Part shown: positions 1 through 24,890 of the stretch, piece after piece | How the letters are laid out: each line of letters opens with the position of its first letter | How positions within the stretch are numbered: position 1 is the first letter of the stretch | Source: Nitrososphaerota archaeon | GTDB lineage: Archaea; Thermoproteota; Nitrososphaeria; Nitrososphaerales; Nitrosopumilaceae | DNA length: 24,890 bases | NCBI GenBank assembly: GCA_022574415.1 | Contig: JACZSC010000008.1 | Location: 1 to 24,890 of the forward strand | Direction of reading: 5' to 3' | The notes under the pieces: model-generated | What the model saw: only the letters and a program-made list of their open reading frames with translations | What the model was told of the DNA's origin: nothing | The model's database searches: none | Program-made: the position numbers and the translations under genes

Positions 1-104
1 TTTAGAATTACAGGAACAGATCACGAGGTCTGTACTGAATCTTGAAATCAACAATAAATTGCTTATACAATTTTCAAAAATTCAGATTTCAAAACAACTA
101 AAAA

Positions 105-1949
105 TTAAAAACCAAATAGAGTCCTGAATAATTCATAAAGTTCTCTAAAGAAGAAGAATCCTTTTTCAGGTAACTTTGTCTTACCATCAGTTTTTGCTCC
201 CTCAATATCAATTAGGTTAACATCCGCATTGGATAGGTCAGCCCCTGAAAAGTCAGCTCCTTTAAGTTCAGCTTTAAAGAGGTCTACACTTTCAAGGTTA
301 GCTCCTGAAAAGTCAGCTCCTTTAAGATTAGCATATGATAGGTCTGCACTTTGAAGGTTAGCGCCTTTCAAGTCAGCTCCTTTAAGATTAGCATATGATA
401 GGTCTGCACTTTCAAGGATAACGCCTTTCAAGTCAGCACCTTCTAGTTCGGCATATGAGAGATCCGCACCCTTGAGGTCAGCATTGGAAAGATTGATTCC
501 AGACAAATCCACTCCAGACAGGCCAATCCTTTTCATATTGGCATTAGAGAAATCAACCCCATTGAGGATTGCCCCATAGAGGTCAGCTCCAGAGAGATCT
601 GCTCCTGATAGATTAGAATTTGATATATCCGCACCACTGAAGATTGTTCCTGATAGATCAGCTCCAGAGAGGTCAGCATTTGATAAATCAGCATTTGAGA
701 GGTCTACATTTCTGAGATTTACTTCTGACAGATTAACTCCTGAGAGATTAGCCTCTGAAAGAACTGCATTTGAAAGGATAATTCCAGAGACGTGAGCTCC
801 TGAAAAGTCAGCTCCATTGAGATTTGCATTTGAAAAGTCTGTACCTTTTAGATTTGCATCCGAAAAGTTAGTTCCGGAGAGAATAGCACCAGAGAGGTTA
901 GCTTCTGATAGATTGGCAGCTTCAAACGTAGCTCCAGAGAGATTGGACTCTTTGAGATTTGCATTTGAAAGGTCTACCCCTTTGAGAACAGCTTCGGGGA
1001 GATTAACTCCTGAGAGATTTACTCCTTTGAGGTCAACACCTGAAAGATCTACTCCCCTGAGAATGACTCCTGAAAGATCAGCGTTTGTAAGATCAGTACC
1101 ATTTAGAATAGCTCCAGAAAGGTCGGTTCCTTTGAGGCTGGCTCCTGATAAATCAGCATTTATGAGGATTGTATTTTTGAAAACAGCTCCGGAGAAATCA
1201 ACCCCTGAGAGGTTTGCCTCAGTGAAGTCAGTACCTGTAAAGTCTGTAGCATTAAGAATGACCCCTGATAGATTAGCCTTTGAGAGGTTGCTTTCTCTGA
1301 CAATAGCTTTTGAGAGGTCAGCACCATTGAGGTTGGCTCCTGAGAGGTCTGATCCTGAGAGGGCAGCTCCCGTGAAGTTAGCTCCTGAGAGATTTGCATC
1401 TTTAAGTTTGTTATTTTGAAGATTAATTCCTGAAAAGTCAGCTCCTGAGAGGTTGGCTCCAGAGAAGTCAACATTTAGGAAACCAGCACCTTTTATGATG
1501 GCTCCTGAGAGGTCGGCACCTGAGAAGTTTGATCCTTCAGCATTCAAATTTGAGATATTTATGCCTTTGAGAATAGCATCTGAAAAGTCAGTTCCCAAGG
1601 TGGCGACCTCTTCGATCTTAGCATTTGAGAGGTCTGCACCCCTGAGGTTAGCACCTGAAAGTATACCTTGGAAGAAGTCAACCCTTGAGAGGTTGGCCCC
1701 TGAAAGAATAGCGTTTGAGAAATCTATACGTGTGAGAATATCTCCAGAGAAGTTAGCGCCCGAAAGATCCGCTCTCGTGAGGTTCACTTGAAAGAGTTCT
1801 TGACCAGTGAGATCACAAGTACTCAAGTTAACAAATGGTGCAAAAGGTTGTTCACAATGAAAATGTGCATTTGTGCCTTGGGAACTAAAAAGGGTCATAC
1901 CTAGCATGAATACTAAAAATAAAATCAAGAAATTTGAAAGTTTAATCAA
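105..1949 (-). CDS. Pentapeptide-repeat protein with N-terminal signal/anchor helix
   Basis: 614-aa ORF. The hydrophobic N-terminus is MIKLSNFLILFLVFMLGMTLF. The rest is roughly 100 tandem A(N/D)LSG-type pentapeptides (ANLSGADLSGA...), seen in the DNA as 15-nt periodicity. Confidence 0.9.
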   Translation of the reverse strand: MIKLSNFLILFLVFMLGMTLFSSQGTNAHFHCEQPFAPFVNLSTCDLTGQELFQVNLTRADLSGANFSGDILTRIDFSNAILSGANLSRVDFFQGILSGANLRGADLSNAKIEEVATLGTDFSDAILKGINISNLNAEGSNFSGADLSGAIIKGAGFLNVDFSGANLSGADFSGINLQNNKLKDANLSGANFTGAALSGSDLSGANLNGADLSKAIVRESNLSKANLSGVILNATDFTGTDFTEANLSGVDFSGAVFKNTILINADLSGASLKGTDLSGAILNGTDLTNADLSGVILRGVDLSGVDLKGVNLSGVNLPEAVLKGVDLSNANLKESNLSGATFEAANLSEANLSGAILSGTNFSDANLKGTDFSNANLNGADFSGAHVSGIILSNAVLSEANLSGVNLSEVNLRNVDLSNADLSNADLSGADLSGTIFSGADISNSNLSGADLSGADLYGAILNGVDFSNANMKRIGLSGVDLSGINLSNADLKGADLSYAELEGADLKGVILESADLSYANLKGADLKGANLQSADLSYANLKGADFSGANLESVDLFKAELKGADFSGADLSNADVNLIDIEGAKTDGKTKLPEKGFFFFRELYELFRTLFGF

Positions 1950-1985
1950 TTAAAGATGAACCTCCAAGATTAAAATTTAATTTGA

Positions 1986-4754
1986 TCACGCATCTGCCAT
2001 CGTAATTATTCCATTAGTAATTAACCACTGTATCCCTGAAACAAAGTCAGTATCAGTGATCACTCCTTGGGACCACCATCCAGCATTGTTTTTTATCCAA
2101 GAGGGAATCCCATTAGTCATCTCAGAGGTAGAATCTAGCGTTGATGGAGGGACTCTCATTATTCCTTCGTTTATCAAAAACTGAATTCCTAAGACAAAAT
2201 CAGAATCTCCGATTTGATCTTTTGACCACCAACCGGCATTATTCTTAATCCAACTTGGTATTGATATGCCTCCGGAGTGAAGGTCAATTTCTCCTACTGG
2301 AACTATTTTCAAACCTTGGGTTTGAATTCTATCTATAAGAAATTCAAGCTCACGGATTTTTTGTTCATCCACCCGATTCACGTAATTACCATTCTCTATT
2401 ACTGAAAATGCTGGGGGTTCTAGAGTGATCACTGTGAAGCCATACTGGTCTAGAATTTTTTGTACCTCTGAAAACGTTTCCTCATAAGGAATTAGCTCAA
2501 TAACTCCAGATTCCGGATTAAATTTACTGGTTACAGCTCCACTTGGGAAATGATATAATTCCAAATTGCTGAGTTGATATGGAGGAGGATCTTTTTGAAT
2601 GGTCGAGCTAATGTGACTAATATTATTTTCATGCAGAGCTAAAATGGTTGCGTCGTTAAAATTTTCGTAAGGTGGAATAAATACTACTGGCGCCGTTCCT
2701 AAAACACTCGATATTTGATCATTGCTTTGTTTTATGAGGGAGCTTTGTTCTTCCGATGTCAAATCAGTAAAATCTTCATACTCAAATCCGTTGTTTGCGA
2801 TTTCAATCAACTGCCCATTTTTTTCTAACGTGTTTTTTATGTAATCGACGAGTTTTATATCATTGCCAAACAAATTCCCTACGATGCCGGTTGTGATGGG
2901 GGAGTCTTTTCGTACGAACATATCAATTATCTCAATCTGAACATTATTTAAAAAATAATCTTGGACGGGAGCAAATCTAAATGCCACACAATCACAACTT
3001 TGAGGTGTAACCTGAGAGACTCCTGGTTTCTTAACCACATCTTGTTCGCTGACCACTCTGGCCTCTTCATTAATTTCGCTTATGGTAACTAATTTTATTC
3101 CTTCATCTCTTAATTCGTCAATTAGCTTCCCAACCTTACCAATCATTTGTCTGTCTGTCTCACCAGTGTAGACTCCCAATTCAGTAGTTGCAAACTCGTA
3201 GGGATGCATCATAACTACTGCAAAGCCGTATTTCTTTAGAAAATCACGAATTTCCTCAAATATTACCACACGATCCTGAACTTCCCAAGTAACTCCATCG
3301 GGCATCAGTTTAGCCGTTTGAGTATTTGCAGGAAAATAGTAAAGCTCCAAATTTTCAAGAGGATATGGTGGAGAGTGAGTTTCCTCTATGTGAGCAGTAA
3401 CATGTGTGAAACCCAACTCAGGCAAAAGAGCTAATATGTCATCATTAATCGCGTTTAGTGGTGCAACGAATGTTTTGGGGGTTACTCCTAGAACTTCAAG
3501 TAATTTTTCATTTGTTTTTAAAAGAAGGGTTTTCTGATCATTCTTATCAAAATTAGTTAAGGGTTTATTGTTATAACTGTGACTTGCAATTTCAAGCGTT
3601 GGATTCTTATTTACAATTACTCTTTGGAGAAAACTAACTAGATGTGGATCCTCTCCAAAGAAGCCACCAATTATTCCAATTGTAAGATCCGCTTTTTTTT
3701 GCTGGAATAATTCCATGAGATCTACTGCTGCAACTCTAAGATACCAATCTTGAATATCGTCTAATCTAAATGCCACACAGTTACAGGTGCTTTGAGCACT
3801 TTGAGCTAAAACACCCTTTTTAAAAATTGAAATGAATCTCTCTTCCCCTGTAATAGCTGTATCCATGCTAGTCCAGATTTGAGATTCTTGGTTAGGATCA
3901 TCAGTACTCTTAATCACCTGAATTGAATACTTTCCAACCTTGAAGTTTGAAAAGAATGCGTTGCCATGGGTGTTAACTGGGGATTGAGCAACTTTGTTGT
4001 TTTCTGCGTCGTACAATTCTACCATGAAACTTCCATCAGATTTACCTACTTTTTGCGAAACATCCTTGTAAACTGAGATAGTTATGAGATCATCTATTAT
4101 CTTCGGCCACGGTGTTTTTATCTTAATATCTCCTTGAGTTGCTGGATGAAAAATAACTGGAGAGTATACATAAATCAAGTCTTCGTCCACTGAAACTTCG
4201 ACTATGTAAAAGTCGTCTTCGACTAAACTGTTTGACTGTAACCAAAATCTCGTGGTTTCGCCATCACTATCAGTGGTCGCTTGGCCCCATTGATGACCGT
4301 CATCTGATTTTATAGATATTATTGCACCTTCTATCGGTGTTTCATTATCATTGTATAATGCTATAAACCGATATCCTCCAGAAAGTGGAATGATTACTTT
4401 TAGTTTAGCTTCACTTTCTTCTAAATTAAGAAAACTTGACTCGGCAAACATGTTGTTCACATAAACCTTTACCGAGTATTTGTGACCCAATGGAAGTGAT
4501 TCAATCGAGAAAGGATTTGTTTTGGGGTTCTTGATTGTGACATAGGGAATATCTTCATCATCCTGTAATACTCTAATGGTCGTTTGCCAGGTGTTAAGCC
4601 TGTCTCCATTTGTGTACTCAATTTCTACCTTAATCGAACCCATTTCTTCTGCAAAGGATAGGGTTGAACCCGTAATGGCAAAGAAAAAAACTAACAGCGG
4701 TGCTAGCAAAAATTTGGACCTCATCAGTTTGAAATTATTTTTTCTAACTTTCAT
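1986..4754 (-). CDS. Large secreted multidomain protein: N-terminal beta-rich modules, two polysaccharide-deacetylase-like (NodB-like) modules, duplicated C-terminal WIKNNAGWW motif
   Basis: 922-aa ORF with a signal-like N-terminus (LLAPLLVFFFAITGSTLSFA). Two paralogous modules begin CNCVAFRLDDIQD... and CDCVAFRFAPVQD..., resembling the (T/A)FxxDD start of NodB-fold deacetylases. Two C-terminal copies of IPSWIKNNAGWWS...DFV.GIQ.LI..GI are present. The stop-proximal end overlaps the upstream GT2 gene by 11 nt. The deacetylase assignment is only motif-level. Confidence 0.7.
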   Translation of the reverse strand: MKVRKNNFKLMRSKFLLAPLLVFFFAITGSTLSFAEEMGSIKVEIEYTNGDRLNTWQTTIRVLQDDEDIPYVTIKNPKTNPFSIESLPLGHKYSVKVYVNNMFAESSFLNLEESEAKLKVIIPLSGGYRFIALYNDNETPIEGAIISIKSDDGHQWGQATTDSDGETTRFWLQSNSLVEDDFYIVEVSVDEDLIYVYSPVIFHPATQGDIKIKTPWPKIIDDLITISVYKDVSQKVGKSDGSFMVELYDAENNKVAQSPVNTHGNAFFSNFKVGKYSIQVIKSTDDPNQESQIWTSMDTAITGEERFISIFKKGVLAQSAQSTCNCVAFRLDDIQDWYLRVAAVDLMELFQQKKADLTIGIIGGFFGEDPHLVSFLQRVIVNKNPTLEIASHSYNNKPLTNFDKNDQKTLLLKTNEKLLEVLGVTPKTFVAPLNAINDDILALLPELGFTHVTAHIEETHSPPYPLENLELYYFPANTQTAKLMPDGVTWEVQDRVVIFEEIRDFLKKYGFAVVMMHPYEFATTELGVYTGETDRQMIGKVGKLIDELRDEGIKLVTISEINEEARVVSEQDVVKKPGVSQVTPQSCDCVAFRFAPVQDYFLNNVQIEIIDMFVRKDSPITTGIVGNLFGNDIKLVDYIKNTLEKNGQLIEIANNGFEYEDFTDLTSEEQSSLIKQSNDQISSVLGTAPVVFIPPYENFNDATILALHENNISHISSTIQKDPPPYQLSNLELYHFPSGAVTSKFNPESGVIELIPYEETFSEVQKILDQYGFTVITLEPPAFSVIENGNYVNRVDEQKIRELEFLIDRIQTQGLKIVPVGEIDLHSGGISIPSWIKNNAGWWSKDQIGDSDFVLGIQFLINEGIMRVPPSTLDSTSEMTNGIPSWIKNNAGWWSQGVITDTDFVSGIQWLITNGIITMADA

Positions 4755-6714
4755 TCAAACCAATCCTTTTTGCACTTGTCCAACGAGCCTTTTTGCCAAA
4801 AAGTTGTTCTAGTGCCTGCCTCAATAGAATAAAATCAAGTATTTGCTTAAATCCGAAAACGAAAAAGACCGAGAATAGTATCAACTTGGGGTCATCTCCG
4901 TCTATTCTCACAGCTAAACTGGTCAGTAGGTATTGAAGGATAATAAAGAACCCGAAGGAGCCTATGACAAACATATAGTCGCCCTGAATTACTGCTAAAA
5001 TCGCGGAACCGAGAATAAAAAAACCAACTATTGGTAAAATTATCATTGAAAGCACCATATACGGAAATGCAAGTCTCTGTAAAAATCCAAAACGTGGATT
5101 TGTAAGTGCATTACGATGTTTTACTACAACTTGAAGATTGCCTCTGTACCAACGTTTCCTTTGCTTGTAGAAATCAATAAGGGCTTTTGGCGCTTCTGTA
5201 TATGCTATTGCTTTGGTGGTTCCTCTTACCACCATCCCAGACTTTAGAATTTTAACTGTTGTATCAAAATCCTCTACAACTGTTTCCTTATCATACCCAC
5301 CAGCTTCCTGAATCACAGATTTTTTAAATGATCCTAAGGCTCCTGGAACAATTGTAATGGCACCAAACATATCAAAAGCTCGTCTGGCAATCTGTAATCC
5401 AGCAACATATTCAAGAGCCTGACACCAAGTAAGCCAATTTACTCTATTTCTTACCTTAATGTTGCCTGCTACCGCAGAAACATTTTCATCATCTTCAAAC
5501 ACTTTAGCAGTTTCTTTTAATGCGGTCTTGCCAATTATGGTGTCTGCATCTAGTACAGCTATGATTTCTCCATTTGCAAAGCTTATGCCATAATTGAGTG
5601 CAGTTGCCTTACCACCGTTTTCTTTATGCAAAACTTTCACACCATCTCGCTCATATCTATTAGCAATCTGTAATGTCTTGTCTTTACTTCCATCGTCCAC
5701 AACGATTATTTCTTTTTTTGTATAATCAGCTTCCAGTACACTTTCTATAGTATTTGCGATTACTTTTTCTTCGTTGTATGCTGGAATAATTACAGTAATG
5801 GTTGGGTAATGAGGCGGATATCGTATTTGCTCTTCTTTGTATTTACTATACAATGACAAGGGAACCATTAACATAACGCTCCAAAAGGTAATTGTAAATC
5901 CCCATAAAATTACTGCTCTATATCCAGAATTCCATAGCGTATATCCTTCATAAGCAAGTACTCCACCAAAAACAAAAGGTAGAACTAGTAGAAGTATAGG
6001 GAAAATACCTGGTAAGTGTTTCTTACGTCTAAATTTTGATTTTGACCACCGTCTTGCATCCAACAGCTGATAAATTACCAAAAATCCGCCAATTATCATT
6101 GCGCCTGTACTAAAACCTGCGACCAAAGCGTATGGTGCCAAGATAAGAAAAGCGAATATCACGCAAGAAATAAGAATCAAAACAGGATCAAGTTTAACTT
6201 TTGGAAGAACCTCTTCTTCTAAATCTGAAACTTGTTTTGTTCCAACTTTTTGAACCTTTTTCTTTTTAGTTACTTCCGGTTTTGGTTCTAACTCTACTAC
6301 TATATCTGACTGTTTTAGAATTGGCTTTTCTTGAACAGTTGATCTGTAACATTCTGCATGATACCATTTTTTCTCATGTCTGATAGTTCGATCATGAAAT
6401 TCTAATTCTTTTTTACAATGGCCGCACCTCGGAATTGTTTCAGATTTTTCCTCTGGTTCTACAACTTTAGAAGACTGTTTTGAAATTGTTTTTACTATTA
6501 TGGCTTTAGTAATTTTTTCTACTGGTTTTACTGTAGTTGCTCTTACTACAGATTCCTTTTTTGAATATGTATTTTCGATTACAGTTTTTTCTCGGATAGT
6601 TGATCTGTAGCATTCCACATGATACCACTTTTTCTCATGCCTGATAGTTCTATCATGAAATTCTAATTCTTTTTTACAAATCTCACATTTTTGAATTAAA
6701 TTCGTATTTTTCAA
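4744..6714 (-). CDS. Processive family-2 glycosyltransferase (PgaC/IcaA/NodC-like polysaccharide synthase) with N-terminal tandem zinc-ribbon modules
   Basis: 656-aa ORF. GT2 signatures are VIIPAYNEE, VVDDGSKDKT, LDADT and the processive-synthase motif QRKRWYRG. Several hydrophobic helices flank the catalytic domain. The N-terminus carries two CxxC...HxEC modules. Confidence 0.88.
   Translation of the reverse strand: MKNTNLIQKCEICKKELEFHDRTIRHEKKWYHVECYRSTIREKTVIENTYSKKESVVRATTVKPVEKITKAIIVKTISKQSSKVVEPEEKSETIPRCGHCKKELEFHDRTIRHEKKWYHAECYRSTVQEKPILKQSDIVVELEPKPEVTKKKKVQKVGTKQVSDLEEEVLPKVKLDPVLILISCVIFAFLILAPYALVAGFSTGAMIIGGFLVIYQLLDARRWSKSKFRRKKHLPGIFPILLLVLPFVFGGVLAYEGYTLWNSGYRAVILWGFTITFWSVMLMVPLSLYSKYKEEQIRYPPHYPTITVIIPAYNEEKVIANTIESVLEADYTKKEIIVVDDGSKDKTLQIANRYERDGVKVLHKENGGKATALNYGISFANGEIIAVLDADTIIGKTALKETAKVFEDDENVSAVAGNIKVRNRVNWLTWCQALEYVAGLQIARRAFDMFGAITIVPGALGSFKKSVIQEAGGYDKETVVEDFDTTVKILKSGMVVRGTTKAIAYTEAPKALIDFYKQRKRWYRGNLQVVVKHRNALTNPRFGFLQRLAFPYMVLSMIILPIVGFFILGSAILAVIQGDYMFVIGSFGFFIILQYLLTSLAVRIDGDDPKLILFSVFFVFGFKQILDFILLRQALEQLFGKKARWTSAKRIGLNES
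6325..6687 (-). repeat. Intragenic duplication: two 102-nt copies (6325-6426 and 6586-6687) encoding the zinc-ribbon module C(G/E)(H/I)CKKELEFHDRTIRHEKKWYH(A/V)ECYRST(V/I)(Q/R)EK
   Basis: The two 34-aa stretches are near-identical and 261 nt apart. Similarity is also obvious at nucleotide level (gaaattctaattcttttttaca...). Confidence 0.9.
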
Positions 6715-6810
6715 TAACTAACGCATCCTGTTCGTGGAATTTAAAAAATTCAAGATAATAATTTGTTAGAAGTAATGAAGCTAATTAACAGATACAATCA
6801 TTTTTAGTTA

Positions 6811-7158
6811 TTAACTCAATTTCCTCAAATTCACATCAAGTTTTTCACCGACTTGAGGTCGACCCATCCTTTCATACCTGTTTTTTGGCATAGTGATGGT
6901 GATGGTAGTCTGTTGGTAGCTCTTGATTTTGATTGTTGGCTGTGCCTGCAGGATTGCGTCAAGTAGAGGAAATACCTGCTTTTTTGTCTCATCATCTAGT
7001 TTTTTTGATACTGATTCCATGATCAGCTGCTTTTGTGAAATGGGCTCGGTTTGAACATTTTCCACAAGTGATATTTGTACTACTTGTCCATTGTCAACAA
7101 TTTGTGCAATTCTATATTCAGTAACTTCTGCCACATGAGGAATCCAAACGAATTCCAT
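6811..7158 (-). CDS. Hypothetical protein (115 aa)
   Basis: Clean ORF with no competing frame. No motif recognised. Confidence 0.55.
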   Translation of the reverse strand: MEFVWIPHVAEVTEYRIAQIVDNGQVVQISLVENVQTEPISQKQLIMESVSKKLDDETKKQVFPLLDAILQAQPTIKIKSYQQTTITITMPKNRYERMGRPQVGEKLDVNLRKLS

Positions 7159-7289
7159 TTATCTCTAACTAGAAGTATGATTAGTCTTCTGTTACTCGAT
7201 GATTTTTAGATTACGGGAACGAATTTTCATCTAATCTAATTTGTTCATACTCATTCCAGCCATTTTTAGACAAAAAAGGCTCGTTGGCA

Positions 7290-7304
7290 GTTCGTATCGA
7301 ATGT
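7290..7304 (+). repeat. GTTCGTATCAAATGT-family motif copy (GTTCGTATCGAATGT)
   Basis: One mismatch to the consensus. Intergenic, upstream of the left Fic-flanking direct repeat. Confidence 0.8.
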
Positions 7305-7312
7305 GAGCGGTT

Positions 7313-7350
7313 CTATTGAGACTCCGACCAGTTTTGGTATTATTTTAGAC
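7313..7350 (+). repeat. Left copy of ~38-bp direct repeat flanking the Fic gene
   Basis: CTATTGAGACTCCGACCAGTTTTGGTATTATTTTAGAC versus CCATTGAGACCTGCACCATTTATGGGATTATTTTAGAC at 8376-8413. About 30 of 38 positions are identical by eye. Confidence 0.75.
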
Positions 7351-7357
7351 TCAAAAA

Positions 7358-8242
7358 TCAAAGATATCTTCTGTATTCCTTGATGTATCTTTTTATGAGC
7401 CATTGAAGGAATATTCTTTCCTCGTTTTTCACCTGTGATCTTTCCAAGGCATTATAGTAGCTATTTCTTCCCTCATATGGAATATCAAGCATTGGATAGT
7501 TTTTCCTGTTAAGGATAAAGTTCATGACAAGCCTGGTAATCCTGCCATTTCCATCACCGAATGGATGTATTGTAACAAATTTCAGATGTGCCAGTGCAGC
7601 AAGCTCAACTGGATGAATCTTATTCTTGCTTTTGTGGTACCATTTGAAAAAATCTGTCATCATAGGGTATACCTTTACGGGTGAAGGAGGCATGAACTTG
7701 CTACCGCTAATTGCTACTTGGTATTTTCTTATCTTTCCAGAGATGTCGGGTTTTGTCAGATGGAAAAGCTCCCAGTGCCAGTCCAGTATTTCCTGCAATG
7801 ACAAGTCTTTTTTCTGTTTTAGAATTTTATAGAACAGATCCCTGTGGGCCTCGGCTTCTTGTACATCTCTCATTGGTTTGCCTTTTGGTGCAATGCCCCT
7901 TTCCAGAAGATCTGCTGTTTCTCTTCTGGTGAGTGTTGATCCTTCTATCCTTTGGGTATCGTATGTAAATCTGGTGGCAAAATTTTGCAGCTCTTTTTCT
8001 TTGATAGATTTTGGTGCTGCCCTTTGCTCTTTGTAAAAGTGCTTTTTGATTGTATCAATATCATCGTACCATTTTTCTTTGTAGATATCATCAAGAAATT
8101 TTTTCTTGATCTTGATGATGTTTTTTGGGATTTTCGTGCCAAGGTAGAGCTCCTTTTTCTGTACCTTTTTGCCGTCCCTCGTGCTATGTTCTAAATAGTA
8201 GTAGATCTTTTTCTTGAGTATCTTCTTTTTTATGGTAACCAT
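7358..8242 (-). CDS. fic: Fic/DOC-family protein (AMPylase-type)
   Basis: 294-aa ORF containing the canonical Fic active-site motif HPFGDGNGRITR (HxFx[D/E]GNGRxxR). Confidence 0.9.
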   Translation of the reverse strand: MVTIKKKILKKKIYYYLEHSTRDGKKVQKKELYLGTKIPKNIIKIKKKFLDDIYKEKWYDDIDTIKKHFYKEQRAAPKSIKEKELQNFATRFTYDTQRIEGSTLTRRETADLLERGIAPKGKPMRDVQEAEAHRDLFYKILKQKKDLSLQEILDWHWELFHLTKPDISGKIRKYQVAISGSKFMPPSPVKVYPMMTDFFKWYHKSKNKIHPVELAALAHLKFVTIHPFGDGNGRITRLVMNFILNRKNYPMLDIPYEGRNSYYNALERSQVKNEERIFLQWLIKRYIKEYRRYL

Positions 8243-8300
8243 AATATTGGTTACCCCTACATATTTATATAATTTTCATTTTTACTGAAAATGTAGGGGT
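8243..8300 (-). promoter_or_regulatory. Putative Fic promoter: TATA-like box embraced by inverted repeats
   Basis: ATATTTATATAA (8261-8272) lies about 20-30 nt upstream of the ATG at 8242 on the minus strand. The 10-bp inverted repeat ACCCCTACAT (8253-8262) / ATGTAGGGGT (8291-8300) flanks it. A second palindrome, GGTAACC-N8-GGTTACC (8234-8255), covers the start codon. Confidence 0.4.
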
Positions 8301-8375
8301 AAGAATCCGCCAGGATTTAGTTCTACTCCCTAACAGTCATATTCCCTGTATAGGAATTGAACTAAATGGTTGAAT

Positions 8376-8413
8376 CCATTGAGACCTGCACCATTTATGG
8401 GATTATTTTAGAC
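8376..8413 (+). repeat. Right copy of ~38-bp direct repeat flanking the Fic gene
   Basis: See 7313-7350. Confidence 0.75.
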
Positions 8414-8422
8414 CCGTTAACG

Positions 8423-8464
8423 GTTCGTATCAAATGTAATTCAGGTCTAAACGAATTTATCGAT
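8423..8464 (+). repeat. 42-bp flank sequence 'X' (starts with the GTTCGTATCAAATGT motif), identical copy at 23043-23084
   Basis: GTTCGTATCAAATGTAATTCAGGTCTAAACGAATTTATCGAT is 42/42 identical at both loci. Here it abuts the casposon left end. Confidence 0.95.
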
Positions 8465-8465
8465 T

Positions 8466-8518
8466 ATCGATAAAAAGGCAATCCCCCCCTCTCACGAAGA
8501 AAAATGTGACGGGTAATC
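8466..8518 (+). repeat. Casposon left terminal inverted repeat (TIR-A, left)
   Basis: ATCGATAAAAAGGCAATCCCCCCCTCTCACGAAGAAAAATGTGACGGGTAATC. Its exact reverse complement is at 16908-16960. It contains a C7 run that stands out in AT-rich DNA. Confidence 0.95.
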
Positions 8519-8574
8519 TTCGTAACCTTTTTAGCTGAAATGTGCGTAAACCATGGTAGACCGAGGTAAACAAA

Positions 8575-8844
8575 ATGCCAACAATATCAGCAAAACTGTC
8601 AAAGAAAGAACATGATGCAATTGTTGAATATGCAAATGCTTGTGGAGAAACAGTATCTAATCTTGTAAGAAAGGTAATGTTGACTGAGGCTACCTTCATG
8701 AATGGTTATCATGATTCTATGGATTATCACTATGAGATCACAGTTCCTGATAATGTTTCAGGTGAAGAGGAAGATAGAATTGTTTTAGGTGCCTACAATA
8801 AAATTAGAAGAATTTTAGGTTTGAAAGAGCAAGATGAGATTTAA
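8575..8844 (+). CDS. Small ribbon-helix-helix (CopG/MetJ-like) DNA-binding protein
   Basis: 89-aa ORF. The N-terminus MPTISAKLSKKEHDAIVEYANACGETVSNLVRKVM fits a beta-strand/helix/helix RHH pattern. It is the first gene inside the left TIR. Confidence 0.5.
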   Translation: MPTISAKLSKKEHDAIVEYANACGETVSNLVRKVMLTEATFMNGYHDSMDYHYEITVPDNVSGEEEDRIVLGAYNKIRRILGLKEQDEI

Positions 8845-8847
8845 GAA
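8812..8847 (+). repeat. 36-nt direct repeat (copy 1), 3' end of the RHH gene
   Basis: ATTTTAGGTTTGAAAGAGCAAGATGAGATTTAAGAA versus ATTTTAGGTTTTGAAGAGATAGATGAGATTTAAGAA at 9235-9270 (32/36). A third partial copy, AGGATTTGAAGAAATTAATGAGATTTAA, is at 8853-8880. Confidence 0.8.
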
Positions 8848-8876
8848 TTTTCAGGATTTGAAGAAATTAATGAGAT

Positions 8877-9203
8877 TTAATCTACGATTAGTTGAATCCC
8901 TTGAAGAGATAAACCGAAAATAACCATTCCTAGTGGAATATACTTTGTTTTATAATTCCAATAAACTTCAAAACCTCGATGAACTGGGTCCGTTGCTCCC
9001 TTTGGTGTATGAGCCATCTCAATATATGCAACATCTTTTTCTTCCCATCTTTCAAAACCTTTGTTAATTAGATGCTTAGTTTTCCACTTTTTCCAATTAT
9101 TCTCGGTTGGTTTTTTACCATAATACTTTATCATTAGTATAAACCCAAATATCTCACATGCAATTCCAATCACAGCAATAATTTCAAAAGATTCTAAAAC
9201 CAT
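8877..9203 (-). CDS. Small membrane protein (108 aa)
   Basis: N-terminal hydrophobic helix IIAVIGIACEIFGFILMI and C-terminal helix IPLGMVIFGLSLQGIQLI. It is bracketed by the 36-nt direct repeats. Confidence 0.55.
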   Translation of the reverse strand: MVLESFEIIAVIGIACEIFGFILMIKYYGKKPTENNWKKWKTKHLINKGFERWEEKDVAYIEMAHTPKGATDPVHRGFEVYWNYKTKYIPLGMVIFGLSLQGIQLIVD

Positions 9204-9234
9204 ACGATAGAAATTTGCATTGTATTATCTAAGG

Positions 9235-9270
9235 ATTTTAGGTTTTGAAGAGATAGATGAGATTTAAGAA
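9235..9270 (+). repeat. 36-nt direct repeat (copy 2)
   Basis: See 8812-8847. Confidence 0.8.
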
Positions 9271-9317
9271 CACTGAAAATTTGTCAAAACTTGACGATTA
9301 ATAAAATGAAAATTTAG

Positions 9318-9968
9318 TTAACTCTCTATTTTAGTAATTAATTTTTCAAATATTTCAGATGATCCTCTCAATAATTTGTAAAGTGCATCTATGTTTTGAC
9401 CCCTACTTAGCATTCTACAAGAGTAGGTATTTCCAACACTTTCGTAGCGAGGCTGAATATCTATAGAAAGCCAATCATCTAACCTATCATTATCGCCTTT
9501 AGCAGTAAAATGTAATCTGCTTGTTTGTAATGGTCTGCCTATGATTTCTTCAAAATCTTTTTGTATTCTGGAGTCTTCAGATGCTGCAGATATTGACAAA
9601 ATAGCATTTTTATCACTGATATAATTACTCATACAATCTACTTCGTAAAATCTAACAAATTTTTCAAGATTTGTTTTAAAATCACGATTTGAAACTGAAA
9701 AGAATTCTTTCTGTGCTTCAATTAAATTAGTCACCCGCGGATTATGAAAACCAAAAACTAATTTTGAATAATCTGTATAGAATTCTGTATTTTGTTTTGT
9801 AGCATTAATAGATCCTATGCTTGAAGCAGCCATGTTTTTGTAATTTAGTTGGGTTAAGATATCTGTAATTACTATTCTATCAAGAGGCCAGTAAACACTT
9901 TTCAATCTGATGCCTAATCTTTTATCAATGACCCTTTCTCTTTCAAACACAGGAATTTTTTTTGCCAT
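9318..9968 (-). CDS. Hypothetical protein (216 aa), casposon cargo
   Basis: Clean ORF 6 nt downstream of the wHTH gene on the same strand. No motif recognised. Confidence 0.6.
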   Translation of the reverse strand: MAKKIPVFERERVIDKRLGIRLKSVYWPLDRIVITDILTQLNYKNMAASSIGSINATKQNTEFYTDYSKLVFGFHNPRVTNLIEAQKEFFSVSNRDFKTNLEKFVRFYEVDCMSNYISDKNAILSISAASEDSRIQKDFEEIIGRPLQTSRLHFTAKGDNDRLDDWLSIDIQPRYESVGNTYSCRMLSRGQNIDALYKLLRGSSEIFEKLITKIES

Positions 9969-9974
9969 TGTTTA

Positions 9975-10499
9975 TCAAGTTGTACTTATAGGTTGTTGAT
10001 CCATATTCTCATAAGACATATGTGGTCTAATTTTTTGCCTTAGTGTTCCTACTAGAATAGATTCAAATTTTTCTTTGGTGCGTTCCTTTTCTTGATGATC
10101 TTGTTTTGTGATTTCTTCCCAATCTCTTGCTAGTTTGATTTCTGTTTTATCAGATCCCGACACACTTTCTGTTTTTCTTTCACTAGGATACATTATATCA
10201 AATAAGGAATCAAAAACTAATTCTGGAATGTCTGTGACATCATAATACGAAAAACCTTTATTCCCACTTTTTTCGTAAAAATTCTTTACTAAATTACCGT
10301 CTTGTAATTCGTTTAGTCGAATAGTTAAACTACTGGGACTAAATTGAAATTTTTCTTTTATTTCATTAAATGACATCTTTCCATGTTTTAGCAATGCAAT
10401 CAATAATCCAAGATTTTTTTCATCCGAAATCCCTTTTAGTAAAAGCCTTATTTCCTCAGGCATTTCGTTGGAATAATTTAATAGGGTACTAGAGTACAA
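9975..10499 (-). CDS. Winged-helix (ArsR/MarR-like) DNA-binding protein
   Basis: 174-aa ORF. NLGLLIALLKHGKMSFNEIKEKFQFSPSSLTIRLNELQDGNLVKNF fits an HTH plus wing pattern. Confidence 0.55.
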   Translation of the reverse strand: MYSSTLLNYSNEMPEEIRLLLKGISDEKNLGLLIALLKHGKMSFNEIKEKFQFSPSSLTIRLNELQDGNLVKNFYEKSGNKGFSYYDVTDIPELVFDSLFDIMYPSERKTESVSGSDKTEIKLARDWEEITKQDHQEKERTKEKFESILVGTLRQKIRPHMSYENMDQQPISTT

Positions 10500-10534
10500 T
10501 TTTCTGAATCTCAGTACAATTTCTTGTATTTTGT

Positions 10535-10544
10535 ATATTTATAA
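10535..10544 (+). promoter_or_regulatory. TATA-like box upstream of 10565..11098
   Basis: ATATTTATAA is centred about 25 nt upstream of the GTG start, consistent with a leaderless archaeal transcript. It lies in a 65-nt divergent intergenic region. Confidence 0.3.
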
Positions 10545-10564
10545 TTTGTTATGATATTAATCGT

Positions 10565-11098
10565 GTGAGTGGCCGTTGGGAAAAATACAATCGGAGATTA
10601 GAGAAGGAGTTTGAACCTCTTAAAAGAGTCATGACAATGACTATCTACGGATCGTATTATCCTCAATCAGAAAAAGACTTTCTAATAAGTCAGAGAGATT
10701 TTTTGAGAGACAAAGGATATGAAAATACGAATATTGTAGATGATTATCCTGATCCTGAACCTGATATAACTTCTTTAGAAAAAAGTATAAGATGTTTAGA
10801 ATTTTCTGATGTTAATTTTTTAGTTTTTACTAGAGAAGGAAAACGGTATGGAGTGTCAAGAGAATTAACACATATTGCAACATCAAGTAGAATGATTGAT
10901 AAAATACCTTTTTGTACCGTATTTGAACAAGTTAGAGATGAAAGAGATTCCATACCACCACTGTCTCTTGACGATATAAATAATTCAGGAATTAATAGAC
11001 GAGAATTTGAAACTGAACAACAATTGCAAACTGCTTTATCCCAACAATCTTTTGCAAAACTAAGGAGATTACAAAATACATTAATCAAACGCCTATAA
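10565..11098 (+). CDS. Hypothetical protein (177 aa); weak resemblance to nucleoside 2-deoxyribosyltransferase/TIR-like Rossmann proteins
   Basis: GTG start. The pattern MTIYGSYY ... SDVNFLVFTREGKRYGVSRELTHIA loosely resembles the strand/helix layout and G..xE motif of that fold. Not a secure call. Confidence 0.5.
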   Translation: MSGRWEKYNRRLEKEFEPLKRVMTMTIYGSYYPQSEKDFLISQRDFLRDKGYENTNIVDDYPDPEPDITSLEKSIRCLEFSDVNFLVFTREGKRYGVSRELTHIATSSRMIDKIPFCTVFEQVRDERDSIPPLSLDDINNSGINRREFETEQQLQTALSQQSFAKLRRLQNTLIKRL

Positions 11099-11164
11099 TT
11101 AATCGATATAGTCTTAATGTATAAAGTACCTTAATGTATTTTGAATTGATATAATTCAAAAATA

Positions 11165-12946
11165 TCAAACAGAGTGTTTATCAAAATAATTTAATGATAA
11201 AGGAAATGATTCATTCATAATTTTCTCATCAATAGACTTGATTTGCCCTAACCATAATCTTTTACGATCGGCATTAAGATTAACTTCTCTTTCATATTCT
11301 TTGATCTTACCAATCTCTGAAATGTTATCCTGTAAAATAGAAGAACGAAGTCTAGCACTACGAAGCAATCTAATTTTCATAATTAGTTTTCCATCTTTTT
11401 CATATGTCTGAAGATTTTCAATGTCTCGAGTTCCAAGTCTACCGAGACCACGTTGTTTCCATTTTCCATTATAACGATAAAATCCATTTTGTAAATAGAA
11501 AACATCATCAGCAGTATTCTCAAAAGAAAACTCACCTAATCTATTTGAATCAATATCTAGAAATTTTGTGACGCAAAGACTGTCAGTTGCAAAACTTACA
11601 ACATATCGTTCCAAGCCATATTTTTGCACAAATTTGTATAATTGAGCACGAGTTATGCCTGTAATTGTGGCAAAAATAACAGGATTAAATAAATTTCCTA
11701 TTTTAAATCGAATTCGCTCACCAGTTTTTCCATAGATGGAGTTTAGAATTATTTTAATTGGTAATTGTAGTGGATTCTTGTTTTGTTTTAGTTGTAATCT
11801 TTTTGTGTACATTTTTTCAATAAAATCTTTGAATGGAAAAAATTCTTTATCGGGAATAAATTGAAATGATTTCAAAATTTTATAATTAATGTTTTTACAT
11901 GCTCGTAACTCAGCCAGTGTGCAATAAGTTTGAAACTTTCCTGATGGGAATATAATAATATTATTTGCACGGAAAGGTAATGGTGGAATATATTTACAAT
12001 CAGAAATATTTACTTTAATTTTAAAAAAACCAAGCGTTGCATCACTTTGAATTTTATTTGATGATATCCATTGACCTTTTGTTATATCAGGAATTTTTGT
12101 TAATGCATGTGGATATGCTGAATTAATATCATAAAGATAAGCGGTTCCTATGTAGCCACGTTTTAGAATTTCAAATCTTCCACCAAAGTAACTCCTGTAA
12201 GCTAAATCTTGTATTTCATATGGTATGCAATCAAACTTTGGAATTTCAATATGATTATTGATTAGAACTTTTTCTGCAAGGTAACCAGAACTAATCCATC
12301 GTGCAGGATAAAATGAAAACGCATTATGAAATAAATTTATCCAGTGCTGTGATAATTCTTTAGTATATTTACAATCTGCAATACAATAATTTCTAACTTT
12401 AGTTTTATTTCTGTTATAATATCTTGGTGAAAATTGTGTACGTTCTTTTTTCATTAAAAGATAATCATTAGGTAGATCCTCAATGTTCTGTTGATATGCA
12501 TTAATCAATGAAGTATGATAGAACTGTGCAATATCAAAAAAGATAGAACTATGATGTCCTTTTCTGATGGCTAATTTCCTACTAGGAATATAATCTAGAG
12601 TATAGTCACCATAATGAAATCTCAATAATCCTGTCTTCTTGTAGGAATTGAGCTCTTCACCTAGCAGTTTGAGAATGACTTCAGCATCATAGGTGATATT
12701 ATAGAAAAAGTTCCATGCTCCTTGAAATTTCTTAGAAAATAGGAATTTTAGGCATGATCCAGGCGTGATTTTATCAAGGAATCGGCCATCAGAATCAGCT
12801 ATGAGGAAAGGAGTTCCCTCGTAGGTCTCAGTATCAAGACCATAAACTGTTCTAAGACTAGAACAAGCAAACCGCCTATCTTGATGAACTTTGGTTCGCA
12901 GTCTTCTAAGATCTTTGTAATCTGTTATGGGGATGGATTCTGCCAT
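11165..12946 (-). CDS. polB: Protein-primed family-B DNA polymerase (pPolB)
   Basis: 593-aa ORF. Exonuclease motifs: ExoI YGLDTETY, ExoII NITYDAEVI, ExoIII YCIADCKY. Polymerase motifs: A LYDINSAYP (DxxSxYP), B KIILNSIYGK (Kx3NSxYG), C SFATDSL (variant of YxDTDS). The compact size is typical of protein-primed PolBs. Confidence 0.92.
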   Translation of the reverse strand: MAESIPITDYKDLRRLRTKVHQDRRFACSSLRTVYGLDTETYEGTPFLIADSDGRFLDKITPGSCLKFLFSKKFQGAWNFFYNITYDAEVILKLLGEELNSYKKTGLLRFHYGDYTLDYIPSRKLAIRKGHHSSIFFDIAQFYHTSLINAYQQNIEDLPNDYLLMKKERTQFSPRYYNRNKTKVRNYCIADCKYTKELSQHWINLFHNAFSFYPARWISSGYLAEKVLINNHIEIPKFDCIPYEIQDLAYRSYFGGRFEILKRGYIGTAYLYDINSAYPHALTKIPDITKGQWISSNKIQSDATLGFFKIKVNISDCKYIPPLPFRANNIIIFPSGKFQTYCTLAELRACKNINYKILKSFQFIPDKEFFPFKDFIEKMYTKRLQLKQNKNPLQLPIKIILNSIYGKTGERIRFKIGNLFNPVIFATITGITRAQLYKFVQKYGLERYVVSFATDSLCVTKFLDIDSNRLGEFSFENTADDVFYLQNGFYRYNGKWKQRGLGRLGTRDIENLQTYEKDGKLIMKIRLLRSARLRSSILQDNISEIGKIKEYEREVNLNADRKRLWLGQIKSIDEKIMNESFPLSLNYFDKHSV

Positions 12947-13251
12947 ATAGCATCAGGAATTGAAACTTCTTGTCCTCGCTTTCGTTTTCCAAATTGTCTT
13001 CTAATATCTAAATATTTTAAGTCAGGAAAATTATCTCGGATTAATCTAATGTAACGATGGTATTTTTCTAAAGATGATGAACGTTTACTAACTTTTGGTT
13101 CAGGTGCAACAGTTACTTTTGTTTGTTTTTCTAATCTTTCTAATGCTTTTTGTGTTCTGGAACGAAGTATTCGTACTTCATTATTATTTGGAAATAACTT
13201 TAATGCATCAAGTCTTTTTAAAAGTTTATTTCTTTGTTCTTCTAAACTCAT
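12925..13251 (-). CDS. Hypothetical basic protein (108 aa) immediately upstream of polB
   Basis: Overlaps the polB start by 22 nt, indicating operon coupling. Lys/Arg-rich. No motif recognised. Confidence 0.6.
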   Translation of the reverse strand: MSLEEQRNKLLKRLDALKLFPNNNEVRILRSRTQKALERLEKQTKVTVAPEPKVSKRSSSLEKYHRYIRLIRDNFPDLKYLDIRRQFGKRKRGQEVSIPDAIWQNPSP

Positions 13252-13280
13252 AGTATCACCAAAAAAATATGAAGGTTAGT

Positions 13281-13622
13281 CTAGGTTTTTCCTAGACTAA
13301 ATCTTCGTATTGGTCTATTGTTTCTACTTTTGTCAAGATAGGTCTCGATTGTAAGTTTATCACCAATTTTGATAATGTTGTCTTTACCACCTCTAGTCCA
13401 CTGATTTAGGAGTGAACTGTTTTTTGATTCATGGCTTTTTAGAGGAACAACAATTGTATTCCATTTGTTATTCTCAAAGATTTCAGCTTCAACATTGATA
13501 GAATATTCTGTTTCAAATGTTTCAAGCTCTTTTACACGAATCTTTATTGTGTCTGGTTTGTCTTTGTCTTTGCTTTTGTATTGCCCCCACTTTAAAAAAG
13601 GAGGATAAAGAGAATCACTCAT
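13281..13622 (-). CDS. Hypothetical protein (113 aa), polB operon
   Basis: Its start overlaps the stop of the upstream AbrB-like gene by 4 nt (ATGA). The sequence looks beta-rich. No motif recognised. Confidence 0.6.
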   Translation of the reverse strand: MSDSLYPPFLKWGQYKSKDKDKPDTIKIRVKELETFETEYSINVEAEIFENNKWNTIVVPLKSHESKNSSLLNQWTRGGKDNIIKIGDKLTIETYLDKSRNNRPIRRFSLGKT

Positions 13623-13822
13623 TTTGGAATTCTCCTTTTTGTTTTGATGGGAGTTAGAATCAATCTCCCATCTTGTGACATGGAAACATTTACTTCCATG
13701 TTTTTACTGAGATAGTTCTCAGTGAATGTCTTGGGCAAAGTTACCACTTTAGAAAAATTCATGGTACTGACTTTTCTTGTGCCCAAGTCTAGATTTTTGA
13801 CTATGGATTTTACTTTAGACAT
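13619..13822 (-). CDS. AbrB/SpoVT/MazE-like swapped-hairpin DNA-binding protein
   Basis: 67-aa ORF. SKVVTLPKTFTENYL...VSMSQDGRLILTPI matches the (V/I)T(I/L)PK ... G.(I/L)(I/L)L.P pattern of AbrB-type domains. It is the first gene of the leftward polB operon. Confidence 0.5.
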   Translation of the reverse strand: MSKVKSIVKNLDLGTRKVSTMNFSKVVTLPKTFTENYLSKNMEVNVSMSQDGRLILTPIKTKRRIPK

Positions 13823-13872
13823 ATTATGCTGTTAGTAAATACCTTAAAATGGGATACTAATGTAGCCCACTT

Positions 13873-14559
13873 ATGGAACTGACCTACGGTATTGGACCAA
13901 ACAAAACCAAGTATTGCAAATTTAAGGCTAAAAACTCTGAATTTGTTTACGATATTGACGGAATTCGCAAAGGAAAAAGATTCAAACATGAACAACGCCG
14001 AGAATTAATTATTAATATTATTGCAAGAAATCACATTAGTCATAATCATTTACTACATCTTACAACAGCATTAGGAAAAATTGCAAAAAAAACTACAGTA
14101 AAAATACTCAAAGAACTAGAAGATGATCGACTAATTGAATCAGAGCAGGAAGGAAATAGTTCTAATTCTATAAAAACATGGATGATAAAATCACCAGAAT
14201 CTGAAATTGAGAAACATGCAAAAAAAGAAACACAAAACATCATTGCAAGTTTGCAAGAATACATTCAAACCATAGAGAAAAAATTTGAAAAACTAAACCA
14301 AGTTGAAAAAGATTATGCAATGGCCAATCTTTTAGACATATTACATAGTTGGCAACCAATTATTGAAATTATAAATCATGACACTAGAATTAAAAATGAA
14401 AAGAAAAAGTTTGACTCTCTTCTAAATCAAGCTTATAATATTTTAAAATATGAAAAACGTGATGGTATAGATACAAGATCATTTTTGCGTAGGTTACTGC
14501 ATCTTAAAGCATCAGAACCAATGGTTATTATGAATAATTTTTTAGAGGAAATTAAATGA
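13873..14559 (+). CDS. Putative winged-helix protein with helical C-terminal domain
   Basis: 228-aa ORF. ISHNHLLHLTTALGKIAKKTTVKILKELEDDRLIESEQ is HTH/wing-like. The stop overlaps the start of the next gene by 4 nt. Confidence 0.55.
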   Translation: MELTYGIGPNKTKYCKFKAKNSEFVYDIDGIRKGKRFKHEQRRELIINIIARNHISHNHLLHLTTALGKIAKKTTVKILKELEDDRLIESEQEGNSSNSIKTWMIKSPESEIEKHAKKETQNIIASLQEYIQTIEKKFEKLNQVEKDYAMANLLDILHSWQPIIEIINHDTRIKNEKKKFDSLLNQAYNILKYEKRDGIDTRSFLRRLLHLKASEPMVIMNNFLEEIK

Positions 14560-15125
14560 ATGACTTTACACCTAATCCATTAGTTTTACAAGAACTTGAA
14601 AAAGTCAGTCAAGTTTGGGATAACCTGATAGAAAACATGCATACAAAATCGAATAAAGATAGAATTACATCAATTCTAGTTCAAGTAATGCTTGAGTACT
14701 ACATTGATAGAATTTTGATTATTAACAAAGTTGATTCGCCTAAGAAAATTTACAAGATGAGATATGATAGTACACTCGAAAAATTAAAAGAACTCAATTT
14801 AATTGATAACAACCTTGAACATGACCTGCTGAATTTCTATGAAATTAGAAACATATATGCACATGAAATTGAAATTCATGAAAAACAGATTTTGGATTTA
14901 GTTAATGGTGTTAAAACAGTAAAGGACCCTACTAGATTTATAGAGAAAGATAGATTTCAGCAAGTTTTTCAAATTATTTTACGGCAAGTTCAGAGAACAT
15001 TTGAAGCAGTTCTAGTTAGGGAACAAGAAAAAAGTGAAGAAAATACTCACTCTATATCTCAAAATAATTCTTCTTTTTCACGTAATAGTCTACGATATTG
15101 TGAACAGCAATTTTGGCTATTGTAA
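14556..15125 (+). CDS. HEPN-superfamily (MtlR/DUF4145-like) protein
   Basis: 189-aa ORF. LEKLKELNLIDNNLEHDLLNFYEIRNIYAHE carries the Rx4H HEPN signature in the context typical of MtlR-like HEPN domains. The last ~24 codons run antisense through a cas1 3' relic, so the C-terminus may be chimeric. Confidence 0.5.
   Translation: MNDFTPNPLVLQELEKVSQVWDNLIENMHTKSNKDRITSILVQVMLEYYIDRILIINKVDSPKKIYKMRYDSTLEKLKELNLIDNNLEHDLLNFYEIRNIYAHEIEIHEKQILDLVNGVKTVKDPTRFIEKDRFQQVFQIILRQVQRTFEAVLVREQEKSEENTHSISQNNSSFSRNSLRYCEQQFWLL
15052..15123 (-). pseudogene. Relic of a second, diverged cas1 3' end
   Basis: It translates to ITIAKIAVHNIVDYYVKKKNYFEI*, against the intact Cas1 C-terminus ITIAKIAVQNLVEFCTGKQKEFRI*. 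Nucleotide identity is nearly complete over ACAGCAAT(T/C)TTGGCTATTGT. Homology stops exactly at the TAATCCTGAAAATTC motif (15124). Confidence 0.8.
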
Positions 15126-15144
15126 TCCTGAAAATTCTTAATTC
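15124..15144 (+). repeat. AATCCTGAAAATTCTTAATTC motif copy
   Basis: Exact consensus, directly abutting the cas1 relic. Confidence 0.85.
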
Positions 15145-15271
15145 ATAGTTTGAGATAGAAACTTTATGCCTGTCTGTGAAAAATGCGGTCAGCCAGCTTC
15201 TCAATGTATTACATGAGATGAAGCGAAGGGCGTAACTAGAATACATTATTTTTGCAAAAATCATAATCCAA

Positions 15272-15291
15272 AATCTGAAAATTCTTAATTC
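15272..15291 (+). repeat. AATC(C)TGAAAATTCTTAATTC motif copy, promoter-like
   Basis: AATCTGAAAATTCTTAATTC, followed by TTAGTTTCAACTAGAAAATTCATG. The same leader precedes the ATG at 23977. Confidence 0.85.
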
Positions 15292-15312
15292 TTAGTTTCA
15301 ACTAGAAAATTC

Positions 15313-15552
15313 ATGACCGATGATAAAAAAATGAAAATCATGTGCAAATGGTGTAATGTTTCTAAAACCTGTCACATCGTTAGTCAAGAAATTACAGATC
15401 ATCATGGACACTATGGGATAGATAGTGTTATGATGGCCAAAGTCAAAATTCACAAGCATTTCAAAGGAAAAAATTACTGCAAAGGCTCAGATAGAACAAT
15501 TACTGTACCTCTAGATAAGATACTAAAAGATAATGAAAAGAATAGAGATTAG
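15313..15552 (+). CDS. Small Cys/His-rich protein (79 aa)
   Basis: CKWCNVSKTCH...DHHGH...CKG. Preceded by the conserved leader and followed immediately by the AGATTCTAAACTCTTTTT relic. Confidence 0.55.
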   Translation: MTDDKKMKIMCKWCNVSKTCHIVSQEITDHHGHYGIDSVMMAKVKIHKHFKGKNYCKGSDRTITVPLDKILKDNEKNRD

Positions 15553-15568
15553 ATTCTAAACTCTTTTT
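15551..15568 (+). repeat. AGATTCTAAACTCTTTTT: copy of the cas1 stop-codon region
   Basis: Identical to 15773-15790, which encodes the last Cas1 codons KEFRI* on the minus strand. Confidence 0.85.
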
Positions 15569-15770
15569 TTCACAAAAATTAATGAAAAACGTGCTCAAGT
15601 GTTCGTACCAGTGCGTATTCTCGGATCAAAGTCAAACAGTAAACCTTTATCCACTTACTCGAAATGTTTGACTATGGGAGTAGGTCGAACACAAAGACAT
15701 TATTGTAACAAGTGTCATCTAAAACGCCCTAAATGTATCTGTAAAAAACAGTAAACGAGATTAATAATTC

Positions 15771-16850
15771 TTAGATTCTAAACTCTTTTTGTTTTCCAGT
15801 ACAAAACTCAACTAAATTCTGTACAGCAATCTTGGCTATTGTTATTTCATGACAAGACTTTAGACCGTCTTTGGTCTTTGCTCCATGTTTAGACGCATAG
15901 CGTCTTTCTTTCTGGAATGTTCTTTCAAGTAATTCTAAGAACCGTCTAATCAAATTATAGTCTAAAACAACTAAACCCTCTTTTGTAAAGGCGTAATCTT
16001 TCTTGTAGATTCTATGCTCTTTATTGGTTTCATTAGCTAACATGTATGCAGAATAATCAACAAGCCATCTGAACGGCTCTATCAAGTCATAAACTAACGG
16101 CTGAAAACTAATGTGTTCTTTGTGATAGAATCCAAAGTATGCATCTAGACCCATTCCGTTGATATATTTGGAAATCTCTCCAGCTAAAACCGAATAGCCG
16201 TAATTCAAAAGCCCATTAATGACATCACTAGCAGTTCTTTTTGAAATCTTCTGACTAGACTGATTTCTTGAAACAAATCCATGCCTTTCAGGAATTAGTT
16301 TTGAATATTCAATAAAGTACGCTCGACCAGAACCAGCCTCTAAACCCAATTCAGAACGTATTGAAACTTGTCTTAGATTACCCTCAAGAGTTTCAATTCC
16401 TAAATTCAAGTCAGTCCTTTCTACAGACTTTAAGAATCTGATCTGCGATTGTAATTTTGCTTTAACAATCTGCTTTGAAAGGTATCTTCTCTTTTCTGTA
16501 TCCCTAAAGGTGTCATACTGAGCCATTCGATATTTTGTCGCAGTGTTTGATTCCATTACACCATTAATCATAGAAACTGGCTTTCCGTAGGTATCTAGTA
16601 GAATAAGATTTCGATTATGTTGATTTAGTAGGCTCATGGCTTCGGTTGAAACGTAGCCTTTACCAGATAGAACGATTTTTTCATAAGGAAGATTATTGAT
16701 GAACCATTCTTCTGATTCGGATTCTTTGAATGGGTCGTAATTGTTCTTTAGAACAAGTTTGTTATCTTTTACAGAAACAGAAAAGCCGTAACCCTTGAGA
16801 AATTTTACGTTGTAATGACTGTGTTGACCTTTCTGCGTCATAACGCACAT
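15771..16850 (-). CDS. cas1: Cas1 homologue (casposase-type Cas1-solo)
   Basis: 359-aa ORF. Cas1 signatures are ILLDTYGKP (N-terminal beta domain), GLEAGSGRAYF (catalytic Glu region), NGLLNYGYSVL, and YFGFYHKEH...LVYDLIEPFR (catalytic His and Asp/Glu). A C-terminal extension is present. The gene ends 58 nt from the right TIR. Confidence 0.93.
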   Translation of the reverse strand: MCVMTQKGQHSHYNVKFLKGYGFSVSVKDNKLVLKNNYDPFKESESEEWFINNLPYEKIVLSGKGYVSTEAMSLLNQHNRNLILLDTYGKPVSMINGVMESNTATKYRMAQYDTFRDTEKRRYLSKQIVKAKLQSQIRFLKSVERTDLNLGIETLEGNLRQVSIRSELGLEAGSGRAYFIEYSKLIPERHGFVSRNQSSQKISKRTASDVINGLLNYGYSVLAGEISKYINGMGLDAYFGFYHKEHISFQPLVYDLIEPFRWLVDYSAYMLANETNKEHRIYKKDYAFTKEGLVVLDYNLIRRFLELLERTFQKERRYASKHGAKTKDGLKSCHEITIAKIAVQNLVEFCTGKQKEFRI

Positions 16851-16907
16851 TTGATCAAAATTATTACTTAACGAATTTCCAACAAATCATAACGTGCATT
16901 ATAACGT

Positions 16908-16960
16908 GATTACCCGTCACATTTTTCTTCGTGAGAGGGGGGGATTGCCTTTTTATCGAT
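16908..16960 (-). repeat. Casposon right terminal inverted repeat (TIR-A, right)
   Basis: Exact reverse complement of 8466-8518. Subterminal direct sub-repeats (C/T)ATAACGTG x2 lie at 16887-16908. Confidence 0.95.
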
Positions 16961-16961
16961 T

Positions 16962-17040
16962 ATCGATAAAAAGGGAAAGTCCCCCTCCCACGCACGAATT
17001 ACGCTTATGACTTGCGTTATGACGTGAGTTGGTTTGTTGG
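16962..17040 (+). repeat. Diverged casposon-type end (TIR-B) lying head-to-head with TIR-A right
   Basis: ATCGATAAAAAGGGAAAGTCCCCCTCCCACGCACGAATTACGCTTATGACTTGCGTTATGACGTGAGTTGGTTTGTTGG. It shares with TIR-A the ATCGATAAAAAGG terminus, a C-rich block, two CG(C)TTATGAC sub-repeats and a terminal ...TTTGTTGG (cf. CCAACAAA at 16879). Confidence 0.8.
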
Positions 17041-17051
17041 AAAGGTTAACA

Positions 17052-17066
17052 GCTCGTATCAAATGT
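17052..17066 (+). repeat. GTTCGTATCAAATGT-family motif copy (GCTCGTATCAAATGT)
   Basis: One mismatch. Preceded by GTTAACA, as the 8423 copy is preceded by GTTAACG. Confidence 0.8.
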
Positions 17067-17104
17067 TAATTAGAATAAAAAAGAGAAAGGATTTTAGGTT
17101 CTGA

Positions 17105-17572
17105 TTACGGAGCTGGTCTCATCGAAACATCTGCGTTTCCAAATCCGCCACCTGAAACCCAGAAGTTTTGTACTCCATTAAATGCATTACCGTCAATGTC
17201 CTTGGTGTTTATTGCTACAACGACTTTGTGTGTGGAACCATCACTAAATGCTGCTTCAAAAACCACAATGCCCATACCAGTACTGGTAGGACCGCCTGGT
17301 GGACAACACATGACGGTGATCAATTTGGTTGCGTGCCAATTACCTGAAGTACTTGTAGCAGCAAATGAACCTCCTGCTCCTATTTGGCCACCCTTTTTCC
17401 AAGCTCCTTGACCCGACATATCGATTCTTGGCGTGTCCCCATCCGAGAAACTAAAGGCTACAGCGCCTTTTGGAGTCGGAGAGGGAGCGTAAGCTTGTTG
17501 TGCCGAAAAGAGAAGCATGATGGCTATTCCAGCAATTATGGATGCTATTAGAATTGTTTTTGCCATGCCCAA
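17105..17572 (-). CDS. Small secreted/anchored Gly-rich protein (155 aa)
   Basis: N-terminal helix MGMAKTILIASIIAGIAIMLLF. Visibly more GC-rich than its neighbours. No motif recognised. Confidence 0.65.
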   Translation of the reverse strand: MGMAKTILIASIIAGIAIMLLFSAQQAYAPSPTPKGAVAFSFSDGDTPRIDMSGQGAWKKGGQIGAGGSFAATSTSGNWHATKLITVMCCPPGGPTSTGMGIVVFEAAFSDGSTHKVVVAINTKDIDGNAFNGVQNFWVSGGGFGNADVSMRPAP

Positions 17573-17684
17573 CCGATCACTTGATCCTGAGACTAATTAA
17601 TGATGATCTAATGTGATTCATTTCATAATTTCATTATAACGCTAGTCATGAGGCATAAACCGTTCATCAAATGTCTCATTTACA

Positions 17685-17699
17685 GTTCGTATCAAATGT
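17685..17699 (+). repeat. GTTCGTATCAAATGT motif copy, with degenerate copy CGTTCATCAAATGT at 17661-17674
   Basis: Exact consensus in tandem with a degenerate copy 24 nt upstream. Confidence 0.8.
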
Positions 17700-17819
17700 C
17701 AACAGAATTACCGAACTGTCTACTCTTTTAAGACCCACCCCATTTTTGGTTTTAATTTGGAACCTATCTAAGCAAATTTTATTCCGGGTCTAGAAAATTA
17801 TCAAACATTTCTTTTGTTC

Positions 17820-18431
17820 TTAGTATATAGTTCTACGGTCCAATCTGTCTTGTTCCATTATCTTTAAGATTTTTTCAAAAGCTTTTGTAGAAAATGAATA
17901 CATGTCAAGCAGAGTAAGATATCGTTCATCCCTTTTATGGTCTTTCATCCATTCATTTAATCGTTCAGTAGTATGCGTAGCAAGACTTCTAGTAGAAGTT
18001 ATTAATTTGTTATGTGTATGTAAAATCTTAGAATCAATTTCAAGTATCAAACGCTCTAGTGCTAATTTTTCTTGGAAAGCTTCTACTTTATCTAACTGTT
18101 CCCTTAGTCTAGAGCGTTGAATGTCTAATCTTTGAAGATGGATTAGAACTTCAGTTGTAGAATCAAAAGTATTTCCATTTACTATAATTTTTGAATACCA
18201 GTAATCAATATCGCCGTTAACAGTATTGCGATTAATTTTCATAAGTTCGGCAATCTTTCTTGCTGAATATCCATAGTCAAAATGAAGTCGGTAGACTTCT
18301 TTTCTTCTAGAATCTCTTTCATTTTTAGAATATGGACCACCTTTTTTGAGATTTGGTACAGTTTGAGATAGTTTTTCATTTTCGTCTAAAAAATCAGAAG
18401 TTACTTGAGGTAATTTACTCATGATTTCCAA
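17820..18431 (-). CDS. Putative HTH DNA-binding protein (203 aa)
   Basis: YGYSARKIAELMKINRNTVNGDIDYW is a helix-turn-helix-like segment, followed by a coiled-coil-like C-terminal half. Confidence 0.5.
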   Translation of the reverse strand: MEIMSKLPQVTSDFLDENEKLSQTVPNLKKGGPYSKNERDSRRKEVYRLHFDYGYSARKIAELMKINRNTVNGDIDYWYSKIIVNGNTFDSTTEVLIHLQRLDIQRSRLREQLDKVEAFQEKLALERLILEIDSKILHTHNKLITSTRSLATHTTERLNEWMKDHKRDERYLTLLDMYSFSTKAFEKILKIMEQDRLDRRTIY

Positions 18432-18702
18432 ACTCCTCGCACACCACCGATACTATACTTTTTTCACCAAGTTCTGGTTGCGTCATTCTTTTCAGTTCAT
18501 AAAGTGCAACAAAAAATTCTTCTTTTTTGTATTGTATCATTATTTGCGATCCTAAATTATCATATTTTTCAATTAGTTTGTCAAAATTCTGCAAAGATTT
18601 TAAATCATAACCATTACCATGATTAAAATGTCCTACAAATGATTGCAATGTTTCAAATGTTCTATTGTATTCACTGACAAGTTCATGAAGATTCATGCTC
18701 AT
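18415..18702 (-). CDS. Hypothetical protein (95 aa)
   Basis: Overlaps the downstream HTH gene by 17 nt, indicating operon coupling. No motif recognised. Confidence 0.5.
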   Translation of the reverse strand: MSMNLHELVSEYNRTFETLQSFVGHFNHGNGYDLKSLQNFDKLIEKYDNLGSQIMIQYKKEEFFVALYELKRMTQPELGEKSIVSVVCEEFGNHE

Positions 18703-18748
18703 TTTATGTATGTAAAGTATTAATACTAATCTACACTATAACTGCATA

Positions 18749-19738
18749 TTGTATTTTGTGACGACGTATCTAAGAATCGTTGATGAACTAAAAGCAGTTT
18801 ATTCAATCCCTCCTGATCCGCGCATCATAGAAAGAGAACTCAATAAAATACGATGGAGAGACGCTAAAACAAAGCATTTCCTTGCTATCCTTAAAGTACT
18901 ATCAGAAAAAGGCTCGTGTACCATCAAGGATATCGTTGATAATGATGGATTTTCAAGATCCTCAAATCGTGTAAAAGCTCGTCAAGATATGTATTCTAGG
19001 ATGATAAATGGTAAGTTATCACAGAAAATTCCTGGCCTAATTTCTCGCTTCCTAGTAGTTGAAGATGGAACTATCATGAAAAGCAAACCTACAACAAAGT
19101 ACAAGCTTTCTCTTTTTGGCATTCTTTATTCAATTCGTGTATTTTCAAACATCAATACAAGAATTGCTCCACAGGTAAAACATGAAGAAACTATAGAGAT
19201 AAAAGACAATAGTGGTTCTTCTAGTGAATCAGAGATTAAATCTATTCTGGATGTACTGGCTAAAAATTATGTAGAGACGTTACCATTAATTTTTGGAAAA
19301 TGGAATTTTTGGAAAAATAATTTTGGAAGTCTAGTTGATTATCTTGCGTCCATGTCTAGATTGAACAAGGATTCATTAGAAAATTTGATTACTGATCCGT
19401 TGTACAACGTTAGGCCATTTCATATGTATTATGGTATGCGTAAACAATCTGGTCGTGCAGATGAAGTAACAATGTGGTTCATAACAAAGATTGAAAACAG
19501 TATTTCGCATCCAAAAAAATTTAGAACTACGTTGAAAAAAGACACTGATATTTTTAGATGGTATTCTGAATTTATAGCAAAGTTACTAATGGTAAAGAAA
19601 GAGGAAATCTGGCGAATCAAGACAGTTGAGTACATGCTAAAGGGTGAATTTGAAAAGCTTGGAAGCGTATCAGAAAAACTATTAAAGTTTCAAGGACTCG
19701 ACATTACAGAAGATAAGGTTAGTACTCTTCTCTATTAA
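18749..19738 (+). CDS. Hypothetical protein (329 aa), possible N-terminal wHTH
   Basis: TTG start as given by the ORF track. HFLAILKVLSEKGSCTIKDIVDN is HTH-like. Otherwise unrecognised. Confidence 0.55.
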   Translation: MYFVTTYLRIVDELKAVYSIPPDPRIIERELNKIRWRDAKTKHFLAILKVLSEKGSCTIKDIVDNDGFSRSSNRVKARQDMYSRMINGKLSQKIPGLISRFLVVEDGTIMKSKPTTKYKLSLFGILYSIRVFSNINTRIAPQVKHEETIEIKDNSGSSSESEIKSILDVLAKNYVETLPLIFGKWNFWKNNFGSLVDYLASMSRLNKDSLENLITDPLYNVRPFHMYYGMRKQSGRADEVTMWFITKIENSISHPKKFRTTLKKDTDIFRWYSEFIAKLLMVKKEEIWRIKTVEYMLKGEFEKLGSVSEKLLKFQGLDITEDKVSTLLY

Positions 19739-19955
19739 AGAACTAATTCGCCAAAAAATAAATTATGAATATATGAAACTCATACTTATTTTAATTTAAA
19801 AAGACAGCGATCCGATCAGAACTATTTTGCGAGGTGAGTAACGCAAACAAAATAACTGTTTTAGAATTTAGTATACGATGCGTTTTATTATTTCAATTAT
19901 AATTTTCAAAAAATGGCATAGTTTGGCATAGTTATGATAACGAGGCAGTCGATTC

Positions 19956-20255
19956 CTATTTCGTAGTAATCGATTTTCCTTCTTCGGAAATGGCTTTTTT
20001 GATTAAGGAAGAACTATCTTTCATGATTTTGTTAAATTCTTGAATATCCTCAAGATCAGGAGTTTTTTTCTGATTTTGATATGTTTTCATAAATTCAGAA
20101 TAAACATTACCTACAATAATTCCAAAGGTAGTATCCGATACGGATTCAATTTCCGGAACAAAATCTTCTGCAATTTGCTTGTACGAGGACACCTCATCAG
20201 TATAGTACTGAATTAAATTTTCAATGAACTCTTTAGTTTCCTTTGAAATTGCCAT
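19956..20255 (-). CDS. Hypothetical acidic protein (99 aa)
   Basis: Clean ORF with no motif. Confidence 0.5.
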   Translation of the reverse strand: MAISKETKEFIENLIQYYTDEVSSYKQIAEDFVPEIESVSDTTFGIIVGNVYSEFMKTYQNQKKTPDLEDIQEFNKIMKDSSSLIKKAISEEGKSITTK

Positions 20256-20304
20256 CGTTCTACCTAAATGCGACTGGTTTATTTAATTACATTCCAAATT
20301 TTGT

Positions 20305-20766
20305 TTGACGATGTGGAAGCTTGAATTGGATGAAAATTATTTTCGAATTTTTGATTCTAAAAAACAAATTGCAGGTTATTTTGATCCTGATTATGGTGAA
20401 ATCAATCCTCCAGAAAAAGAAACCGAATTAATTGAACAGATGCACAAAAATCGAGAAAAAATAAACGGCGGCTTGCTAATGGTTCCAATGTTAAAGTTTG
20501 GAATATTTGATTCAGACTATGAATCTGATATTGCAGGTTTACAAAAGCAAATAGATTTGGTGAATGAGCGACTTTTTAAGTGGAAAGAATTCCTTTCTGA
20601 AACAAATAACCATGCCCATTCAATTAGAATCTCTCACACTGATCAAGATATGCTAAGTATTACAATACCTTTCAAATTTTCAAAACCTACTCCTTTAGAT
20701 AAAAATGAAATTCTAAATGAAATCGAACCTATCTTAAATTTAATGCACAAACGAGATTTGGTATAG
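20305..20766 (+). CDS. Hypothetical protein (153 aa)
   Basis: TTG start in the track (ATG two codons later). No motif. The 3' end overlaps the convergent gene by 38 nt. Confidence 0.45.
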   Translation: MTMWKLELDENYFRIFDSKKQIAGYFDPDYGEINPPEKETELIEQMHKNREKINGGLLMVPMLKFGIFDSDYESDIAGLQKQIDLVNERLFKWKEFLSETNNHAHSIRISHTDQDMLSITIPFKFSKPTPLDKNEILNEIEPILNLMHKRDLV

Positions 20767-21484
20767 ATCTGCTTGCATATCTTGTCAAGATTACGTATGT
20801 AGAAACAGAACCAGCTAATAATAACAAAGAACCAAAAGGAAATTCTGGAACTGGCGCAAATTCTTCCGATTCAGTCACTAGTGCATAATCAACTATCATG
20901 TTAGTTTGTGTTTTTTCTGTCACTGGAATTAAAAAGAAAACCTCATCATTTGATTTGAGATAATCAGGCTTGACCAATGATTTTGACACCGCAGCAACAT
21001 TTCCATCTTTATCATATAGTGTAGCAATAATTGCAATTGTATTTGCTGTAATATCGCCTCTATTTACAACGGTTCCAGTAATCACCAAGTTGTTAAAACT
21101 ATCTTGTGAAATCTTGGATGAAGTAATGTCCATCACTTGACTTTTAGGCGTTGTCACTTTGTAATCGATTTCAATGGAATAACTATCCACCAATTTTGCT
21201 TTTTGACCCAAAATTACTAGGTCAAAAGGGGCCTTCATGCCAGGCATTATTGTGTTAATCATGGAACTTGTAGTCATCGTATCAATTACCTCATTTTCAG
21301 AAAACAACGTCACATGAATAACAATCTGGTTTAGTGGCATATCAAAATAATTTAGAATTTCTCCAACAACATGTAATGCCCCATCACTGCCAAGATATTG
21401 CTGATCATTTTGGATTGAAACATCTGCCCATGCATTAGAAAAACCAAACAATATTGAGATAACCAAAAAAAGATATTTTTTCAA
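20729..21484 (-). CDS. Secreted protein with PEF/PEFG-CTERM-like archaeosortase sorting signal
   Basis: Signal peptide MKKYLFLVISILFGFSNAWA. The C-terminus PVPEFPFGSLLLLAGSVSTYVILTRYASRS has the motif, TM helix and basic tail. Confidence 0.75.
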   Translation of the reverse strand: MKKYLFLVISILFGFSNAWADVSIQNDQQYLGSDGALHVVGEILNYFDMPLNQIVIHVTLFSENEVIDTMTTSSMINTIMPGMKAPFDLVILGQKAKLVDSYSIEIDYKVTTPKSQVMDITSSKISQDSFNNLVITGTVVNRGDITANTIAIIATLYDKDGNVAAVSKSLVKPDYLKSNDEVFFLIPVTEKTQTNMIVDYALVTESEEFAPVPEFPFGSLLLLAGSVSTYVILTRYASRSIPNLVCALNLR

Positions 21485-21517
21485 TAATTAACTTTCTGTT
21501 TATTTTATTTAAAGAAG

Positions 21518-22012
21518 TTATGGGCTGATTCCTTGCTGTGCCGCTTTGTATTTTCCTAATGCTGCGATTTCATATTCAAAAGATTCCTGAAAAAGTGAGT
21601 CGGAATGAATCTTGAATGACTCATCACCAATCTCGATCCATTTTATGTACTGCATATTACTTTCAATTTGCGTTTCAGTTGATAATTTGAAAAGATCAAC
21701 CGATGCAATAAAGGACTCTGGGGATGTTAATTCATCATATTTTGGCAAAAGTGTTTCTAAATCTAGAATATTTTTTTGAGAAAATCCTAATAGCTGTTCT
21801 TTGGTCAAATCTCCTTCTTGCCACTGAACTGTCTTTGATTCAAAATCATTTTGTAATCTTTTCACTTCATCTTGAATCTGTTGTAGTTCATTCCCAAAAT
21901 TGAACCCTTTAATCTTTACCTGATCTGCAGAGTAATTGTAGGAAATGAAAGCAACTAAAATAACTGTTGCAATTACGGCTAACGTAATATTTTGCTTCTT
22001 TCTTTTTTTCAA
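21518..22012 (-). CDS. N-terminally anchored hypothetical protein (164 aa)
   Basis: MKKRKKQNITLAVIATVILVAFISY anchor helix. No other motif. Confidence 0.6.
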   Translation of the reverse strand: MKKRKKQNITLAVIATVILVAFISYNYSADQVKIKGFNFGNELQQIQDEVKRLQNDFESKTVQWQEGDLTKEQLLGFSQKNILDLETLLPKYDELTSPESFIASVDLFKLSTETQIESNMQYIKWIEIGDESFKIHSDSLFQESFEYEIAALGKYKAAQQGISP

Positions 22013-22065
22013 AACTAATCTATGATATTTGAATTTATATGTGATATTAACGCAAGGATAATAAT

Positions 22066-22109
22066 CTAAGAATTAAGAATTTTCAGGATTAATAGTTCGT
22101 ATCAAATGT
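22066..22109 (-). repeat. Composite repeat (AATCCTGAAAATTCTTAATTC motif + GTTCGTATCAAATGT motif), inverted partner of 23918-23960
   Basis: The reverse complement ACATTTGATACGAACTATTAATCCTGAAAATTCTTAATTCTTAG matches ACATTGATACGAATTGTTAATCCTGAAAATTCTTAATTCTTAT, with 1 indel and 3 mismatches. Confidence 0.85.
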
Positions 22110-22153
22110 AAAAGTGATAAAAAATAGATGAAACACTATACTATTGAAAAGCA

Positions 22154-22984
22154 TTGACATACCAACCATATGAGGGCAAAATTATTTATCAGAAAAACCT
22201 GACCGATGATCTTGCAATATTTAGACTTGAACTATCAGATAAGAGCAAAATATTAGATTTCAAGCCAGGTCAATTTGTACCGCTAGGAGTGAAAATAAAA
22301 GACAAGGTGGCGTACAGAGCTTACTCGATTTCATCACCTCCTGAAGAAAGAAGATATTATGAATTTTACATCAGATGGGCAACAAAGCCGGTTTTAGGTA
22401 AAATAACCAGCGCTCTTTTTACTTTGAAAAAAAATAAGCTTATCTTCTGGCGAAAACCTGCAGGAGTTTTTACCATCGAAGATAAAAAACCGAATGGAAC
22501 CACTGAGAGTAGGCAGATGATTCTCGTTTCTTCAGGAACAGGTATTGCCCCATTTATCAGCTACATACTACACTTGAGAAAAGTAGGTTCGAAAAGAAAG
22601 ATCGTTTTGCTTCATGGTGCCAAATATGTTGCAGAGTTAGGTTACAAAAATATGCTTGAAAGACTAGCATCTGAAACTAGAGACAATTGGGATTTCACCT
22701 ACATACCTACGGTTAGCCAGCTGGATCATCCCTCATCTACGGGGTGGACAGGAAATGTTGGACGAGTGGGTGACTTACTAATAGATATCGACAATCACAG
22801 GTCAGAACTAGAAAAAAAATTAGGAAAAAATGTCACTCCAAAAAATTCATTCTTTTACATTTGCGGATACAATAATACAATAAATAGAGTCATTTCATTT
22901 TTGACCCCACTAGGTTTTGTTTCCAATCGAAATAAAAGAAAAGACGGATCCTTTGACATAAAGTCTGAATCATACGGAGAGTAA
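22154..22984 (+). CDS. Ferredoxin-NADP+ reductase-type FAD/NAD(P)-binding oxidoreductase
   Basis: 276-aa ORF (TTG start in the track). FAD-binding RAYSISS (RxYS) motif, NAD(P)-binding VSSGTGIAPF motif and C-terminal FYICGY-type motif. Confidence 0.8.
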   Translation: MTYQPYEGKIIYQKNLTDDLAIFRLELSDKSKILDFKPGQFVPLGVKIKDKVAYRAYSISSPPEERRYYEFYIRWATKPVLGKITSALFTLKKNKLIFWRKPAGVFTIEDKKPNGTTESRQMILVSSGTGIAPFISYILHLRKVGSKRKIVLLHGAKYVAELGYKNMLERLASETRDNWDFTYIPTVSQLDHPSSTGWTGNVGRVGDLLIDIDNHRSELEKKLGKNVTPKNSFFYICGYNNTINRVISFLTPLGFVSNRNKRKDGSFDIKSESYGE

Positions 22985-23042
22985 TCTTCTAAATAATTAT
23001 CTTTGAAATTTGATTATTCAGACTAGAACAAATCTGTTGACA

Positions 23043-23084
23043 GTTCGTATCAAATGTAATTCAGGTCTAAACGAATTTATCGAT
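23043..23084 (+). repeat. Second copy of 42-bp flank 'X'
   Basis: 42/42 identical to 8423-8464. Confidence 0.95.
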
Positions 23085-23165
23085 AAAGAGTGAAAATAGA
23101 ACTTCCCTCTCCGACGCACAAATTCCTATTATAACTATCGTTATGACGTGAGTTTGTTTTGTTGG
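23079..23165 (+). repeat. Solo casposon-type end (TIR-B'), related to 16962-17040
   Basis: ATCGATAAAGAGTGAAAATAGAACTTCCCTCTCCGACGCACAAATTCCTATTATAACTATCGTTATGACGTGAGTTTGTTTTGTTGG aligns along its length with TIR-B (shared CGACGCAC/CCACGCAC, CGTTATGACGTGAGTT, TTTGTTGG). No partner end and no cas1/polB are nearby. Confidence 0.8.
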
Positions 23166-23483
23166 AGATTTGAAAAAAGAAAAACAACGATTAAACTAAA
23201 AAAATAGAGTAAAATGTCTATTCAATAGTATTTTAAAAGATACCAATTCTGTTGTAATACATTGCCAGAACATACTAAAGAATGTGAGTATAGAATCACT
23301 CATGACTTTAGGCATGATAACTGTTTTTGTGAATGTCATGACAAAGGGAAGTATCATGGAAGAATTACCAAAAATGTTAGAAAAAGCAATACCAATACTA
23401 CAAAAGCAAGCAAAGATTAGTTAGGCAACTTAATTTGTTTTTCTAAATCTCGTAATTTCCTTGATAAATTATCACAATTCCTC

Positions 23484-23527
23484 TAAGTTCTAAATTATCT
23501 TTTTGTAATCCTGAAAATTCTTAATTC
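23484..23527 (+). repeat. cas1-3'-end-like relic fused to AATCCTGAAAATTCTTAATTC motif
   Basis: TAAGTTCTAAATTATCTTTTTGT (cf. TTAGATTCTAAACTCTTTTTGT at 15771-15792) is followed directly by AATCCTGAAAATTCTTAATTC (23507-23527). Confidence 0.7.
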
Positions 23528-23623
23528 ATTTCTGAAATAAATGTCGAATTAGGTCATTTTGTTAGATTTCAGTGGGTATTGCCTTTTATTGAGAGTAAAA
23601 AGACAAAGCACTAGGAATAAGAT

Positions 23624-23773
23624 ATGAAGTACATGTGTAGAACCTGTAAAAAAAAATGTGATGATATTATAGAACATTTGATGACAGTACACAAATTTTC
23701 AAAAACAACTATAGAATCTCAACTCAAAGCAAACCCAAATAGTTTTAACCATGCCTTTGAAAAATTAGAATAA
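23624..23773 (+). CDS. Possible mini zinc-finger protein (49 aa)
   Basis: MKYMCRTCKKKCDDIIEHLMTVHKF... has CxxC...HxxxH spacing like a C2H2 finger. It is below the ORF-track size cut-off and was found by manual translation. Confidence 0.35.
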   Translation: MKYMCRTCKKKCDDIIEHLMTVHKFSKTTIESQLKANPNSFNHAFEKLE

Positions 23774-23788
23774 ACATTCAATACGAAC
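23774..23788 (-). repeat. GTTCGTATCAAATGT-family motif copy (GTTCGTATTGAATGT on minus strand)
   Basis: The plus strand reads ACATTCAATACGAAC. Confidence 0.7.
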
Positions 23789-23917
23789 TGTTACAGAGTC
23801 TTTTTTTCTTTGAAATGGCTATTTGAAACACGGAAGCTGATAGCGTGCTTTGAATAACGCAACACGTTTATTCATTTGCTTGACTAATGTACCTCATGTC
23901 TTGTTGGCTTCCGTCTA

Positions 23918-23960
23918 CATTGATACGAATTGTTAATCCTGAAAATTCTTAATTCTTATG
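23918..23960 (+). repeat. Composite repeat, inverted partner of 22066-22109; also left arm of a ~25-bp inverted pair with 24357-24382
   Basis: See 22066-22109. TAATCCTGAAAATTCTTAATTCTTA versus the reverse complement of 24357-24382, TAATTCTGAAAATTCTTAATTCTTAA. Confidence 0.85.
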
Positions 23961-23976
23961 TTGATCTAGAAAATTC

Positions 23977-24315
23977 ATGAATTTTGAACTGAAAAAAACT
24001 CTGTCAATAAAGATAAAACGCTTAGATATGTTCCCAAATTACTTTTTTGGAATTGCTGAGATAAATGGAGAAGACTACAAGATTAACATTCAAGGTCAGA
24101 GTGTATTTACAAAAAATTCAATCAAATTGCCAATAAAATTTAAAGATGAAAAAGCATTATTACGTCTAAGCGGAATTAATGGTTCTTATTTTGAGGATAT
24201 TGTAAATTACGAAGGAAAATCAGAATGGATAGAAATAGGTTCTGATAGAATTTTGTTCTATTTGGCAGATCATCAAGACCAAATTAACATTATAGATGTT
24301 CTAAGTAGATTCTAA
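23977..24315 (+). CDS. Hypothetical protein (112 aa) in a repeat-bounded cassette
   Basis: Preceded by the same leader as 15313..15552 (CTAGAAAATTCATG). The stop lies inside an AGATTCTAAACTCTTTTT relic. Confidence 0.55.
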   Translation: MNFELKKTLSIKIKRLDMFPNYFFGIAEINGEDYKINIQGQSVFTKNSIKLPIKFKDEKALLRLSGINGSYFEDIVNYEGKSEWIEIGSDRILFYLADHQDQINIIDVLSRF

Positions 24316-24398
24316 ACTCTTTTTGTTTCATCCTGGACTCCTAAACCCTTTTTTTATTAAGAATTAAGAATTTTCAGAATTAAAAAAGAGTTTAGAAT
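24307..24398. repeat. Inverted pair of cas1-3'-end relics enclosing an inverted AATTCTGAAAATTCTTAATTC motif
   Basis: AGATTCTAAACTCTTTTT at 24307-24324, GAATTAAGAATTTTCAGAATT at 24361-24381, and AAAAAGAGTTTAGAAT at 24383-24398. Confidence 0.8.
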
Positions 24399-24410
24399 TT
24401 TATTTAGGTC

Positions 24411-24890
24411 CTAGAGGCGTAATTTAGATTCTTTATCAGATTTCTCAGAGTTATTCTTGACTTTCTTTGCTTCTAGTATAGATTCTCGCTCTGCTTTCTC
24501 AGCTTCTCGTTGTTGTTTCTCTGCTTCGAGTTTAGCTATTTGATCAGCCTGACGCTGAGCTTTCTCAGCGTCTAGTTGTAGTTGCTTGGCTTCTTGTTTA
24601 GCTAATCTATCAGCTTCCCTCTGAGCCTTGTCAGCTTCGAGTTTAGCTAGTCTATCAGTTTCTCTCTGAACTTTCTCTGCGTCACGTTGTTGTTTCTCTA
24701 ATTCTAATTGTAATTGCTTTGCTTCTTGTTTAGCTAATCTATCAGCTTCCCTCTGAGCCTTGTCAGCCTCTCGCTGTAGTTGCTTGGCTTCTTGTTTAGC
24801 TAATCTATCAGCTTCCCTCTGAGCCTTGTCAGCTTCTCGCTGTAGTTGCTTTGCTTCTTGTTTAGCTAATCTATCAGCTTCCCTCTGAGC
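24411..24890 (-). CDS. Coiled-coil tandem-repeat protein, C-terminal part (ORF continues beyond the window)
   Basis: Manual minus-strand translation gives ...AQREADRLAKQEAKQLQREADKAQREADRLAKQEAKQLQ... ending ...KSDKESKLRL* with the stop at 24411-24413. It is open to the window edge. Confidence 0.7.
   Translation of the reverse strand, partial: AQREADRLAKQEAKQLQREADKAQREADRLAKQEAKQLQREADKAQREADRLAKQEAKQLQLELEKQQRDAEKVQRETDRLAKLEADKAQREADRLAKQEAKQLQLDAEKAQRQADQIAKLEAEKQQREAEKAERESILEAKKVKNNSEKSDKESKLRL
24530..24890. repeat. 66-bp tandem repeat (22-aa coiled-coil period)
   Basis: GTTTAGCTAATCTATCAGCTTCCCTCTGAGCCTTGTCAGC recurs at 24596, 24728, 24794 and 24860 (spacing 66 or 132), with diverged units between and before. 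Confidence 0.85.

Follow-up and report, generated by a model that had tools for sequence, protein, structure and literature searches.

A 15-nt sequence recurring in the archaeal island described here is the centre of a ~26-bp site that, with roughly even odds (a probability of about 0.5), serves site-specific recombination at the borders of mobile gene modules in a clade of Nitrosopumilaceae. The window, meaning the whole 24,890-nt stretch of DNA analysed, carries the copies listed in Table 1.

Anatomy of the site in the window

The first-pass annotation of the window reported a recurrent 15-mer, and this observation holds. At up to three mismatches GTTCGTATCAAATGT has seven matches in the window, all within two mismatches, where 1.19 are expected, and this count was reached in none of 100 shuffles. 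Four copies on the forward strand are exact (starts 8423, 17685, 22095 and 23043), two others on that strand have one mismatch (7290 and 17052), and one on the reverse strand has two (23774). Two further copies carry small deletions. The reverse-strand copy at 23918 is genuine, though degenerate: it has lost 1 nt (ATTCGTATCAA-TGT) and forms a 39-nt inverted repeat (95%) with the 22095 copy and the promoter motif beside that copy. At 17661 stands a remnant whose spacer has lost 2 nt (GTTC--ATCAAATGT). The weak copies suggested for 6730 and 15601 agree at only 8 to 9 of 15 bases, which is chance level. As claimed earlier, every window copy lies outside credible genes, and the host-like left part (1 to 6700) contains none. 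A search of the window against Rfam gave no match.

The full site is a double-stranded dyad, (C)ATTAACAGTT CGTATC AAATGT(T/A)AAT, in which two 10-bp inverted arms enclose an asymmetric 6-bp spacer; the GTTRAC(R) that had been noted ahead of several copies is real and forms part of the left arm. Among 116 copies not chosen by the search pattern, conservation spans -6 to +18, with mirror symmetry around the spacer; of 197 sites, 155 fit the arm pattern in either orientation. The spacer is conserved as strongly as the arms, and the same arms also carry minor spacer classes (TTAATG six times and GTTATG five times, with ~0.02 of each estimated by chance). Solo half-sites occur at chance level only; the sites are always whole and never truncated. 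The arm-spacer-arm layout is that of dif, pdif and other core sites of conservative site-specific recombinases, and dif sites of P. abyssi and bacteria have an 11-6-11 layout (PMC2958812). The right arm, AAATGTTAATT, is identical to the XerD arm of Acinetobacter pdif, TTATGTTAATT, at 9 of 11 positions, and the spacer CGTATC shares 4 of 6 positions with the pdif spacer CGTGTA (PMC13141974).

Table 1. Sites, modules and casposon features of the window (arms and spacer separated by spaces)
Feature	Position	Strand	Remarks
Site S1	7283-7308	+	CGTTGGCAGTT CGTATC GAATGTGAGCGG; core 1 mismatch, outer arms degenerate; 54 nt past stop of Fic gene (- strand)
Fic module, S1-S2	7309-8415	-	single gene, Fic/DOC protein (7358-8242); M4 elements at both ends (7328-7351, 8391-8414)
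Site S2	8416-8441	+	exact core; GTTAACGGTT CGTATC AAATGTAATT; then 21-nt casposon leader and target duplication
Casposon target	8438-8471	+	21-nt leader AATTCAGGTCTAAACGAATTT (8438-8458), 13-bp ATCGATTATCGAT (8459-8471)
Casposon A, family-1-type	8472-16954	-	~47-nt terminal inverted repeat starts 8472, ends 16954; Cas1 15771-16850; protein-primed-type PolB 11165-12946
Right copy of 13-bp target-site duplication	16955-16967	+	ATCGATTATCGAT
Solo B-type casposon terminal repeat	16968-17044	+	remnant of older insertion
Site S3	17045-17070	+	core 1 mismatch, perfect 6-7 bp outer dyad; GTTAACAGCT CGTATC AAATGTTAAT; directly follows solo B-type end
Secreted-protein module	17071-17677	-	single gene 17105-17572, predicted secreted or membrane protein, 155 aa; stop 39 nt before S3
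Degenerate site remnant	17661-17675	+	2-nt deletion in spacer; 24 nt from S4
Site S4	17678-17703	+	exact core; ATTTACAGTT CGTATC AAATGTCAAC
Multi-gene segment S4-S5	17704-22087		4.4 kb, seven ORFs, mixed orientation
Site S5	22088-22113	+	exact core; abuts M2 promoter motif (22070-22087, -), which points to gene 21518-22012
Oxidoreductase module	22114-23035	+	single gene 22154-22984, ferredoxin-NADP-reductase-like
Site S6	23036-23061	+	exact core; then second copy of casposon leader and target
Second casposon target	23058-23170	+	leader 23058-23078; target ATCGATAAAGAGT 23079-23091; occupied by decayed B'-type terminal repeat (23092-23170)
Site S7	23770-23795	-	inverted relative to S1-S6; 2 mismatches; spacer CGTATT
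Site S8	23914-23939	-	inverted, degenerate (1-nt deletion); abuts M2 promoter (23938-23955), driving gene 23977-24315

Co-oriented arrays outside the island

Loci elsewhere were sampled via the motif itself, and copy counts are lower bounds. Nitrosopumilales MAGs yielded at least 95 hit tiles against ~4 estimated by chance at such pattern specificity, and six of these MAGs hold at least 68, 47, 43, 37, 22 and 18 copies. Sites lie on many contigs of six related MAGs, beside core genes too, and are not island-specific; the arrays are dispersed among core genes and not tied to one platform. Almost all copies are intergenic (245 of 252, 97%). Neighbouring pairs are co-oriented in 141 cases and opposed in 15 (90% same orientation), with a median spacing of 597 bp that usually accommodates one small accessory gene. 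The cargo is diverse and includes glyoxalase, DoxX, SnoaL, PNPOx, cupredoxin, pterin dehydratase, AsnC-ligand-binding-domain proteins and response regulators. Genes in single-ORF intervals follow the site orientation 58:29 (67%, ~2:1). Set against the 141:15 between sites, this ratio makes orientation a property of the array and not of the gene. The site usually stands 0-40 nt past a stop codon; a T-rich tract precedes it and the next promoter follows, and many units carry a promoter of their own.

This distribution largely refutes an operator or upstream activating sequence serving a regulator of the island or the casposon, which had been one of two readings offered for the motif and is now very unlikely. 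In reverse orientation the motif does lie upstream of five window genes, at distances that were correctly given (132, 181, 113, 83 and 45/189 nt for the starts 7158, 8242, 17572, 22012 and 23977), a promoter motif adjoins it at 22070-22113 and 23914-23955, and the casposon encodes RHH and wHTH proteins. Those distances nevertheless range from 45 to 189 nt and are broad elsewhere; for 90% of copies the next start codon lies at no set distance, and the promoter motif M2 stands at a fixed offset in only 26 of 252. Dozens of copies per genome occur in the six MAGs, and the motif is abundant in casposon-free genomes and contigs, beside core genes and genes that are functionally unrelated and share no common function, while none was found in viral contigs or, in the 15-mer search of the window, inside casposon A.

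A short selfish repeat akin to interspersed REP/BIME elements or miniature transposons, copying itself into intergenic DNA and leaving rearrangements as by-products, is improbable, if somewhat less so than an operator. REP elements are short, abundant and extragenic, lie at gene 3' ends and form mosaics with other short motifs, as bacterial BIMEs do with other short elements. The archaeal site shares all these traits, with dozens of near-identical copies and with M2 and M4 as the short conserved elements of its mosaics, and its copies are in mild excess near contig ends (19 observed, 12.8 expected; P = 0.03). In contrast to REP elements, it has no stable hairpin: single-strand folding yields -0.5 to -3.5 kcal/mol, with z-scores near 0 for most window copies. 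The fold is weak or absent, and the site is not a hairpin element. Strictly co-oriented arrays with one gene between copies and module-level indels are not REP-like either, and no conserved ends or duplications flanking the site were seen in the aligned copies and no transposase near sites in the sampled loci. Nor did we find an allele joining both flanks without a site, in a sampling biased to site-bearing DNA.

Probable exchange at the site, and the casposon target

Homology between genomes switches inside the site. Where flank homology is one-sided, the arm on the homologous side is 0.88-0.89 identical against a background of 0.65-0.68, and the far arm remains at background. The window and locus L010 have 6.2 kb of core DNA in common that is free of sites, and part at the same point into site-bearing DNA. 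Identical modules stand between different neighbours in different genomes; one example is the oxidoreductase module of the window, whose site and gene start are 95% identical in L046, where the DNA upstream of the site differs. A homologue of the HTH protein of the S4-S5 segment (17820-18431) adjoins a site in L007. Finally, a single site in L047 corresponds to two in L094 that enclose 4.1 kb (three modules); the duplicated sites flank this indel exactly, and the arm variant TGTAAAC travels with the right flank. The switch of homology, the reassortment and the clean indel favour the second earlier reading, a recombination site at module boundaries, and are consistent with an enzymatic, site-specific exchange.

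The control motif, the M2 promoter, behaved similarly: homology switches at or inside M2 as well, and L087 is a chimera of two window M2 copies. Short conserved repeats in this DNA therefore recombine even where no dedicated site is present, and junctions of this type are not peculiar to the 15-mer. Passive recombination at a "punctuation" element is thus a serious rival, about half as probable as a recombination site. The site would then bind a dimeric protein related to transcription or chromatin (terminator-associated, insulator or global-regulator), and its copies would be passive substrates of homologous recombination that reshuffles genes. Dyad symmetry suits a dimeric regulator too, the position between T-rich tract and next promoter suits a boundary element, and the 2:1 co-orientation of genes suits a role at transcript 3' ends; 26 copies lie at a fixed offset upstream of M2, which itself acts as a recombination junction, and no linked recombinase was found. 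Against this reading, the site carries ~33 bits (per-position values summed) where ~15 bits are estimated to be enough for ~100 sites in a genome of such size, and its spacer is conserved like the arms and in discrete classes. M2 occurs truncated and the site never does, co-orientation between sites (90%) is far above that between site and gene (67%), and neither a fixed start-codon distance in 90% of copies nor a shared function among flanking genes was seen.

For a recombination site, the enzyme would be a host-encoded tyrosine recombinase or, less probably, a serine recombinase for which the site has a 12-2-12 layout. No recombinase linked to the sites was identified. In the ~537 kb around sites a single tyrosine recombinase gene is present (at L074, 1.6 kb away from a site), which we judge to be about the background rate, and at 36 metagenome loci with relatives of this recombinase, sites were not consistently nearby. 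The xerA gene is reported to be missing from Thaumarchaea (Cortez et al. 2010). These points, and the dispersal of the arrays among core genes, count against the recombination reading.

As the first-pass annotation stated, the casposon and the B-type end together lie between the 22-bp versions of the motif at 8416-8437 and 17045-17066. This bracketing appears to arise because casposon A inserted into a short site-bounded module holding its target. As a target site of the casposon itself the motif did not stand: the target-site duplication is a different, perfect 13-bp repeat, ATCGATTATCGAT, which lies 21 nt from the 15-mer and directly abuts both terminal repeats of casposon A. This agrees with the family-1 casposase of N. 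koreensis, which makes a 13-bp duplication (ATTGATAAAGAGT) next to a TTT leader and requires a mere 3 bp of that leader (PMC8464041). A 15-mer multiplied by serial insertions as casposon duplication or recognition sequence is hence refuted as a duplication and, overall, the least probable reading, even though 15 bp is near casposon duplication sizes, copies flank the casposon, and a casposon target lies 21 nt away from the copies at 8423 and 23043 and in L026 too. Elsewhere, over 240 copies lack adjacent casposon ends; the combination of the B-type terminal repeat with a site after it is found again in L005, L012 and L024.

Relation to known systems and a possible mechanism

Acinetobacter pdif/dif modules, which depend on XerC/XerD and occur on Rep_3 plasmids and, as recently described, chromosomes, resemble the archaeal system in their sites of 26-28 bp with inverted arms, a 6-bp spacer and a nearly identical right arm. 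Their sites also bound small discrete accessory-gene modules that are reshuffled between replicons by crossovers inside the sites, and the recombinase gene is not beside the modules. In contrast to pdif, the two archaeal arms resemble each other, which suggests one recombinase instead of XerC plus XerD, and for these archaea a Xer enzyme is neither known nor found. Archaeal sites are direct (141:15), where pdif sites alternate C/D and D/C; they lie in chromosomes beside core genes, where pdif sites lie on plasmids; and their spacer is nearly invariant, where that of pdif is variable.

Integron arrays (attC/IntI), including archaeal integrons (Ghaly et al. 2022, PMC9668308), likewise consist of co-oriented short single-gene units (median ~600 bp here) with small diverse accessory cargo, a recombination site just past the stop codon and cassettes in different orders in different genomes. 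However, attC is a 55-140-nt structure-defined hairpin and the archaeal site a 26-bp conserved double-stranded dyad, and the archaeal arrays have no adjacent integrase, attI or common promoter, many units own a promoter, and the arrays are dispersed instead of occupying one platform. Chromosomal dif and its exploiters (IMEX such as CTX phage; archaeal XerA/dif) share the 10/11-6-10/11 bp layout and integrated elements whose ends are flanked by two site copies, but dif is a single-copy site near the replication terminus that serves dimer resolution, whereas each genome here has tens of copies, separated by short one-gene units. We found no description of such a gene-cassette system for archaea in the literature.

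Under the proposed mechanism, six good and three decayed copies would divide the island into six pieces: the Fic module, a short casposon-target module into which casposon A inserted, the one-gene secreted-protein module, the 4.4-kb multi-gene segment, the oxidoreductase module and a second casposon-target module. A recombinase dimer would sit on the two arms and swap strands inside the conserved centre. Two direct copies recombining in this way would release the intervening DNA as a circle with one site, and such circular intermediates may exist; a circle meeting any chromosomal copy would insert with a site on each side, and exchange between inverted copies would invert the segment. A typical module begins with a promoter, continues with one accessory gene and a T-rich terminator, and ends in the site, and such modules form the co-oriented arrays that lie dispersed over the chromosomes of a Nitrosopumilaceae clade.

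The 15-mer as the core of a two-armed site

A scan of the window with GTTCGTATCAAATGT returned 7 matches at ≤3 mismatches against 1.19 expected, and none of 100 shuffles had as many. Together with two deletion-bearing copies, this establishes the recurrent 15-mer reported by the first-pass annotation as real; two further copies proposed there, at 6730 and 15601, match at 8–9 of 15 bases and are noise. Every window copy falls between credible genes and none lies in the first 6.7 kb, as had also been noted. When one genome per species was scanned with TTNAYRGTTCGTATCAAATGT, at least 95 tiles matched, nearly all of them from Nitrosopumilales/Thaumarchaeota MAGs, while about 4 chance matches are estimated for a pattern of such specificity. 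The matched tiles (512 kb) contained 245 copies at ≤2 mismatches. Copy numbers were at least 18–68 per MAG in six MAGs (lower bounds 68, 47, 43, 37, 22, and 18) and 1–2 in a few other genomes. The site-rich lineages are NPMR_NP_theta_1/2 and iota_1, B51T1B5, B12T1B11, and B2D1T2. Regarding a viral origin, the site matched 0 times in 2.9 million viral contigs.

In 116 copies that were not picked by the search pattern, conservation spans -6 to +18 and then ends; the flanks show no conservation, so no longer repeat ends in this motif. The site reads (C)ATTAACAGTT / CGTATC / AAATGT(T/A)AAT, with a conserved extent of 25–26 nt. When one 10-nt arm is inverted, it agrees with the other at 8–9 of 10 positions; conservation is mirrored on either side of the 6-bp spacer, and the arm pattern fits in both orientations in 155 of 197 sites. 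Two inverted arms around a 6-bp spacer correspond to the layout of dif-type core sites, which have arms of ~11 bp. The site could possibly also be read as 12-2-12, a layout typical of serine recombinase sites. Solo half-sites occur at chance level only, so the site is always whole. Rare variants carry the same arms around other discrete spacers (TTAATG or GTTATG) and usually abut a normal site with their arms oriented opposite to it, resulting in double sites. Spacer variants common to neighbouring sites were observed 0 times versus 0.6 expected, a comparison with no power.

Folded as a single strand, the site reaches -0.5 to -3.5 kcal/mol, and most window copies fold no better than shuffles. 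The site is therefore a double-stranded dyad rather than a hairpin element. A selfish repeat of the REP/BIME kind, which would form a stable stem-loop, is quite improbable in view of these energies.

Nearly all copies (245 of 252) are intergenic. In the ACATTTGATACGAAC orientation, the stop of a gene on the same strand usually lies 0–40 nt upstream of the site, often with a T-rich tract in between, and the distance to the next start codon covers a broad range. Neighbouring sites form 141 direct and 15 inverted pairs (90% co-oriented) at a median spacing of 597 bp (interquartile range 345–1088). Among 87 intervals with one dominant ORF, the gene runs along the site orientation in 58 and against it in 29. 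Comparing 141:15 between sites with 58:29 for genes, site orientation therefore belongs to the array and not to the genes. The adjacent genes are short (median ~100–110 aa; 304 of them form 180 clusters) and include those for glyoxalase, DoxX, SnoaL-like, PNPOx, and cupredoxin proteins, as well as pterin-4a-carbinolamine dehydratase, a stand-alone AsnC ligand-binding domain, and a response regulator. Larger neighbours are ordinary core genes, and 126 neighbouring proteins searched against Pfam belong mostly to core metabolism; the arrays are therefore scattered over the chromosome and share no single platform.

The first-pass annotation had offered two readings of the motif, an operator/UAS for an island-encoded regulator or a recombination or target site at module boundaries. 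The latter is the better one, although the motif is not specific to the island but genome-wide in a clade. An island-specific operator would show a fixed promoter position and a coherent regulon; with a promoter motif at fixed offset in only 26 of 252 copies, broad distances to start codons, and unrelated neighbouring genes, this reading is highly improbable. CRISPR repeats form regular arrays with short non-coding spacers; here the spacing varies from 68 to >3,400 bp and genes lie between the copies.

Further elements accompany the sites (see table). An M4-type element of ~40 nt, with a consensus of about GGTCTAAAATAATCCCAAAAATGGTCTGGGTCTCGATGGATTC and alternative GGTC/GACC pairings, is often found immediately beside the dif-like site, on one side or the other. 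A TTAGATTCTAAACTCTTTTT repeat is found at the 3' ends of genes, in one case across the Cas1 stop codon, and is probably a shared terminator region. An HTH protein of 203–232 aa with a long helical tail and the N-terminus GGPY.K.E....V..LHF....S...IAEL..(I/V)NRNT...DI.YW is encoded immediately upstream of a site copy in each of two genomes; its Pfam matches are only weak (Sigma70_r4_2 and HTH_23). At the left edge of the window, 15-nt periodic DNA repeats belong to a 614-aa pentapeptide-repeat protein, and the 66-nt periodic repeat at the right edge is probably part of a coiled-coil gene that continues beyond the window.

Coordinates of the site copies and associated features; L and P handles denote loci outside the window
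Feature	Position in window	Strand	Related loci or remark
15-mer, exact	8423, 17685, 22095, 23043		mismatch scan of window
15-mer, one mismatch	7290, 17052		mismatch scan of window
15-mer, two mismatches	23774	minus	mismatch scan
15-mer, degenerate, 1-nt deletion	23918	minus	real
15-mer, degenerate, 2-nt deletion	17661		real
Variant-spacer sites			L004:~6000, L015:~3555, L053:4593, L060:2375, L089:1328, L094:~490
GGTCTAAAATAATCCCAAAAATGGTCTGGGTCTCGATGGATTC element	7328-7351, 8391-8414, 17740-17763	minus	many loci, e.g. L007:473-546, L027:4075-4149
TTAGATTCTAAACTCTTTTT repeat	15549-15568, 15771-15790, 24305-24324	plus	
TTAGATTCTAAACTCTTTTT repeat	24383-24402	minus	
HTH protein	17820-18431	minus	L007:4115-4810
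614-aa pentapeptide-repeat protein	105-1949	minus	
66-nt periodic repeat	24440-24890		
M2 copies	15127-15144, 15274-15291, 23510-23527, 23938-23955	plus	
M2 copies	8838-8855, 22070-22087, 24361-24378	minus	
Casposon A	8472-16954		ends read base by base
Cas1	15771-16850		
PolB, protein-primed type	11165-12946		
Casposon target-site duplication	8459-8471, 16955-16967		
Second casposon target	23079-23091		
Solo B-type repeats	16968-17044, 23092-23170		L005:1760-1845, L012, L024:693-904, L026:1088-1259
424-aa recombinases			L074:7215-8000; P0001-P0007; L107-L127 (first ~230 nt)

Homology switches at the site and at a control motif

Ends of blastn alignments between loci accumulate at both edges of the site. 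Pairs of copies share one homologous flank only in 63 cases and both flanks in 2. In the one-flank pairs, identity in the arm next to the shared flank is 0.88–0.89 against a background of 0.65–0.68, and the far arm stays at background. Because only the homologous-side arm exceeds background identity, the switch in homology lies inside the invariant core. Eleven site-bounded segments, each with a site at both ends, were found again in other genomes, and maps of module order revealed identical modules flanked by differing neighbours. A single site in L047 (B12T1B11) corresponds to two sites around a 4.1-kb, three-module block in L094 (theta_1); there, the downstream arm variant TGTAAAC keeps company with the downstream flank. 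At S5, the fifth site copy of the window, the site and the start of the oxidoreductase gene are 95% identical to L046, and the DNA upstream of the site differs. No allele with the flanks joined and the bare site missing was found among the sampled loci, all of which were chosen for carrying the motif.

A site-free core of 6.2 kb (941-7184) is syntenic with L010:1708-8000, an NPMR_NP_theta_1 contig, at 87.5% identity. Past this core, the window and L010 part at the same point into different site-bearing DNA. The collinear genes on the left comprise that of the pentapeptide-repeat protein, a 922-aa ORF (polysaccharide deacetylase-like at a guess), another ORF resembling glycosyltransferases, and a 115-aa gene. 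This collinearity places the window in a close relative of the NPMR_NP_theta_1 lineage of Nitrosopumilales.

As a control we used M2, a promoter-like motif (CCTGAAAATTCTTAATTC) with 7 copies in the window, 3 of which have an ATG 22–23 nt downstream. M2 gave alignment-end pile-ups and one-sided homology similar to those of the site, and in a chimera, L087, DNA upstream of the window copy at 15274 is joined to DNA downstream of the copy at 23510. Recombination at short conserved repeats therefore occurs here without a special site, and the junction, reassortment, and indel data alone do not prove an enzyme-specific reaction at the 15-mer. Alignment-end pile-ups are likewise weakened as proof of site-specific exchange. 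A 20–25-nt form of M2, TAATCCTGAAAATTCTTAATTCTTAG, counts 7 copies in the window and ~113 in related loci, occurs in the casposon as well as in host modules, and resembles a BRE/TATA promoter of leaderless mRNAs.

The M2 result bears on the main alternative, a dimer-binding "punctuation" element whose copies recombine passively by homology. The position of the site directly after stop codons and the 2:1 co-orientation of genes with it are compatible with such an element, as is the similar behaviour of M2. We nevertheless consider it unlikely, given an information content of ~33 bits (the sum of per-position conservation values), conserved and discrete spacers, and 90% co-orientation from site to site; in addition, truncated copies are absent for the site and present in the M2 set.

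Casposon ends and their targets beside the site

The window holds a casposon of the family-1 type with Cas1 and a protein-primed-type PolB. Its terminal inverted repeats are 98% identical, and a perfect 13-bp target-site duplication containing a palindrome, ATCGATTATCGAT, abuts both. The family-1 casposase of Ca. Nitrosopumilus koreensis produces a 13-bp duplication (ATTGATAAAGAGT) and requires a TTT leader (PMC8464041). Window 13-mers at 8459, 16955, and 23079 (ATCGATAAAGAGT) fit this target pattern, and those at leader-side junctions (8459 and 23079) follow a TTT. The last belongs to a second, nearly identical target, TTT/ATCGATAAAGAGT/GAAAA, in which a decayed terminal repeat sits; a single base separates this target from that determined by experiment for N. 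koreensis.

The 15-mer lies 21 nt to the leader side of both targets, not abutting the casposon, and ~77 nt beyond the right casposon end and the solo B-type terminal repeat. It was considered as the casposon target duplication and rejected, as the real 13-bp duplication was found and the 15-mer fits neither the abutment nor the 13-mer/TTT pattern. An origin of the site by casposon duplication is thus essentially refuted. No tRNA gene and no Rfam family, either of which could mark an integration target, was found in the window.

In frame, the N. koreensis target and the second window target both translate as ...F-I-D-K-E-stop and differ only synonymously, a hint that the casposon target may imitate, or stem from, a gene's 3' end. 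A reading of the 21-nt leader between site and target as the 3'-terminal part of an ef-2-like gene (...FIDKE*) is suggestive only.

Both types of junction recur in related loci: "terminal repeat then site" in L005, L012, and L024, and "site, leader, target, terminal repeat" in L026. Casposon ends and modules have therefore been repeatedly interleaved. Solo B-type repeats with no casposon body recur in several genomes and are always joined to a site, either ~77 nt inside the repeat or, as leader plus site, outside it; casposon ends thus appear to be carried around as part of modules.

Candidate recombinases and a possible cassette system

The window contains no integrase other than Cas1. Recombinases were screened with a regular expression and with phmmer, using E. 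coli XerD as the query. In ~537 kb around sites, one tyrosine recombinase was detected; it lies at locus L074, with three sites at a distance of 1.6 kb. Among NCBIfam models, archaeal XerA (XerA_Arch) matches it best, though far below threshold; Thaumarchaea lack xerA according to Cortez et al. (PMC2958812). The corresponding 424-aa family (3 contigs and 36 metagenome loci) has sites nearby solely in the closest relatives of the L074 gene, which we attribute to how densely sites occur in those genomes and not to a true link; across all these loci there was no consistent linkage to the site. The family is divergent and bears a C-terminal coiled-coil extension. Its distant members have a conserved GTGACTTTATCGGCTCGGTCTTTAAGTAAC immediately upstream of the gene, and many metagenome contigs end ~200 nt upstream of it, as if at a repeat or variable junction.

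Compared with known XerD arms, the right arm agrees at 8 of 11 positions with that of E. coli dif and at 9 of 11 with that of Acinetobacter pdif (TTATGTTAATT); both comparisons are post hoc and made in AT-rich DNA. The pdif spacer CGTGTA agrees with CGTATC at 4 of 6 positions. The dif of P. abyssi, ATTGGATATAA-TCGGCC-TTATATCTAAA (PMC2958812), has a similar arm-spacer-arm layout but a poor sequence match. Chromosomal dif is present as one copy per replicon near the terminus, in contrast to at least 18–68 copies per MAG here.

In its workings, the site system is most like the dif modules of Acinetobacter and also resembles integron arrays, but it is a member of neither; in contrast to both, the replicon is an archaeal chromosome. 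With dif modules it shares discrete modules bounded by dif-like sites in different contexts and a recombinase (here putative) unlinked to them. There, however, C and D modules alternate between inversely oriented sites, whereas here both arms are alike and the sites are direct (141 vs 15 inverted). Integrons share the co-oriented, mostly single-ORF cassettes with the site directly after the stop codon. Their attC, however, is a 55–140-nt imperfect palindrome acting as a single-stranded hairpin, unlike the 25–26-nt, weakly folding site with no Rfam match, and no integrase gene, attI, or common promoter lies adjacent to the arrays.

We put the probability that the site is a site-specific recombination site bounding mobile gene modules at about one in two; both the enzyme and the reaction are inferred. 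In the proposed mechanism, a dimer would bind both arms and strands would be exchanged in the conserved centre. Two direct copies would release a circle with one site, which could insert at any chromosomal copy to leave one site on each side, and inverted copies (here S6 versus S7 and S8) would produce an inversion. The window would then consist, in order, of S1 with a Fic module; S2 with a casposon-target module, which casposon A would have entered beside an older solo B-type end; S3 with a one-gene module (155-aa protein); S4 with a 4.4-kb multi-gene segment; S5 with an oxidoreductase module; S6 with a second casposon-target module and its decayed end; and the inverted S7 and S8.

More tentatively, a clade of marine ammonia-oxidising archaea may possess a chromosomal cassette system in which an unlinked recombinase inserts, excises, and reshuffles small, self-expressed modules of accessory genes at a 26-bp dif-like site; this system would be interleaved with casposons that could carry modules. 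A casposon target lies inside a module and a site ~77 nt inside the B-type terminal repeat; casposons could therefore pick modules up. Within the literature covered, which is incomplete, no relevant paper gives the site sequence and none describes such cassettes in ammonia-oxidising archaea; a recent survey of flexible islands in Nitrosopumilaceae names neither recombination sites nor recombinases.

If true, bacterial dif modules and integrons would have an archaeal counterpart built on direct repeats, and the principle of dif-like sites bounding modules, known from Acinetobacter plasmids, would extend to the chromosomes of archaea. The site explains the local anatomy around the family-1 casposon and suggests a route of DNA exchange between casposons and host cassettes. 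Few archaea in the ocean are as abundant as the Nitrosopumilaceae, and little is understood of how their flexible genome is assembled; a 26-bp site at module junctions would provide a searchable marker of that gene pool and a testable mechanism of gene gain and loss.

Follow-up and report, generated by a model that had tools for sequence, protein, structure and literature searches.

The window analysed here is a stretch of 24,890 nucleotides comprising a whole GenBank MAG contig, the contig ends coinciding with the window edges. It carries a Cas1 homologue and a family-B DNA polymerase (PolB) between long inverted repeats, and the question raised by the locus is whether this segment is a transposon that Cas1 integrates and the polymerase copies, and whether it may still be mobile. 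The segment at 8472-16954 is very probably a family-1 casposon, intact and autonomous, in a Nitrosopumilales (thaumarchaeal) host; Cas1 would have integrated it and its own PolB would copy it. The original prediction of a casposon with Cas1 and a protein-primed polymerase (pPolB) is supported by the Cas1 catalytic triad, the PF03175 polymerase, the order of the core genes, the terminal inverted repeat (TIR) consensus and a target-site duplication (TSD) of 13 bp.

Borders of the element

An inverted-repeat search of the window returned arms at 8456-8518 and 16908-16970 (63 nt, 98% complementary, far above chance), and in a direct string test 8466-8518 proved to be exactly reverse-complementary to 16908-16960. 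These arms had been described as perfect 53-bp TIRs; the exact complementarity stands, but the length does not, since either 53-nt arm has its outermost 6 nt within a near-palindromic 13-bp direct repeat and the TIRs measure 47 bp once this TSD is separated. The casposon proper spans 8,483 bp, with the following borders:

8459-8471, no strand: left TSD, ATCGATTATCGAT, 13 bp, identical to 16955-16967
8472-8518, plus strand: left TIR, 47 bp, AAAAAGGCAATCCCCCCCTCTCACGAAGAAAAATGTGACGGGTAATC, TIR PSSM score 34.5
16908-16954, minus strand: right TIR on the Cas1 side, 47 bp, exact reverse complement of 8472-8518 (47/47)
16955-16967, no strand: right TSD, ATCGATTATCGAT, identical to 8459-8471

Directly inward of the right TIR lies a Cas1-side subterminal motif, TGATTTGTTGGAAATT, that is common to relatives.

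The Cas1 integrase

15771-16850, minus strand: casposase, an integrase of the Cas1 family, 359 aa when read from the first ATG, GenBank MCH8833014.1
15052-15264, minus strand: 70-aa ORF whose C-terminus copies the last ~26 Cas1 residues, a stub of the Cas1 3' end

Translation of Cas1 probably starts at M4 (16841), giving the 356-aa form that is the GenBank protein. The full-length Cas1 homologue predicted between the arms was borne out by matches to Pfam Cas_Cas1 PF01867 (7.7e-46) and TIGR00287 (151 bits against a cut-off of 71.7) and by an intact catalytic triad (E171/H243/E258). The best PDB match is the Methanosarcina mazei casposase 6OPM (3.7e-33), with an alignment that stops before the C-terminal HTH of 6OPM; the protein is compact and has no C-terminal HTH. 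Synteny and similarity suggest that it belongs to the family-1 clade. The stub, ITIAKIAVHNIVDYYVKKKNYFEI, aligns with Cas1 ITIAKIAVQNLVEFCTGKQKEFRI, and comparable Cas1-end stubs occur in the related element L029.

The polymerase and the upstream core genes

11165-12946, minus strand: protein-primed-type DNA polymerase of family B, 593 aa, GenBank MCH8833007.1
12925-13251, minus strand: candidate terminal protein, basic and conserved, 108 aa; its gene shares 22 nt with the start of polB
13281-13622, minus strand: 113-aa product of the family-1 core, with homologues in syntenic position in L002, L004, L007 and L008
13619-13822, minus strand: AbrB/MazE-like 67-aa product of the family-1 core, with homologues in syntenic position in L002, L004 and L008

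PolB matches PF03175 DNA_pol_B_2 at 1.3e-25 and phrog_11768 at 1.4e-61; profile-HMM searches of PolB and Cas1 had been proposed with the original prediction. All exonuclease and polymerase motifs had been reported as present, which holds for ExoI (D38xE), ExoII (N83..YD), ExoIII (Y187..D), motif A (D273..SAYP) and motif B (K398..NSIYG), but not for motif C, which reads FATDS with the first Asp of the canonical YxDTDS replaced by Ala. Some archaeal pPolBs are stated in general terms, with the casposon paper among the sources cited, to vary within motif C, the FATDS form itself lying outside that comparison, and none with such variation has been characterised (PMC5695915). The activity and priming mode of the polymerase are for these reasons putative. 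The FATDS form is also present in the L004 homologue and is therefore not a private defect of the present copy.

At the amino acid level PolB is 48-65% identical to the Cas1-adjoining polymerases of L002, L004, L006, L007 and L008. Three small conserved genes lie directly upstream of polB, in an order kept in relatives; homologues of the 12925-13251 product (32-54% identity) directly precede polB in the same five loci, and a terminal-protein role for the gene in this position is the hypothesis of PMC4046053. The 13619-13822 product matches MazE/PemI at 1e-3, below cut-off, and its L030 homologue carries a weak MazE_antitoxin Pfam mark. The five-gene core of Cas1, o13619, o13281, o12925 and PolB, which is the published definition of family 1 (PMC4046053; PMC6563490), is conserved in L002, L004, L007 and L008, and all five ORFs are full-length compared with those of relatives.

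Cargo genes

8575-8844, plus strand: small RHH-like DNA-binding protein, 89 aa; DUF6290 6e-5 and NikA-like 2e-4, both below gathering
8877-9203, minus strand: 108-aa cargo ORF with a hydrophobic N-terminus; no family match in profile searches
9318-9968, minus strand: 216-aa cargo ORF; no match in Pfam, NCBIfam, PADLOC or PHROGs
9975-10499, minus strand: winged-helix DNA-binding protein, 174 aa; DUF7346 1.7e-8, 35.2 bits against a cut-off of 28
10565-11098, plus strand: 177-aa cargo ORF; no family match in profile searches
13873-14559, plus strand: 228-aa cargo ORF; only a weak DnaD-like PHROG match, 8e-4
14556-15125, plus strand: 189-aa cargo ORF, possibly a HEPN-type nuclease; DUF4145 3e-3 and HepT 1.8e-3, both sub-threshold

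RHH, wHTH and AbrB-like genes had been proposed within the element. The wHTH call is supported, DUF7346 passing the Pfam gathering threshold with weaker MarR and Csa3-type wHTH matches besides, whereas the RHH and AbrB-like calls correspond to sub-threshold matches only (DUF6290/NikA 6e-5; MazE 1e-3). A homologous fragment of the RHH-like protein is found at the same end of the L029 element, and the 13873-14559 ORF is partly conserved in L030. The possible HEPN protein has an Rx4H motif, RNIYAH, from residue 98.

The insertion site and its neighbourhood

8416-8458, plus strand: leader (landing-pad flank), consisting of the 18-nt core of a 26-bp site (8420-8437), AATT and an ef-2 3'-tail mimic
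16968-17071, plus strand: solo TIR ('TIR2') of an older casposon, its Cas1-side end cut off at the 26-bp-site copy 17046-17071
23036-23165, plus strand: second landing pad, with leader (23036-23078), TSD ATCGATAAAGAGT (23079-23091) and solo TIR3 (23092 to ~23165)

The ef-2 3'-tail mimic, CAGGTCTAAACGAATTT, reads SGLNEF.. and ends in TTT; it is a detached copy of ~31 nt, the ef-2 gene itself being absent. The leader region is identical to 23036-23084 at 47/49 positions, and the pad, present twice in the contig, recurs in several unrelated contexts from metagenomes. The true ef-2 3' end (..NEFIDRE*) is the leader in the related elements L002, L003 and L004, and the present leader is found also in L015-L018 and L029. 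An alignment with relatives that would reveal an empty site had been proposed; no such site was obtained, and in each of the four metagenome contigs that have the leader the place is already taken by some TIR.

The casposon is inserted leader-side of the older solo TIR2, which has a PSSM score of 36.7 and beyond which there is no remnant of Cas1 or PolB. TIR2 is 85% identical to the end of L027/L028, an intact element with a 93%-identical Cas1. The TIR3 of the second pad scores 30.6, the pad belongs to repeat families D14 and D18, and L015 represents the same locus at 98.6% identity. The casposase of NitAR1 (N. koreensis) has been determined experimentally to generate a 13-bp TSD after a TTT-ending leader (PMC8464041), and the TSD of the second pad matches that of NitAR1, ATTGATAAAGAGT, at 12/13 positions. 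In line with the NitAR1 rules, the leader of the present casposon ends in TTT and its TSD spans A1 to T13. However, this TSD shares only 7/13 positions with that of NitAR1 and has neither A11 nor the ATAA ruler, so that the rules followed by the present casposase may be somewhat different, or the site sub-optimal.

By homology and the N. koreensis biochemistry, the Cas1 casposase would bind the 47-bp TIR ends and attach these, by their 3' ends, to both strands of a specific target, a TTT-ending leader followed by a 13-bp segment that gap repair would duplicate. The target used would have been the detached ef-2-tail copy rather than the ef-2 gene, and landing leader-side of an existing casposon end, now solo TIR2, would yield the order leader, TSD, new element, TSD, older end. 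The element would be copied by its PF03175 polymerase, with priming at the TIR ends probably the task of a terminal protein, for which ORF 12925-13251 is the candidate.

A separate feature of this neighbourhood is the 26-bp dif-like site, which flanks single-gene modules beside the casposon. Seven copies are present in the window, six in one orientation, with the single-gene units of Fic, o17105 and FNR enclosed between copies; L029 reads X, site and tail, without the FNR unit. In L017 a Phage_integrase gene lies 1.1 kb from a copy, and the ef-2-tail landing pad comes after the site in 5/6 contexts. The palindromy of the site consensus is only 9/14.

Mobility and alternative readings

Relatives in Nitrosopumilales genomes and metagenomes agree with the element in synteny, in TIR consensus and in having duplications of 13 bp. 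The related elements have the terminal consensus AAAAA(G/T)(G/A)G..CCCCCC in common, identical 13-bp flanking repeats are found in L002, L004, L007 and L029, and TIR / 13 bp / TIR junctions (arrays) occur in these four and in L030 and L031. The TIR of the present casposon also bounds the L029 element, in the opposite orientation behind the same leader and with the canonical TSD on both sides, and is found with other partners in L030 and L031. The proposal that the copy is recent and possibly active is accordingly plausible, as judged from the 47/47 TIRs, the 13/13 TSD, the full-length genes and the same TIR in L029.

It is possible, if doubtful, that this is a genuine family-1 casposon that is fixed and no longer mobile, intact only owing to a young insertion or host tolerance. 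The missing empty site or excision product, the departure of the TSD from the NitAR1 determinants, the non-canonical motif C and the decayed TIR2 and TIR3 crowding the neighbourhood are consistent with immobility, as is the related L029 element, which has lost PolB and whose Cas1 has Gly for the catalytic Glu in DLIEPFR. Conversely, the perfect TIRs and TSD and five full-length core ORFs argue against a fixed copy, and FATDS is shared with the L004 homologue.

Rather improbable is a reading in which the casposon is, or was, a passenger of a larger module, the segment between the 49-bp leader copies (8416-8464 and 23036-23084) being exchanged by a tyrosine recombinase at the 26-bp sites, so that Cas1 is not the sole route of mobility. 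The copy number and orientation of the sites, the units that they bracket, the L029 arrangement, the nearby L017 integrase gene and the site-pad association would fit such exchange. However, no tyrosine or serine recombinase emerged when 30 ORFs from across the window were scanned against Pfam; nor did a DDE transposase or cas2, and no CRISPR-like array was detected, all in agreement with the original prediction. Searches of the window for tRNAs and Rfam families were likewise negative. The clean TIR/TSD borders are also fully explained by Cas1 integration, site palindromy is low, and homologous recombination between short repeats would yield the same polymorphism.

It is very unlikely that the segment is instead a His1/His2-like linear virus or plasmid that integrated with its protein-primed polymerase: a pPolB with TIRs is the hallmark of such replicons, PolB strongly matches a viral PHROG and many ORFs are unannotated, but Pfam and PHROGs detected no capsid, packaging or other virion family, and the borders have a Cas1-type 13-bp TSD enclosing the casposon five-gene core. 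That Cas1 is a part or remnant of a CRISPR-Cas adaptation module is scarcely credible despite the strong generic profile matches and the GenBank name 'CRISPR-associated endonuclease Cas1', since there is no cas2, other cas gene or repeat array within the contig (the extent to which CRISPR linkage was assessed), no CRISPR-subtype Cas1 model reached its cut-off in the profile search, the gene and a pPolB are enclosed by the same TIR/TSD borders, and its relatives all adjoin pPolB genes.

Comparison with known systems

The family-1 casposon at 8472-16954 is closest in kind to NitAR1-C1 and other Nitrosopumilus family-1 casposons (Krupovic et al. 2014, PMC4046053; Wang et al. 2021, PMC8464041), with which it shares a compact Cas1 without HTH, a pPolB, TIRs, three small genes upstream of polB (one for the putative terminal protein), and a 13-bp TSD after a TTT-ending leader, the likeness being judged from gene content and target site. 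Unlike NitAR1-C1 it lies neither in nor beside ef-2, and its TSD and cargo (wHTH, HEPN-like ORF, several unknowns) differ. The tandem family-1 casposons NitNF5-C1/C2 of Ca. N. adriaticus (Krupovic et al. 2019, PMC6563490) likewise reuse one target, are separated only by the TSD and carry element-specific nuclease cargo, whereas the present locus has just a solo TIR end as its second member, with a further solo end at a second target copy 6 kb off.

Family-2 casposons of M. mazei, for which in vivo mobility has been shown (PMC4779613, PMC6977970, PMC10359463), share the Cas1-fold integrase, 6OPM being the best solved homologue, and form tandem arrays and solo-TIRs at preferred sites, but differ in their RNA-primed-type PolB, C-terminal HTH on Cas1, HNH nuclease, ~14-bp TSD and tRNA-Leu or intergenic targets. 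CRISPR-Cas adaptation by Cas1-Cas2 at the leader-repeat has in common the integrase chemistry, a leader with a duplicated segment of fixed length and new insertions leader-side of older ones; the present element, however, has no Cas2 or repeat-spacer array, and what is inserted is a self-replicating element of 8.5 kb. Pipolins (piPolB elements, PMC5695915) are similarly self-synthesising, with a PF03175-type PolB whose motif C is without the first Asp, but they have tyrosine integrases and SxTTDG and KTRG motifs, in contrast to the FATDS motif and absent tyrosine integrase seen here.

Family-1 casposons were described in 2014 (PMC4046053) and their biochemistry in 2021 (PMC8464041), and the present element is a well-preserved new example of this already described kind of casposon rather than a new kind of element.

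Borders, inverted repeats and target site duplication

A repeat search of the window identified an inverted repeat with arms at 8456-8518 and 16908-16970 (63 nt, 98% complementary), the only mismatch of which falls within the string ATCGAT-T-ATCGAT. This string is itself a direct repeat, identical at 8459-8471 and 16955-16967 by string test. The element had been predicted to carry perfect 53-bp terminal inverted repeats (TIRs), and a string test confirmed 8466-8518 as the exact reverse complement of 16908-16960, but the TIR proper comprises 47 bp (47/47 identical), with the rest belonging to the 13-bp direct repeat. The element proper is located at 8472-16954 (8,483 bp), has perfect 47-bp TIRs and shows a GC content of 0.314, versus 0.377 in the left and 0.334 in the right flank.

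A target site duplication (TSD) of 13 bp is present after a leader, resembling the 3' tail of ef-2, that ends in TTT (GAATTT followed by ATCGATTATCGAT), and is the same on both sides. These borders are supported by comparison with related loci from Nitrosopumilales genomes and metagenome contigs (L002 to L031). Identical 13-bp repeats lie directly outside the conserved terminus in L002, L004 and L007, the terminus common to the casposon and its relatives being AAAAA(G/T)(G/A)G..CCCCCC, and in L029 the casposon's TIR, starting AAAAA(A)GGC, directly follows another 13-bp repeat, ATCGATAAAGAGT, found on both sides. The borders are supported also by the 13-bp TSD established experimentally for the family-1 casposase of N. 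koreensis, the leader of which ends in TTT (PMC8464041). A 7-bp TSD (TATCGAT) flanking an element at 8465-16960 was rejected, since the L029 TIR begins right after the canonical 13-bp TSD, without ATCGAT, and since 13-bp repeats occur also in the three other relatives.

Core genes

The core genes of the element are as follows.

15771-16850, minus strand, Cas1 (PF01867, 7.7e-46; TIGR00287, 151 bits)
11165-12946, minus strand, PolB (PF03175, 1.3e-25, 90.7 bits versus a cut-off of 25.8; viral polymerase PHROG phrog_11768, 1.4e-61; GenBank MCH8833007.1)
13619-13822, small core ORF upstream of polB
13281-13622, small core ORF upstream of polB
12925-13251, small core ORF upstream of polB

The Cas1 call passed profile searching with both models listed, and none of the CRISPR-subtype Cas1 models reached its cut-off on this protein. 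All of the catalytic residues are present (E171 in GLEAG, H243 in GFYH and E258 in DLIEPFR), and the best match among solved structures is 6OPM, the casposase of M. mazei (3.7e-33), in an alignment that spans the catalytic motifs and stops at residue 321 of the 431 in 6OPM, ahead of its C-terminal HTH. Cas1 is compact, with no fused HTH or Zn domain; its sole Pfam domain covers residues 20-309 of 359, and the NitAR1 enzyme, i.e. the N. koreensis family-1 casposase, is close in length at 347 aa (PMC8464041). The 356-aa form, starting from M4, corresponds to GenBank MCH8833014.1 from a Thaumarchaeota MAG, while the 359-aa form has no exact record match. With a length of 24,891 nt, the MAG contig that carries this Cas1 and the PolB is covered in full by the window. 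More than 1,000 homologues have E < 1e-20, many being 60-93% identical; all those traced to genomes are from Nitrosopumilales, and those with enough flank adjoin pPolB genes. Together with the failure of the CRISPR-subtype models, this indirectly favours a putative place for Cas1 in the family-1 clade.

The call of a protein-primed-type family-B polymerase likewise passed profile searches (PF03175 and phrog_11768). PolB had been described as having all exonuclease and polymerase motifs, which holds for ExoI-III and motifs A and B, but motif C (residues 452-456) is the non-canonical FATDS, with Ala in place of the first Asp of YxDTDS. The same form of motif C is found in the PolB homologue of L004. 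Variation within motif C has been noted in general terms for some archaeal pPolBs, with the casposon paper among those cited, and none of these polymerases has been characterised (PMC5695915). BLASTP aligned PolB weakly with a phi29 polymerase sequence entered by hand, between motifs A and B (E 0.006), and a search against PDB sequences returned no significant match. A piPolB-like KTRG motif was considered and dropped, as the KQRG at 497-500 is off the KxY position; this offset comes from a by-eye alignment to the same hand-entered phi29 sequence, in a region outside the BLASTP alignment.

The three small ORFs keep a conserved order beside PolB and Cas1 in L002, L004, L007 and L008. Cas1 and PolB, together with three short genes, make up the defining five-gene core of family 1, in which the product of the gene directly upstream of polB is proposed to be the terminal protein (PMC4046053; PMC6563490).

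Cargo genes and genes absent from the window

DNA-binding cargo had been predicted to include wHTH and RHH proteins; the wHTH protein matches DUF7346 above gathering, but the RHH-like match is sub-threshold only. A possible HEPN protein has an RNIYAH motif and sub-threshold profile matches, and several further casposon ORFs have no family match in searches of Pfam, NCBIfam, PADLOC and PHROGs. Profile scans of ORFs revealed no cas2, no DDE transposase and no recombinase of the tyrosine or serine type in the window, and no CRISPR array, tRNA or Rfam family was found there; profile and repeat scans agree with the absences reported for the 24.9 kb. Tandem repeats occur in the window only within coding sequence, namely that of the pentapeptide and coiled-coil ORFs.

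Stubs of the Cas1 3' end (..ITIAKIAV..KEFRI*) are present at 15052-15135 (the C-terminus of ORF 15052-15264), 15549-15568 and 24306-24328, the first two inside the casposon and the third in the right flank, with two more in L029. These suggest that recombination or cargo exchange has taken place repeatedly just downstream of cas1.

A motif of 22-27 nt, (T)AATCCTGAAAATTCTTAATTC, occurs both inside the casposon and in the right flank, and is found also in L016, L017 and L029. Its copies are:

15120-15146, 15267-15293, 23503-23529 and 23931-23957, plus strand
8838-8858, 22063-22091 and 24358-24388, minus strand

The motif precedes the start codons (ATG) of ORFs 15313 and 23977 by ~25-35 nt, and from this position is probably a shared mobile-element promoter.

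Identity of the element

Since core genes, TIRs and TSD were all found, the reading of the locus as a casposon, with Cas1 and pPolB between TIRs, is supported, and the element is a further copy of the already described family-1 casposon. A provirus of the His1/His2 type would be expected to reveal itself by structural proteins, for which PHROGs and Pfam gave no family match, though at least six ORFs are without annotation. Pipolins combine a tyrosine integrase with a PolB carrying SxTTDG and KTRG, whereas the window has no Phage_integrase match and motif C is FATDS. A CRISPR adaptation module needs cas2 beside cas1 and a repeat-spacer array, neither of which was found in the ORF and repeat scans of the 24.9-kb contig.

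Target and landing pads

The 3' end of ef-2 is the commonest, though not universal, published target of family-1 casposons. The leader beside the TSD is a true ef-2 3' end (..NEFID(R/K)E*) in L002, L003 and L004. The TIR studied here is preceded by ~31 nt that resemble the ef-2 tail (CAGGTCTAAACGAATTTATCGAT.., reading SGLNEFID..), but the window contains no ef-2 coding sequence beyond a 7-residue NEFIDKE match, i.e. the element does not lie in ef-2 itself. Two such landing pads are present.

8443-8471, landing pad 1, ahead of the casposon
23063-23091, landing pad 2, with the 13 bp ATCGATAAAGAGT, followed by solo TIR3

The pad-2 sequence ATCGATAAAGAGT matches the experimentally defined NitAR1 TSD, ATTGATAAAGAGT, at 12/13 positions, versus 7/13 for the casposon's own TSD, which is without A11 and the ATAA ruler. 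The leader copies are 47/49 identical, whereas the TIRs behind the right TSD and pad 2 (TIR2 and TIR3) are 76% alike, which fits two target copies having been invaded independently. A 21-mer search located the leader in four further metagenome contigs, and it is also in L029; a different TIR follows each, with no ef-2 upstream. The detached pad (~31 nt) and TSD therefore occur twice in the contig and in several upstream contexts in metagenomes (L015-L018 and L029). Every detached copy is occupied by some casposon TIR, and a 26-bp site precedes the pad in 5/6 contexts. Scans for leader and TIR in viral contigs found nothing.

Around positions 9800-10000 of L006 (Nitrosarchaeum), the ef-2 frame is without its normal tail after ..RKRKGLAP, the loss being ~30 nt ahead of the usual stop and ~170 nt ahead of cas1. 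This suggests another ef-2 insertion point for the subgroup in which PolB is inverted relative to Cas1.

Solo ends and mosaic relatives

A second TIR-like end starts at 16968, directly after the right TSD. This TIR2 (16968-17071) and TIR3 (23092-23165) are both of the Cas1-side type with subterminal TTTGTTGGA, and no cas1 lies behind either. The end of TIR2 coincides exactly with a copy of the 26-bp site, at the point expected for the start codon of Cas1, and the solo TIR of L016 ends in the same way. An end that is 85% identical to TIR2 belongs to an intact element with a 93% identical Cas1 (L027/L028), and this match, together with the position of TIR2, indicates that the casposon entered at the TSD next to the leader, in front of an older element now reduced to a solo TIR. 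Junctions in which 13 bp separate two TIRs are present also in L002, L004, L007, L029, L030 and L031, and casposon tandem arrays and solo TIRs are already known (PMC4779613; PMC6563490). The presence of second or third full casposons to the right was rejected, as no more than four ends were picked up by a TIR PSSM, and neither tblastn nor blastn located remnants of Cas1 or PolB beyond 8.4-17.0 kb.

Several relatives are mosaic. L031 has the casposon's TIR type with a PolB of 76% nt identity, and a Cas1 of 92% nt identity behind another TIR, while L030 combines the same TIR type with PolB (84%) and Cas1 (71% nt identity) and an OLD nuclease. L029, an ENA contig of 4,802 nt, carries a 4.4-kb PolB-less element at ~138-4495 with the TIR of the casposon, the canonical TSD ATCGATAAAGAGT at both flanks and an orientation to the leader opposite to the casposon's. 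Its Cas1 is 85% identical and has Gly for the catalytic Glu of the DLIEPFR motif, and the element is probably a non-autonomous or decaying derivative.

A dif-like site and possibly modular flanks

The 18-nt core ACAGTTCGTATCAAATGT is present in seven copies in the window, sharply bounded and with unrelated flanks.

7287-7304, 8420-8437, 17049-17066, 17682-17699, 22092-22109 and 23040-23057, plus strand
23774-23791, minus strand

Copies in the same orientation occur elsewhere, in L016 (four), L018 (three) and L012 (two). The consensus site extends over 26 bp as an imperfect palindrome (ATTaACAGTT-CGTATC-AAATGTtAAT) in which 10-bp arms enclose an asymmetric centre of 6 bp, an architecture that appears to be that of a tyrosine-recombinase core site (dif/att-like). 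The copies may act in recombination, in regulation or otherwise. The motif was not found as a string in the literature, and its 17-mer gave eight single matches in large unrelated viral contigs, taken as chance. A structured RNA or tRNA relic was rejected (no Rfam match, no tRNA and no consistent or stable fold), as was ef-2 coding sequence that had diverged upstream of the tail, since nucleotide similarity to four real ef-2 3' ends is confined to the final ~31-36 nt.

The following single-gene units lie between direct copies of the 26-bp site.

7287-8437, Fic unit (gene 7358-8242)
17049-17699, o17105 unit (ORF 17105-17572)
22092-23057, FNR-type reductase unit (gene 22154-22984)

In L029, the sequence of 22063-22109 is joined straight to the ef-2-tail leader, with the FNR unit missing; the unit is missing also from L016, so that the FNR unit is polymorphic for presence or absence, with the 26-bp site at its boundaries. 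In L017 the distance between a copy of the site and a Phage_integrase gene is 1.1 kb. It is conceivable, albeit unlikely, that the casposon sits in a modular region made by a second, undescribed recombination system acting at the dif-like site. Shuffling of the units by a Xer-like or integrase-type enzyme, if real, would account for the ef-2-tail target being detached and multi-copy, and for the truncation of casposon ends at the site (TIR2 and L016). In that case the region would be an archaeal platform of modules, resembling integrons or pdif modules and linked to landing pads for Cas1.

ORF 17105-17572 (minus strand) encodes a Gly/Ala-rich protein of 155 aa with a signal-like N-terminus and no family match, and lies in a local GC peak (0.45 versus ~0.32 around it). 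A 39-nt repeat (family D20) is located beside copies of the 26-bp site at 7312-7350, 8375-8413 and 17724-17762; it contains a small hairpin with compensatory changes (CCATttATGG, ACCAgtttTGGT and CCAtttttGG), followed by ATTATTTTAGAC, and has a terminator-like look. L012, a 924-nt contig of the Rosenbergiella sp. YN46 assembly (coverage 0.6), contains a thaumarchaeal Cas1 3' end with 93.6% nt identity to the window in addition to its two 26-bp sites, and is almost certainly contamination of the bacterial assembly.

Elsewhere in the window, ORF 105-1949 (minus strand) encodes a 614-aa pentapeptide-repeat protein with 15-nt periodicity, and the right edge (24330-24890, minus strand) is a partial ORF of 66-nt (22-aa) coiled-coil repeats (..AQREADRLAKQEAKQLQ..). 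A 93-nt direct repeat (6326-6418 and 6587-6679, 90% identical) in the N-terminal part of a GT2 glycosyltransferase gene (4744-6714) represents a Cys-rich module duplicated within the gene.

Proposed mechanism and implications

By homology and from the biochemistry of NitAR1, the casposase would join the 3' ends of the TIRs to two points separated by 13 bp, where the TSD meets the leader and the spacer, and the TSD would then be duplicated by repair. The pPolB may copy the element, probably primed at the TIR ends by the putative terminal protein encoded at 12925-13251, as in the 2014 model. The original prediction considered the copy recent and possibly active. The perfect TIRs, exact TSD and intact genes do suggest a young insertion, and the occurrence of this TIR in L029, in a different context and orientation, shows, as judged by comparison of the loci, that the lineage has moved. 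However, an empty site was sought and none was found among the four metagenome contigs matching the leader 21-mer, all of which are occupied, and for this reason current activity is something that we only infer.

Conceptually this copy adds little to what is known of casposons, but it provides a clean substrate set for biochemistry: the 47-bp TIRs are perfect, the 13-bp TSD is exact, and a single contig holds two natural variants of the target (12/13 versus 7/13 to N. koreensis). It shows also that the ef-2-tail target can be separate from ef-2 and multi-copy. Among living systems, family-1 casposons are the closest model for the transposon thought to be ancestral to CRISPR adaptation, and here the casposon inserted between the leader and an older end, a polarity that parallels spacer acquisition.

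Follow-up and report, generated by a model that had tools for sequence, protein, structure and literature searches.

The locus raises one question: which protein, if any, provides the primer for the family B DNA polymerase (PolB) encoded in the window (the whole 24,890-nt stretch of DNA that was analyzed)? Genes for terminal proteins mostly lie just upstream of protein-primed PolB (pPolB) genes. Krupovic et al. reported in 2014 and 2019 that 3-4 small genes are conserved ahead of polB in casposons (PMC4046053, PMC6563490), and in 2014 they put forward the one next to polB as the gene of a terminal protein (PMC4046053). The idea of a casposon primer dates from the first of these papers and has since then stood as a hypothesis for how family 1 casposons are copied. 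The first-pass annotation of this DNA named three possible primers: a 108-aa product (p108), a 113-aa product (p113), and the N-terminus of PolB. The last two were found to be unlikely, which reduced the three to one gene, p108, as an inferred candidate with two named residues, S107 and Y67. Beyond the 2014 and 2019 work, we report the universality of p108 and its conserved tail, an OB-fold model for p113, a hairpin that splits the module, the lack of a PolB fusion, and the clade-wide occurrence of KxRG.

Four co-oriented genes, with junctions formed by a 4-nt overlap, a 29-nt gap, and a 22-nt overlap, had been described for this region. The minus-strand ORFs reproduced this layout exactly:

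13619..13822, minus strand: p67, 67 aa, first gene of the module (ORF; 4-nt overlap with p113)
13281..13622, minus strand: p113, 113 aa (ORF; 29-nt gap to p108)
12925..13251, minus strand: p108, 108 aa (ORF; overlaps polB by 22 nt)
11165..12946, minus strand: polB, 593 aa (ORF)

The small ORFs are judged to be genuine genes, not chance ORFs, because p108 and p113 belong to homologue families of matching length (112 homologues of 101-115 aa in the database and 41 of 106-120 aa, respectively) and p67 recurs in related loci (19 homologues, in the same position in type A loci). The description as a four-gene operon held for co-orientation; a single uniform operon did not, since a conserved hairpin with a T7 tract splits the 67-aa and 113-aa genes from the 108-aa gene and polB. 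Thus, the module consists of two translationally coupled pairs, p67-p113 and p108-polB, with the following signals:

13843-13850: TATA-like ATTTTAAG, putative, approximately 24 nt upstream of the p67 ATG
13261..13300, minus strand: stem-loop over the p113 stop plus T7 tract (10-bp stem 13291-13300/13276-13285, loop AAAAA, T7 13261-13267)
13255-13260: p108 Shine-Dalgarno GGTGAT

The stem-loop with its T7 tract was the sole terminator-like site in 10900-14100, a region whose shuffles averaged 1.2 such sites. Its minimum free energy was −17 kcal/mol (z = −7.1), and none of 200 shuffles folded equally well. A hairpin with oligo-T was found at the same spot in related type A casposons, with differing stem sequences (z ≤ −2 in 15 of 18, window included). 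RNAalifold gave no consensus for the p113-p108 junction, the hairpins being out of register in the MAFFT alignment; conservation was scored in its place by folding each sequence against shuffles. In appearance the stem-loop is a terminator or attenuator inside the module, and together with the T7 tract it would probably lower read-through into p108-polB.

The genes for the 67-, 113-, 108-, and 593-aa proteins almost certainly form the replication module of a casposon of family 1 (the thaumarchaeal family) that is intact and 8.5 kb long. Casposons are self-synthesizing transposons that integrate by means of a Cas1 casposase, and the CRISPR adaptation machinery is proposed to descend from them; family 1 occurs in ammonia-oxidizing Thaumarchaeota. 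The borders and the casposase were located as follows:

8472-16954: casposon, bounded by TIRs, outside them the 13-bp TSD
8459..8471: left TSD copy ATCGATTATCGAT, preceded by the leader ...GAATTT (sequence reading)
8472..8518: left TIR, 5'-AAAAAGGCAATCCCCCCCTCTCACG... (inverted-repeat search)
16908..16954: right TIR (inverted-repeat search and sequence reading)
16955..16967: right TSD copy ATCGATTATCGAT, identical to 8459-8471 (sequence reading)
15771..16850, minus strand: Cas1-family casposase, 359 aa, with no extra domains (PF01867, 7.7e-46, residues 20-309)

The arms of the inverted repeat (8456-8518 and 16908-16970) were 63 nt long and 98% complementary, the TIRs proper accounting for approximately 47 nt, and the TIR pattern A-run ... 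CCCCC recurred in the TIRs of related casposons. The identical 13-bp TSD copies followed a TTT leader; their exact frame inside a 19-nt direct repeat was set by analogy with the family 1 target. That target has been defined by experiment as a 13-bp TSD, with A first and T last, behind a TTT leader, and the layout read here matches this format (PMC8464041). The element shares with the family 1 casposons NitSJ-C1/NitAR1-C1, NitAR2-C1, NitDev, NitNF5, and NitEve a compact Cas1 lacking an HTH domain, a pPolB, TIRs bordered by a 13-bp TSD behind a TTT leader, and a set of 3-4 small, conserved genes directly upstream of polB. Unlike in those elements, the site was intergenic and not in the ef-2 gene, the cargo genes differed, and a decayed solo TIR directly adjoined the casposon.

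The related loci compared included both casposons of Ca. Nitrosotalea devanaterra (L004 and L030), and Cas1 adjoined polB in most of them. All loci with PolB identity ≥46% came from Nitrosarchaeum, Nitrosopumilus, Nitrosotalea, Nitrosotenuis, or Thaumarchaeota records, except L006, binned as Chitinophaga, and L007, labelled just "archaeon." An identical PolB was present on an independent ENA metagenome contig, and in GTDB representative genomes PolB identity to any locus reached at most approximately 65%. Scans for Rfam families and tRNAs across the window gave no matches.

PolB matched PF03175 (DNA_pol_B_2; 1.3e-25) and phrog_11768 (1e-61) and had 6072 representative homologues. The best solved match of its profile was phi29 DNAP (2e-8), in an alignment spanning residues 225-487 with TPR1 included; a phmmer search of PDB with the single PolB sequence gave no match, so that the profile was needed. 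The nearest viral PolBs were those of His1 (E 2e-30) and His2 (4e-28). The polymerase thus grouped with the protein-primed PolBs, as had been assumed at first pass, and not with those of the RNA-primed type. ExoI (D38-x-E40), YNITYD, YCIADC, motif A (DINSAYP), and motif B (KIILNSIYG) were all read in the translation, and the columns of Exo I-III, motif A (DxxSxYP), and motif B (KxxxNSxYG) were invariant in the alignment. Motif C was confirmed as ATDS, not DTDS (it reads SFATDSL). The canonical YxDTDS and KxY were absent, with ATDS and KQRG instead, and both deviations were clade-wide: the first motif C Asp was missing in all 122 full-length relatives, and the KxY position held KxRG in 58 and RxRG in 29 of the 123 aligned sequences (window plus 122 relatives). 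The loss of this Asp has already been noted in the literature. PolB is a member of an archaeal His1/His2-type branch of the protein-primed family B, in which motif C is xTD[SGC] and KxY is changed to [KR]xRG.

PolB carries no fused terminal protein, because ExoI begins at residue 38 and there is no N-terminal extension; the approximately 37 residues ahead of it make the N-terminus an unlikely primer. It is scarcely credible that the whole module is a decaying relic, with ATDS as the sign of an inactive polymerase and the small ORFs as remnants. Such decay would account for the missing first Asp of canonical motif C and for the decayed solo TIR next to the element, but the same Asp was missing in 122 of 122 full-length relatives, and piPolB, in which catalysis needs only the second motif C Asp, does not require it (PMC5695915). 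In addition, all ORFs were intact and conserved in length, the TIRs and TSD copies showed the near-perfect agreement given above, and the PolB of the independent contig was identical.

The distribution of the small genes was uneven. p113 was found in 20 loci and p67 in 19, all of them type A casposons. HMM searches detected p113 nowhere in 15 type B casposon loci that retain p108-polB, and p67 was likewise missing from this subclade. The AF2 model of p113 (pLDDT 92, pTM 0.81) showed the order strand-strand-strand-helix-strand-strand, which fits a five-stranded OB barrel with the helix between strands 3 and 4. Foldseek matches in PDB were weak (E 0.09-0.5) and dominated by SSBs (Rim1, LEF-3, hSSB, PRD1 P12, and SsbA); those in BFVD had E values of 2e-3 or weaker and top TM scores of 0.63-0.65, with DUF669 proteins and SSBs listed. 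Pfam searches returned no SSB family and nothing above noise (CBM39, Big_14, and, in 4 members, B3), and the profile matched no PDB sequence. On the basis of the model, p113 is a probable ssDNA-binding protein of the OB-fold type, although the Foldseek scores behind this assignment are weak (best E 2e-3). Its conservation in type A, its place in the same gene string, and its invariant Ser residues (S17, S66, and S99) could be taken to make p113, and not p108, the terminal protein. We consider this highly improbable: the predicted protein is a compact OB-like barrel with SSBs as structural neighbors, a hairpin and T-tract lie between its gene and polB, and p113 was absent from the 15 type B loci searched. 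For p67, the label "AbrB-like" was weakly supported; a match to PF04014 was obtained (E 0.031, 14.7 bits) below the cut-off of 24.7 and in only 4 of the 19 family members, and the family profile had no match in PDB. p67 is possibly a small DNA-binding or regulatory protein of the AbrB/SpoVT type.

p108 was distributed more widely than p113 and p67. A p108 homologue lay directly upstream of polB in 39 of 39 thaumarchaeal loci with readable upstream DNA, in both polB subclades, and among the small module genes only p108 accompanied polB in all 39. The possibility that homologous elements lack the small ORFs therefore does not apply to p108, whose gene was present in every element examined. Its position, directly upstream of polB with a 22-nt overlap here and the same layout in the 39 loci, is that usual for a terminal-protein gene. 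The protein was basic, as first described (net charge approximately +13, counted from the sequence), and ended in the tail IPDAIWQNPSP, of which W-x-[NT]-P-S was invariant across homologues. In type A, p108 and polB overlapped by 22 nt; at least nine type B loci had an overlap of ≤4 nt, and in these the tail was W[RS]NPSP. Dual coding thus fails to explain the conservation of the tail, because the tail is kept where the overlap is ≤4 nt. S107 and Y67 were the only near-invariant hydroxyl residues of p108.

Structure prediction for p108 gave an all-helical model (AF2, pLDDT 90), with a C-terminal half that resembled an HTH (H59-74 and H80-91), and the profile searches found no similarity to terminal proteins. 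Searches of Pfam and PHROGs with the protein and with all 111 family members returned only sub-threshold noise (e.g., Herpes_UL87). The p108 profile had no match below E 0.29 among PDB sequences, Foldseek of the model against PDB (including the phi29 TP-DNAP complex 2EX3) gave a best E of 2.7 and left phi29 TP unmatched, and tblastn found no match in phage genomes. Comparisons by hhalign with His1 ORF11, His2 ORF15, and a family of 130-aa upstream proteins (78 metagenome loci, sister pPolB clade) were not significant. A SAP/HeH-type motif considered for the C-terminal half had no Pfam support.

A small, basic, helical protein with an HTH-like half, encoded among casposon genes that likewise specify small DNA-binding proteins, might instead regulate, at the level of transcription or otherwise, the expression of polB or transposition and take no direct part in DNA synthesis. 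This appears improbable. A regulator has no need to be translationally coupled to polB in each element of two subclades that have diverged, the most conserved part of p108 was the exposed C-terminal tail and not a DNA-reading helix, and no HTH family was found for it in Pfam. p108 is the best terminal-protein candidate of the module, with a proposed role in priming.

As a miniature terminal protein, p108 would form a complex with PolB and offer a hydroxyl to the first dNMP; S107 in the W-x-N-P-S-P tail would be the first candidate and Y67 the second. The excised element would be replicated from its TIR ends, so that p108 would stay on the 5' ends, the 3'-OH ends would remain free for integration by the casposase, and p113 would probably coat the displaced strands as an ssDNA-binding protein. 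Taken as one statement, a casposon module in which p108 primes synthesis is a plausible reading that falls a little short of probable. Against priming by p108 stand its lack of sequence or structural likeness to known terminal proteins (Pfam, PDB Foldseek), its size, its charge, and the two piPolB hallmarks of PolB, namely, the lost first motif C Asp and K-x-R-G for KxY. To our knowledge, every characterized DNA terminal protein is larger than 108 aa (phi29 TP has 266 aa). The priming domain of phi29 TP is acidic and mimics DNA; p108 is strongly basic throughout.

The phi29 module (genes 6-5-4-3-2: DBP, SSB, regulator, terminal protein, and DNAP) likewise has small regulator and SSB genes (roles that are predicted here) co-transcribed ahead of a gene directly upstream of a PolB with TPR1, a region that the profile alignment takes in here, and inverted terminal repeats. 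Unlike in phi29, the upstream protein was short and basic, with no detectable similarity to phi29 TP; motif C was ATDS, KxY was changed to KQRG, and the TPR2 segment was approximately 15 residues shorter in the profile alignment; and the element is integrated by Cas1 and is not a virus.

The polymerase could also work with no protein primer, by starting de novo in the manner of piPolBs or from a host-made or TIR fold-back primer, p108 then being a basic DNA-binding accessory that, for example, recognizes or opens the ends or aids processivity and has no covalent link to DNA. Self-priming is a real rival because the clade has KxRG for KxY, as in piPolBs; the lost first motif C Asp and KxRG are hallmarks of piPolB, an active polymerase that is independent of primers (PMC5695915). 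Here, [KR]xRG was clade-wide (exactly KTRG in His1 and His2), the first Asp was missing throughout, the region equivalent to TPR2 was shorter than that of phi29, and p108 was highly basic and had no similarity to terminal proteins. Like the piPolBs of pipolins (Redrejo-Rodriguez et al. 2017), this polymerase is encoded on a self-synthesizing integrated element. However, the lysine used by piPolB for de novo priming (KH of KH-X8-KTRG) had no counterpart, its position being N487-G488 here and S/T/N-G in the clade. Other differences from piPolBs were a motif C of ATDS as opposed to TTDG, the clustering of PolB with the His1/His2-type pPolBs, and an archaeal element with Cas1 as opposed to a bacterial or mitochondrial one with a tyrosine integrase. 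The one-to-one coupling of p108 and polB in every locus, with an invariant Ser in the C-terminal tail, is moreover what a consumable primer predicts. The viruses His1 and His2, which have both polymerase motifs, point the same way: their genome ends are reportedly protein-linked, as Bath et al. are said to have found in 2006. All considered, synthesis free of a protein primer is possible, if rather unlikely. If p108 does not prime, PolBs that need no primer may form a second group, namely, the clade of the His1 and casposon polymerases.

The haloarchaeal viruses His1 (Halspiviridae) and His2 (Pleolipoviridae) have the viral pPolBs closest to that of the casposon, with ATDC as motif C and KTRG, and in both viruses polB is directly preceded by a small ORF (His1 ORF11, 105 aa; His2 ORF15, 153 aa). 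The tail of His1 ORF11, DIWQKYGSP, resembles the p108 tail IWQNPSP and is kept in 5 of 6 aligned sequences, His1 ORF11 included. Unlike p108, the viral upstream proteins were acidic; they had no detectable homology to p108 beyond the tail, and the viruses carry capsid genes and no Cas1. With p108 retained as the candidate primer, a wider proposal can be made, namely, that it founds a new class of miniature terminal proteins (approximately 100-130 aa), His1 ORF11 being of the same design, in which the priming Ser is last or penultimate and the tail threads into the active site. We consider this class unlikely. If priming from a C-terminal Ser were true, no DNA terminal protein known to us would be as small as p108, and the xTD/KxRG changes, which the clade has in common with piPolB, would be signs that the active site is adapted to a primer end other than DNA.

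The tail-Ser design possibly extends to other small proteins upstream of archaeal xTD/KxRG pPolBs, and several such proteins in this clade ended in G/T/A-S/T-P or V-Y-G. A general rule that the upstream protein has a hydroxyl in its last three positions is not claimed: a count by eye gave approximately 11 of 15 tail types with one, compared with approximately 43% by chance. In one large subgroup of upstream proteins, the aligned Tyr was replaced by Ala.

The four co-oriented genes that end in polB constitute the replication module of an intact family 1 casposon, an identification that we regard as secure. The genes and the Cas1 ORF of the element are:

11165-12946, minus strand, polB (family B DNA polymerase PolB, 593 aa)
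12925-13251, minus strand, p108 (108 aa)
13281-13622, minus strand, p113 (113 aa)
13619-13822, minus strand, p67 (67 aa)
15771-16850, minus strand, Cas1 ORF (PF01867, 7.7e-46)

In the definition of Krupovic et al. (2014, PMC4046053), a family 1 casposon has cas1, a polB of the protein-primed type and three conserved small genes. The first-pass annotation had described the four genes accurately: the ORFs, their junctions (from p67 to polB, a 4-nt overlap, a 29-nt gap and a 22-nt overlap) and the ATDS form of polymerase motif C were all re-read. Homologues were found for p108 (112, of 101-115 aa), p113 (41, of 106-120 aa) and p67 (19, in the corresponding place of related loci). Thus, the small ORFs are genes and not chance ORFs. 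For all three, Pfam gave no family and the source no annotation.

The longest inverted repeat of the window paired 8456-8518 with 16908-16970 (63 nt, 98% complementary). Read from the sequence, the left end ran ...GAATTT, then ATCGATTATCGAT, then AAAAAGGCAATCCCCCCC..., and the right end ran ...GGGGGGGATTGCCTTTTT, then a second ATCGATTATCGAT; ATCGATTATCGAT was a perfect 13-bp direct repeat behind a TTT leader. This is the target format established by experiment for the family 1 casposase of Ca. [quoted passage not shown] The layout of ends and TSD placed the element at 8472-16954 (approximately 8.5 kb), with terminal inverted repeats (TIRs) of approximately 47 nt. An A-run ... CCCCC pattern in the TIRs was common to this element and related casposons.

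When the PolB alignment was run against one genome per GTDB species, 40 closely related loci were found (PolB identity 46-67%), nearly all of them from Nitrosarchaeum, Nitrosopumilus, Nitrosotalea, Nitrosotenuis or unclassified Thaumarchaeota. The set included the two casposons already published for Ca. Nitrosotalea devanaterra. A PolB identical to that of the window was present on a 6.1-kb ENA metagenome contig. BLASTP and iterated HMMs were used to compare every ORF of the related loci with the proteins of the window. In 39 loci, the gene immediately upstream of polB encoded a p108 homologue; these loci fall into two polB subclades, type A (PolB ≥ 56% identical to that of the window, plus locus L033) and type B (46-50%). 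By comparison, p113 (20 loci) and p67 (19 loci) occurred in type A only, and neither was detected in 15 type B loci searched over up to 20 kb, where a divergently oriented gene of approximately 200-245 aa stood upstream of p108 instead. Thus, p108 and polB form a universal core, and p67 and p113 are accessory to one subclade.

This distribution bears on the three primers put forward in the first-pass annotation, namely p108, p113 and the PolB N-terminus: it favored p108, found beside polB throughout, and spoke against p113, missing from type B. The N-terminus could also be set aside, because only 37 residues precede ExoI (D38-x-E40), which leaves no room for an N-terminal terminal-protein domain. 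The proposal was therefore supported in part, with p108 kept as the candidate. The terminal-protein idea itself re-derives a hypothesis already in the literature (PMC4046053), in which the small gene adjacent to polB is the proposed terminal protein; the present analysis cuts the possible primers to one gene and names the residues concerned, S107 and Y67.

These were the only near-invariant hydroxyl residues of p108, a very basic protein (net charge approximately +13). Its AF2 model was confident locally (pLDDT 90) and not globally (pTM 0.48), and showed a helical hairpin (residues 3-17 and 24-44), a variable Lys/Pro-rich linker and helices at 59-74, 80-91 and 100-104. No relatives were found in Pfam, PHROGs, PDB sequences, Foldseek-PDB or phage genomes. 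The best-conserved part was the extreme C-terminus, I-P-D-A-I-W-Q-N-P-S-P, in which W103, N105, P106 and S107 were invariant or nearly so across 111 database homologues and all 39 loci, and the last residue varied (P, G, A or missing). In type A, the polB start is shared with the final seven codons of p108. At least nine type B loci had a polB frame closed upstream, which limits the overlap to 4 nt or less, and the tail still read W-[RS]-N-P-S-P, which places the conservation at the protein level.

The viral polymerases closest to PolB were those of His1 (2e-30) and His2 (4e-28). In His1, the gene immediately ahead of polB is ORF11 (105 aa), with the C-terminus ...RRDIWQKYGSP; both position and tail are comparable to those of p108. 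The tail was present in five of six aligned sequences (His1 ORF11 and four of five database homologues), down to approximately 50% identity, and the sixth ended ...NFIES; profile comparison detected no wider homology between p108 and ORF11. A sister clade of protein-primed polymerases (pPolBs) was represented by 78 metagenome loci, and in these one homologous protein family (128-146 aa) was encoded directly upstream of polB, with tails including ...AVYGV, ...TVYD, ...PELYP, ...PEKADT, ...GFDTSP, ...MGSP and ...GFGTP. These tails are a suggestive parallel to that of p108; no significant general rule for upstream-protein tails was obtained from them, and hhalign gave no link between this family and p108.

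The sister-clade tails were varied and rich in aromatic and hydroxyl residues. The sister clade lay on contigs of approximately 10.5 kb (L105-L184, many of them 10-11 kb), with polB stopping 100-150 nt short of one contig end, which suggests complete small linear replicons. In actinobacterial tectivirus-like loci (L094-L100, L075), ORFs just upstream of the pPolB ended N-P-[FL]-W-Y-[HS] (variant SPFWYEKRG in L075), and in two loci the tail-bearing ORF was the next but one. Like p108, these ORFs have a conserved C-terminal tail beside a protein-primed polymerase, in their case aromatic and hydroxyl.

PolB matched PF03175 (organellar/viral family B polymerases of the protein-primed type, 1.3e-25). 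The best solved match of the family profile was phi29 DNAP (2e-8), with an unbroken alignment that starts ahead of motif A and takes in the TPR1 region, motif B and motif C; the TPR2 segment was shorter than that of phi29 DNAP. Motif C read SFATDSL. An exhaustive HMMER search yielded 6072 representative relatives, and motif C was counted in the 122 full-length relatives among the best 150. On the conservation of ATDS, which the first-pass annotation had left as a check, the count showed that the first position was never Asp (ATDS 36, window included; ATDG 18; FTDS 14; HTDS 12; others). His1 and His2 have ATDC. Motif C varies in some archaeal pPolBs, and a primer-independent polymerase of pipolins (piPolB) with TTDG is active (Redrejo-Rodriguez et al. 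2017, PMC5695915), evidence that the enzyme requires just the second Asp.

At the usual KxY position, the clade had [KR]xRG (58 KxRG and 29 RxRG of 123 aligned sequences). The window had KQRG (residues 497-500, window approximately 11447-11458), and His1 (L081) and His2 (L082) had exactly KTRG. We know of no earlier discussion of this replacement in casposon polymerases. KTRG has been described as the form that KxY takes specifically in piPolBs and has been connected with handling of the primer terminus, and de novo priming by piPolB needs the lysine of KH in KH-X8-KTRG (PMC5695915); that lysine has no counterpart in the window PolB, which has N487-G488 there. The observation turns protein priming versus self-priming into an explicit, testable choice. 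The two piPolB-like motifs, and the absence of likeness between p108 and any known terminal protein, favor the main rival, which we consider rather unlikely: synthesis would start without a primer or be primed in some other way, and p108 would be a basic accessory protein that binds DNA. Four points make protein priming by p108, tentatively, the single most likely mechanism: p108 is universally coupled to polB, its C-terminal Ser tail is invariant and exposed, His1 offers a parallel, and the polymerase is affiliated with the pPolBs. With a protein on the 5′ ends, the 3′-OH ends would remain open to attack by the casposase, which would make protein priming and casposase activity compatible.

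The p113 model was confident (pLDDT 92, pTM 0.81), with an OB-fold-like order of strand-strand-strand-helix-strand-strand. Foldseek scores were weak and the match lists held mostly ssDNA-binding proteins: Rim1, baculovirus LEF-3, human SSB1, PRD1 P12, SsbA and RPA in the PDB (E 0.09-0.5), and in BFVD unnamed phage proteins (TM 0.63-0.65, E 2e-3), DUF669, LEF-3 and annotated SSBs. Aromatic and basic positions that are invariant in the family (W12, W75, F9, F36, K11, K62, R106 and R107) would fit ssDNA binding. For the AbrB-like label that the first-pass annotation gave to p67, a PF04014 match below threshold was seen in 4 of 19 family members, and we call p67 AbrB/SpoVT-like only tentatively. 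Approximately 24 nt ahead of the p67 start codon stands a TATA-like ATTTTAAG, a spacing that would be compatible with leaderless transcription.

The 29-nt gap between p113 and p108 is more than a neutral spacer. A 10-bp stem-loop (13276-13300) spans the p113 stop codon and is followed by a T7 tract (13261-13267) and a GGTGAT Shine-Dalgarno 3 nt ahead of the p108 ATG. Its MFE was -17 kcal/mol (z = -7.1), and none of 200 shuffles folded as well. Related type A casposons had a hairpin and oligo-T at the equivalent place with different stem sequences (z ≤ -2 in 15 of 18 sequences, window counted). Archaeal transcription is terminated by oligo-T tracts, and we read the conserved arrangement as an internal attenuator, by which p67 and p113 would be made in greater amount than p108 and PolB. 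The internal hairpin with its T tract, the two architecture types and the OB fold predicted for p113 are further additions of this analysis.

Immediately behind the right TSD, a second, decayed left-type TIR (AAAAAGGGAAAGTCCCCCTCCCACG..., 16968-17040) looks like a remnant of tandem integration. The 40-nt leader recurred at 23036-23075, followed by TTT and ATCGATAAAGAGT, which differs at one of 13 positions from ATTGATAAAGAGT, the TSD defined by experiment for N. koreensis (PMC8464041); a further decayed TIR lay behind it (approximately 23092-23160). The window thus holds one occupied and one relic casposon target. A 15-nt motif, GTTCGTATCRAATGT, had seven intergenic copies (7290, 8423, 17052, 17685, 22095 and 23043 on the plus strand; 23774 on the minus strand) versus approximately 0.01 expected, two of them just upstream of casposon leaders, with no Rfam match at any copy. 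A motif of approximately 21 nt, AATCCTGAAAATTCTTAATTC, was intergenic, in both orientations, inside the casposon and outside it in the 22-24.4 kb region (8838-8858, 15124-15146, 15271-15293, 22070-22091, 23506-23527, 23935-23957 and 24361-24381); possibly it serves both regions as a promoter, operator or terminator, or else it points to a related mobile element nearby.

A Fic/DOC-family protein (PF02661, 3.5e-23; 7358-8242, minus strand) was encoded approximately 200 nt from the left target site. Dense 15-nt-periodic repeats were due to the gene of a host-side 614-aa pentapeptide-repeat protein (105-1949, minus strand). A family 2 glycosyltransferase (4744-6714, minus strand) had a duplicated N-terminal CxxC module, seen as a 93-nt repeat (6326-6418 and 6587-6679, 90% identical), and a 66-nt tandem repeat at 24462-24890 continued past the right end of the window.

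Follow-up and report, generated by a model that had tools for sequence, protein, structure and literature searches.

The window, by which we mean the whole 24,890-nt stretch of DNA analyzed, contains a complete family-1 casposon with inverted terminal repeats of ~50 nt that start AAAAAGGCAATCC; a perfect 13-bp direct repeat, ATCGATTATCGAT, borders the element on both sides (8459-8471 and 16955-16967; Table 1). An unoccupied copy of the landing site is also present; its leader ends ...AACGAATTT and is followed by ATCGATAAAGAGT. The landing site of the casposon is found directly behind a unit formed by an 18-nt quasi-palindrome, ACATTTGATACGAACTGT (motif B), and the core of a 5' module. As the first-pass annotation of this DNA had noted, copies of this 5' module and of a second, 3' module bound cassettes that contain small ORFs.

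Table 1. Positions of features in the window. Matches refer to TAATCCTGAAAATTCTTAATTC for the 5' core and to AGATTCTAAACTCTTTTT for the 3' module.
Feature	Position	Strand	Remarks
Family-1 casposon	8472-16954		pPolB, cas1, inverted terminal repeats, direct repeat
pPolB	11165-12946	-	Within the casposon
cas1 (family-1 casposase)	15771-16850	-	Pfam Cas_Cas1, E = 7.7e-46
Unoccupied landing site copy	23036-23160	+	Motif B', leader, ATCGATAAAGAGT, TIR-like stretch
5' core	15122-15149	+	Match at 15123; nhmmer E = 6e-09; supplies the TAA stop of ORF 14556-15125; Zn-ribbon pseudogene downstream
5' core	15272-15296	+	Match at 15270, 3 mismatches; left half encodes ...PKSENS-stop of the Zn-ribbon ORF; ORF79 ATG 21 nt past ...AATTC
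5' core	23505-23529	+	Match at 23506; C2H2 mini-ORF ~100 nt downstream
5' core	23932-23958	+	Match at 23934; preceded by degenerate motif B (23920-23935); ORF112 ATG 21 nt downstream
5' core	22065-22092	-	Match at 22070; preceded by motif B (22089-22112, -); ORF 21518-22012 (-) downstream
5' core	24358-24383	-	Match at 24361, 1 mismatch; immediately after - strand 3' module; no downstream gene of its own
5' core, degenerate	8837-8858	-	Match at 8838, 2 mismatches; convergent gene junction, left part of casposon
3' module	15548-15569	+	Match at 15551; abutted by ORF79 TAG stop; right homology boundary of ORF79 cassette
3' module	15770-15791	+	Match at 15773; reverse complement of last cas1 codons, ...KQKEFRI-stop; right boundary of ORF51 cassette
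3' module	24304-24325	+	Match at 24307; contains ORF112 TAA stop
3' module	24382-24400	-	1 mismatch; not in the first-pass annotation; just downstream of - strand coiled-coil gene
Zn-ribbon mini-gene cassette	15166-15291	+	Homology to six loci, bounded by two cores
ORF79 cassette gene (79 aa)	15313-15552	+	Cassette 15304-15568; homologues in L104, L141, L148
ORF51 / Cys-rich micro-ORF cassette	15599-15754	+	Cassette ~15573-15790; in five other contigs
C2H2-type 48-aa ORF cassette	23626-23772	+	Motif B (23781-23793) directly after
ORF112 cassette gene (112 aa)	23977-24315	+	Cassette 23958-24324
Motif B	8417-8441	-	At start of casposon leader
Other motif B copies	7288-7304, 17046-17070, 17679-17702, 23038-23061	-	
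Other motif B copies	23781-23793, 23920-23935	+	

Both modules are real repeats. With up to three mismatches allowed, TAATCCTGAAAATTCTTAATTC has seven matches in the window against 0.00 expected from 100 shuffles. For AGATTCTAAACTCTTTTT there are four, against 0.01 expected. The annotated 5' sites are correct, with coordinates off by 1-2 nt. Alignments of the copies show an invariant block between unrelated flanks, so the similarity is more than the mere AT-richness that had been named as an alternative. A near-identical leader, ...TAGAAAATTCATG, enters both ORF79 and ORF112, whose proteins are indeed unrelated (BLASTP E = 3.8). Both ORFs terminate at a 3' module as had been described, but the stops differ, with TAG just ahead of the module in ORF79 and TAA within it in ORF112. 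Since the module is read in different frames, it is conserved as DNA and not as coding sequence. The module is likewise shared with the end of cas1, but this gene lies on the minus strand, so that the plus-strand copy at 15773-15790 reads its last codons in reverse complement.

In related sequences the same cassettes are found in other surroundings, and homology breaks exactly at the modules, in line with the cassette exchange originally proposed. Up to ...CTCTTTTT, exactly at position 24324, the ORF112 cassette matches locus L123 with 100% identity; beyond this point the two diverge and L123 continues with core and motif B, giving a first instance of presence/absence polymorphism for cassettes at module junctions. 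The homologues of ORF79 (87-89% amino acid identity) have a GTG start and keep the 3' module; a core stands upstream of ORF79 in the window, and in the homologues a different upstream region joins at the start codon. The ORF51 cassette has at least five different right-hand neighbors among the five other contigs, and one 156-nt cassette was seen with six different neighbors. The Zn-ribbon mini-gene has an in-frame TGA where its six homologues have Trp and is therefore likely a pseudogene. Among internal HSP ends, 189 of 611 fall in the core ±5 nt, which makes up 1.4% of bases, so that homology breakpoints are enriched there more than 20-fold. The halves of the core also segregate, the left part with the upstream cassette and TTCTTAG... 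with the downstream one, and presence/absence variants are flanked by TCTGAAAATTCTTAA, TGAAAATTCTTAA, a 13-nt repeat or a ~21-nt repeat. The C-termini of Cas1 relatives alternate between GKQKEFRI and other endings independently of overall identity, which points to a breakpoint at the 3' end of cas1. Also in line with exchange, the closest casposon relatives, L087 and L088 (Cas1 93% identical), diverge from the window left of ~15607, and the modules are absent from their cargo region.

The core of the 5' module measures 27 nt, TTAATCCTGAAAATTCTTAATTCTTAG, and has sharp limits: information content falls to ~0 outside positions -6 to +21. A scan of genome contigs with its exact 20-mer returned 86 stretches, 68 of these in 11 Nitrosopumilales MAGs, and these 68 loci hold more than 130 core copies; the 20-mer was seen only in a narrow set of uncultured MAGs. 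Motif B, often located 5' of the core, is repeated exactly 79 times across 43 loci. In this wider family, the TTGT/TAATCC "breakpoint" of the first-pass annotation is simply the junction of motif B (...GAACTGT) and the core. In 8-kb pieces of MAG contigs around core copies, with ORFs called simply stop-to-stop or from the first start, the ORFs downstream of the core number 75 in 57 unrelated families (median 53 aa). The 3' module, TTAGATTCTAAACTCTTTTT, was counted at least 126 times across at least 120 metagenome contigs, most of which lack cas1, and its flanks vary; it often provides the stop codon, since a forward ORF of 40 or more codons terminates in 42 of the 126 copies, compared with 5% in the control. 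No copy was found in 0.5 Mb of 5'-core loci, and the two families therefore co-occur only partly.

These distributions do not support the proposed link to cas1 and casposons. The 68 core-bearing loci contain no homologue of the window PolB, and a Cas1 search of them yielded only one 29%-identical match and one 38-aa fragment; cas1 ends account for only ~10% of the 3' module copies in metagenome contigs. The modules thus occur largely without cas1, which is part of the outcome that had been named as speaking against the proposal, yet the genes they flank are small accessory ORFs and not core genes. The cassette system is chromosomal and clade-wide in these marine ammonia-oxidizing archaea and is not a feature of the casposon. 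Overall, the original interpretation is partly supported.

The geometry of the core fits the promoter role that had been suggested for it. BRE-like CTGAAAA and TATA-like TTCTTAAT, the latter deviating from the TTTAWATA consensus, span ~-38 to -24 relative to the start codon, which follows ~21 nt after the core with constant spacing in dozens of unrelated genes. ATG stands at a single fixed offset in 25 of 131 core copies, with additional GTG and TTG starts, and the casposon of L090, whose Cas1 is only 70% identical, has a GTG-started 217-aa ORF at the same spacing. Likewise, the 3' module carries a run of five to seven T and stop codons in two frames on either strand, and is therefore probably a terminator, as had also been supposed. 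The two repeat families with their sharp limits, the constant start-codon spacing, the single orientation of the core, and the breakpoints and indels at the modules are shown directly; from these we step to promoter and terminator activity, and to the recombination pathway discussed below, by inference.

We consider it rather likely that the modules delimit self-contained micro-gene expression cassettes that are shuffled by recombination within the modules, which themselves form lineage-specific dispersed families. CTGAAAA/TTCTTAAT would act as BRE/TATA and direct transcription from, or next to, the start codon ~21 nt downstream, yielding a leaderless mRNA; motif B could be an operator, and TTAGATTCTAAACTCTTTTT, with its stop codons and oligo-T, would terminate the transcript. 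As the sole sequence common to otherwise unrelated cassettes, the 20-27-bp modules could permit insertion, deletion, swap and inversion of cassettes by recombination inside them. The casposon cargo region beside the 3' end of cas1, whose last seven codons coincide with a 3' module, would be one recipient among many. Homology-driven exchange is favored as the pathway in view of the variable length of the flanking duplications.

The behavior of the core in arrays raises the question of a dedicated, integron-like but attC-independent system, in which the core is the recombination site, a putative recombinase crosses over near TTCTTAA/TTCTTAG, and promoter activity is a by-product or second function. 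Core orientation is uniform in 36 of 36 multi-copy loci, although ORFs of at least 100 codons split 259 to 201 between strands. This speaks against the pathway favored above in that it suggests a directional process, which could be site-specific recombination or replication-linked insertion, and not plain homologous recombination. Such a system would also accord with the integron-like array spacing (147-4578 nt, median near 500 nt), the minority of reversed cassettes, the retention of the core in places without a following gene, the separate segregation of its halves and its 21-bp imperfect palindrome, CTGAAAATT-CTT-AATTCTTAG, whose arms, as read from the sequence, match at 7 of 9 positions. 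It nevertheless appears unlikely: no integrase or recombinase was found in the window or the 8-kb neighborhoods, the core has no attC-type hairpin (neither it nor the 3' module folds), duplications around inserted cassettes range from 13 to ~21 nt and are not always core, and the cassettes have their own putative promoters.

Another reading, which we regard as improbable, is a pure regulon, with a conserved promoter/operator and terminator serving co-regulated small genes and mosaicism being incidental. It would explain the fixed start-codon spacing, offers an operator role for motif B, and suits the HTH and RHH genes nearby; a precedent exists in archaeal viruses, where conserved BRE/TATA-centered regulatory sequences precede diverse small anti-defense genes (PMC11065993). 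However, a reversed gene directly follows the core in 25 of 80 cassettes (~one third), and there the core is still conserved and co-oriented, so that promoter function alone is insufficient to explain its conservation. A regulon also leaves the uniform orientation and the breakpoint enrichment unexplained, and sits poorly with the confinement of the exact 20-mer to few MAGs and with the exchanged upstream region of ORF79.

Insertion of cassettes by the family-1 casposase at module-like targets, with duplications formed in the process, is very improbable. This enzyme integrates DNA of 7 nt to 4 kb and almost any sequence at a target of leader plus 13-bp TSD (PMC8464041); several cassette-flanking duplications measure 13-15 nt, the insertion in L070 lies at a leader-like ...AACGAATTT site, the landing site adjoins motif B and core, and the 3' module end ...CTCTTTTT resembles the casposon terminus ...GCCTTTTT. 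Against this, the core bears no relation to the AT(T/C)GATAAAGAGT target, some duplications are 20-21 nt long, the cassettes lack terminal inverted repeats, and core-bearing loci have almost no cas1. MITE-like non-autonomous transposons, as suggested among the checks of the first-pass annotation, are scarcely credible: although inverted cores surround ~450 bp (23930-24386) and ~1.8 kb (22067-23958), and the pair annotated at 23935 and 24361 is genuine (23930-23958/24358-24386, 29 nt, 93% complementary, with a 17-bp inverted pair of 3' modules at 24307-24324 and 24382-24400), copies are direct and never inverted in 36 other multi-copy loci, the units are coding and without constant TSD, and both L123 and L174 have ORF112 but not the inverted arm, which belongs to the neighboring convergent gene.

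We found no earlier description of these module-bounded cassettes in the literature, and rejected their identification as attC integrons, MITEs or viral promoter sets. They resemble integron arrays, including chromosomal super-integrons with near-identical VCR-type attC and archaeal integrons (PMC9668308), in having short ORFs, for the most part unrelated, between highly conserved co-oriented short sites, a minority of reversed cassettes, some ORFs running into the site, and relatives that differ in cassette content with breakpoints at the site. They differ in that the core has no attC hairpin, no IntI was found, the site is 5'-sided and promoter-like with putatively self-expressed and not Pc-driven cassettes, and flanking duplications vary in length. 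Archaeal virus early-gene sequences (PMC11065993) share a near-identical BRE/TATA core with conserved flanks before many unrelated small single genes of a mobile element and an adjoining palindromic or operator-like element, whereas the present core is chromosomal across a whole clade, essentially absent from viral contigs, strictly co-oriented, also present at geneless sites and a marker of recombination breakpoints. The casposon of the window is a complete member of the thaumarchaeal family-1 type (NitAR1-C1; PMC4046053, PMC6563490, PMC8464041), and its landing site has almost the same sequence as the AR1 target defined by experiment; the modules, however, are not casposon components and abound where there is no casposon. 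Finally, Correia/NEMIS, ERIC and REP/BIME elements (PMC3184786, PMC10969869) are likewise lineage-specific intergenic repeats, short and present in many copies, with a potential for regulation as promoters or terminators and a role in rearrangements. Those elements are palindromes or have inverted repeats at their ends, and they usually fold into hairpins, whereas the present modules do not fold, occur as co-oriented direct copies and overlap both stop and start codons.

Both modules proved to be genuine repeats of the window. A search with the 22-mer TAATCCTGAAAATTCTTAATTC, allowing up to three mismatches, returned seven matches against 0.00 in dinucleotide-preserving shuffles, and the 18-mer AGATTCTAAACTCTTTTT returned four against 0.01 expected by chance. 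In alignments of either module the block is invariant and the flanks are unrelated among copies. The first-pass annotation had described module copies at both ends of small ORFs, and the shuffles and alignments bear this out. Chance or low complexity, including the mere AT-richness that had been named as an alternative, is excluded by the shuffle controls and by the sharp information profile of the 5' module: over ~135 copies, conservation is restricted to a 27-nt core, TTAATCCTGAAAATTCTTAATTCTTAG, and information content is zero outside it. Profile scanning of the window located eight copies of motif B, an 18-nt quasi-palindrome equivalent to families D9 and D14 of a repeat search of the window, together with seven cores and four 3' modules; all of these lie in the 7.2-24.4 kb interval, leaving the first 7 kb free of them.

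At 15270 and 23934 the leader ...TAGAAAATTCATG extends the 5' module into ORF79 and ORF112, respectively, two small genes named by their length in amino acids. Comparison of their proteins upholds the claim that the two are unrelated yet share a leader. ORF79 ends with a TAG immediately 5' of the 3' module and ORF112 with a TAA within it; thus the module is conserved as DNA and not as protein-coding sequence. Because cas1 lies on the minus strand, its final codons (KQKEFRI*) read in antisense as the plus-strand 3' module at 15773. The inverted pair at 24307/24383 could form a 17-bp stem (fold z about -1.6 to -1.9) and is most simply read as the predicted terminators of two convergent genes.

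Features of the window and presence/absence variants at related loci
Feature	Position	Strand	Remarks
5' module	15123, 15270, 23506, 23934	+	TAATCCTGAAAATTCTTAATTC, up to 3 mismatches
5' module	22070, 24361, 8838	-	TAATCCTGAAAATTCTTAATTC, up to 3 mismatches
3' module	15551, 15773, 24307	+	AGATTCTAAACTCTTTTT
3' module, fourth copy	24383-24400	-	absent from the first-pass annotation
ORF79	15313-15552	+	downstream of 15270 module
ORF112	23977-24315	+	downstream of 23934 module
ORF79 cassette	15304-15568
ORF51 micro-gene	about 15573-15790
ORF112 cassette	23958-24324
Zn-ribbon unit	15123-15291
cas1	15771-16850	-	Pfam Cas_Cas1, E = 7.7e-46
Family-1 casposon	8472-16954
pPolB	11165-12946	-	Pfam DNA_pol_B_2
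Casposon inverted repeat	8456-8518 / 16908-16970		63 nt, 98% complementary
13-bp exact direct repeat	8459-8471 and 16955-16967		ATCGATTATCGAT; flanks casposon
Variant L058 vs L051			211-nt cassette inserted; flanking duplication TCTGAAAATTCTTAA
Variant L052 vs L080			191-nt cassette inserted; flanking duplication TGAAAATTCTTAA
Variant L070 vs L068			1029-nt two-gene block before purK-like gene; 13-nt repeat ATTTT(A/C)TTACAAT
Variant L185			ORF51 cassette inserted; repeat of about 21 nt

The same modules and cassettes were found beside different genes in related sequences (L098, L104, L123, L141, L148 and others), as had been anticipated. The ORF79 cassette is 87-88% identical to the metagenome contigs L104, L141 and L148, and the homology stops exactly at the end of the 3' module, followed by three different right-hand neighbours. 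The region upstream differs in these homologues, which start with GTG; the core was therefore joined to ORF79 at its start codon. The ORF51 micro-gene is 91-94% identical to L098, L135, L185 and L124, with a partial match to L132; homology stops at ...CTCTTTTT, beyond which lie at least five different neighbours, cas1 among them. L098 preserves the module-ORF51-module order, with a spacing of 220 nt compared with 222 nt in the window. The ORF112 cassette is 100% identical to L123 over 367 nt, to the right of which L123 has TAATCCTGAAAATTCTTAAAATTAACATTTGATACGAGC (core and motif B) and the window has unrelated sequence. The Zn-ribbon unit matches six loci and is bounded by a core at either side. 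Its mini-gene (15166-15291; MPVCEKCGQPASQCIT*DEAKGV...HNPKSENS) has an in-frame TGA at a position that is Trp in six homologues, making it a candidate for either a pseudogene or read-through. The closest casposon (L087/L088) shares 15607-16960 with the window and has other genes to the left; its Cas1 is 93% identical to that of the window, and neither contig contains the 5' core. Three further sequences recur among the listed loci of L091-L210, the metagenome contigs with the 3' module: CAATACGCTTAAGTT upstream of ORF79 homologues (12 loci), GAAATTATTTTTTGGGAAGGATG (8 loci) and ATGAAACCTGTAATAATTATCGCAATAGC, a common gene start (13 loci).

The 5' core is dispersed across a clade. Scanning 185,579 species genomes with ATYCTGAAAATTCTTAATTC identified 86 stretches, taken as pieces of up to 8 kb, of which 68 lie within 11 Nitrosopumilales MAGs, including NP_theta_1 (~20 loci), NP_theta_2, B51T1B5, B2D1T2 and B12T1B11; the matches beyond these MAGs are single ones in unrelated bacteria, at chance level. 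Motif B, ACATTTGATACGAACTGT, often stands 5' of the core (79 exact copies at 43 loci), and an alternative preceding sequence is ...TAAATCGGATC. When the window proteins were compared with the 86 loci by tblastn, no homologue of the window PolB appeared at the 68 core-bearing loci, and Cas1 was represented by a single distant homologue and one 38-aa fragment. The same comparison, extended to 120 contigs with the 3' module, rules out casposon-specific modules: core loci are nearly devoid of Cas1 and most of the listed 3' module copies lack cas1, so that the proposed tie to cas1-bearing elements does not hold.

The neighbours of the core copies are chromosomal genes, for example UDG and genes resembling aRF1 and purK. 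Among 2.9 million viral contigs, the 20-mer had no matches, a 17-mer three single matches and the 3' module six, and scans of this collection overall gave 0-8 isolated matches each. This near-absence, together with the chromosomal copies, rules out a viral promoter set or early-gene regulon motif, which would be confined to a single virus or MGE genome and common to its early genes. A 203-aa protein encoded in the window (17820-18431, minus strand) has a weak sigma-70 region-4-like HTH, and homologues with 38-45% identity lie beside core arrays in L034, L080 and L086 and beside the casposon in L090; the protein is a candidate for binding the repeats.

The position of the core relative to downstream genes suggests a promoter. 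Archaeal promoters have a purine-rich BRE just upstream of an 8-bp A/T-rich TATA box centred ~26-27 bp before the start site. In 25 of 131 core copies an ATG follows ...AATTC at one constant distance of 21 nt; others have GTG or TTG in the same place. Counted from the ATG, TTCTTAAT occupies roughly -31 to -24, and CTGAAAA roughly -38 to -32. Given this fixed offset, the two elements fall into the archaeal TATA box/BRE layout, with the transcript starting at the start codon, and the core thus has the geometry of a leaderless mRNA promoter, an activity that we infer from sequence. The same spacing to the core is seen for a 217-aa GTG-started ORF in L090, which is convergent with a cas1 whose product is just 70% identical to that of the window. 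With ORF calling that was crude throughout, the 75 ORFs downstream of the core (median length 53 aa) fall into 57 families, and many of the products are Zn-ribbon proteins or small membrane proteins. Upstream ORFs often terminate in the left half of the core, which then encodes their last residues (...PENS* or ...SENS*) and stop codon.

The 3' module forms a family of its own. At least 126 copies were found in at least 120 metagenome contigs, most of 1-5 kb, with unrelated sequence on either side. Archaeal oligo-T terminators have a run of at least five T directly after the stop codon; all listed copies contain CTCTTTTT(T/G), and the module is a predicted terminator in this respect. In 42 of the 126 listed copies the module contains the stop of a forward ORF with 40 codons or more, compared with 5% in controls. 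The module might instead be a mere relic of cas1 decay at this locus, a reading suggested by GKQKEFRI, which is the native C-terminus of several casposases, and by the lack of any 3' module in the 0.5 Mb of core-bearing MAG loci. Seven of the 120 listed contigs have a Cas1 match, ~9-16 of the listed copies resemble a cas1 end and ~16 retain additional cas1-like bases (GTTTTCC). The occurrence in at least 120 contigs with unrelated flanks argues against such a relic. Among Cas1 relatives, GKQKEFRI and other C-terminal endings alternate without regard to overall identity: P0001 (93%) and P0002 (91%) differ here. The 3' end of cas1 thus behaves like a junction.

Core orientation is uniform in all 36 multi-copy loci (2-7 copies each); mixed orientations occur only in the window. 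Within the 36 loci, ORFs of 100 codons or more are distributed 259 to 201 over the two strands. Orientation per contig is independent of gene strand across L001-L086, the loci of the genome scan, and where two separate pieces come from one contig (five pairs), they agree as well. The 80 inter-core units comprise 53 with a forward gene and 25 with a reversed gene, several of the latter conserved across loci; start-to-start spacing is 147-4578 nt (median ~500 nt). Alignment breakpoints concentrate at the core: 189 of 611 internal HSP ends between loci fall in it or within 5 nt of it, and the core makes up 1.4% of bases. The flanking duplications of the four presence/absence variants differ in length, which favours recombination via any short stretch of common homology over a transposase of fixed stagger. 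In the window, a 39-nt pair of motif B and core is inverted at 22067/23920, and this pair and the mixed orientation fit an inversion. MITEs have terminal inverted repeats, a constant target-site duplication and a non-coding body. The view of the units as MITE-like independent insertions with inverted ends is ruled out: inverted core copies were never seen outside the window, the units are coding, and in L123 and L174 the ORF112 unit has no inverted arm.

The window, which is thaumarchaeal with ~33% G+C, holds a complete family-1 casposon with Cas1, a protein-primed PolB, TIRs and a 13-bp TSD. At base level its ends read AAAAAGGCAATCC... and ...GGATTGCCTTTTT. The insertion site is almost identical to the experimentally defined target of the AR1 casposase, ATTGATAAAGAGT (PMC8464041), and is an intergenic "landing pad" starting with motif B', not an ef-2 gene; the casposon of L090 adjoins an EF-2 gene, with AAAAAGGCAATCC directly following ...TGATAAAGAGT, and this junction too matches the AR1 target. 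L089 has casposon ends identical to those of the window, with ATCGATAAAGAGT duplicated on either side. This ~4.4-kb casposon (L089:121-4530) encodes a Cas1 with 85% identity and no PolB detectable by tblastn; L089 contains two further 30-aa fragments resembling the Cas1 C-terminus (2879-2968 and 3924-4022). An unoccupied leader, ending in ...AACGAATTT, and a copy of ATCGATAAAGAGT that shares 12 of 13 positions with the AR1 target lie at 23036-23091; within 23036-23160, a degenerate TIR-like stretch comes next after ATCGATAAAGAGT. The leader/TSD/TIR-like unit recurs at 16968-17045 and in L010, L052, L066 and L185, which suggests an old casposon end kept in the target or repeated leader-proximal insertion.

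Other repeats occur in the window. A Fic/DOC gene (7358-8242, minus strand) lies between blocks 7274-7350 and 8375-8441, composed of motif B' and a 39-nt repeat (TCTATTGAGAC...TTTTAGAC) whose order is swapped between the sides; a third copy is at 17669-17762. A 93-nt direct repeat (6326-6418 / 6587-6679, 90% identical) within a 656-aa glycosyltransferase-like ORF duplicates its N-terminal CxxC...HDRTIRHEKKWYH motif. A 614-aa pentapeptide-repeat protein (105-1949, minus strand) shows 15-nt periodicity, and a coiled-coil gene with 66-nt tandem repeats (24420-24890, minus strand) continues past the right edge.

We propose that each cassette would be a self-sufficient expression unit, consisting of the core promoter, a leaderless ORF and a stop/oligo-T module or motif B. 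The modules would be conserved because they are functional, and would supply 13-27 bp of portable homology for insertion, loss, swapping and occasional inversion of cassettes. The casposon may have acquired its cassettes next to the cas1 3' end, which overlaps a 3' module. A weaker lead is that the casposase takes part in the exchange, with which the flanking duplications of 13-15 nt, the landing site directly after a motif B and core unit, and the tolerance of the AR1 enzyme for different substrates (PMC8464041) are consistent. Strict co-orientation and conserved cores without a downstream gene could reflect a directional, possibly enzyme-catalysed process, although we consider this unlikely. 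Similarly doubtful is the broader idea that marine Nitrosopumilales possess an attC-independent cassette platform in which the 27-bp core, with its BRE/TATA elements, doubles as promoter and directional crossover site, with casposons as one vehicle carrying cassettes from cell to cell and the casposase as a possible participant; there, the core would serve the capture, arraying and exchange of expression-ready micro-genes.

Such modules, 20-27 bp long and clade-wide, would constitute a simple integron-like route for archaeal gene flux, making tiny genes portable with their own promoter, stop codon and terminator and marking recombination junctions. Few ocean microbes are more abundant than ammonia-oxidising archaea, and the turnover of their flexible genome is poorly understood. 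Cassette exchange would account for the variable casposon cargo beside cas1, and the core with its fixed 21-nt spacing would offer a sequence handle for micro-proteins of 25-110 aa overlooked by gene callers. Involvement of a dedicated recombinase or of the casposase would be relevant to how casposons and CRISPR arrays are linked in evolution.

Integrons combine an IntI-type tyrosine recombinase with an array of cassettes, and their attC sites form an imperfect hairpin (R''-L''...L'-R'). Hairpin folding defines attC sites, archaeal ones included (PMC9668308). As single-stranded DNA, the motif B and core consensus folds no better than shuffles on either strand (z = 0.42 and -0.24), and no Rfam family matched the window at E <= 1. 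It therefore lacks the defining feature of attC, and an attC site or other structured element is ruled out. No IntI-type tyrosine recombinase was found with Pfam (20 window ORFs and 10 array neighbours) or NCBIfam and PHROGs (10 ORFs each), nor any integrase or transposase near the core among the window ORFs and array neighbours scanned; recombinase and regulator profiles gave just weak HTH/RHH matches. tRNA-linked att sites are ruled out by the absence of tRNA genes from the window. The literature searched contained no description of the core or 3' module repeats. Core loci do resemble integrons in having co-oriented sites between short ORFs and variable cassette content, and, besides integron arrays, the closest analogues are the regulatory sequences that early genes of archaeal viruses have in common (PMC11065993).

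Follow-up and report, generated by a model that had tools for sequence, protein, structure and literature searches.

The CRISPR adaptation machinery has been proposed to descend from casposons, and of the casposon families studied by experiment, family 1 is, to our knowledge, the least sampled. Self-replicating transposons of the family 1 kind have been known in ammonia-oxidizing archaea since 2014 (PMC4046053). The 3' end of EF-2 is a common but not universal insertion site of these elements, and tandem family 1 insertions have already been published (PMC6563490). By experiment, the target of the Nitrosopumilus koreensis (N. koreensis) casposase consists of a leader ending in TTT, the 13-bp TSD ATTGATAAAGAGT, and a spacer beginning with AAA (PMC8464041), and in vitro the enzyme depends on no more of the TIR than its final ~5 nt (PMC8464041, PMC6614799). 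The locus described here was compared with a family 1 set that included NitAR1-C1, other Nitrosopumilus and Thaumarchaeota casposons, and the Ca. N. koreensis AR1 casposase (PMC4046053, PMC6563490, PMC6614799, PMC8464041), and with related loci designated by L numbers, of which those from genomes were all in Nitrosopumilales MAGs.

The window, which is the whole 24,890-nucleotide stretch of a Nitrososphaerota archaeon contig that was analyzed, contained a new example of the known family 1 casposons and not a new kind of system. Positions 8472 to 16954 are very likely to represent an intact, probably recently inserted family 1 casposon, a self-synthesizing transposon found in archaea of the Nitrosopumilales type, with the ORF at 15771 to 16841 on the reverse strand as its casposase. 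The element is 8,483 bp in length, similar to the ~8 kb of NitAR1-C1 (8,185 bp), and its GC content was 31%, compared to 36% in the flanks. The 47-bp left TIR (AAAAAGGCAATCCCCCCCTCTCACGAAG..., 8472 to 8518, forward strand) was the perfect reverse complement of the right TIR (16908 to 16954, reverse strand; 47/47 positions), and a homologous left casposon end was found on the metagenome contig L018. As in other family 1 casposons, the TIRs begin with AAAAA and include both a C-run and CGTTATGA. The TIRs were flanked by two copies of the 13-bp TSD ATCGATTATCGAT (8459 to 8471 and 16955 to 16967, forward strand), which were identical at 13/13 positions. TSD and TIR were part of a 63-nt inverted repeat (8456 to 8518 and 16908 to 16970; 98%) made up of TTT/AAA on the outside, the palindromic TSD in the middle, and the perfect TIR on the inside. 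Treatment of all 63 nt as the TIR itself, with a palindrome centered at 16961, was rejected after comparison with relatives. Treatment of the right-hand sequence as a second, head-to-head element was also rejected, given the register of TTT, 13 bp, and AAAAA in L004, L002, L008, L015, L017, and L019.

The genes of the element matched the published family 1 core (PMC4046053), with additional cargo genes that differed from those of known family 1 casposons. The first left-end gene (8575 to 8844, forward strand) was predicted to encode an 89-aa ribbon-helix-helix-like protein, a candidate regulator with weak matches to DUF6290/NikA and RelB antitoxin, and was conserved in L018. An element-specific cargo block on mixed strands (8877 to 11098), with counterparts absent from related loci, contained ORFs for a 108-aa membrane protein (8877 to 9203, reverse), a 216-aa unknown protein (9318 to 9968, reverse), a 174-aa winged-HTH protein with DUF7346/MarR-type HTH matches (9975 to 10499, reverse), and a 177-aa unknown protein (10565 to 11098, forward). 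The ORF at 11165 to 12946 (reverse strand) was annotated as a 593-aa protein-primed PolB (PF03175 DNA_pol_B_2, 1.3e-25; phrog_11768, 1.4e-61) and was 56 to 65% identical to the casposon PolB of L002, L004, L007, and L008. Upstream of polB were three small genes (12925 to 13822, reverse strand) coding for proteins of 108 aa (a possible terminal protein), 113 aa, and 67 aa (AbrB/MazE-like), the order of which was kept in L004, L007, L008, and L002 at 40 to 55% identity. Both a PolB of the protein-primed type and three small conserved genes beside it are characteristics shared with family 1 casposons.

Between these small genes and cas1 was a cargo pair of forward-strand genes (13873 to 15125) predicted to encode a 228-aa protein and a 189-aa protein with an Rx4H (EIRNIYAHE) HEPN-like motif; this pair had only weak matches to DUF4145/HepT and no match in PADLOC. 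A 79-aa Cys/His-rich ORF (15313 to 15552, forward strand), with promoter-like motif 2 located 21 nt upstream, matched no family in searches of domain profiles, PADLOC, and phrog. A fossil of a cas1 3' end (RITIAKIAVHNIVDYYVKKKNYFEI*, 15052 to 15126, reverse strand) was also present, with ~67% DNA identity as counted by eye and with the same frame and stop as the 3' end of cas1. The residues DYY of the fossil were nearer to the family consensus ADYC than to the intact cas1.

The right end of the element is occupied by its last gene, cas1, which reads inward, in agreement with an earlier reading of the sequence alone that had described it as the terminal gene. Its maximal ORF (15771 to 16850, reverse strand) would encode 359 aa. 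The likely start is M4 at position 16841, giving a protein of 356 aa, because the closest relatives are 355 to 357 aa long and begin with MT(L/Q)KG. The Pfam Cas_Cas1 profile covered residues 20 to 309 (E = 7.7e-46). The three Cas1 motifs that the sequence-only reading had reported as intact were present as written, with GLEAGSGRAYF at residues 169 to 179, NGLLNYGYSVL at 212 to 222, and FGFYHKEH and YDLIEPFR at 239 to 246 and 254 to 261, respectively. Its description of the catalytic signatures as intact was likewise borne out by alignment to the Methanosarcina mazei casposase (PDB 6OPM), in which the triad E171/H243/E258 aligned with the published active site E162/H232/E247 (PMC6977970; the chain index of 6OPM in the alignment is +17 relative to the published numbering). 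Across 72 diverse Cas1 homologues, E171, H243, and D255 were invariant and E258 was at least 90% conserved. Mutation of D110, R113, K117, K184, Y197, or Y234 impairs the N. koreensis casposase. Judged from the numbering and an OCR'd supplementary alignment, these six residues would correspond to the conserved D110, R113, K117, K201, Y214, and Y251 of the protein described here.

More than 1,100 homologues of the casposase were found. Clustering at 50% reduced the casposase family to two full-length representatives, and the next relatives were 46%, 40%, and 34% identical. The highest Cas1 identity in the searched collection was 93%, to a metagenome-derived protein, and identities to the Cas1 proteins of MAG loci L001 to L011 were 56 to 71%. 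In a neighbor-joining tree, which was rough, midpoint rooted, and without bootstrap, the casposase was placed within a tight family 1 clade. This clade was apart from a clade of ~400-aa, HTH-bearing proteins that included 6OPM and from a clade of ~325- to 345-aa proteins that included the CRISPR Cas1 7CR6; the placement that the sequence-only reading had proposed as a check thus fell within family 1 and away from CRISPR Cas1.

The AF2 model of the casposase, built from a 72-sequence alignment that included distant Cas1 proteins, had a pLDDT of 88.7 and a pTM of 0.89; an earlier model built from 33 close homologues (pLDDT 54.5) was discarded. The best fold match was 6OPM (Foldseek, TM 0.83 to 0.86), which was also the best match in the PDB by sequence (3.7e-33, compared to 7e-20 for the best CRISPR Cas1) and which shares the catalytic triad. 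In this respect, the protein resembles the family 2 casposases of M. mazei and Aciduliprofundum boonei, and by analogy it may also share their TIR 3'-end integration chemistry and TSD of ~13 to 15 bp. In contrast to family 2, the essential C-terminal HTH of 60 to 70 aa, the RNA-primed-type PolB, and the tRNA or intergenic targets were all absent. No tRNA genes or Rfam families were found in the window. A C-terminal extension, postulated from the sequence and suggested for comparison with HTH domains, did not hold up: the 354-column Foldseek alignment to 6OPM (gaps included) spans nearly the whole 356-residue query, and the C-terminal 60 residues, modeled as a helix, a β-hairpin, and a helix, are part of the Cas1 catalytic domain. 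Neither an extension nor an HTH domain was found in the AF2 model or in its Foldseek comparison with 6OPM. The casposase ends at residue 356 after the last Cas1 helix-hairpin-helix, and the HTH of the 431-aa 6OPM has no counterpart. Compact Cas1 proteins lacking an HTH domain are characteristic of family 1 (PMC4046053).

The protein also resembles CRISPR Cas1 proteins, such as those of Archaeoglobus fulgidus (4N06) and Synechocystis (7CR6), in its two-domain fold, its active site, and the leader-proximal, ruler-measured logic of integration. It passed the generic cas1 model TIGR00287 (151 bits), its model matched the CRISPR Cas1 folds 4N06, 7CR6, and 8D3P at TM 0.75 to 0.79, and its relatives are labeled "CRISPR-associated endonuclease Cas1" in databases. 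These similarities would suit an orphan spacer integrase that was derived from, or serves, a CRISPR-Cas locus outside the window. However, the protein scored far below the cutoff of all eight CRISPR-subtype Cas1 models, and no Cas2 or other cas domains were found in any window ORF or in 55- to 170-aa stop-to-stop segments from ~9.4 kb onward. No CRISPR array was found in the window with TRF and a direct-repeat search, in which short-period repeats were confined to coding sequence (pentapeptide repeats at 222 to 1541 and a coiled coil at 24496 to 24890). These scans agree with the initial statement that the window contains no Cas2-like ORF and no regularly spaced repeats. Furthermore, the gene lies within TIR and TSD boundaries together with a protein-primed polB, and its relatives share the casposon context. 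An origin or role in CRISPR adaptation is therefore highly improbable and already close to refuted. A casposase rather than a spacer integrase, as had been proposed from the sequence, is well supported by the anatomy of the element (TIRs, TSDs, protein-primed PolB, and conserved small genes), by a window in which neither Cas2 nor CRISPR was found, by the failed subtype models, by the best match to 6OPM in sequence and fold, and by the clustering with family 1. The substrate of such an enzyme would be the ends of its own element, in contrast to the short prespacers used by CRISPR Cas1 with its Cas2 partner, array, and subtype signature.

Between the right TIR and the cas1 start codon lies a subterminal region with the putative cas1 promoter (16842 to 16907, reverse strand), for which the cas1-strand sequence from the TIR to the ATG is ...CACGTTATAATGCACGTTATGATTTGTTGGAAATTCGTTAAGTAATAATTTTGATCAAATGTGCGTT-ATG. 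The subterminal repeats into which the upstream region had been said to run were confirmed: ATAACGTG occurred exactly twice in the window, at 16889 to 16896 and 16901 to 16908, abutting the TIR. The count by itself was not significant (0.38 copies expected by chance; at least two copies in 9 of 100 shuffles), and the repeat is meaningful by its placement, with both copies within 20 bp and abutting the TIR, and by its conservation in relatives. Copies of CGTTATRA were located at 16838 to 16845 (across the start codon), 16887 to 16894, and 16899 to 16906. A TTTGTTGGARA block, represented here by TTTGTTGGAAA at 16876 to 16886, was followed by an AT-rich box (~16860 to 16875) that lies 20 to 30 nt before the first ATG, and this combination was conserved at the cas1-side ends of L015, L002, L004, L007, L008, and L019. 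The sequence CGTTATGAC was also found within the published TIRs of NitAR1 and NitAR2. The conserved block would fit a BRE/TATA promoter of a leaderless mRNA. Results of a sigma-70 promoter and terminator scan were set aside because the host is archaeal. The initial placement of the promoter inside the transposon end was thus correct in that the conserved block lies in the subterminal region, but there was no overlap with the TIR, the inner boundary of which is at 16908.

It had also been suggested that Cas1 regulates itself by binding its own ends, in which case it would repress its own promoter through the subterminal repeats. All three direct copies of CGTTATRA, one of which overlaps the start codon, are found inside a 70-bp interval that runs from the TIR to the ATG, and CGTTATGA(C) and TTTGTTGGARA are conserved at many family 1 cas1-side ends, including the TIRs of NitAR1 and NitAR2. 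Transposase-binding repeats are common in the subterminal regions of other transposons. However, the promoter-like box lies clear of the perfect TIR, and the element encodes ribbon-helix-helix and winged-HTH proteins that are likelier regulators. Most relatives have cas1 as the second gene of an operon, at a distance from the TIR; the cas1 of NitAR1-C1 starts ~635 nt into the element, whereas the cas1 described here directly abuts the TIR. Moreover, family 1 casposases have no HTH or other extra DNA-binding domain (AF2 model; PMC4046053), and the N. koreensis enzyme, in keeping with its requirement for the TIR terminus, tolerates a scrambled TIR except for the last 5 nt. Autoregulation by the casposase is accordingly speculative and unlikely.

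The sequence preceding the left TSD was identified as the leader of the integration target (8423 to 8458, forward strand), which ends in ...AACGAATTT. The 3' end of the leader is EF-2-like (...AACGAATTTATCGAT) and reads in frame as ...NEFIDYR*, compared to the EF-2 C terminus ...NEFIDRE* in L004. No EF-2 gene was found in the window by tblastn with EF-2, and the leader is an orphan EF-2-3'-like sequence; in this respect, the target differs from the EF-2 gene commonly used by known family 1 casposons. The target reads AACGAATTT, then ATCGATTATCGAT, then AAAAAGGC.... A leader ending in TTT, a 13-bp TSD beginning with AT(C/T)GA(T/C), and a following AAA are features shared with other family 1 casposons. 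In L004 and L002, the genuine 3' ends of EF-2 have the sequence ...AACGAGTTT followed by ATCGAC.... Beside the real EF-2 gene of L004, both flanks had the leader ...AACGAGTTT, the TSD ATCGACAGAGAGT, and the element end AAAAATAGAATCC..., and the 13-bp TSDs of L002, L008, L017, and L019 were ATTGACAGAGAAT, ATCGACAAAGAGT, ATCGACTGTCAGT, and ATCGACAATCAGT, respectively.

The register of a leader AACGARTTY, 13 bp, and AAAAA was common to L002, L004 (both flanks), L008, L017, L019, and the published N. koreensis target. As a palindrome, the TSD of the window is formally compatible with every odd length up to 19, and a length of 13 bp was chosen on the basis of the relatives, in particular both flanks of L004, and of the N. 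koreensis experiments. Across loci, conservation extended over the leader and the six bases with which the TSD begins (ATCGAY), while the second half of the TSD varied freely. This second half is TATCGAT in the window and AAAGAGT in N. koreensis, and the TSD described here is consequently palindromic. Aberrant integration was considered as an origin of the unusual TSD and was rejected, given that the second half varies elsewhere too. An in-frame stop at the junction of TSD and TIR was kept at each site compared. The end of the element proximal to the leader was the cas1 side in L002, L008, L019, and both casposon remnants of the window (described below) and the opposite side in the element itself and in L004; insertion orientation is therefore not fixed.

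By analogy with the N. koreensis enzyme, the casposase would employ the element's own 3'-OH ends (...GGATTGCCTTTTT-3') in an attack on a target of TTT, 13 bp, and AAA on its two strands, 13 bp apart. Gap repair would then generate the 13-bp duplication of ATCGATTATCGAT, and the element would be replicated by its own protein-primed PolB. In this scheme, the casposon may have been inserted with the leader on one side and an older casposon end on the other, much as a new CRISPR spacer is placed beside the leader.

The older end (16968 to 17051, forward strand) follows the right TSD, to the "spacer" side of the target. It represents the solo cas1-side end of a different, older but related casposon and was 85% identical to the L015 end located immediately before cas1; the Cas1 of L015 is 93% identical to that of the window. 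The remnant stops about where a cas1 promoter would begin. Its position beyond the right TSD suggests that the element was inserted between the leader and a preexisting casposon of which only this end has survived. The same arrangement was found in L004, where an old TIR and a PolB fragment lie beyond the TSD, and such tandem stacking beside older elements is a further similarity to family 1 casposons. A second module (23043 to 23170, forward strand) consisted of another copy of the leader, the sequence ATCGATAAAGAGT, and a decayed cas1-side casposon end (23092 to 23170). Positions 8423 to 8464 and 23043 to 23084 were 100% identical over 42 bp, and ATCGATAAAGAGT matched the N. koreensis TSD ATTGATAAAGAGT at 12/13 positions. 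No distal inverted partner of either solo end was found in the window.

Such decay in the vicinity, including the two solo ends and the cas1 3' fossil within the element, could indicate that the casposon is no longer mobile and has been fixed with an intact cas1, or that its protein has been recruited to a host function or to that of another mobile element. Truncated casposons were also present in L004 and L006, and the window contained no second copy of the element. A scan of metagenomes for the TIR returned only three contigs, among which there was neither an empty site nor a second full copy, and no empty site was found from a sister genome. Loss of mobility is nevertheless distinctly improbable. 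The TIRs match at 47/47 positions and the TSDs at 13/13, and cas1 and polB are full-length ORFs with conserved motifs. In addition, close relatives of the cas1 module (89 to 94% DNA identity) were found within different flanks in L012, L015, and L016, which argues for recent movement or exchange. An intact casposon that was probably inserted recently is the preferred reading.

The element widens the range of natural target sequences of family 1: the leader AACGARTTY and ATCGAY are retained, while the second half of the TSD can differ freely. It also illustrates that insertion may occur in both orientations with respect to the leader, and it is an example of leader-proximal stacking on an older element. 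These target features could guide experiments on target specificity and leave the current picture unchanged.

Several side observations, namely, the orphan EF-2-like targets, the stacked solo ends, the cas1 fossil, and the repeated motifs, are modestly interesting and only partly explained. Both orphan leaders contain the same 42 bp as their core, and in each case a 13-bp target comes next, with a solo casposon end of the cas1 side after it. It is conceivable, if doubtful, that orphan leaders are not debris but act as portable landing pads where casposons accumulate proximal to the leader and decay to solo ends, giving a stack of leader, repeat, and insert that resembles a proto-CRISPR array, with the conserved subterminal block of CGTTATGA and TTTGTTGGA functioning as a combined operator and promoter through which recognition of the ends would be tied to expression of cas1. 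Among the repeated motifs is motif 1, ACAGTTCGTATCAAATGT.

Directly adjoining the right TSD of the casposon was remnant 1 (16968-17051), a solo end from the cas1 side of an older casposon. This sequence was 85% identical to the casposon end of L015, a related locus, and broke off at about the expected beginning of the cas1 promoter. Module 2 (23043-23170) contained a second copy of the 42-bp EF-2-3'-like leader, followed by ATCGATAAAGAGT and then by a decayed casposon end. The leader of module 2 was 100% identical to that at 8423-8464, and its casposon end was truncated at the same point as remnant 1, within a few nucleotides. The two orphan EF-2-like targets were separated by 14.6 kb in the window. 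Among related loci, L002 contained several cas1 copies (7829-8887, 10001-11068, and ~19445), arranged head to head with a 100-nt TIR, and L004 contained an old TIR and a PolB fragment past the TSD (8684-9145 and 9600-9622). Based on these copies and fragments, stacking and decay of casposons are recurrent in this lineage.

A fossil representing the last 25 codons of a different family-1 cas1 was found at 15052-15126 (-), starting exactly behind one copy of the promoter-like 17-mer CTGAAAATTCTTAATTC. Homology of the cas1 module to three related loci (L012, L015, and L016) ended at about 15594-15607. Together, the fossil and this homology break suggest that recombination replaced the cas1 module. 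In L012 (JAZHEE010000088.1, 924 bp), cas1 was joined to sequence that lies 8 kb distant in the window, with identities of 94% to 16018-15594 and 89% to 23914-23674. L012 is a low-coverage contig of a bacterial "Rosenbergiella sp." assembly and is almost certainly contaminating thaumarchaeal DNA.

Seven copies of the 17-mer CTGAAAATTCTTAATTC were distributed both within the casposon and beyond its bounds, at 8838 (-), 15128 (+), 15275 (+), 22070 (-), 23511 (+), 23939 (+), and 24361 (-); six were exact, and the copy at 8838 contained one mismatch. At each of the ORFs beginning at 15313 and 23977, the 17-mer preceded the ATG by 21 nt, an arrangement that resembles a shared BRE/TATA promoter of leaderless mRNAs. 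The motif AAAAAGAGTTTAGAATCT (reverse strand, ...CTCTTTTT) encoded the final residues and stop codon of cas1 at 15771-15790, and its three other copies (15549-15568, 24306-24328, and 24383-24400) were intergenic; it is possibly a terminator-like motif.

Copies of a further motif, ACAGTTCGTATCAAATGT, were found at gene boundaries at 7291, 8424, 17053, 17686, 22096, and 23044 on the plus strand and at 23774 and ~23917 on the minus strand, in a mostly constant orientation regardless of gene strand. Both casposon leaders began with this motif, which was also present in L012 and within the casposon of the related locus L018, and it may be an att-like or regulator-binding site. ACAGTTCGTATCAAATGT and CTGAAAATTCTTAATTC composed a 39-nt inverted repeat (22067-22105 and 23920-23958; 95%) whose arms enclosed both module 2 and the gene at 22154-22984, which encodes an FAD/NAD oxidoreductase. 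This repeat could mark a mobile or invertible segment.

Two ACAGTTCGTATCAAATGT copies also bracketed a Fic-domain gene (7358-8242, -) directly left of the casposon, which matched the PADLOC SoFic/PDC-S04 candidate defence models at 1.9e-32. Within the casposon, the cargo pair 14556-15125 (+) and 13873-14559 (+) included a protein with an Rx4H motif (EIRNIYAHE) and weak matches to DUF4145 and HepT; the two genes may form a pair with a HEPN toxin or defence role. HEPN nucleases have been reported in NitEve-C1, another family-1 casposon. Strong tandem-repeat signals that could be mistaken for arrays came from coding sequence, namely, a gene for a 614-aa pentapeptide-repeat protein (105-1949, -) and a repetitive coiled-coil ORF with a 66-bp period (24414-24890, -) that continues past the window edge.

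Follow-up and report, generated by a model that had tools for sequence, protein, structure and literature searches.

A single 13-bp TSD between an intact family 1 casposon and a lone casposon end in a thaumarchaeal contig

Results

An intact casposon (A) and a lone casposon end (B) meet in the window, the whole 24,890-nt stretch of DNA analysed here, across exactly one copy of a 13-bp TSD, ATCGATTATCGAT. The junction is probably a single TSD between two members of a casposon array, A having integrated at the leader-proximal TSD of the older, decayed B. The features of the junction and of the intact element are given below in window coordinates.

8459..8471 (+): left TSD copy ATCGATTATCGAT, 13 bp, directly outside the TIR tip
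8472..16954 (-): casposon A, intact, 8,483 bp, with Cas1 and pPolB between the TIRs
8472..8518 (+): distal (left) TIR of A, 47 nt, beginning AAAAAGGCAATCCCCCCC; same TIR in L019 and L020
16878..16954 (-): cas1-proximal (right) end of A, with the 47-nt TIR, two CGTTATRA sub-repeats and TTTGTTGGA
16955..16967 (+): right TSD copy ATCGATTATCGAT, the single copy between A and B, directly outside the TIR tip
16968..17041 (+): B, lone end of the cas1-proximal type, tip left, reading AAAAAGGGAAAGTCCCCCTCCCACGCACG...CGTTATGACGTGAGTTGGTTTGTTGGA

Casposon A

Element A is an intact family 1 thaumarchaeal casposon, a self-replicating Cas1 transposon. The initial annotation had already taken it for a casposon, and this is borne out by the presence of Cas1 and pPolB, by 47-nt TIRs that match each other perfectly and by an exact 13-bp TSD. 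Cas1 (15771-16850(-), 359 aa) matches PF01867 over residues 20-309 (E=8e-46) and TIGR00287 (E=4e-44); no domain besides PF01867 was found in it, in keeping with family 1, in which a C-terminal HTH is not expected. The protein-primed family B polymerase, pPolB (11165-12946(-), 593 aa, PF03175 E=1e-25), aligns over its full length with the polymerases of the related loci L004 and L007 at 61-65% identity, and homologues of the two small genes adjoining it (12925-13251 and 13281-13622) also lie next to pPolB in L002, L004, L007 and L008. The Cas1 relatives of A (54-93% identity) come almost all from Nitrosopumilus, Nitrosarchaeum and Nitrosotenuis MAGs, and A, which has a thaumarchaeal host, fits family 1 as defined by Krupovic et al. 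(PMC4046053; PMC6563490). The sole exception among these relatives, L012 (JAZHEE010000088.1), is a 924-nt contig filed as Rosenbergiella sp. with a coverage of 0.6; it is thaumarchaeal casposon DNA, 94% identical to window 15594-16018, and probably a contaminant of the Rosenbergiella sp. assembly. The gene ef-2 is absent from the window, and A does not show the usual (not universal) family 1 integration at the ef-2 3' end; ef-2 is not the sole target of family 1 casposons (PMC6563490).

A repeat finder paired 8456-8518 with 16908-16970 as an inverted repeat of 63 nt (98% complementary), which is made up of TTT, the TSD and the 47-nt TIR. Beyond the TIRs, the two ends of A are of different types. 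The TTTGTTGGA block and the sub-repeats of the right end are common to the cas1-proximal ends of L002Y, L004, L017 and L020, and both are marks of the cas1-proximal end type; the distal end of A has neither the TTATGA sub-repeats nor TTTGTTGGA.

The junction and its boundaries

Positions 16937-16985 read ...GGGGGGGATTGCCTTTTT ATCGAT T ATCGAT AAAAAGGGAAAGTCCCCC..., and the region around 16930-16995 can be divided as ...CGTGAGAGGGGGGGATTGCCTTTTT-ATCGATTATCGAT-AAAAAGGGAAAGTCCCCCTCCCACG.... The inverted repeat proper of A stops at 16954 (...CCTTTTT) and B starts at 16968 (AAAAAGGG), giving the layout ...GCCTTTTT-ATCGATTATCGAT-AAAAAGGG... with one TSD copy between the two element ends. Within the window, ATCGATTATCGAT occurs in two exact copies only, those flanking A. 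In the initial annotation the two ends were one base apart and ATCGAT belonged to the TIRs; the left copy of ATCGATTATCGAT (8459-8471) and a third related end at 23092 did not appear in it. The full 13-bp TSD in fact separates the ends, which shifts the boundaries by 6-7 nt. ATCGAT must lie outside the TIR, because an identical A-type TIR in L019 is preceded by ...ATCGATAAAGAGTA, that is, it follows ...GAGTA.

We tabulated 22 related casposon ends, and every tip reads (A/G)AAAA. The 13-nt block before the tip starts with A and closes with T in 20/22 of them, and the block is preceded by TTT, belonging either to the leader or to the TIR of the neighbour, in 20/22. Two other delimitations were tried and rejected. 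A 7-bp TSD (TATCGAT) with TIRs starting from ATCGAT requires a 1-nt offset of the flanks, and relatives carry the 13-mer right against AAAAA. A TSD of ATCGATAAAAAGG with A starting from CAATCC was discarded on the same grounds.

The right arm of A (16878-16960, reverse-complemented) and the arm of B (16962-17044) gave a global alignment score of 27, far above the scores of 1000 dinucleotide shuffles (mean 3.5 +/- 1.9, maximum 13; z=12.3), and z was 5.7 when the common first 13 nt were left out. The formal alignment that had been proposed as a check thus upholds the view that two related ends face each other across the junction. Equally real is the mirrored layout described for the arms: each has an A-run, a C-rich block, CACG, two TTATGA-type sub-repeats and TTTGTTGGA, an order that recurs in the cas1-proximal ends of related elements. 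Since two related ends face each other, the junction forms a long imperfect hairpin, and 16878-17044 as single-stranded DNA folds at -37.9 kcal/mol as compared with -16.3 +/- 2.9 for shuffled sequence (z=-7.4). The repeat finder also detected a short inverted repeat of 31 nt with its centre at 16961.

Lone ends B and C

B is a bona fide, diverged casposon end, as the initial annotation had supposed. It is 85% identical to the live end of L017 and L018 (AAAAAGGGAAAGCCCCCCTCCCACGCG...CGTTATGACGTGAGTTTGTTTGTTGGA). In both contigs that end lies 85-100 nt upstream of a cas1 with 93% identity to that of A; B is assigned to the cas1-proximal type because the same end type adjoins cas1 in these two loci. 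To its right, no homologue of cas1, pPolB or any casposon-locus gene was found at 17.1-23.0 kb, no partner TIR of any type was found within the window, and the window holds no third copy of ATCGATTATCGAT. The ~6 kb right of B have a low GC content and encode unknown and HTH proteins (PHROGs, NCBIfam, Pfam), and the first gene past B runs convergent toward it.

A second lone end, C, lies some distance further right, behind a second copy of the leader.

8417..8440 (+): dyad-symmetric motif TTAACGGTTCGTATCAAATGTAAT, outer leader; 7 window copies with <=2 mismatches to GTTCGTATCAAATGT
8441..8458 (+): leader core TCAGGTCTAAACGAATTT, ending in TTT; the same 18-mer, without mismatch, at 23061-23078, in L019 and in L021-L024
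17046..17069 (+): copy of the dyad motif, TTAACAGCTCGTATCAAATGTTAA, directly inside B; a similar one after the L022 end and a degenerate one after the right end of A
23036..23078 (+): second leader copy (dyad motif and core), 40/43 nt identical to 8416-8458
23079..23091 (+): canonical TSD ATCGATAAAGAGT; same 13-mer in L019, L021, L022 and L023
23092..23166 (+): C, second lone end of the cas1-proximal type (GAAAATAGAACTTCCC...TTTTGTTGGA); B vs C z=22

C is 76% identical to the L017 end, and the repeat finder returned a direct repeat of 76% between 16952-17035 and 23076-23159. The orthologous metagenome contig L021 is 98.6% identical to window 22510-24136, so C is an established feature of the population. 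The leader and the TSD lie directly outside both B and C, and no casposon genes stand behind either end. Both B and C therefore have what defines a solo TIR, namely homology to live ends and an adjacent target or TSD with no casposon genes. All leader-adjacent lone ends (6/6) are of the cas1-proximal type with the tip toward the TSD; in live elements, by contrast, it is the distal end that faces the leader in 4/5.

Several other features of the window were recorded. The motif TAATCCTGAAAATTCTTAATTC occurs in ~10 copies, in both orientations, inside casposon A and right of C (repeat finder: 8838-8871, 15120-15146, 15267-15293, 22063-22091, 23503-23529, 23931-23957 and 24358-24388), and the right end of the window thus has regulatory-looking DNA in common with the casposon. 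Window 23674-23914 is 89% identical to L012 678-918, a part located ~430 nt downstream of cas1 in the close relative of A; it holds a GGAAGC...GCTTCC stem, has no match in Rfam and could represent either a small RNA or DNA of the casposon lineage. At 22095-22135 a copy of the dyad motif is followed by AAAGTGATAAAAAATAGATG, which bears a faint likeness to an eroded TSD and end tip (TCGATAAAGAGTAAAAATAGA); the equivalent locus in L022 has the full leader, the TSD and a lone end. A gene at 105-1949 encodes a 614-aa pentapeptide-repeat protein with dozens of 15-nt units (Pfam E=4e-157), and a separate array with a 66-nt period at 24460-24890 runs past the right end of the window. Finally, a 93-nt direct repeat (6326-6418 vs 6587-6679, 90% identical) in the glycosyltransferase gene 4744-6714(-), within its 5' part, seems to be a domain duplicated internally.

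Leader and target

The leader core TCAGGTCTAAACGAATTT and the canonical TSD ATCGATAAAGAGT recur together in L019 and in all four sites found by the single metagenome scan (L021-L024). Each of the six genomic contexts of the leader site, the window included, is occupied by a casposon end, and these ends are of at least five sequence types while the leader is essentially invariant. The other side of such a site is seen in L017 and L020 as TIR-ATCGATAAAGATT-AAAAAC..., adjoining a methyltransferase gene. In a scan of viral contigs the leader pattern had no match and the 19-nt palindrome had two, both unrelated; tRNA and Rfam scans of the window found nothing.

Over 22 positions, the final 9 nt of the leader and the canonical TSD agree with the ef-2 3' end of L004 at 19, and together they would encode NEFIDKE followed by a stop codon, the corresponding ef-2 end in L004 being NEFIDRE and a stop. 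No long ORF ends at the leader in L023, where the neighbours are host genes, e.g. that of the proteasome alpha subunit. The lineage uses intergenic target sites that mimic the ef-2 3' end outside ef-2, in agreement with the published remark on family 1 targets other than ef-2 (PMC6563490).

The dyad motif (TTAACAGTTCGTATCAAATGTTAA-like, ~24 nt) precedes the leader core also in L019, L020, L021, L022 and L024. Its copies in the window are at 7290, 8423, 17052, 17685, 22095 and 23043 on the (+) strand and at 23774 on the (-) strand, and further copies were seen in L012, L020, L022 and L024. The motif is dispersed and intergenic, often stands right past the stop codon of an opposite-strand gene, and occurs inside related casposons as well; it looks operator-like.

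The TSD that flanks A departs from the canonical one. ATCGATTATCGAT differs from ATCGATAAAGAGT at 6 positions, and consists of canonical positions 1-6, then T, then these six positions again in reverse complement. Taken from the side of B it reads ATCGATAATCGAT, in which canonical positions 1-8 are kept, including the ATAA ruler; it is without A11, a residue that is essential for the N. koreensis enzyme (PMC8464041). We considered that the palindromic form may stem from B having been inverted between its two TSD copies, with the breaks at positions 6 and 7. Such an inversion would give exactly TTT-ATCGAT-TATCGAT-AAAAAGGG, and if it did occur, a ACTCTTTAAGAGT-like junction is predicted.

Related loci

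The order of leader, TSD, intact element, TSD and neighbouring end recurs in L019, L004 and L007, and in L002 with two intact elements. L019 reads leader-ATCGATAAAGAGT-A-type element-ATCGATAAAGAGT-B/C-type end, the same arrangement as in the window; the search of related genomes that had been suggested thus recovered ends of both types. In L004 the intact element is beside ef-2, with ...GGGGGGATTCTATTTTT-ACTCTCTGTCGAT-ef-2 3' end on one side and ...GCCTTTTT-ACTCTCTGTCGAT-AAAAATAGAATCCCCCC... on the other, and its distal neighbour is a remnant with a pPolB fragment only. In L007 the element is flanked by ACTGACAATCTCT at either side, and the 13-mer stands immediately next to AAAAATAGAA. In L002, a Nitrosarchaeum MAG, 7829-11068 covers two complete casposons head-to-head at the ef-2 3' end, each with cas1 and pPolB, and their cas1-proximal ends are separated by ATTCTCTGTCAAT, which occurs a second time beside ef-2.

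Two of the related elements, L019 135-4494 (4.4 kb) and L020 ~92-2431 (~2.3 kb), have cas1, TIRs and TSDs and no polymerase gene, and may be non-autonomous mini-casposons. The contig end of L020 carries a 94-nt inverted duplication (2274-2367 vs 2822-2915, 98% complementary), in all likelihood a fold-back from the assembly; L020 needs care in its right part.

Discussion

Origin of the junction

The sequence of events that we favour starts with an older family 1 casposon of the B type, which would have integrated at the conserved leader (...TCAGGTCTAAACGAATTT) and its 13-bp target with the cas1-proximal end facing the leader, and would later have decayed to a lone end of ~75-110 bp. Its leader-proximal TSD copy would have stayed intact between the TTT of the leader and the AAA of the first bases of B, flanks that we infer to be the minimal features read by the family 1 casposase. 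A would then have entered by a staggered attack 13 bp apart, by which ATCGATTATCGAT was duplicated and the order leader-TSD-A-TSD-B arose. Because family 1 ends begin with AAAAA and finish with TTTTT, both TSD copies are bracketed by TTT and AAA; the minimal target would thus survive each insertion, and arrays would build up. In later insertions the 18-nt leader would favour the leader-proximal TSD copy.

No empty or pre-A site was found: exact look-ups of the Fic and Cas1 proteins matched nothing, a neighbour protein had only its own contig as a close match, and the window is the sole close copy of the locus. The order of insertion is therefore read from the intact state of A and the decay of B. 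In the window, L019 and L004 it is the intact member that lies next to the leader, and both members are intact in L002; the first three are the three informative loci, with age judged from decay. The initial annotation had A inserted exactly at the tip of a pre-existing, related end. A pre-existing related end fits the same order in L019 and L004, but the two ends do not abut, a full 13-bp TSD lying between them. Nor do the terminal 13 nt of the resident end have to recreate the target, since the leader (..TCAGGTCTAAACGAATTT) and the TSD of the older insertion suffice; B contributes to the target at most its AAA.

The junction has the two ends and one TSD expected of a tandem array, and B was not found to continue into a second member with genes of its own and two ends, there being no cas1, pPolB or partner TIR to its right. 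One could still regard B as the cas1-proximal end of a larger cas1-less casposon, non-autonomous or carrying cargo only, that extends to the right and makes up a two-element tandem array. A cargo gene between the end and cas1 is frequent in live relatives (L002Y, L004, L019), Cas1 elements without pPolB are known in L019 and L020, and the low GC content and the unknown and HTH proteins of the 6 kb right of B would suit such an element. We consider it unlikely, as a second TIR of any type is lacking rightward within the window, a third TSD copy is absent, the genes at 17.1-23.0 kb are without a homologue in any casposon locus, and the first gene past B is convergent on it. The reverse order of events, in which A was the resident and its spacer-side TSD took in a short piece from the terminus of a B-type casposon, has little probability. 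The N. koreensis casposase does integrate TIR-derived DNA of 7 nt to ~4 kb (PMC8464041), and once A has been inserted, TTT flanks the right TSD copy as well. A full-site insertion, though, would add a TSD copy right of B, where none is present; B is 15% diverged from live B-type ends, whereas the TIRs and TSDs of A are perfect; and the decayed member is distal in L004 too.

About as improbable is that the TIRs include ATCGAT and that the resident end's own terminal 13 nt, ATCGATAAAAAGG at 16962-16974, served as the target. This 13-mer is similar to ATCGATAAAGAGT (11/13 to the canonical TSD) and retains A1, A11 and the ATAA ruler named in PMC8464041, yet the ends of A would then be unequal, with 14 extra nt on the right only. 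In addition, the identical A-type TIR in L019 is preceded by ...AAAGAGTA and not by ATCGAT, the 13-mer stands directly against AAAAA in L004, L007 and L002, and a perfect 13-bp direct repeat suffices for both junctions. The window is a metagenome-assembled contig, and in such contigs repeats can be mis-joined; an assembler might have joined two loci via the repeated TIR and TSD, the window being a whole MAG contig and L020 ending in an artefact-like 94-nt fold-back. The repeat at the ends of A is inverted, however, and a mis-join would flip A and leave its flanks unchanged, while the same architecture is present independently in L019, L004, L007 and L002, which makes an artefact slightly less probable still. 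A conserved regulatory sequence of the host, with no relation to the ends of mobile elements, would accord with the near-palindrome folding well as a hairpin; this reading, which the initial annotation had named as one that would overturn its own, is refuted by the homology of both arms to the termini of cas1-bearing elements in other samples.

A broader idea is kept open at low probability because of the odd TSD, the bias in end type and the scattered dyad motif. It is conceivable, if rather doubtful, that the dyad motif, the 18-nt ef-2-like leader, the TSD of 13 bp and the lone cas1-proximal end form a dispersed, possibly portable landing pad. In that case the casposase would be recruited by the resident end with its sub-repeats, together with a factor on the dyad motif, and each new element would be steered to the leader side, and the palindromised TSD would be a by-product of inversion or re-integration at the pad.

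Comparison with known systems

The integration of A into the leader-proximal TSD of an older member, which remains our preferred reading, is an arrangement already known for casposons, both as tandem elements with one TSD and as solo TIRs, and no new type of system is involved. Tandem casposons with one common TSD have been described for family 2 in Methanosarcina (Krupovic et al. 2016, PMC4779613), and for family 1 as NitNF5-C1/C2 in ef-2 of Ca. Nitrosopumilus adriaticus (Krupovic et al. 2019, PMC6563490). Our locus has in common with them the one TSD between the ends, the inactivation of one member and the reuse of the target. It differs in that the second member is a lone end only, in that the target is intergenic and merely mimics the ef-2 3' end, and in that both meeting ends are cas1-proximal (head-to-head), as they are in L002. 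Solo TIRs have been documented in Methanosarcina mazei (Krupovic et al. 2016, PMC4779613). As there, a single TIR is kept beside a conserved target motif with no casposon genes; the lone ends described here, by contrast, belong to family 1 and are thaumarchaeal, the leader-adjacent ones are all cas1-proximal with the tip toward the TSD, and one of them has since taken in a full casposon.

The casposase of NitAR1-C1, a family 1 element of N. koreensis, produces the 13-bp TSD ATTGATAAAGAGT and has TTT as its minimal leader (Wang et al. 2021, PMC8464041); integration also needs the spacer side's first 3 bp, A11 of the TSD is essential, and ATAA acts as the ruler (PMC8464041). A agrees with this enzyme in the 13-bp length, in the leader-terminal TTT and in A1 and T13, and the canonical ATCGATAAAGAGT is 12/13 identical to ATTGATAAAGAGT. 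The TSD of A itself, ATCGATTATCGAT, departs from it, with the ATAA ruler present from the B side only and A11 missing. Natural sites, moreover, have a conserved leader of 18 nt, where 3 bp are enough in vitro. Leader-proximal spacer acquisition in CRISPR offers a further parallel, for there too a Cas1-family integrase duplicates a repeat of fixed length beside a leader. The newest insert may likewise be nearest the leader here, a polarity read from three loci only; in contrast with CRISPR arrays, there is no Cas2 and no repeat array, and the inserts are whole transposons.

Significance

The locus is a clean natural case of repeated site-specific family 1 integration outside ef-2. On the evidence of the DNA sequence, it supports the rule of a 13-bp TSD and a TTT leader that had been measured in vitro for one enzyme. 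It also offers a simple reason for the formation of arrays, as the A5/T5 tips would regenerate TTT-TSD-AAA on both sides with each insertion. Solo TIRs, which have been proposed as possible intermediates toward CRISPR repeats, are now extended to thaumarchaeal family 1 casposons, and the landing pad, if true, would stand between casposons and CRISPR arrays as a natural intermediate of the leader-repeat-insert kind.

What the first reader, a model, noticed from the sequence alone, without database searches (positions are those of the whole stretch)
23043..23165. In-window paralogue of the insertion site: same 42-bp flank joined directly to a solo casposon-type end
Seen: 23043-23084 is 42/42 identical to 8423-8464. 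At the second locus it continues straight into a B-type end (23079-23165) carrying a single TATCGAT. At the first locus the same flank is followed by TATCGAT, the 8.5-kb element, TATCGAT, and then the B-type end. Deleting 8465-16967 in silico recreates the architecture seen at 23043-23165. Inference: this supports a precise insertion between flank X and a B-type end with a 7-bp TATCGAT duplication. Flank X, which begins with the recurrent GTTCGTATCAAATGT motif, may be the recognised target, analogous to a leader. The solo end could be the remnant of a decayed element or a non-autonomous relative.
Basis: partly seen in the sequence, partly recalled or inferred. Interest (0 to 1): 0.8.

Follow-up and report, generated by a model that had tools for sequence, protein, structure and literature searches.

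The report
Second copy of casposon landing site
A second, unoccupied copy of the short DNA landing site of an archaeal Cas1-encoding transposon (casposon) lies 14.6 kb from the occupied copy and still carries the stub of an older element; comparison with related contigs indicates that insertion duplicates 13 bp, not 7 bp, and that the site imitates the end of the ef-2 gene.

Summary
In detail: 23043-23084 is 42/42 identical to 8423-8464, and a casposon-type end follows. The 8.5-kb element is an intact family-1 (thaumarchaeal) casposon at 8472-16954, with Cas1, protein-primed PolB and 47-bp perfect TIRs.

The 7-bp TATCGAT duplication is not supported.
- The same TIR starts at its A-run in more than 10 independent metagenomic copies.
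- About 100 family-1 junctions all read T-rich flank, 13-mer, AAAAA-TIR.
- So the duplication here is the 13-mer ATCGATTATCGAT, and TATCGAT is an internal repeat of it.

Locus 2 reads X, then ATCGATAAAGAGT, then an older Cas1-less end. That 13-mer matches 12/13 the experimentally defined N. koreensis TSD. Contig L076 has the same X and the same 13-mer on both sides of a related casposon, followed by a B-type end. It is the occupied state of the locus-2 architecture at another site.

The last 17 nt of X plus the 13-mer imitate the ef-2 3' end (…NEFIDKE*), the canonical family-1 target. The recurrent 15-nt motif is a separate dispersed repeat.

Orthologous loci in related genomes lack the pseudo-leader, the 13-mer and the end. 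The landing pad therefore appears to have arrived with casposon-derived DNA.

Verdict: a new variant of a known kind, of moderate to high interest.

The parts
8375..8411 (+). Repeat D18a. Left bracket of the 9.35-kb segment that is absent from the orthologous Fic locus L106.
   Evidence: family D18; window 8340-8411 joined to 17761-17900 aligns across the junction to L106.
8417..8437 (+). Copy of the dispersed intergenic motif (TTAACG GTTCGTATCAAATGT). It forms the 5' part of flank X.
   Evidence: Motif copies without casposon ends occur in L102-L105 and L107.
8442..8458 (+). Pseudo-ef-2 leader CAGGTCTAAACGAATTT, the 3' part of X. It ends in the TTT that is the minimal leader in N. koreensis.
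   Evidence: mean identity 10/17 to 26 open-frame leaders, of which 22 have the ef-2 tail, versus 4.4 by chance (P about 5e-5, anchored comparison). (PMC8464041).
8459..8471 (+). Left copy of the 13-bp target site duplication, ATCGATTATCGAT.
8472..16954 (.). Intact family-1 casposon 'A' (8,483 bp), with 47-bp perfect TIRs at 8472-8518 and 16908-16954.
   Evidence: TIR 47/47. (Cas1, pPolB). (TIR tip defined by more than 10 independent copies).
11165..12946 (-). [quoted passage not shown]
   Evidence: PF03175, E = 1.3e-25.
15771..16850 (-). Casposase (Cas1 homologue, 359 aa). No other Pfam family matched.
   Evidence: PF01867, E = 7.7e-46, residues 20-309; 1101 homologues, named sources Nitrososphaeria.
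16955..16967 (+). Right copy of the 13-bp TSD, ATCGATTATCGAT.
16968..17045 (+). Solo 'B' end: the Cas1-proximal-type terminus of an older sister casposon (TIR plus subterminal region, 78 nt).
   Evidence: 79% identical to the live B-type end of L074 and 77% to L100..
17046..17090 (+). X': a motif copy (TTAACAGCTCGTATCAAATGT) plus an A-rich tail, directly inside the B end. The same junction is conserved in L100 and L085.
   Evidence: L100 33-220 matches 17088-16901 at 82%..
17724..17760 (+). Repeat D18b. Right bracket of the segment that is absent from L106.
23037..23061 (+). Locus 2: motif copy (TTGACA GTTCGTATCAAATGT AATT). It forms the 5' part of the second X.
23062..23078 (+). Locus 2: pseudo-ef-2 leader CAGGTCTAAACGAATTT, identical to 8442-8458.
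   Evidence: With the 13-mer it reads …SGLNEFIDKE* (ORF 23010-23093).
23079..23091 (+). Locus 2: single 13-mer ATCGATAAAGAGT, the unduplicated target (TSD unit). It matches 12/13 the N. koreensis AR1 TSD and is identical to the TSD flanking the casposon in L076.
   Evidence: ATTGATAAAGAGT. (L076 124-136 and 4497-4509)..
23092..23168 (+). B' end: the terminus of an older casposon of the AAAATAGAA-TIR type. No Cas1 gene follows it.
   Evidence: 76% to B, 72% to L074. (colinear alignment). (no Cas1 ORF).
23169..24330 (+). Probable Cas1-less remnant interior behind B'. It holds a 49-aa Zn-finger ORF (23624-23773), a 112-aa ORF (23977-24315), and promoter-like and terminator-like repeats shared with casposon A. 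The right boundary is unknown.
   Evidence: orf49 homologue inside the Cas1-less end of L085. (D11, D15, D17: 27/27 identity 15120-15146 = 23503-23529)..

Best explanation
Locus 2 (23037-23168) is a second copy, in the same genome, of a casposon landing pad. Each pad consists of three parts.
- A leader whose last 17 nt (CAGGTCTAAACGAATTT) imitate the 3' end of the ef-2 gene.
- A 13-nt target unit directly after the terminal TTT.
- The Cas1-proximal end of an older, decayed family-1 casposon.

At locus 1 an intact 8,483-bp family-1 casposon (8472-16954) has integrated into such a pad.

Inferred mechanism, by analogy with the N. koreensis enzyme: the casposase joins the 3' ends of the two 47-bp TIRs to the two target strands, at TTT|A on the top strand and 13 nt downstream on the bottom strand. 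Gap repair then duplicates the 13-mer (ATCGATTATCGAT at 8459-8471 and 16955-16967). The new element lands next to the leader and pushes the older remnant (B) away from it, as new spacers do in a CRISPR array.

Locus 2 shows the same architecture without the newer element. There the 13-mer is ATCGATAAAGAGT and the older end is B'.

Shown directly:
- the anatomy and the 13-nt register;
- reuse of X as flank by other casposons;
- the ef-2 mimicry;
- absence of the pad from orthologous loci.

Inferred:
- the chemistry and polarity of integration;
- that the pad reached both loci together with casposon-derived DNA, probably through the dispersed motif repeats that border it.
For: Element identity
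- Cas1 and protein-primed PolB by Pfam.
- 47-bp perfect TIRs.
- Homologues with a named source are all Nitrososphaeria.

The 13-bp register
- The A-type TIR begins at the A-run in L076, L077, L078, L080, L082, L084, L085, L088, L096, L098 and L100, each with different preceding bases.
- About 100 family-1 junctions from 73 genome loci and 24 metagenome contigs all read T-rich flank, 13-mer (A…T), AAAAA-TIR. Both ends of complete elements carry the same 13-mer.
- MAFFT aligns nine junctions colinearly with no gap in the 13-mer.
- The experimentally measured TSD is 13 bp, ATTGATAAAGAGT, with leader TTT (PMC8464041).

X as leader
- L076 reads X, ATCGATAAAGAGT, casposon, ATCGATAAAGAGT, B-type end.
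- L077 reads X (1 mismatch), ATCGACAAAGAAT, TIR.

Ef-2 mimicry
- X plus the 13-mer encode …SGLNEFIDKE*; real ef-2 ends in …DEFIDKE*.
- The 17-nt leader is on average 10/17 identical to 26 open-frame leaders (22 with the ef-2 tail), against 4.4 by chance.
- Related A-type casposons sit at real ef-2 genes in L078 and L088.

B-type ends come from real elements
- L074/L075, whose Cas1 is 93% identical, carry a B-type end 79% identical to B.

Independent reuse of the site next to B
- L100 has an A-type element in the opposite orientation beside the orthologous 13-mer, B and X'.
Against: - No variant of locus 1 with X, 13-mer and B but without A was found, so the pre-insertion 13-mer is inferred, not observed.
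- Within the window alone, the 7-bp and 13-bp models align equally well to locus 2.
- The locus-1 13-mer differs from the locus-2 13-mer at 5 of its last 7 positions, although the 42 nt upstream are identical. It lacks the A11 and the ATAA ruler that matter for the N. koreensis enzyme. This is unexplained.
- The casposase of this element has never been assayed.
- The related contigs were found with a TIR pattern, so the co-occurrence of X with ends is biased by ascertainment.
- Orthologous loci lack X's pseudo-leader. X is therefore not a conserved host target in the ordinary sense.
Confidence: 0.78

Rival explanations
1. The casposon is 8465-16960 and inserted between X and B with a 7-bp TATCGAT duplication. 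Locus 2, with a single TATCGAT, shows the pre-insertion architecture exactly.
For: - TATCGAT occurs twice at each junction and once at locus 2.
- Deleting 8465-16967 aligns to locus 2 with the same number of identities as the alternative.
- A site X-TTTATCGAT-AAAAAGGG could in principle arise by recombination within the 12-bp palindrome TTTATCGATAAA. That palindrome is shared by forward and reverse TSD junctions (sequences; inference).
Against: - It requires the TIR to carry an extra (T)ATCGAT, unequal at the two tips (TATCGAT vs ATCGAT). The identical TIR in L076, L084, L088, L078 and L096 is preceded by GAGT or GAAT instead.
- It needs a 7-nt gap to align B with B', while all nine junctions align gaplessly with a 13-mer.
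- The family-wide spacing is 13 nt, and the measured TSD is 13 bp.
- L076 shows a 13-bp duplication at the same X.
Confidence: 0.06
2. Portable landing pad. This extends the best explanation rather than excluding it. The unit [motif, pseudo-ef-2 leader, 13-mer, casposon end] is itself propagated to new loci, by recombination at the dispersed motif/D18 repeats or by aberrant casposon mobilisation that carries flanking target DNA. X would then be part of casposon-derived mobile DNA that seeds new integration hotspots, not a host sequence.
For: - Four orthologous comparators lack the pseudo-leader, 13-mer and end. L106 equals the window minus 8412-17760, a segment bracketed by D18 repeats. L107 has D18 plus the motif only. 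L102 and L104 diverge from the window after 23021.
- X is 98-100% identical over the 36 nt up to the terminal TTT at four sites with four different upstream flanks.
- A 30-nt copy of the ef-2 end cannot arise independently.
- Fifteen further pseudo-ef-2 sites, all lacking the ef-2 tail upstream (14 with in-frame stops; L032 counted by eye), occur in intergenic DNA of other Nitrososphaeria contigs.
- Motif copies border the unit: X and X' at locus 1, and the same end-motif junction in L100 and L085.
Against: - No transfer intermediate was seen, and no mechanism is demonstrated.
- Deletion of the pad in the comparators, by D18-D18 recombination, explains L106 equally well.
- The right boundary of the locus-2 unit lies outside the window.
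- Conservation of the pseudo-leader could reflect ascertainment, since only functional targets carry ends.
Confidence: 0.35
3. Plain segmental duplication. X, the 13-mer and the end were copied once as ordinary DNA, and casposon A landed next to one copy by chance or through TIR homology. X would have no role in targeting.
For: Two copies lie 14.6 kb apart in the same orientation, in a region rich in dispersed repeats.
Against: - Divergence is highly uneven: 42/42 in X, 2/7 in the second half of the 13-mer, and 76% in the ends.
- Independent casposons with different TIR types abut X in L076 and L077 at exactly 13 nt.
Confidence: 0.05
4. Assembly artefact. Repeats such as the TIRs or the palindromic 13-mer caused a chimeric join, so that the junctions are not real.
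For: - The 19-bp near-palindrome TTTATCGATTATCGATAAA and the 47-bp TIRs are difficult for assemblers.
- Contig L103 ends inside a motif copy.
Against: - Both junctions of A carry the same 13-mer.
- The same architecture recurs in independently assembled contigs (L076, L100), including a related palindrome-like 13-mer, ATCGACAATCAAT.
- The flanks match L106 on both sides of the extra segment.
Confidence: 0.03

Closest known systems
NitAR1-C1, the family-1 casposon of Ca. Nitrosopumilus koreensis AR1, and its biochemically defined target (Béguin 2019, PMC6614799; Wang 2021, PMC8464041)
   Same: - A Cas1-type casposase with no second Pfam domain, protein-primed PolB and TIRs.
- A 13-bp TSD directly after a leader that ends in TTT.
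- The locus-2 13-mer ATCGATAAAGAGT matches 12/13 the AR1 TSD and has A1, A11, T13 and ATAA at positions 5-8.
- The B' TIR is of the AAAATAGAA type, whose complement ends in the TTCTA used in the AR1 assays.
   Different: - The target here is not the ef-2 gene. It is a 30-nt imitation of the ef-2 3' end in intergenic DNA, present at least twice in the genome.
- The occupied site has a palindrome-like 13-mer (ATCGATTATCGAT) without A11 or the ATAA ruler.
- The Cas1 proteins of species-representative genomes (GTDB; AR1 itself was not among the loci recovered) are at most about 66-68% identical to this one.
Solo-TIRs and tandem casposons of Methanosarcina mazei, families 2 and 4 (Krupovic 2016, PMC4779613)
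   Same: - Casposon-derived ends without casposon genes sit at the preferred target, next to the conserved target motif.
- Repeated use of one site produces arrays separated by a shared TSD.
- The authors discuss these as possible intermediates towards CRISPR.
   Different: - A different casposon family, host phylum and TSD length (14 bp).
- Those sites are conserved host loci (IR1, tRNA-Leu).
- No imitation of a gene end that moves between loci was described there.
Tandem NitNF5-C1/C2 at ef-2 and intergenic NitEve-C1 (Krupovic 2019, PMC6563490)
   Same: - Family-1 elements that reuse one target, and one element in an intergenic region.
- The 73 genome loci examined here show that arrays of the form TIR, 13-mer, TIR are the rule at ef-2.
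   Different: That paper reports the tandem as a first observation for family 1. In the passages I read it does not describe solo ends or ef-2-like sequence at intergenic sites.
CRISPR leader-repeat junction (polarised spacer integration by Cas1-Cas2)
   Same: - A leader plus a short duplicated unit.
- The new insert sits next to the leader and the older insert is pushed away from it.
- A ruler-type definition of the second cut has been shown for the AR1 enzyme.
   Different: - The inserts are whole transposons or their stubs, not spacers.
- There is no repeat-spacer array, no Cas2 and no crRNA.
- No repeat-spacer array was evident in the repeat scan or the Rfam scan; no dedicated CRISPR search was run.

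Membership tests
Family-1 casposon (element A, 8472-16954) | Cas1-family casposase without a C-terminal HTH domain | tested here: met
   PF01867 covers residues 20-309 of 359, E = 7.7e-46, and no other Pfam family was hit. The closest homologues are Nitrososphaeria Cas1 proteins. Absence of an HTH rests on the lack of a Pfam hit only.
Family-1 casposon (element A, 8472-16954) | Protein-primed (viral/organellar type) family B DNA polymerase | tested here: met
   PF03175 DNA_pol_B_2, E = 1.3e-25, on the 593-aa ORF 11165-12946.
Family-1 casposon (element A, 8472-16954) | Terminal inverted repeats flanked by a target site duplication | tested here: met
   47-bp perfect TIRs. Identical 13-mers at 8459-8471 and 16955-16967.
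Family-1 casposon (element A, 8472-16954) | Integration into the 3' end of the ef-2 gene (the commonest target, not universal) | tested here: not met
   The window holds no ef-2 gene. The flank is a 30-nt imitation of the ef-2 end within a 27-codon ORF.
Family-1 casposon (element A, 8472-16954) | Three or four conserved uncharacterised genes upstream of pPolB | not tested
   ORFs 12925-13251, 13281-13622 and 13619-13822 lie in the right position. They were not compared with arCOG14992 or related families.
N. koreensis-type target site (leader-TSD-spacer) | Leader ending in TTT directly before the TSD | tested here: met
   AATTT at 8454-8458 and at 23074-23078; compare.
N. koreensis-type target site (leader-TSD-spacer) | 13-bp TSD with A1, A11 and T13, and ATAA at positions 5-8 | tested here: inconclusive
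   Locus 2 (ATCGATAAAGAGT) meets all of these. Locus 1 (ATCGATTATCGAT) has A1 and T13 but G11, and ATTA at positions 5-8. The requirements of this particular casposase are unknown.
N. koreensis-type target site (leader-TSD-spacer) | Site-specific integration by the cognate casposase | not testable with these tools
   This needs an in-vitro integration assay.
Casposon solo-TIR (sensu Krupovic 2016) | Sequence matches a casposon terminus | tested here: met
   B is 79% and B' 72% identical to the live end of L074. All align colinearly.
Casposon solo-TIR (sensu Krupovic 2016) | Located at the casposon target, next to the target motif | tested here: met
   Both ends start exactly 13 nt after the leader TTT or the TIR TTT.
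Casposon solo-TIR (sensu Krupovic 2016) | No casposon genes and no second TIR attached | tested here: inconclusive
   - B: 78 nt, then a motif copy and unrelated genes; no inverted TIR was found.
- B': no Cas1 or PolB. However, small ORFs and promoter and terminator repeats are shared with casposon interiors for about 1.2 kb. The window ends before any right boundary.
CRISPR array | Regularly spaced short direct repeats with unique spacers, next to a leader | tested here: not met
   Only two or three 13-mers, separated by a transposon or its stub. The direct- and inverted-repeat scan and the Rfam scan showed no such array. No tandem-repeat or dedicated CRISPR search was run.

The most novel reading that the evidence does not exclude
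Family-1 casposons may spread not only themselves but also their own landing pads. A roughly 110-160-bp module (a 17-nt imitation of the ef-2 3' end, the 13-bp target unit and a solo casposon end, bordered by a dispersed host repeat) would be copied to new intergenic loci. Each copy would become a polarised integration hotspot, with the newest element next to the leader. That would be a natural, mobile 'leader-repeat' unit of the kind postulated as the intermediate between casposons and CRISPR arrays.
Probability: 0.3. Interest if true: 0.8.

Novelty: new variant of a known kind. Interest (0 to 1): 0.6.

Why it matters
Casposons are the proposed ancestors of the CRISPR adaptation machinery. 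How a transposase target could turn into a leader-repeat unit is an open question. This locus contributes three things.

1. Natural evidence that a family-1 casposase uses a 13-bp duplication at a non-ef-2 site. The occupied architecture (L076 and locus 1) and the unoccupied architecture (locus 2) are both available.

2. Comparative evidence on the leader.
- 13-18 nt of ef-2-like leader persist in non-coding imitation sites across many Nitrososphaeria.
- This hints that the leader used in vivo is longer than the 3 nt sufficient in vitro.
- That prediction can be tested directly.

3. An indication that leader, target unit and solo end move or are lost as one module.
- The module is absent from four orthologous loci.
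- Such a module is the kind of intermediate that casposon-to-CRISPR scenarios require.

The result also corrects a plausible but wrong reading. An internal repeat of a palindrome-like target was mistaken for a 7-bp duplication.

Tried and rejected
- tRNA scan of the window found none, so the target is not a tRNA.
- Rfam scan at E up to 1 found no hit, so neither X nor the motif belongs to a described RNA family.
- Exact-protein look-up of the Fic ORF found nothing on record. I used homologues instead.
- Viral-contig scans with the TIR pattern and with the X pattern gave no hits.
- The 15-nt motif is absent from the 73 species-representative casposase loci. At up to 2 mismatches only scattered, probably chance, hits appear there.
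- I searched for a second, inverted TIR that would make B or B' a miniature casposon. None was found. The only trace is a 14-nt subterminal-like match at 17636-17649, E = 0.01, which I regard as insignificant.
- I tested whether the gene downstream of FNR in L102/L104 reappears in the window, to fix the right boundary of the locus-2 insert. It does not.
- I considered that ATCGAT belongs to the TIR, because it precedes the TIR in L074 and L077 as well. I rejected this: there it is the reverse complement of a normal 13-mer (AATCTTTATCGAT is the reverse complement of ATCGATAAAGATT), and other copies of the same TIR lack it.
- I considered several mechanistic origins for the palindrome-like 13-mer: hairpin or P-nucleotide footprints, carried-over flanks with TIR homogenisation, and recombination within ATCGAT. 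None reproduces the observed junctions, so the 13-mer is left unexplained.
Full report
**1. Observation**

The window is AT-rich (34% GC). A script confirmed that 8423-8464 and 23043-23084 are identical at 42/42 positions (sequences). The identity stops at both ends, though 5 of the 7 bases further left also match. At locus 2 the flank runs into a sequence 76% identical to the 'B-type end' that follows the 8.5-kb element (ungapped repeat D16). TATCGAT occurs once at locus 2 and twice at each junction of the element.

**2. What the element is**

- ORF 15771-16850 (minus strand) is a Cas1-family protein (PF01867, E = 7.7e-46).
- ORF 11165-12946 (minus strand) is a viral/organellar-type, protein-primed family B polymerase (PF03175, E = 1.3e-25).
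- The termini are 47-bp perfect inverted repeats, 8472-8518 and 16908-16954.
- Cas1 has more than 1,100 homologues. All of those with a named source are Nitrososphaeria.

This is a family-1 casposon. It looks intact, and its perfect TIRs and identical flanking repeats suggest a recent insertion.

**3. Where the element ends and how long the duplication is**

The two junctions read:
- left: …AATTT ATCGATTATCGAT AAAAAGGCAATCCCCCCC…
- right: …GGGGGGGATTGCCTTTTT ATCGATTATCGAT AAAAAGGGAAAG…

ATCGAT is a palindrome, the leader ends in TTT and the TIR begins with AAA. The boundaries are therefore ambiguous from this sequence alone.

External evidence decides the question.
1. One metagenome scan with the TIR pattern returned 24 contigs. 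In L076, L077, L078, L080, L082, L084, L085, L088, L096, L098 and L100 the same A-type TIR starts at its A-run. The bases before it differ: GAGT, GAAT, GATT, TAGT, CAAT, CGAT. TATCGAT is therefore flank, not TIR.
2. About 100 family-1 termini, from 73 genome loci and the metagenome contigs, all show a T-rich flank, a 13-mer beginning with A and ending with T, and an AAAAA-TIR. Complete elements carry the same 13-mer at both ends.
3. MAFFT aligns nine junctions colinearly, with no gap in the 13-mer.
4. The only biochemically characterised family-1 casposase, from N. koreensis AR1, makes a 13-bp TSD, ATTGATAAAGAGT, after a leader ending in TTT (PMC8464041).

The duplication here is therefore the 13-mer ATCGATTATCGAT. 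The two TATCGAT copies are an internal repeat of each 13-mer.

**4. What locus 2 is**

Read in the same register, locus 2 is …AATTT | ATCGATAAAGAGT | GAAAATAGAACTTCCCTCTCC….
- The 13-mer matches the AR1 TSD at 12 of 13 positions. It has all the features that matter for that enzyme: A1, A11, T13 and ATAA at positions 5-8.
- What follows is a terminus of the AAAAATAGAA-TIR type, which is common in the family.
- The subterminal part of that terminus matches the Cas1-proximal ends of live elements.

Contig L076 provides the matching occupied state. It has the identical X, then ATCGATAAAGAGT, then a 4.36-kb A-type element with Cas1 (85% identical to the window's). The 13-mer ATCGATAAAGAGT then recurs, followed by a B-type end. 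Locus 2 therefore shows the unoccupied state of the pad architecture that L076, at a different genomic site, shows occupied. The duplication is 13 bp.

B' is probably not a bare TIR.
- A 49-aa zinc-finger ORF (23624-23773) has a homologue just inside a Cas1-less A-type end in L085.
- Promoter-like and terminator-like repeats are shared with the interior of casposon A, including a 27/27 match between 15120-15146 and 23503-23529.
- No Cas1 or PolB gene is present, and the window ends before any right boundary.

**5. B-type ends**

L074/L075 encode a Cas1 93% identical to the window's. Their Cas1-proximal end is of the B type, 79% identical to B. B and B' are thus ends of sister casposons. Solo ends and tandem insertions are already known for M. 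mazei casposons (PMC4779613), and a tandem pair is known for family 1 (PMC6563490). In the loci examined here, arrays of the form TIR, 13-mer, TIR are the rule at ef-2.

**6. What X is**

X has two parts.

The last 17 nt plus the 13-mer read CAGGTCTAAACGAATTT ATCGATAAAGAGT GA, which encodes …SGLNEFIDKE*.
- Real ef-2 genes next to family-1 casposons end in …P(T/G)(A/I)DE(F/Y)IDKE*, with the stop codon spanning T13.
- In an anchored comparison the 17-nt leader is on average 10/17 identical to 26 open-frame leaders, 22 of them with the ef-2 tail. Random window 17-mers give 4.4 (P about 5e-5).
- Upstream of X the frame is not ef-2; the ORF has only 27 codons.
- Related A-type casposons sit at genuine ef-2 ends in L078 and L088.
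- X is therefore an imitation of the canonical target.
- Fifteen comparable imitation sites lacking the ef-2 tail upstream occur in other contigs (14 with upstream stops; L032 counted by eye). They retain only an estimated 13-18 nt of leader (judged by eye).
- Another protein-gene target (…IADEAIKNL*) has imitations of its own.

The first part of X is the recurrent GTTCGTATCAAATGT motif. It is a separate dispersed repeat.
- It occurs without casposon ends in the window and in L102-L105 and L107.
- It is conserved about 45 nt upstream of the FNR gene start in three orthologues. I read it tentatively as a cis-regulatory site.
- It also lies directly inside B-type ends, about 85 nt from the tip, in the window (X'), in L100 and in L085.

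**7. Is X a host target?**

Functionally it is. X abuts three different casposon termini at exactly 13 nt (window, L076, L077). In L100 the site next to the orthologous B end was hit independently, in the opposite orientation.

Historically it apparently is not. The orthologous Fic locus L106 (94.6% nucleotide identity) equals the window with 8412-17760 removed, and that segment is bracketed by imperfect D18 repeats. L107 has only D18 plus the motif. The orthologous FNR loci L102 and L104 diverge from the window after 23021 and have no pseudo-leader, 13-mer or end. The landing pad therefore belongs to variable DNA that includes casposon remnants. Whether it was gained in the window lineage or lost in the comparators cannot be decided.

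**8. Mechanism (inferred)**

By analogy with the AR1 enzyme, the casposase joins the TIR 3' ends at TTT|A on the top strand and 13 nt downstream on the bottom strand. The bottom strand there also reads TTT|A. Repair then duplicates the 13-mer. The TIR itself ends in TTTTT, so each insertion recreates valid junctions on both sides, which explains the arrays. In the window and in L076 the intact or younger element is next to the leader and the decayed one lies further from it.

**9. Unexplained**

The locus-1 13-mer equals the first 6 nt of the canonical unit, then T, then their reverse complement. It differs from the locus-2 unit at 5 of its last 7 positions, although the 42 nt upstream are identical.
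- Related palindrome-like 13-mers occur in L100 (ATCGACAATCAAT) and L081. The reverse complement of the window's 13-mer is 11/13 identical to the imitation target in L054.
- A conversion or recombination boundary at ATCGAT is the simplest idea, but it is untested.

**10. Verdict**

The precise insertion, the leader-like flank and the remnant end are right. The TSD length and the role of the motif are wrong.
- In kind, this is a family-1 casposon with a solo end or remnant at a reused target, which is known.
- The target, however, is a duplicated and apparently transferable imitation of the ef-2 end. I did not find this described in the papers I read.

Noticed in passing
window 7290, 8423, 17052, 17685, 22095, 23043 (+); 23788 and about 23920 (-); also L076, L077 (4 copies), L085, L094, L100, L102-L105, L107: A dispersed motif of about 22 nt, T(T/G)(A/G)ACA GTTCGTATCAAATGT, specific to this lineage. 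It is absent from 73 species-representative casposase loci. It often flanks single genes: Fic, a 155-aa ORF and FNR. It is conserved about 45 nt upstream of the FNR start in three orthologous contigs. It may be a transcription-factor site or a recombination site.
   Followed up: partly
window 8412-17760 vs L106; D18 repeats at 7312-7350, 8375-8411 and 17724-17760: Relative to the orthologous Fic locus L106, the window carries a 9.35-kb extra segment bracketed by imperfect 37-nt direct repeats (D18). The segment comprises the pad, casposon A, the B end, a 155-aa ORF and motif copies. It is either an insertion in the window lineage or a repeat-mediated deletion in L106.
   Followed up: partly
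window 8459-8471 and 16955-16967; L100 153-165; L081 2-14: Palindrome-like 13-mers occur between casposon ends in three independent assemblies: ATCGATTATCGAT, ATTGATTGTCGAT and ACTGATTGTCGAT. Each looks like the first half of a normal target unit joined to its own reverse complement. Their origin is unknown.
   Followed up: partly
L026, L032, L033, L047, L055, L060, L080, L083, L084, L085 (two sites), L087, L096, L098: Short imitations of the ef-2 3' end lie in intergenic DNA, each directly followed by a family-1 casposon end. They keep 13-18 nt of leader plus the 13-mer and have stop codons upstream. There are two sequence classes, matching the PPTADEF-type and PPGIDEY-type ef-2 tails.
   Followed up: partly
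L008, L019, L058, L101 (real gene); L021, L054, L062 (imitations): Another family-1 target is the 3' end of a small conserved gene of about 110 aa ending in …TPKRNTIADEAIKNL*, with TSD ATTAAAAATCTAT. It has its own short imitations (…TKEIIDNL*, TSD ATTGATAATCTAT). L006 and L007 use a further gene end (…DSVIYAK*).
   Followed up: partly
most ef-2-adjacent loci among L001-L073 (for example L004, L005, L010, L011, L013, L016, L023, L024, L029, L030, L044): A second, often different, TIR lies directly beyond the distal 13-mer in nearly every case. Arrays of casposons or their remnants therefore seem to be the normal state of family-1 target sites.
   Followed up: partly
L076 137-4496; L077 99 to about 2450: Short Cas1-containing derivatives (4.36 kb and about 2.35 kb) lack a PolB gene. 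The L077 copy has two different TIR types and three internal motif copies. They are candidate non-autonomous or chimeric casposons.
   Followed up: no
window 15120-15146, 15267-15293, 8838-8858 (reverse complement), 22063-22091 (reverse complement), 23503-23529, 23931-23957, 24358-24388 (reverse complement): A promoter-like repeat, AATCCTGAAAATTCTTAATTC, occurs 23-36 nt before start codons, both inside casposon A and in the DNA around locus 2. A terminator-like TAGATTCTAAACTCTTTTT occurs at about 15550, 15772 and 24306.
   Followed up: no
window 105-1949 (-): A 614-aa pentapeptide-repeat protein (PF00805, E = 3.9e-157) accounts for the 15-nt periodic repeats at the left end of the window.
   Followed up: no
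window 24400-24890 (-), running off the window: A 66-nt periodic coding repeat, (AQREADRLAKQEAKQLQ…)n, probably encodes a coiled-coil protein. It is truncated by the end of the window.
   Followed up: no
window 6326-6418 and 6587-6679: A 93-nt direct repeat (90% identity) lies inside the N-terminal region of the 656-aa GT2 glycosyltransferase ORF. It is a duplicated cysteine-rich module, with weak LIM and zf-PARP hits.
   Followed up: no
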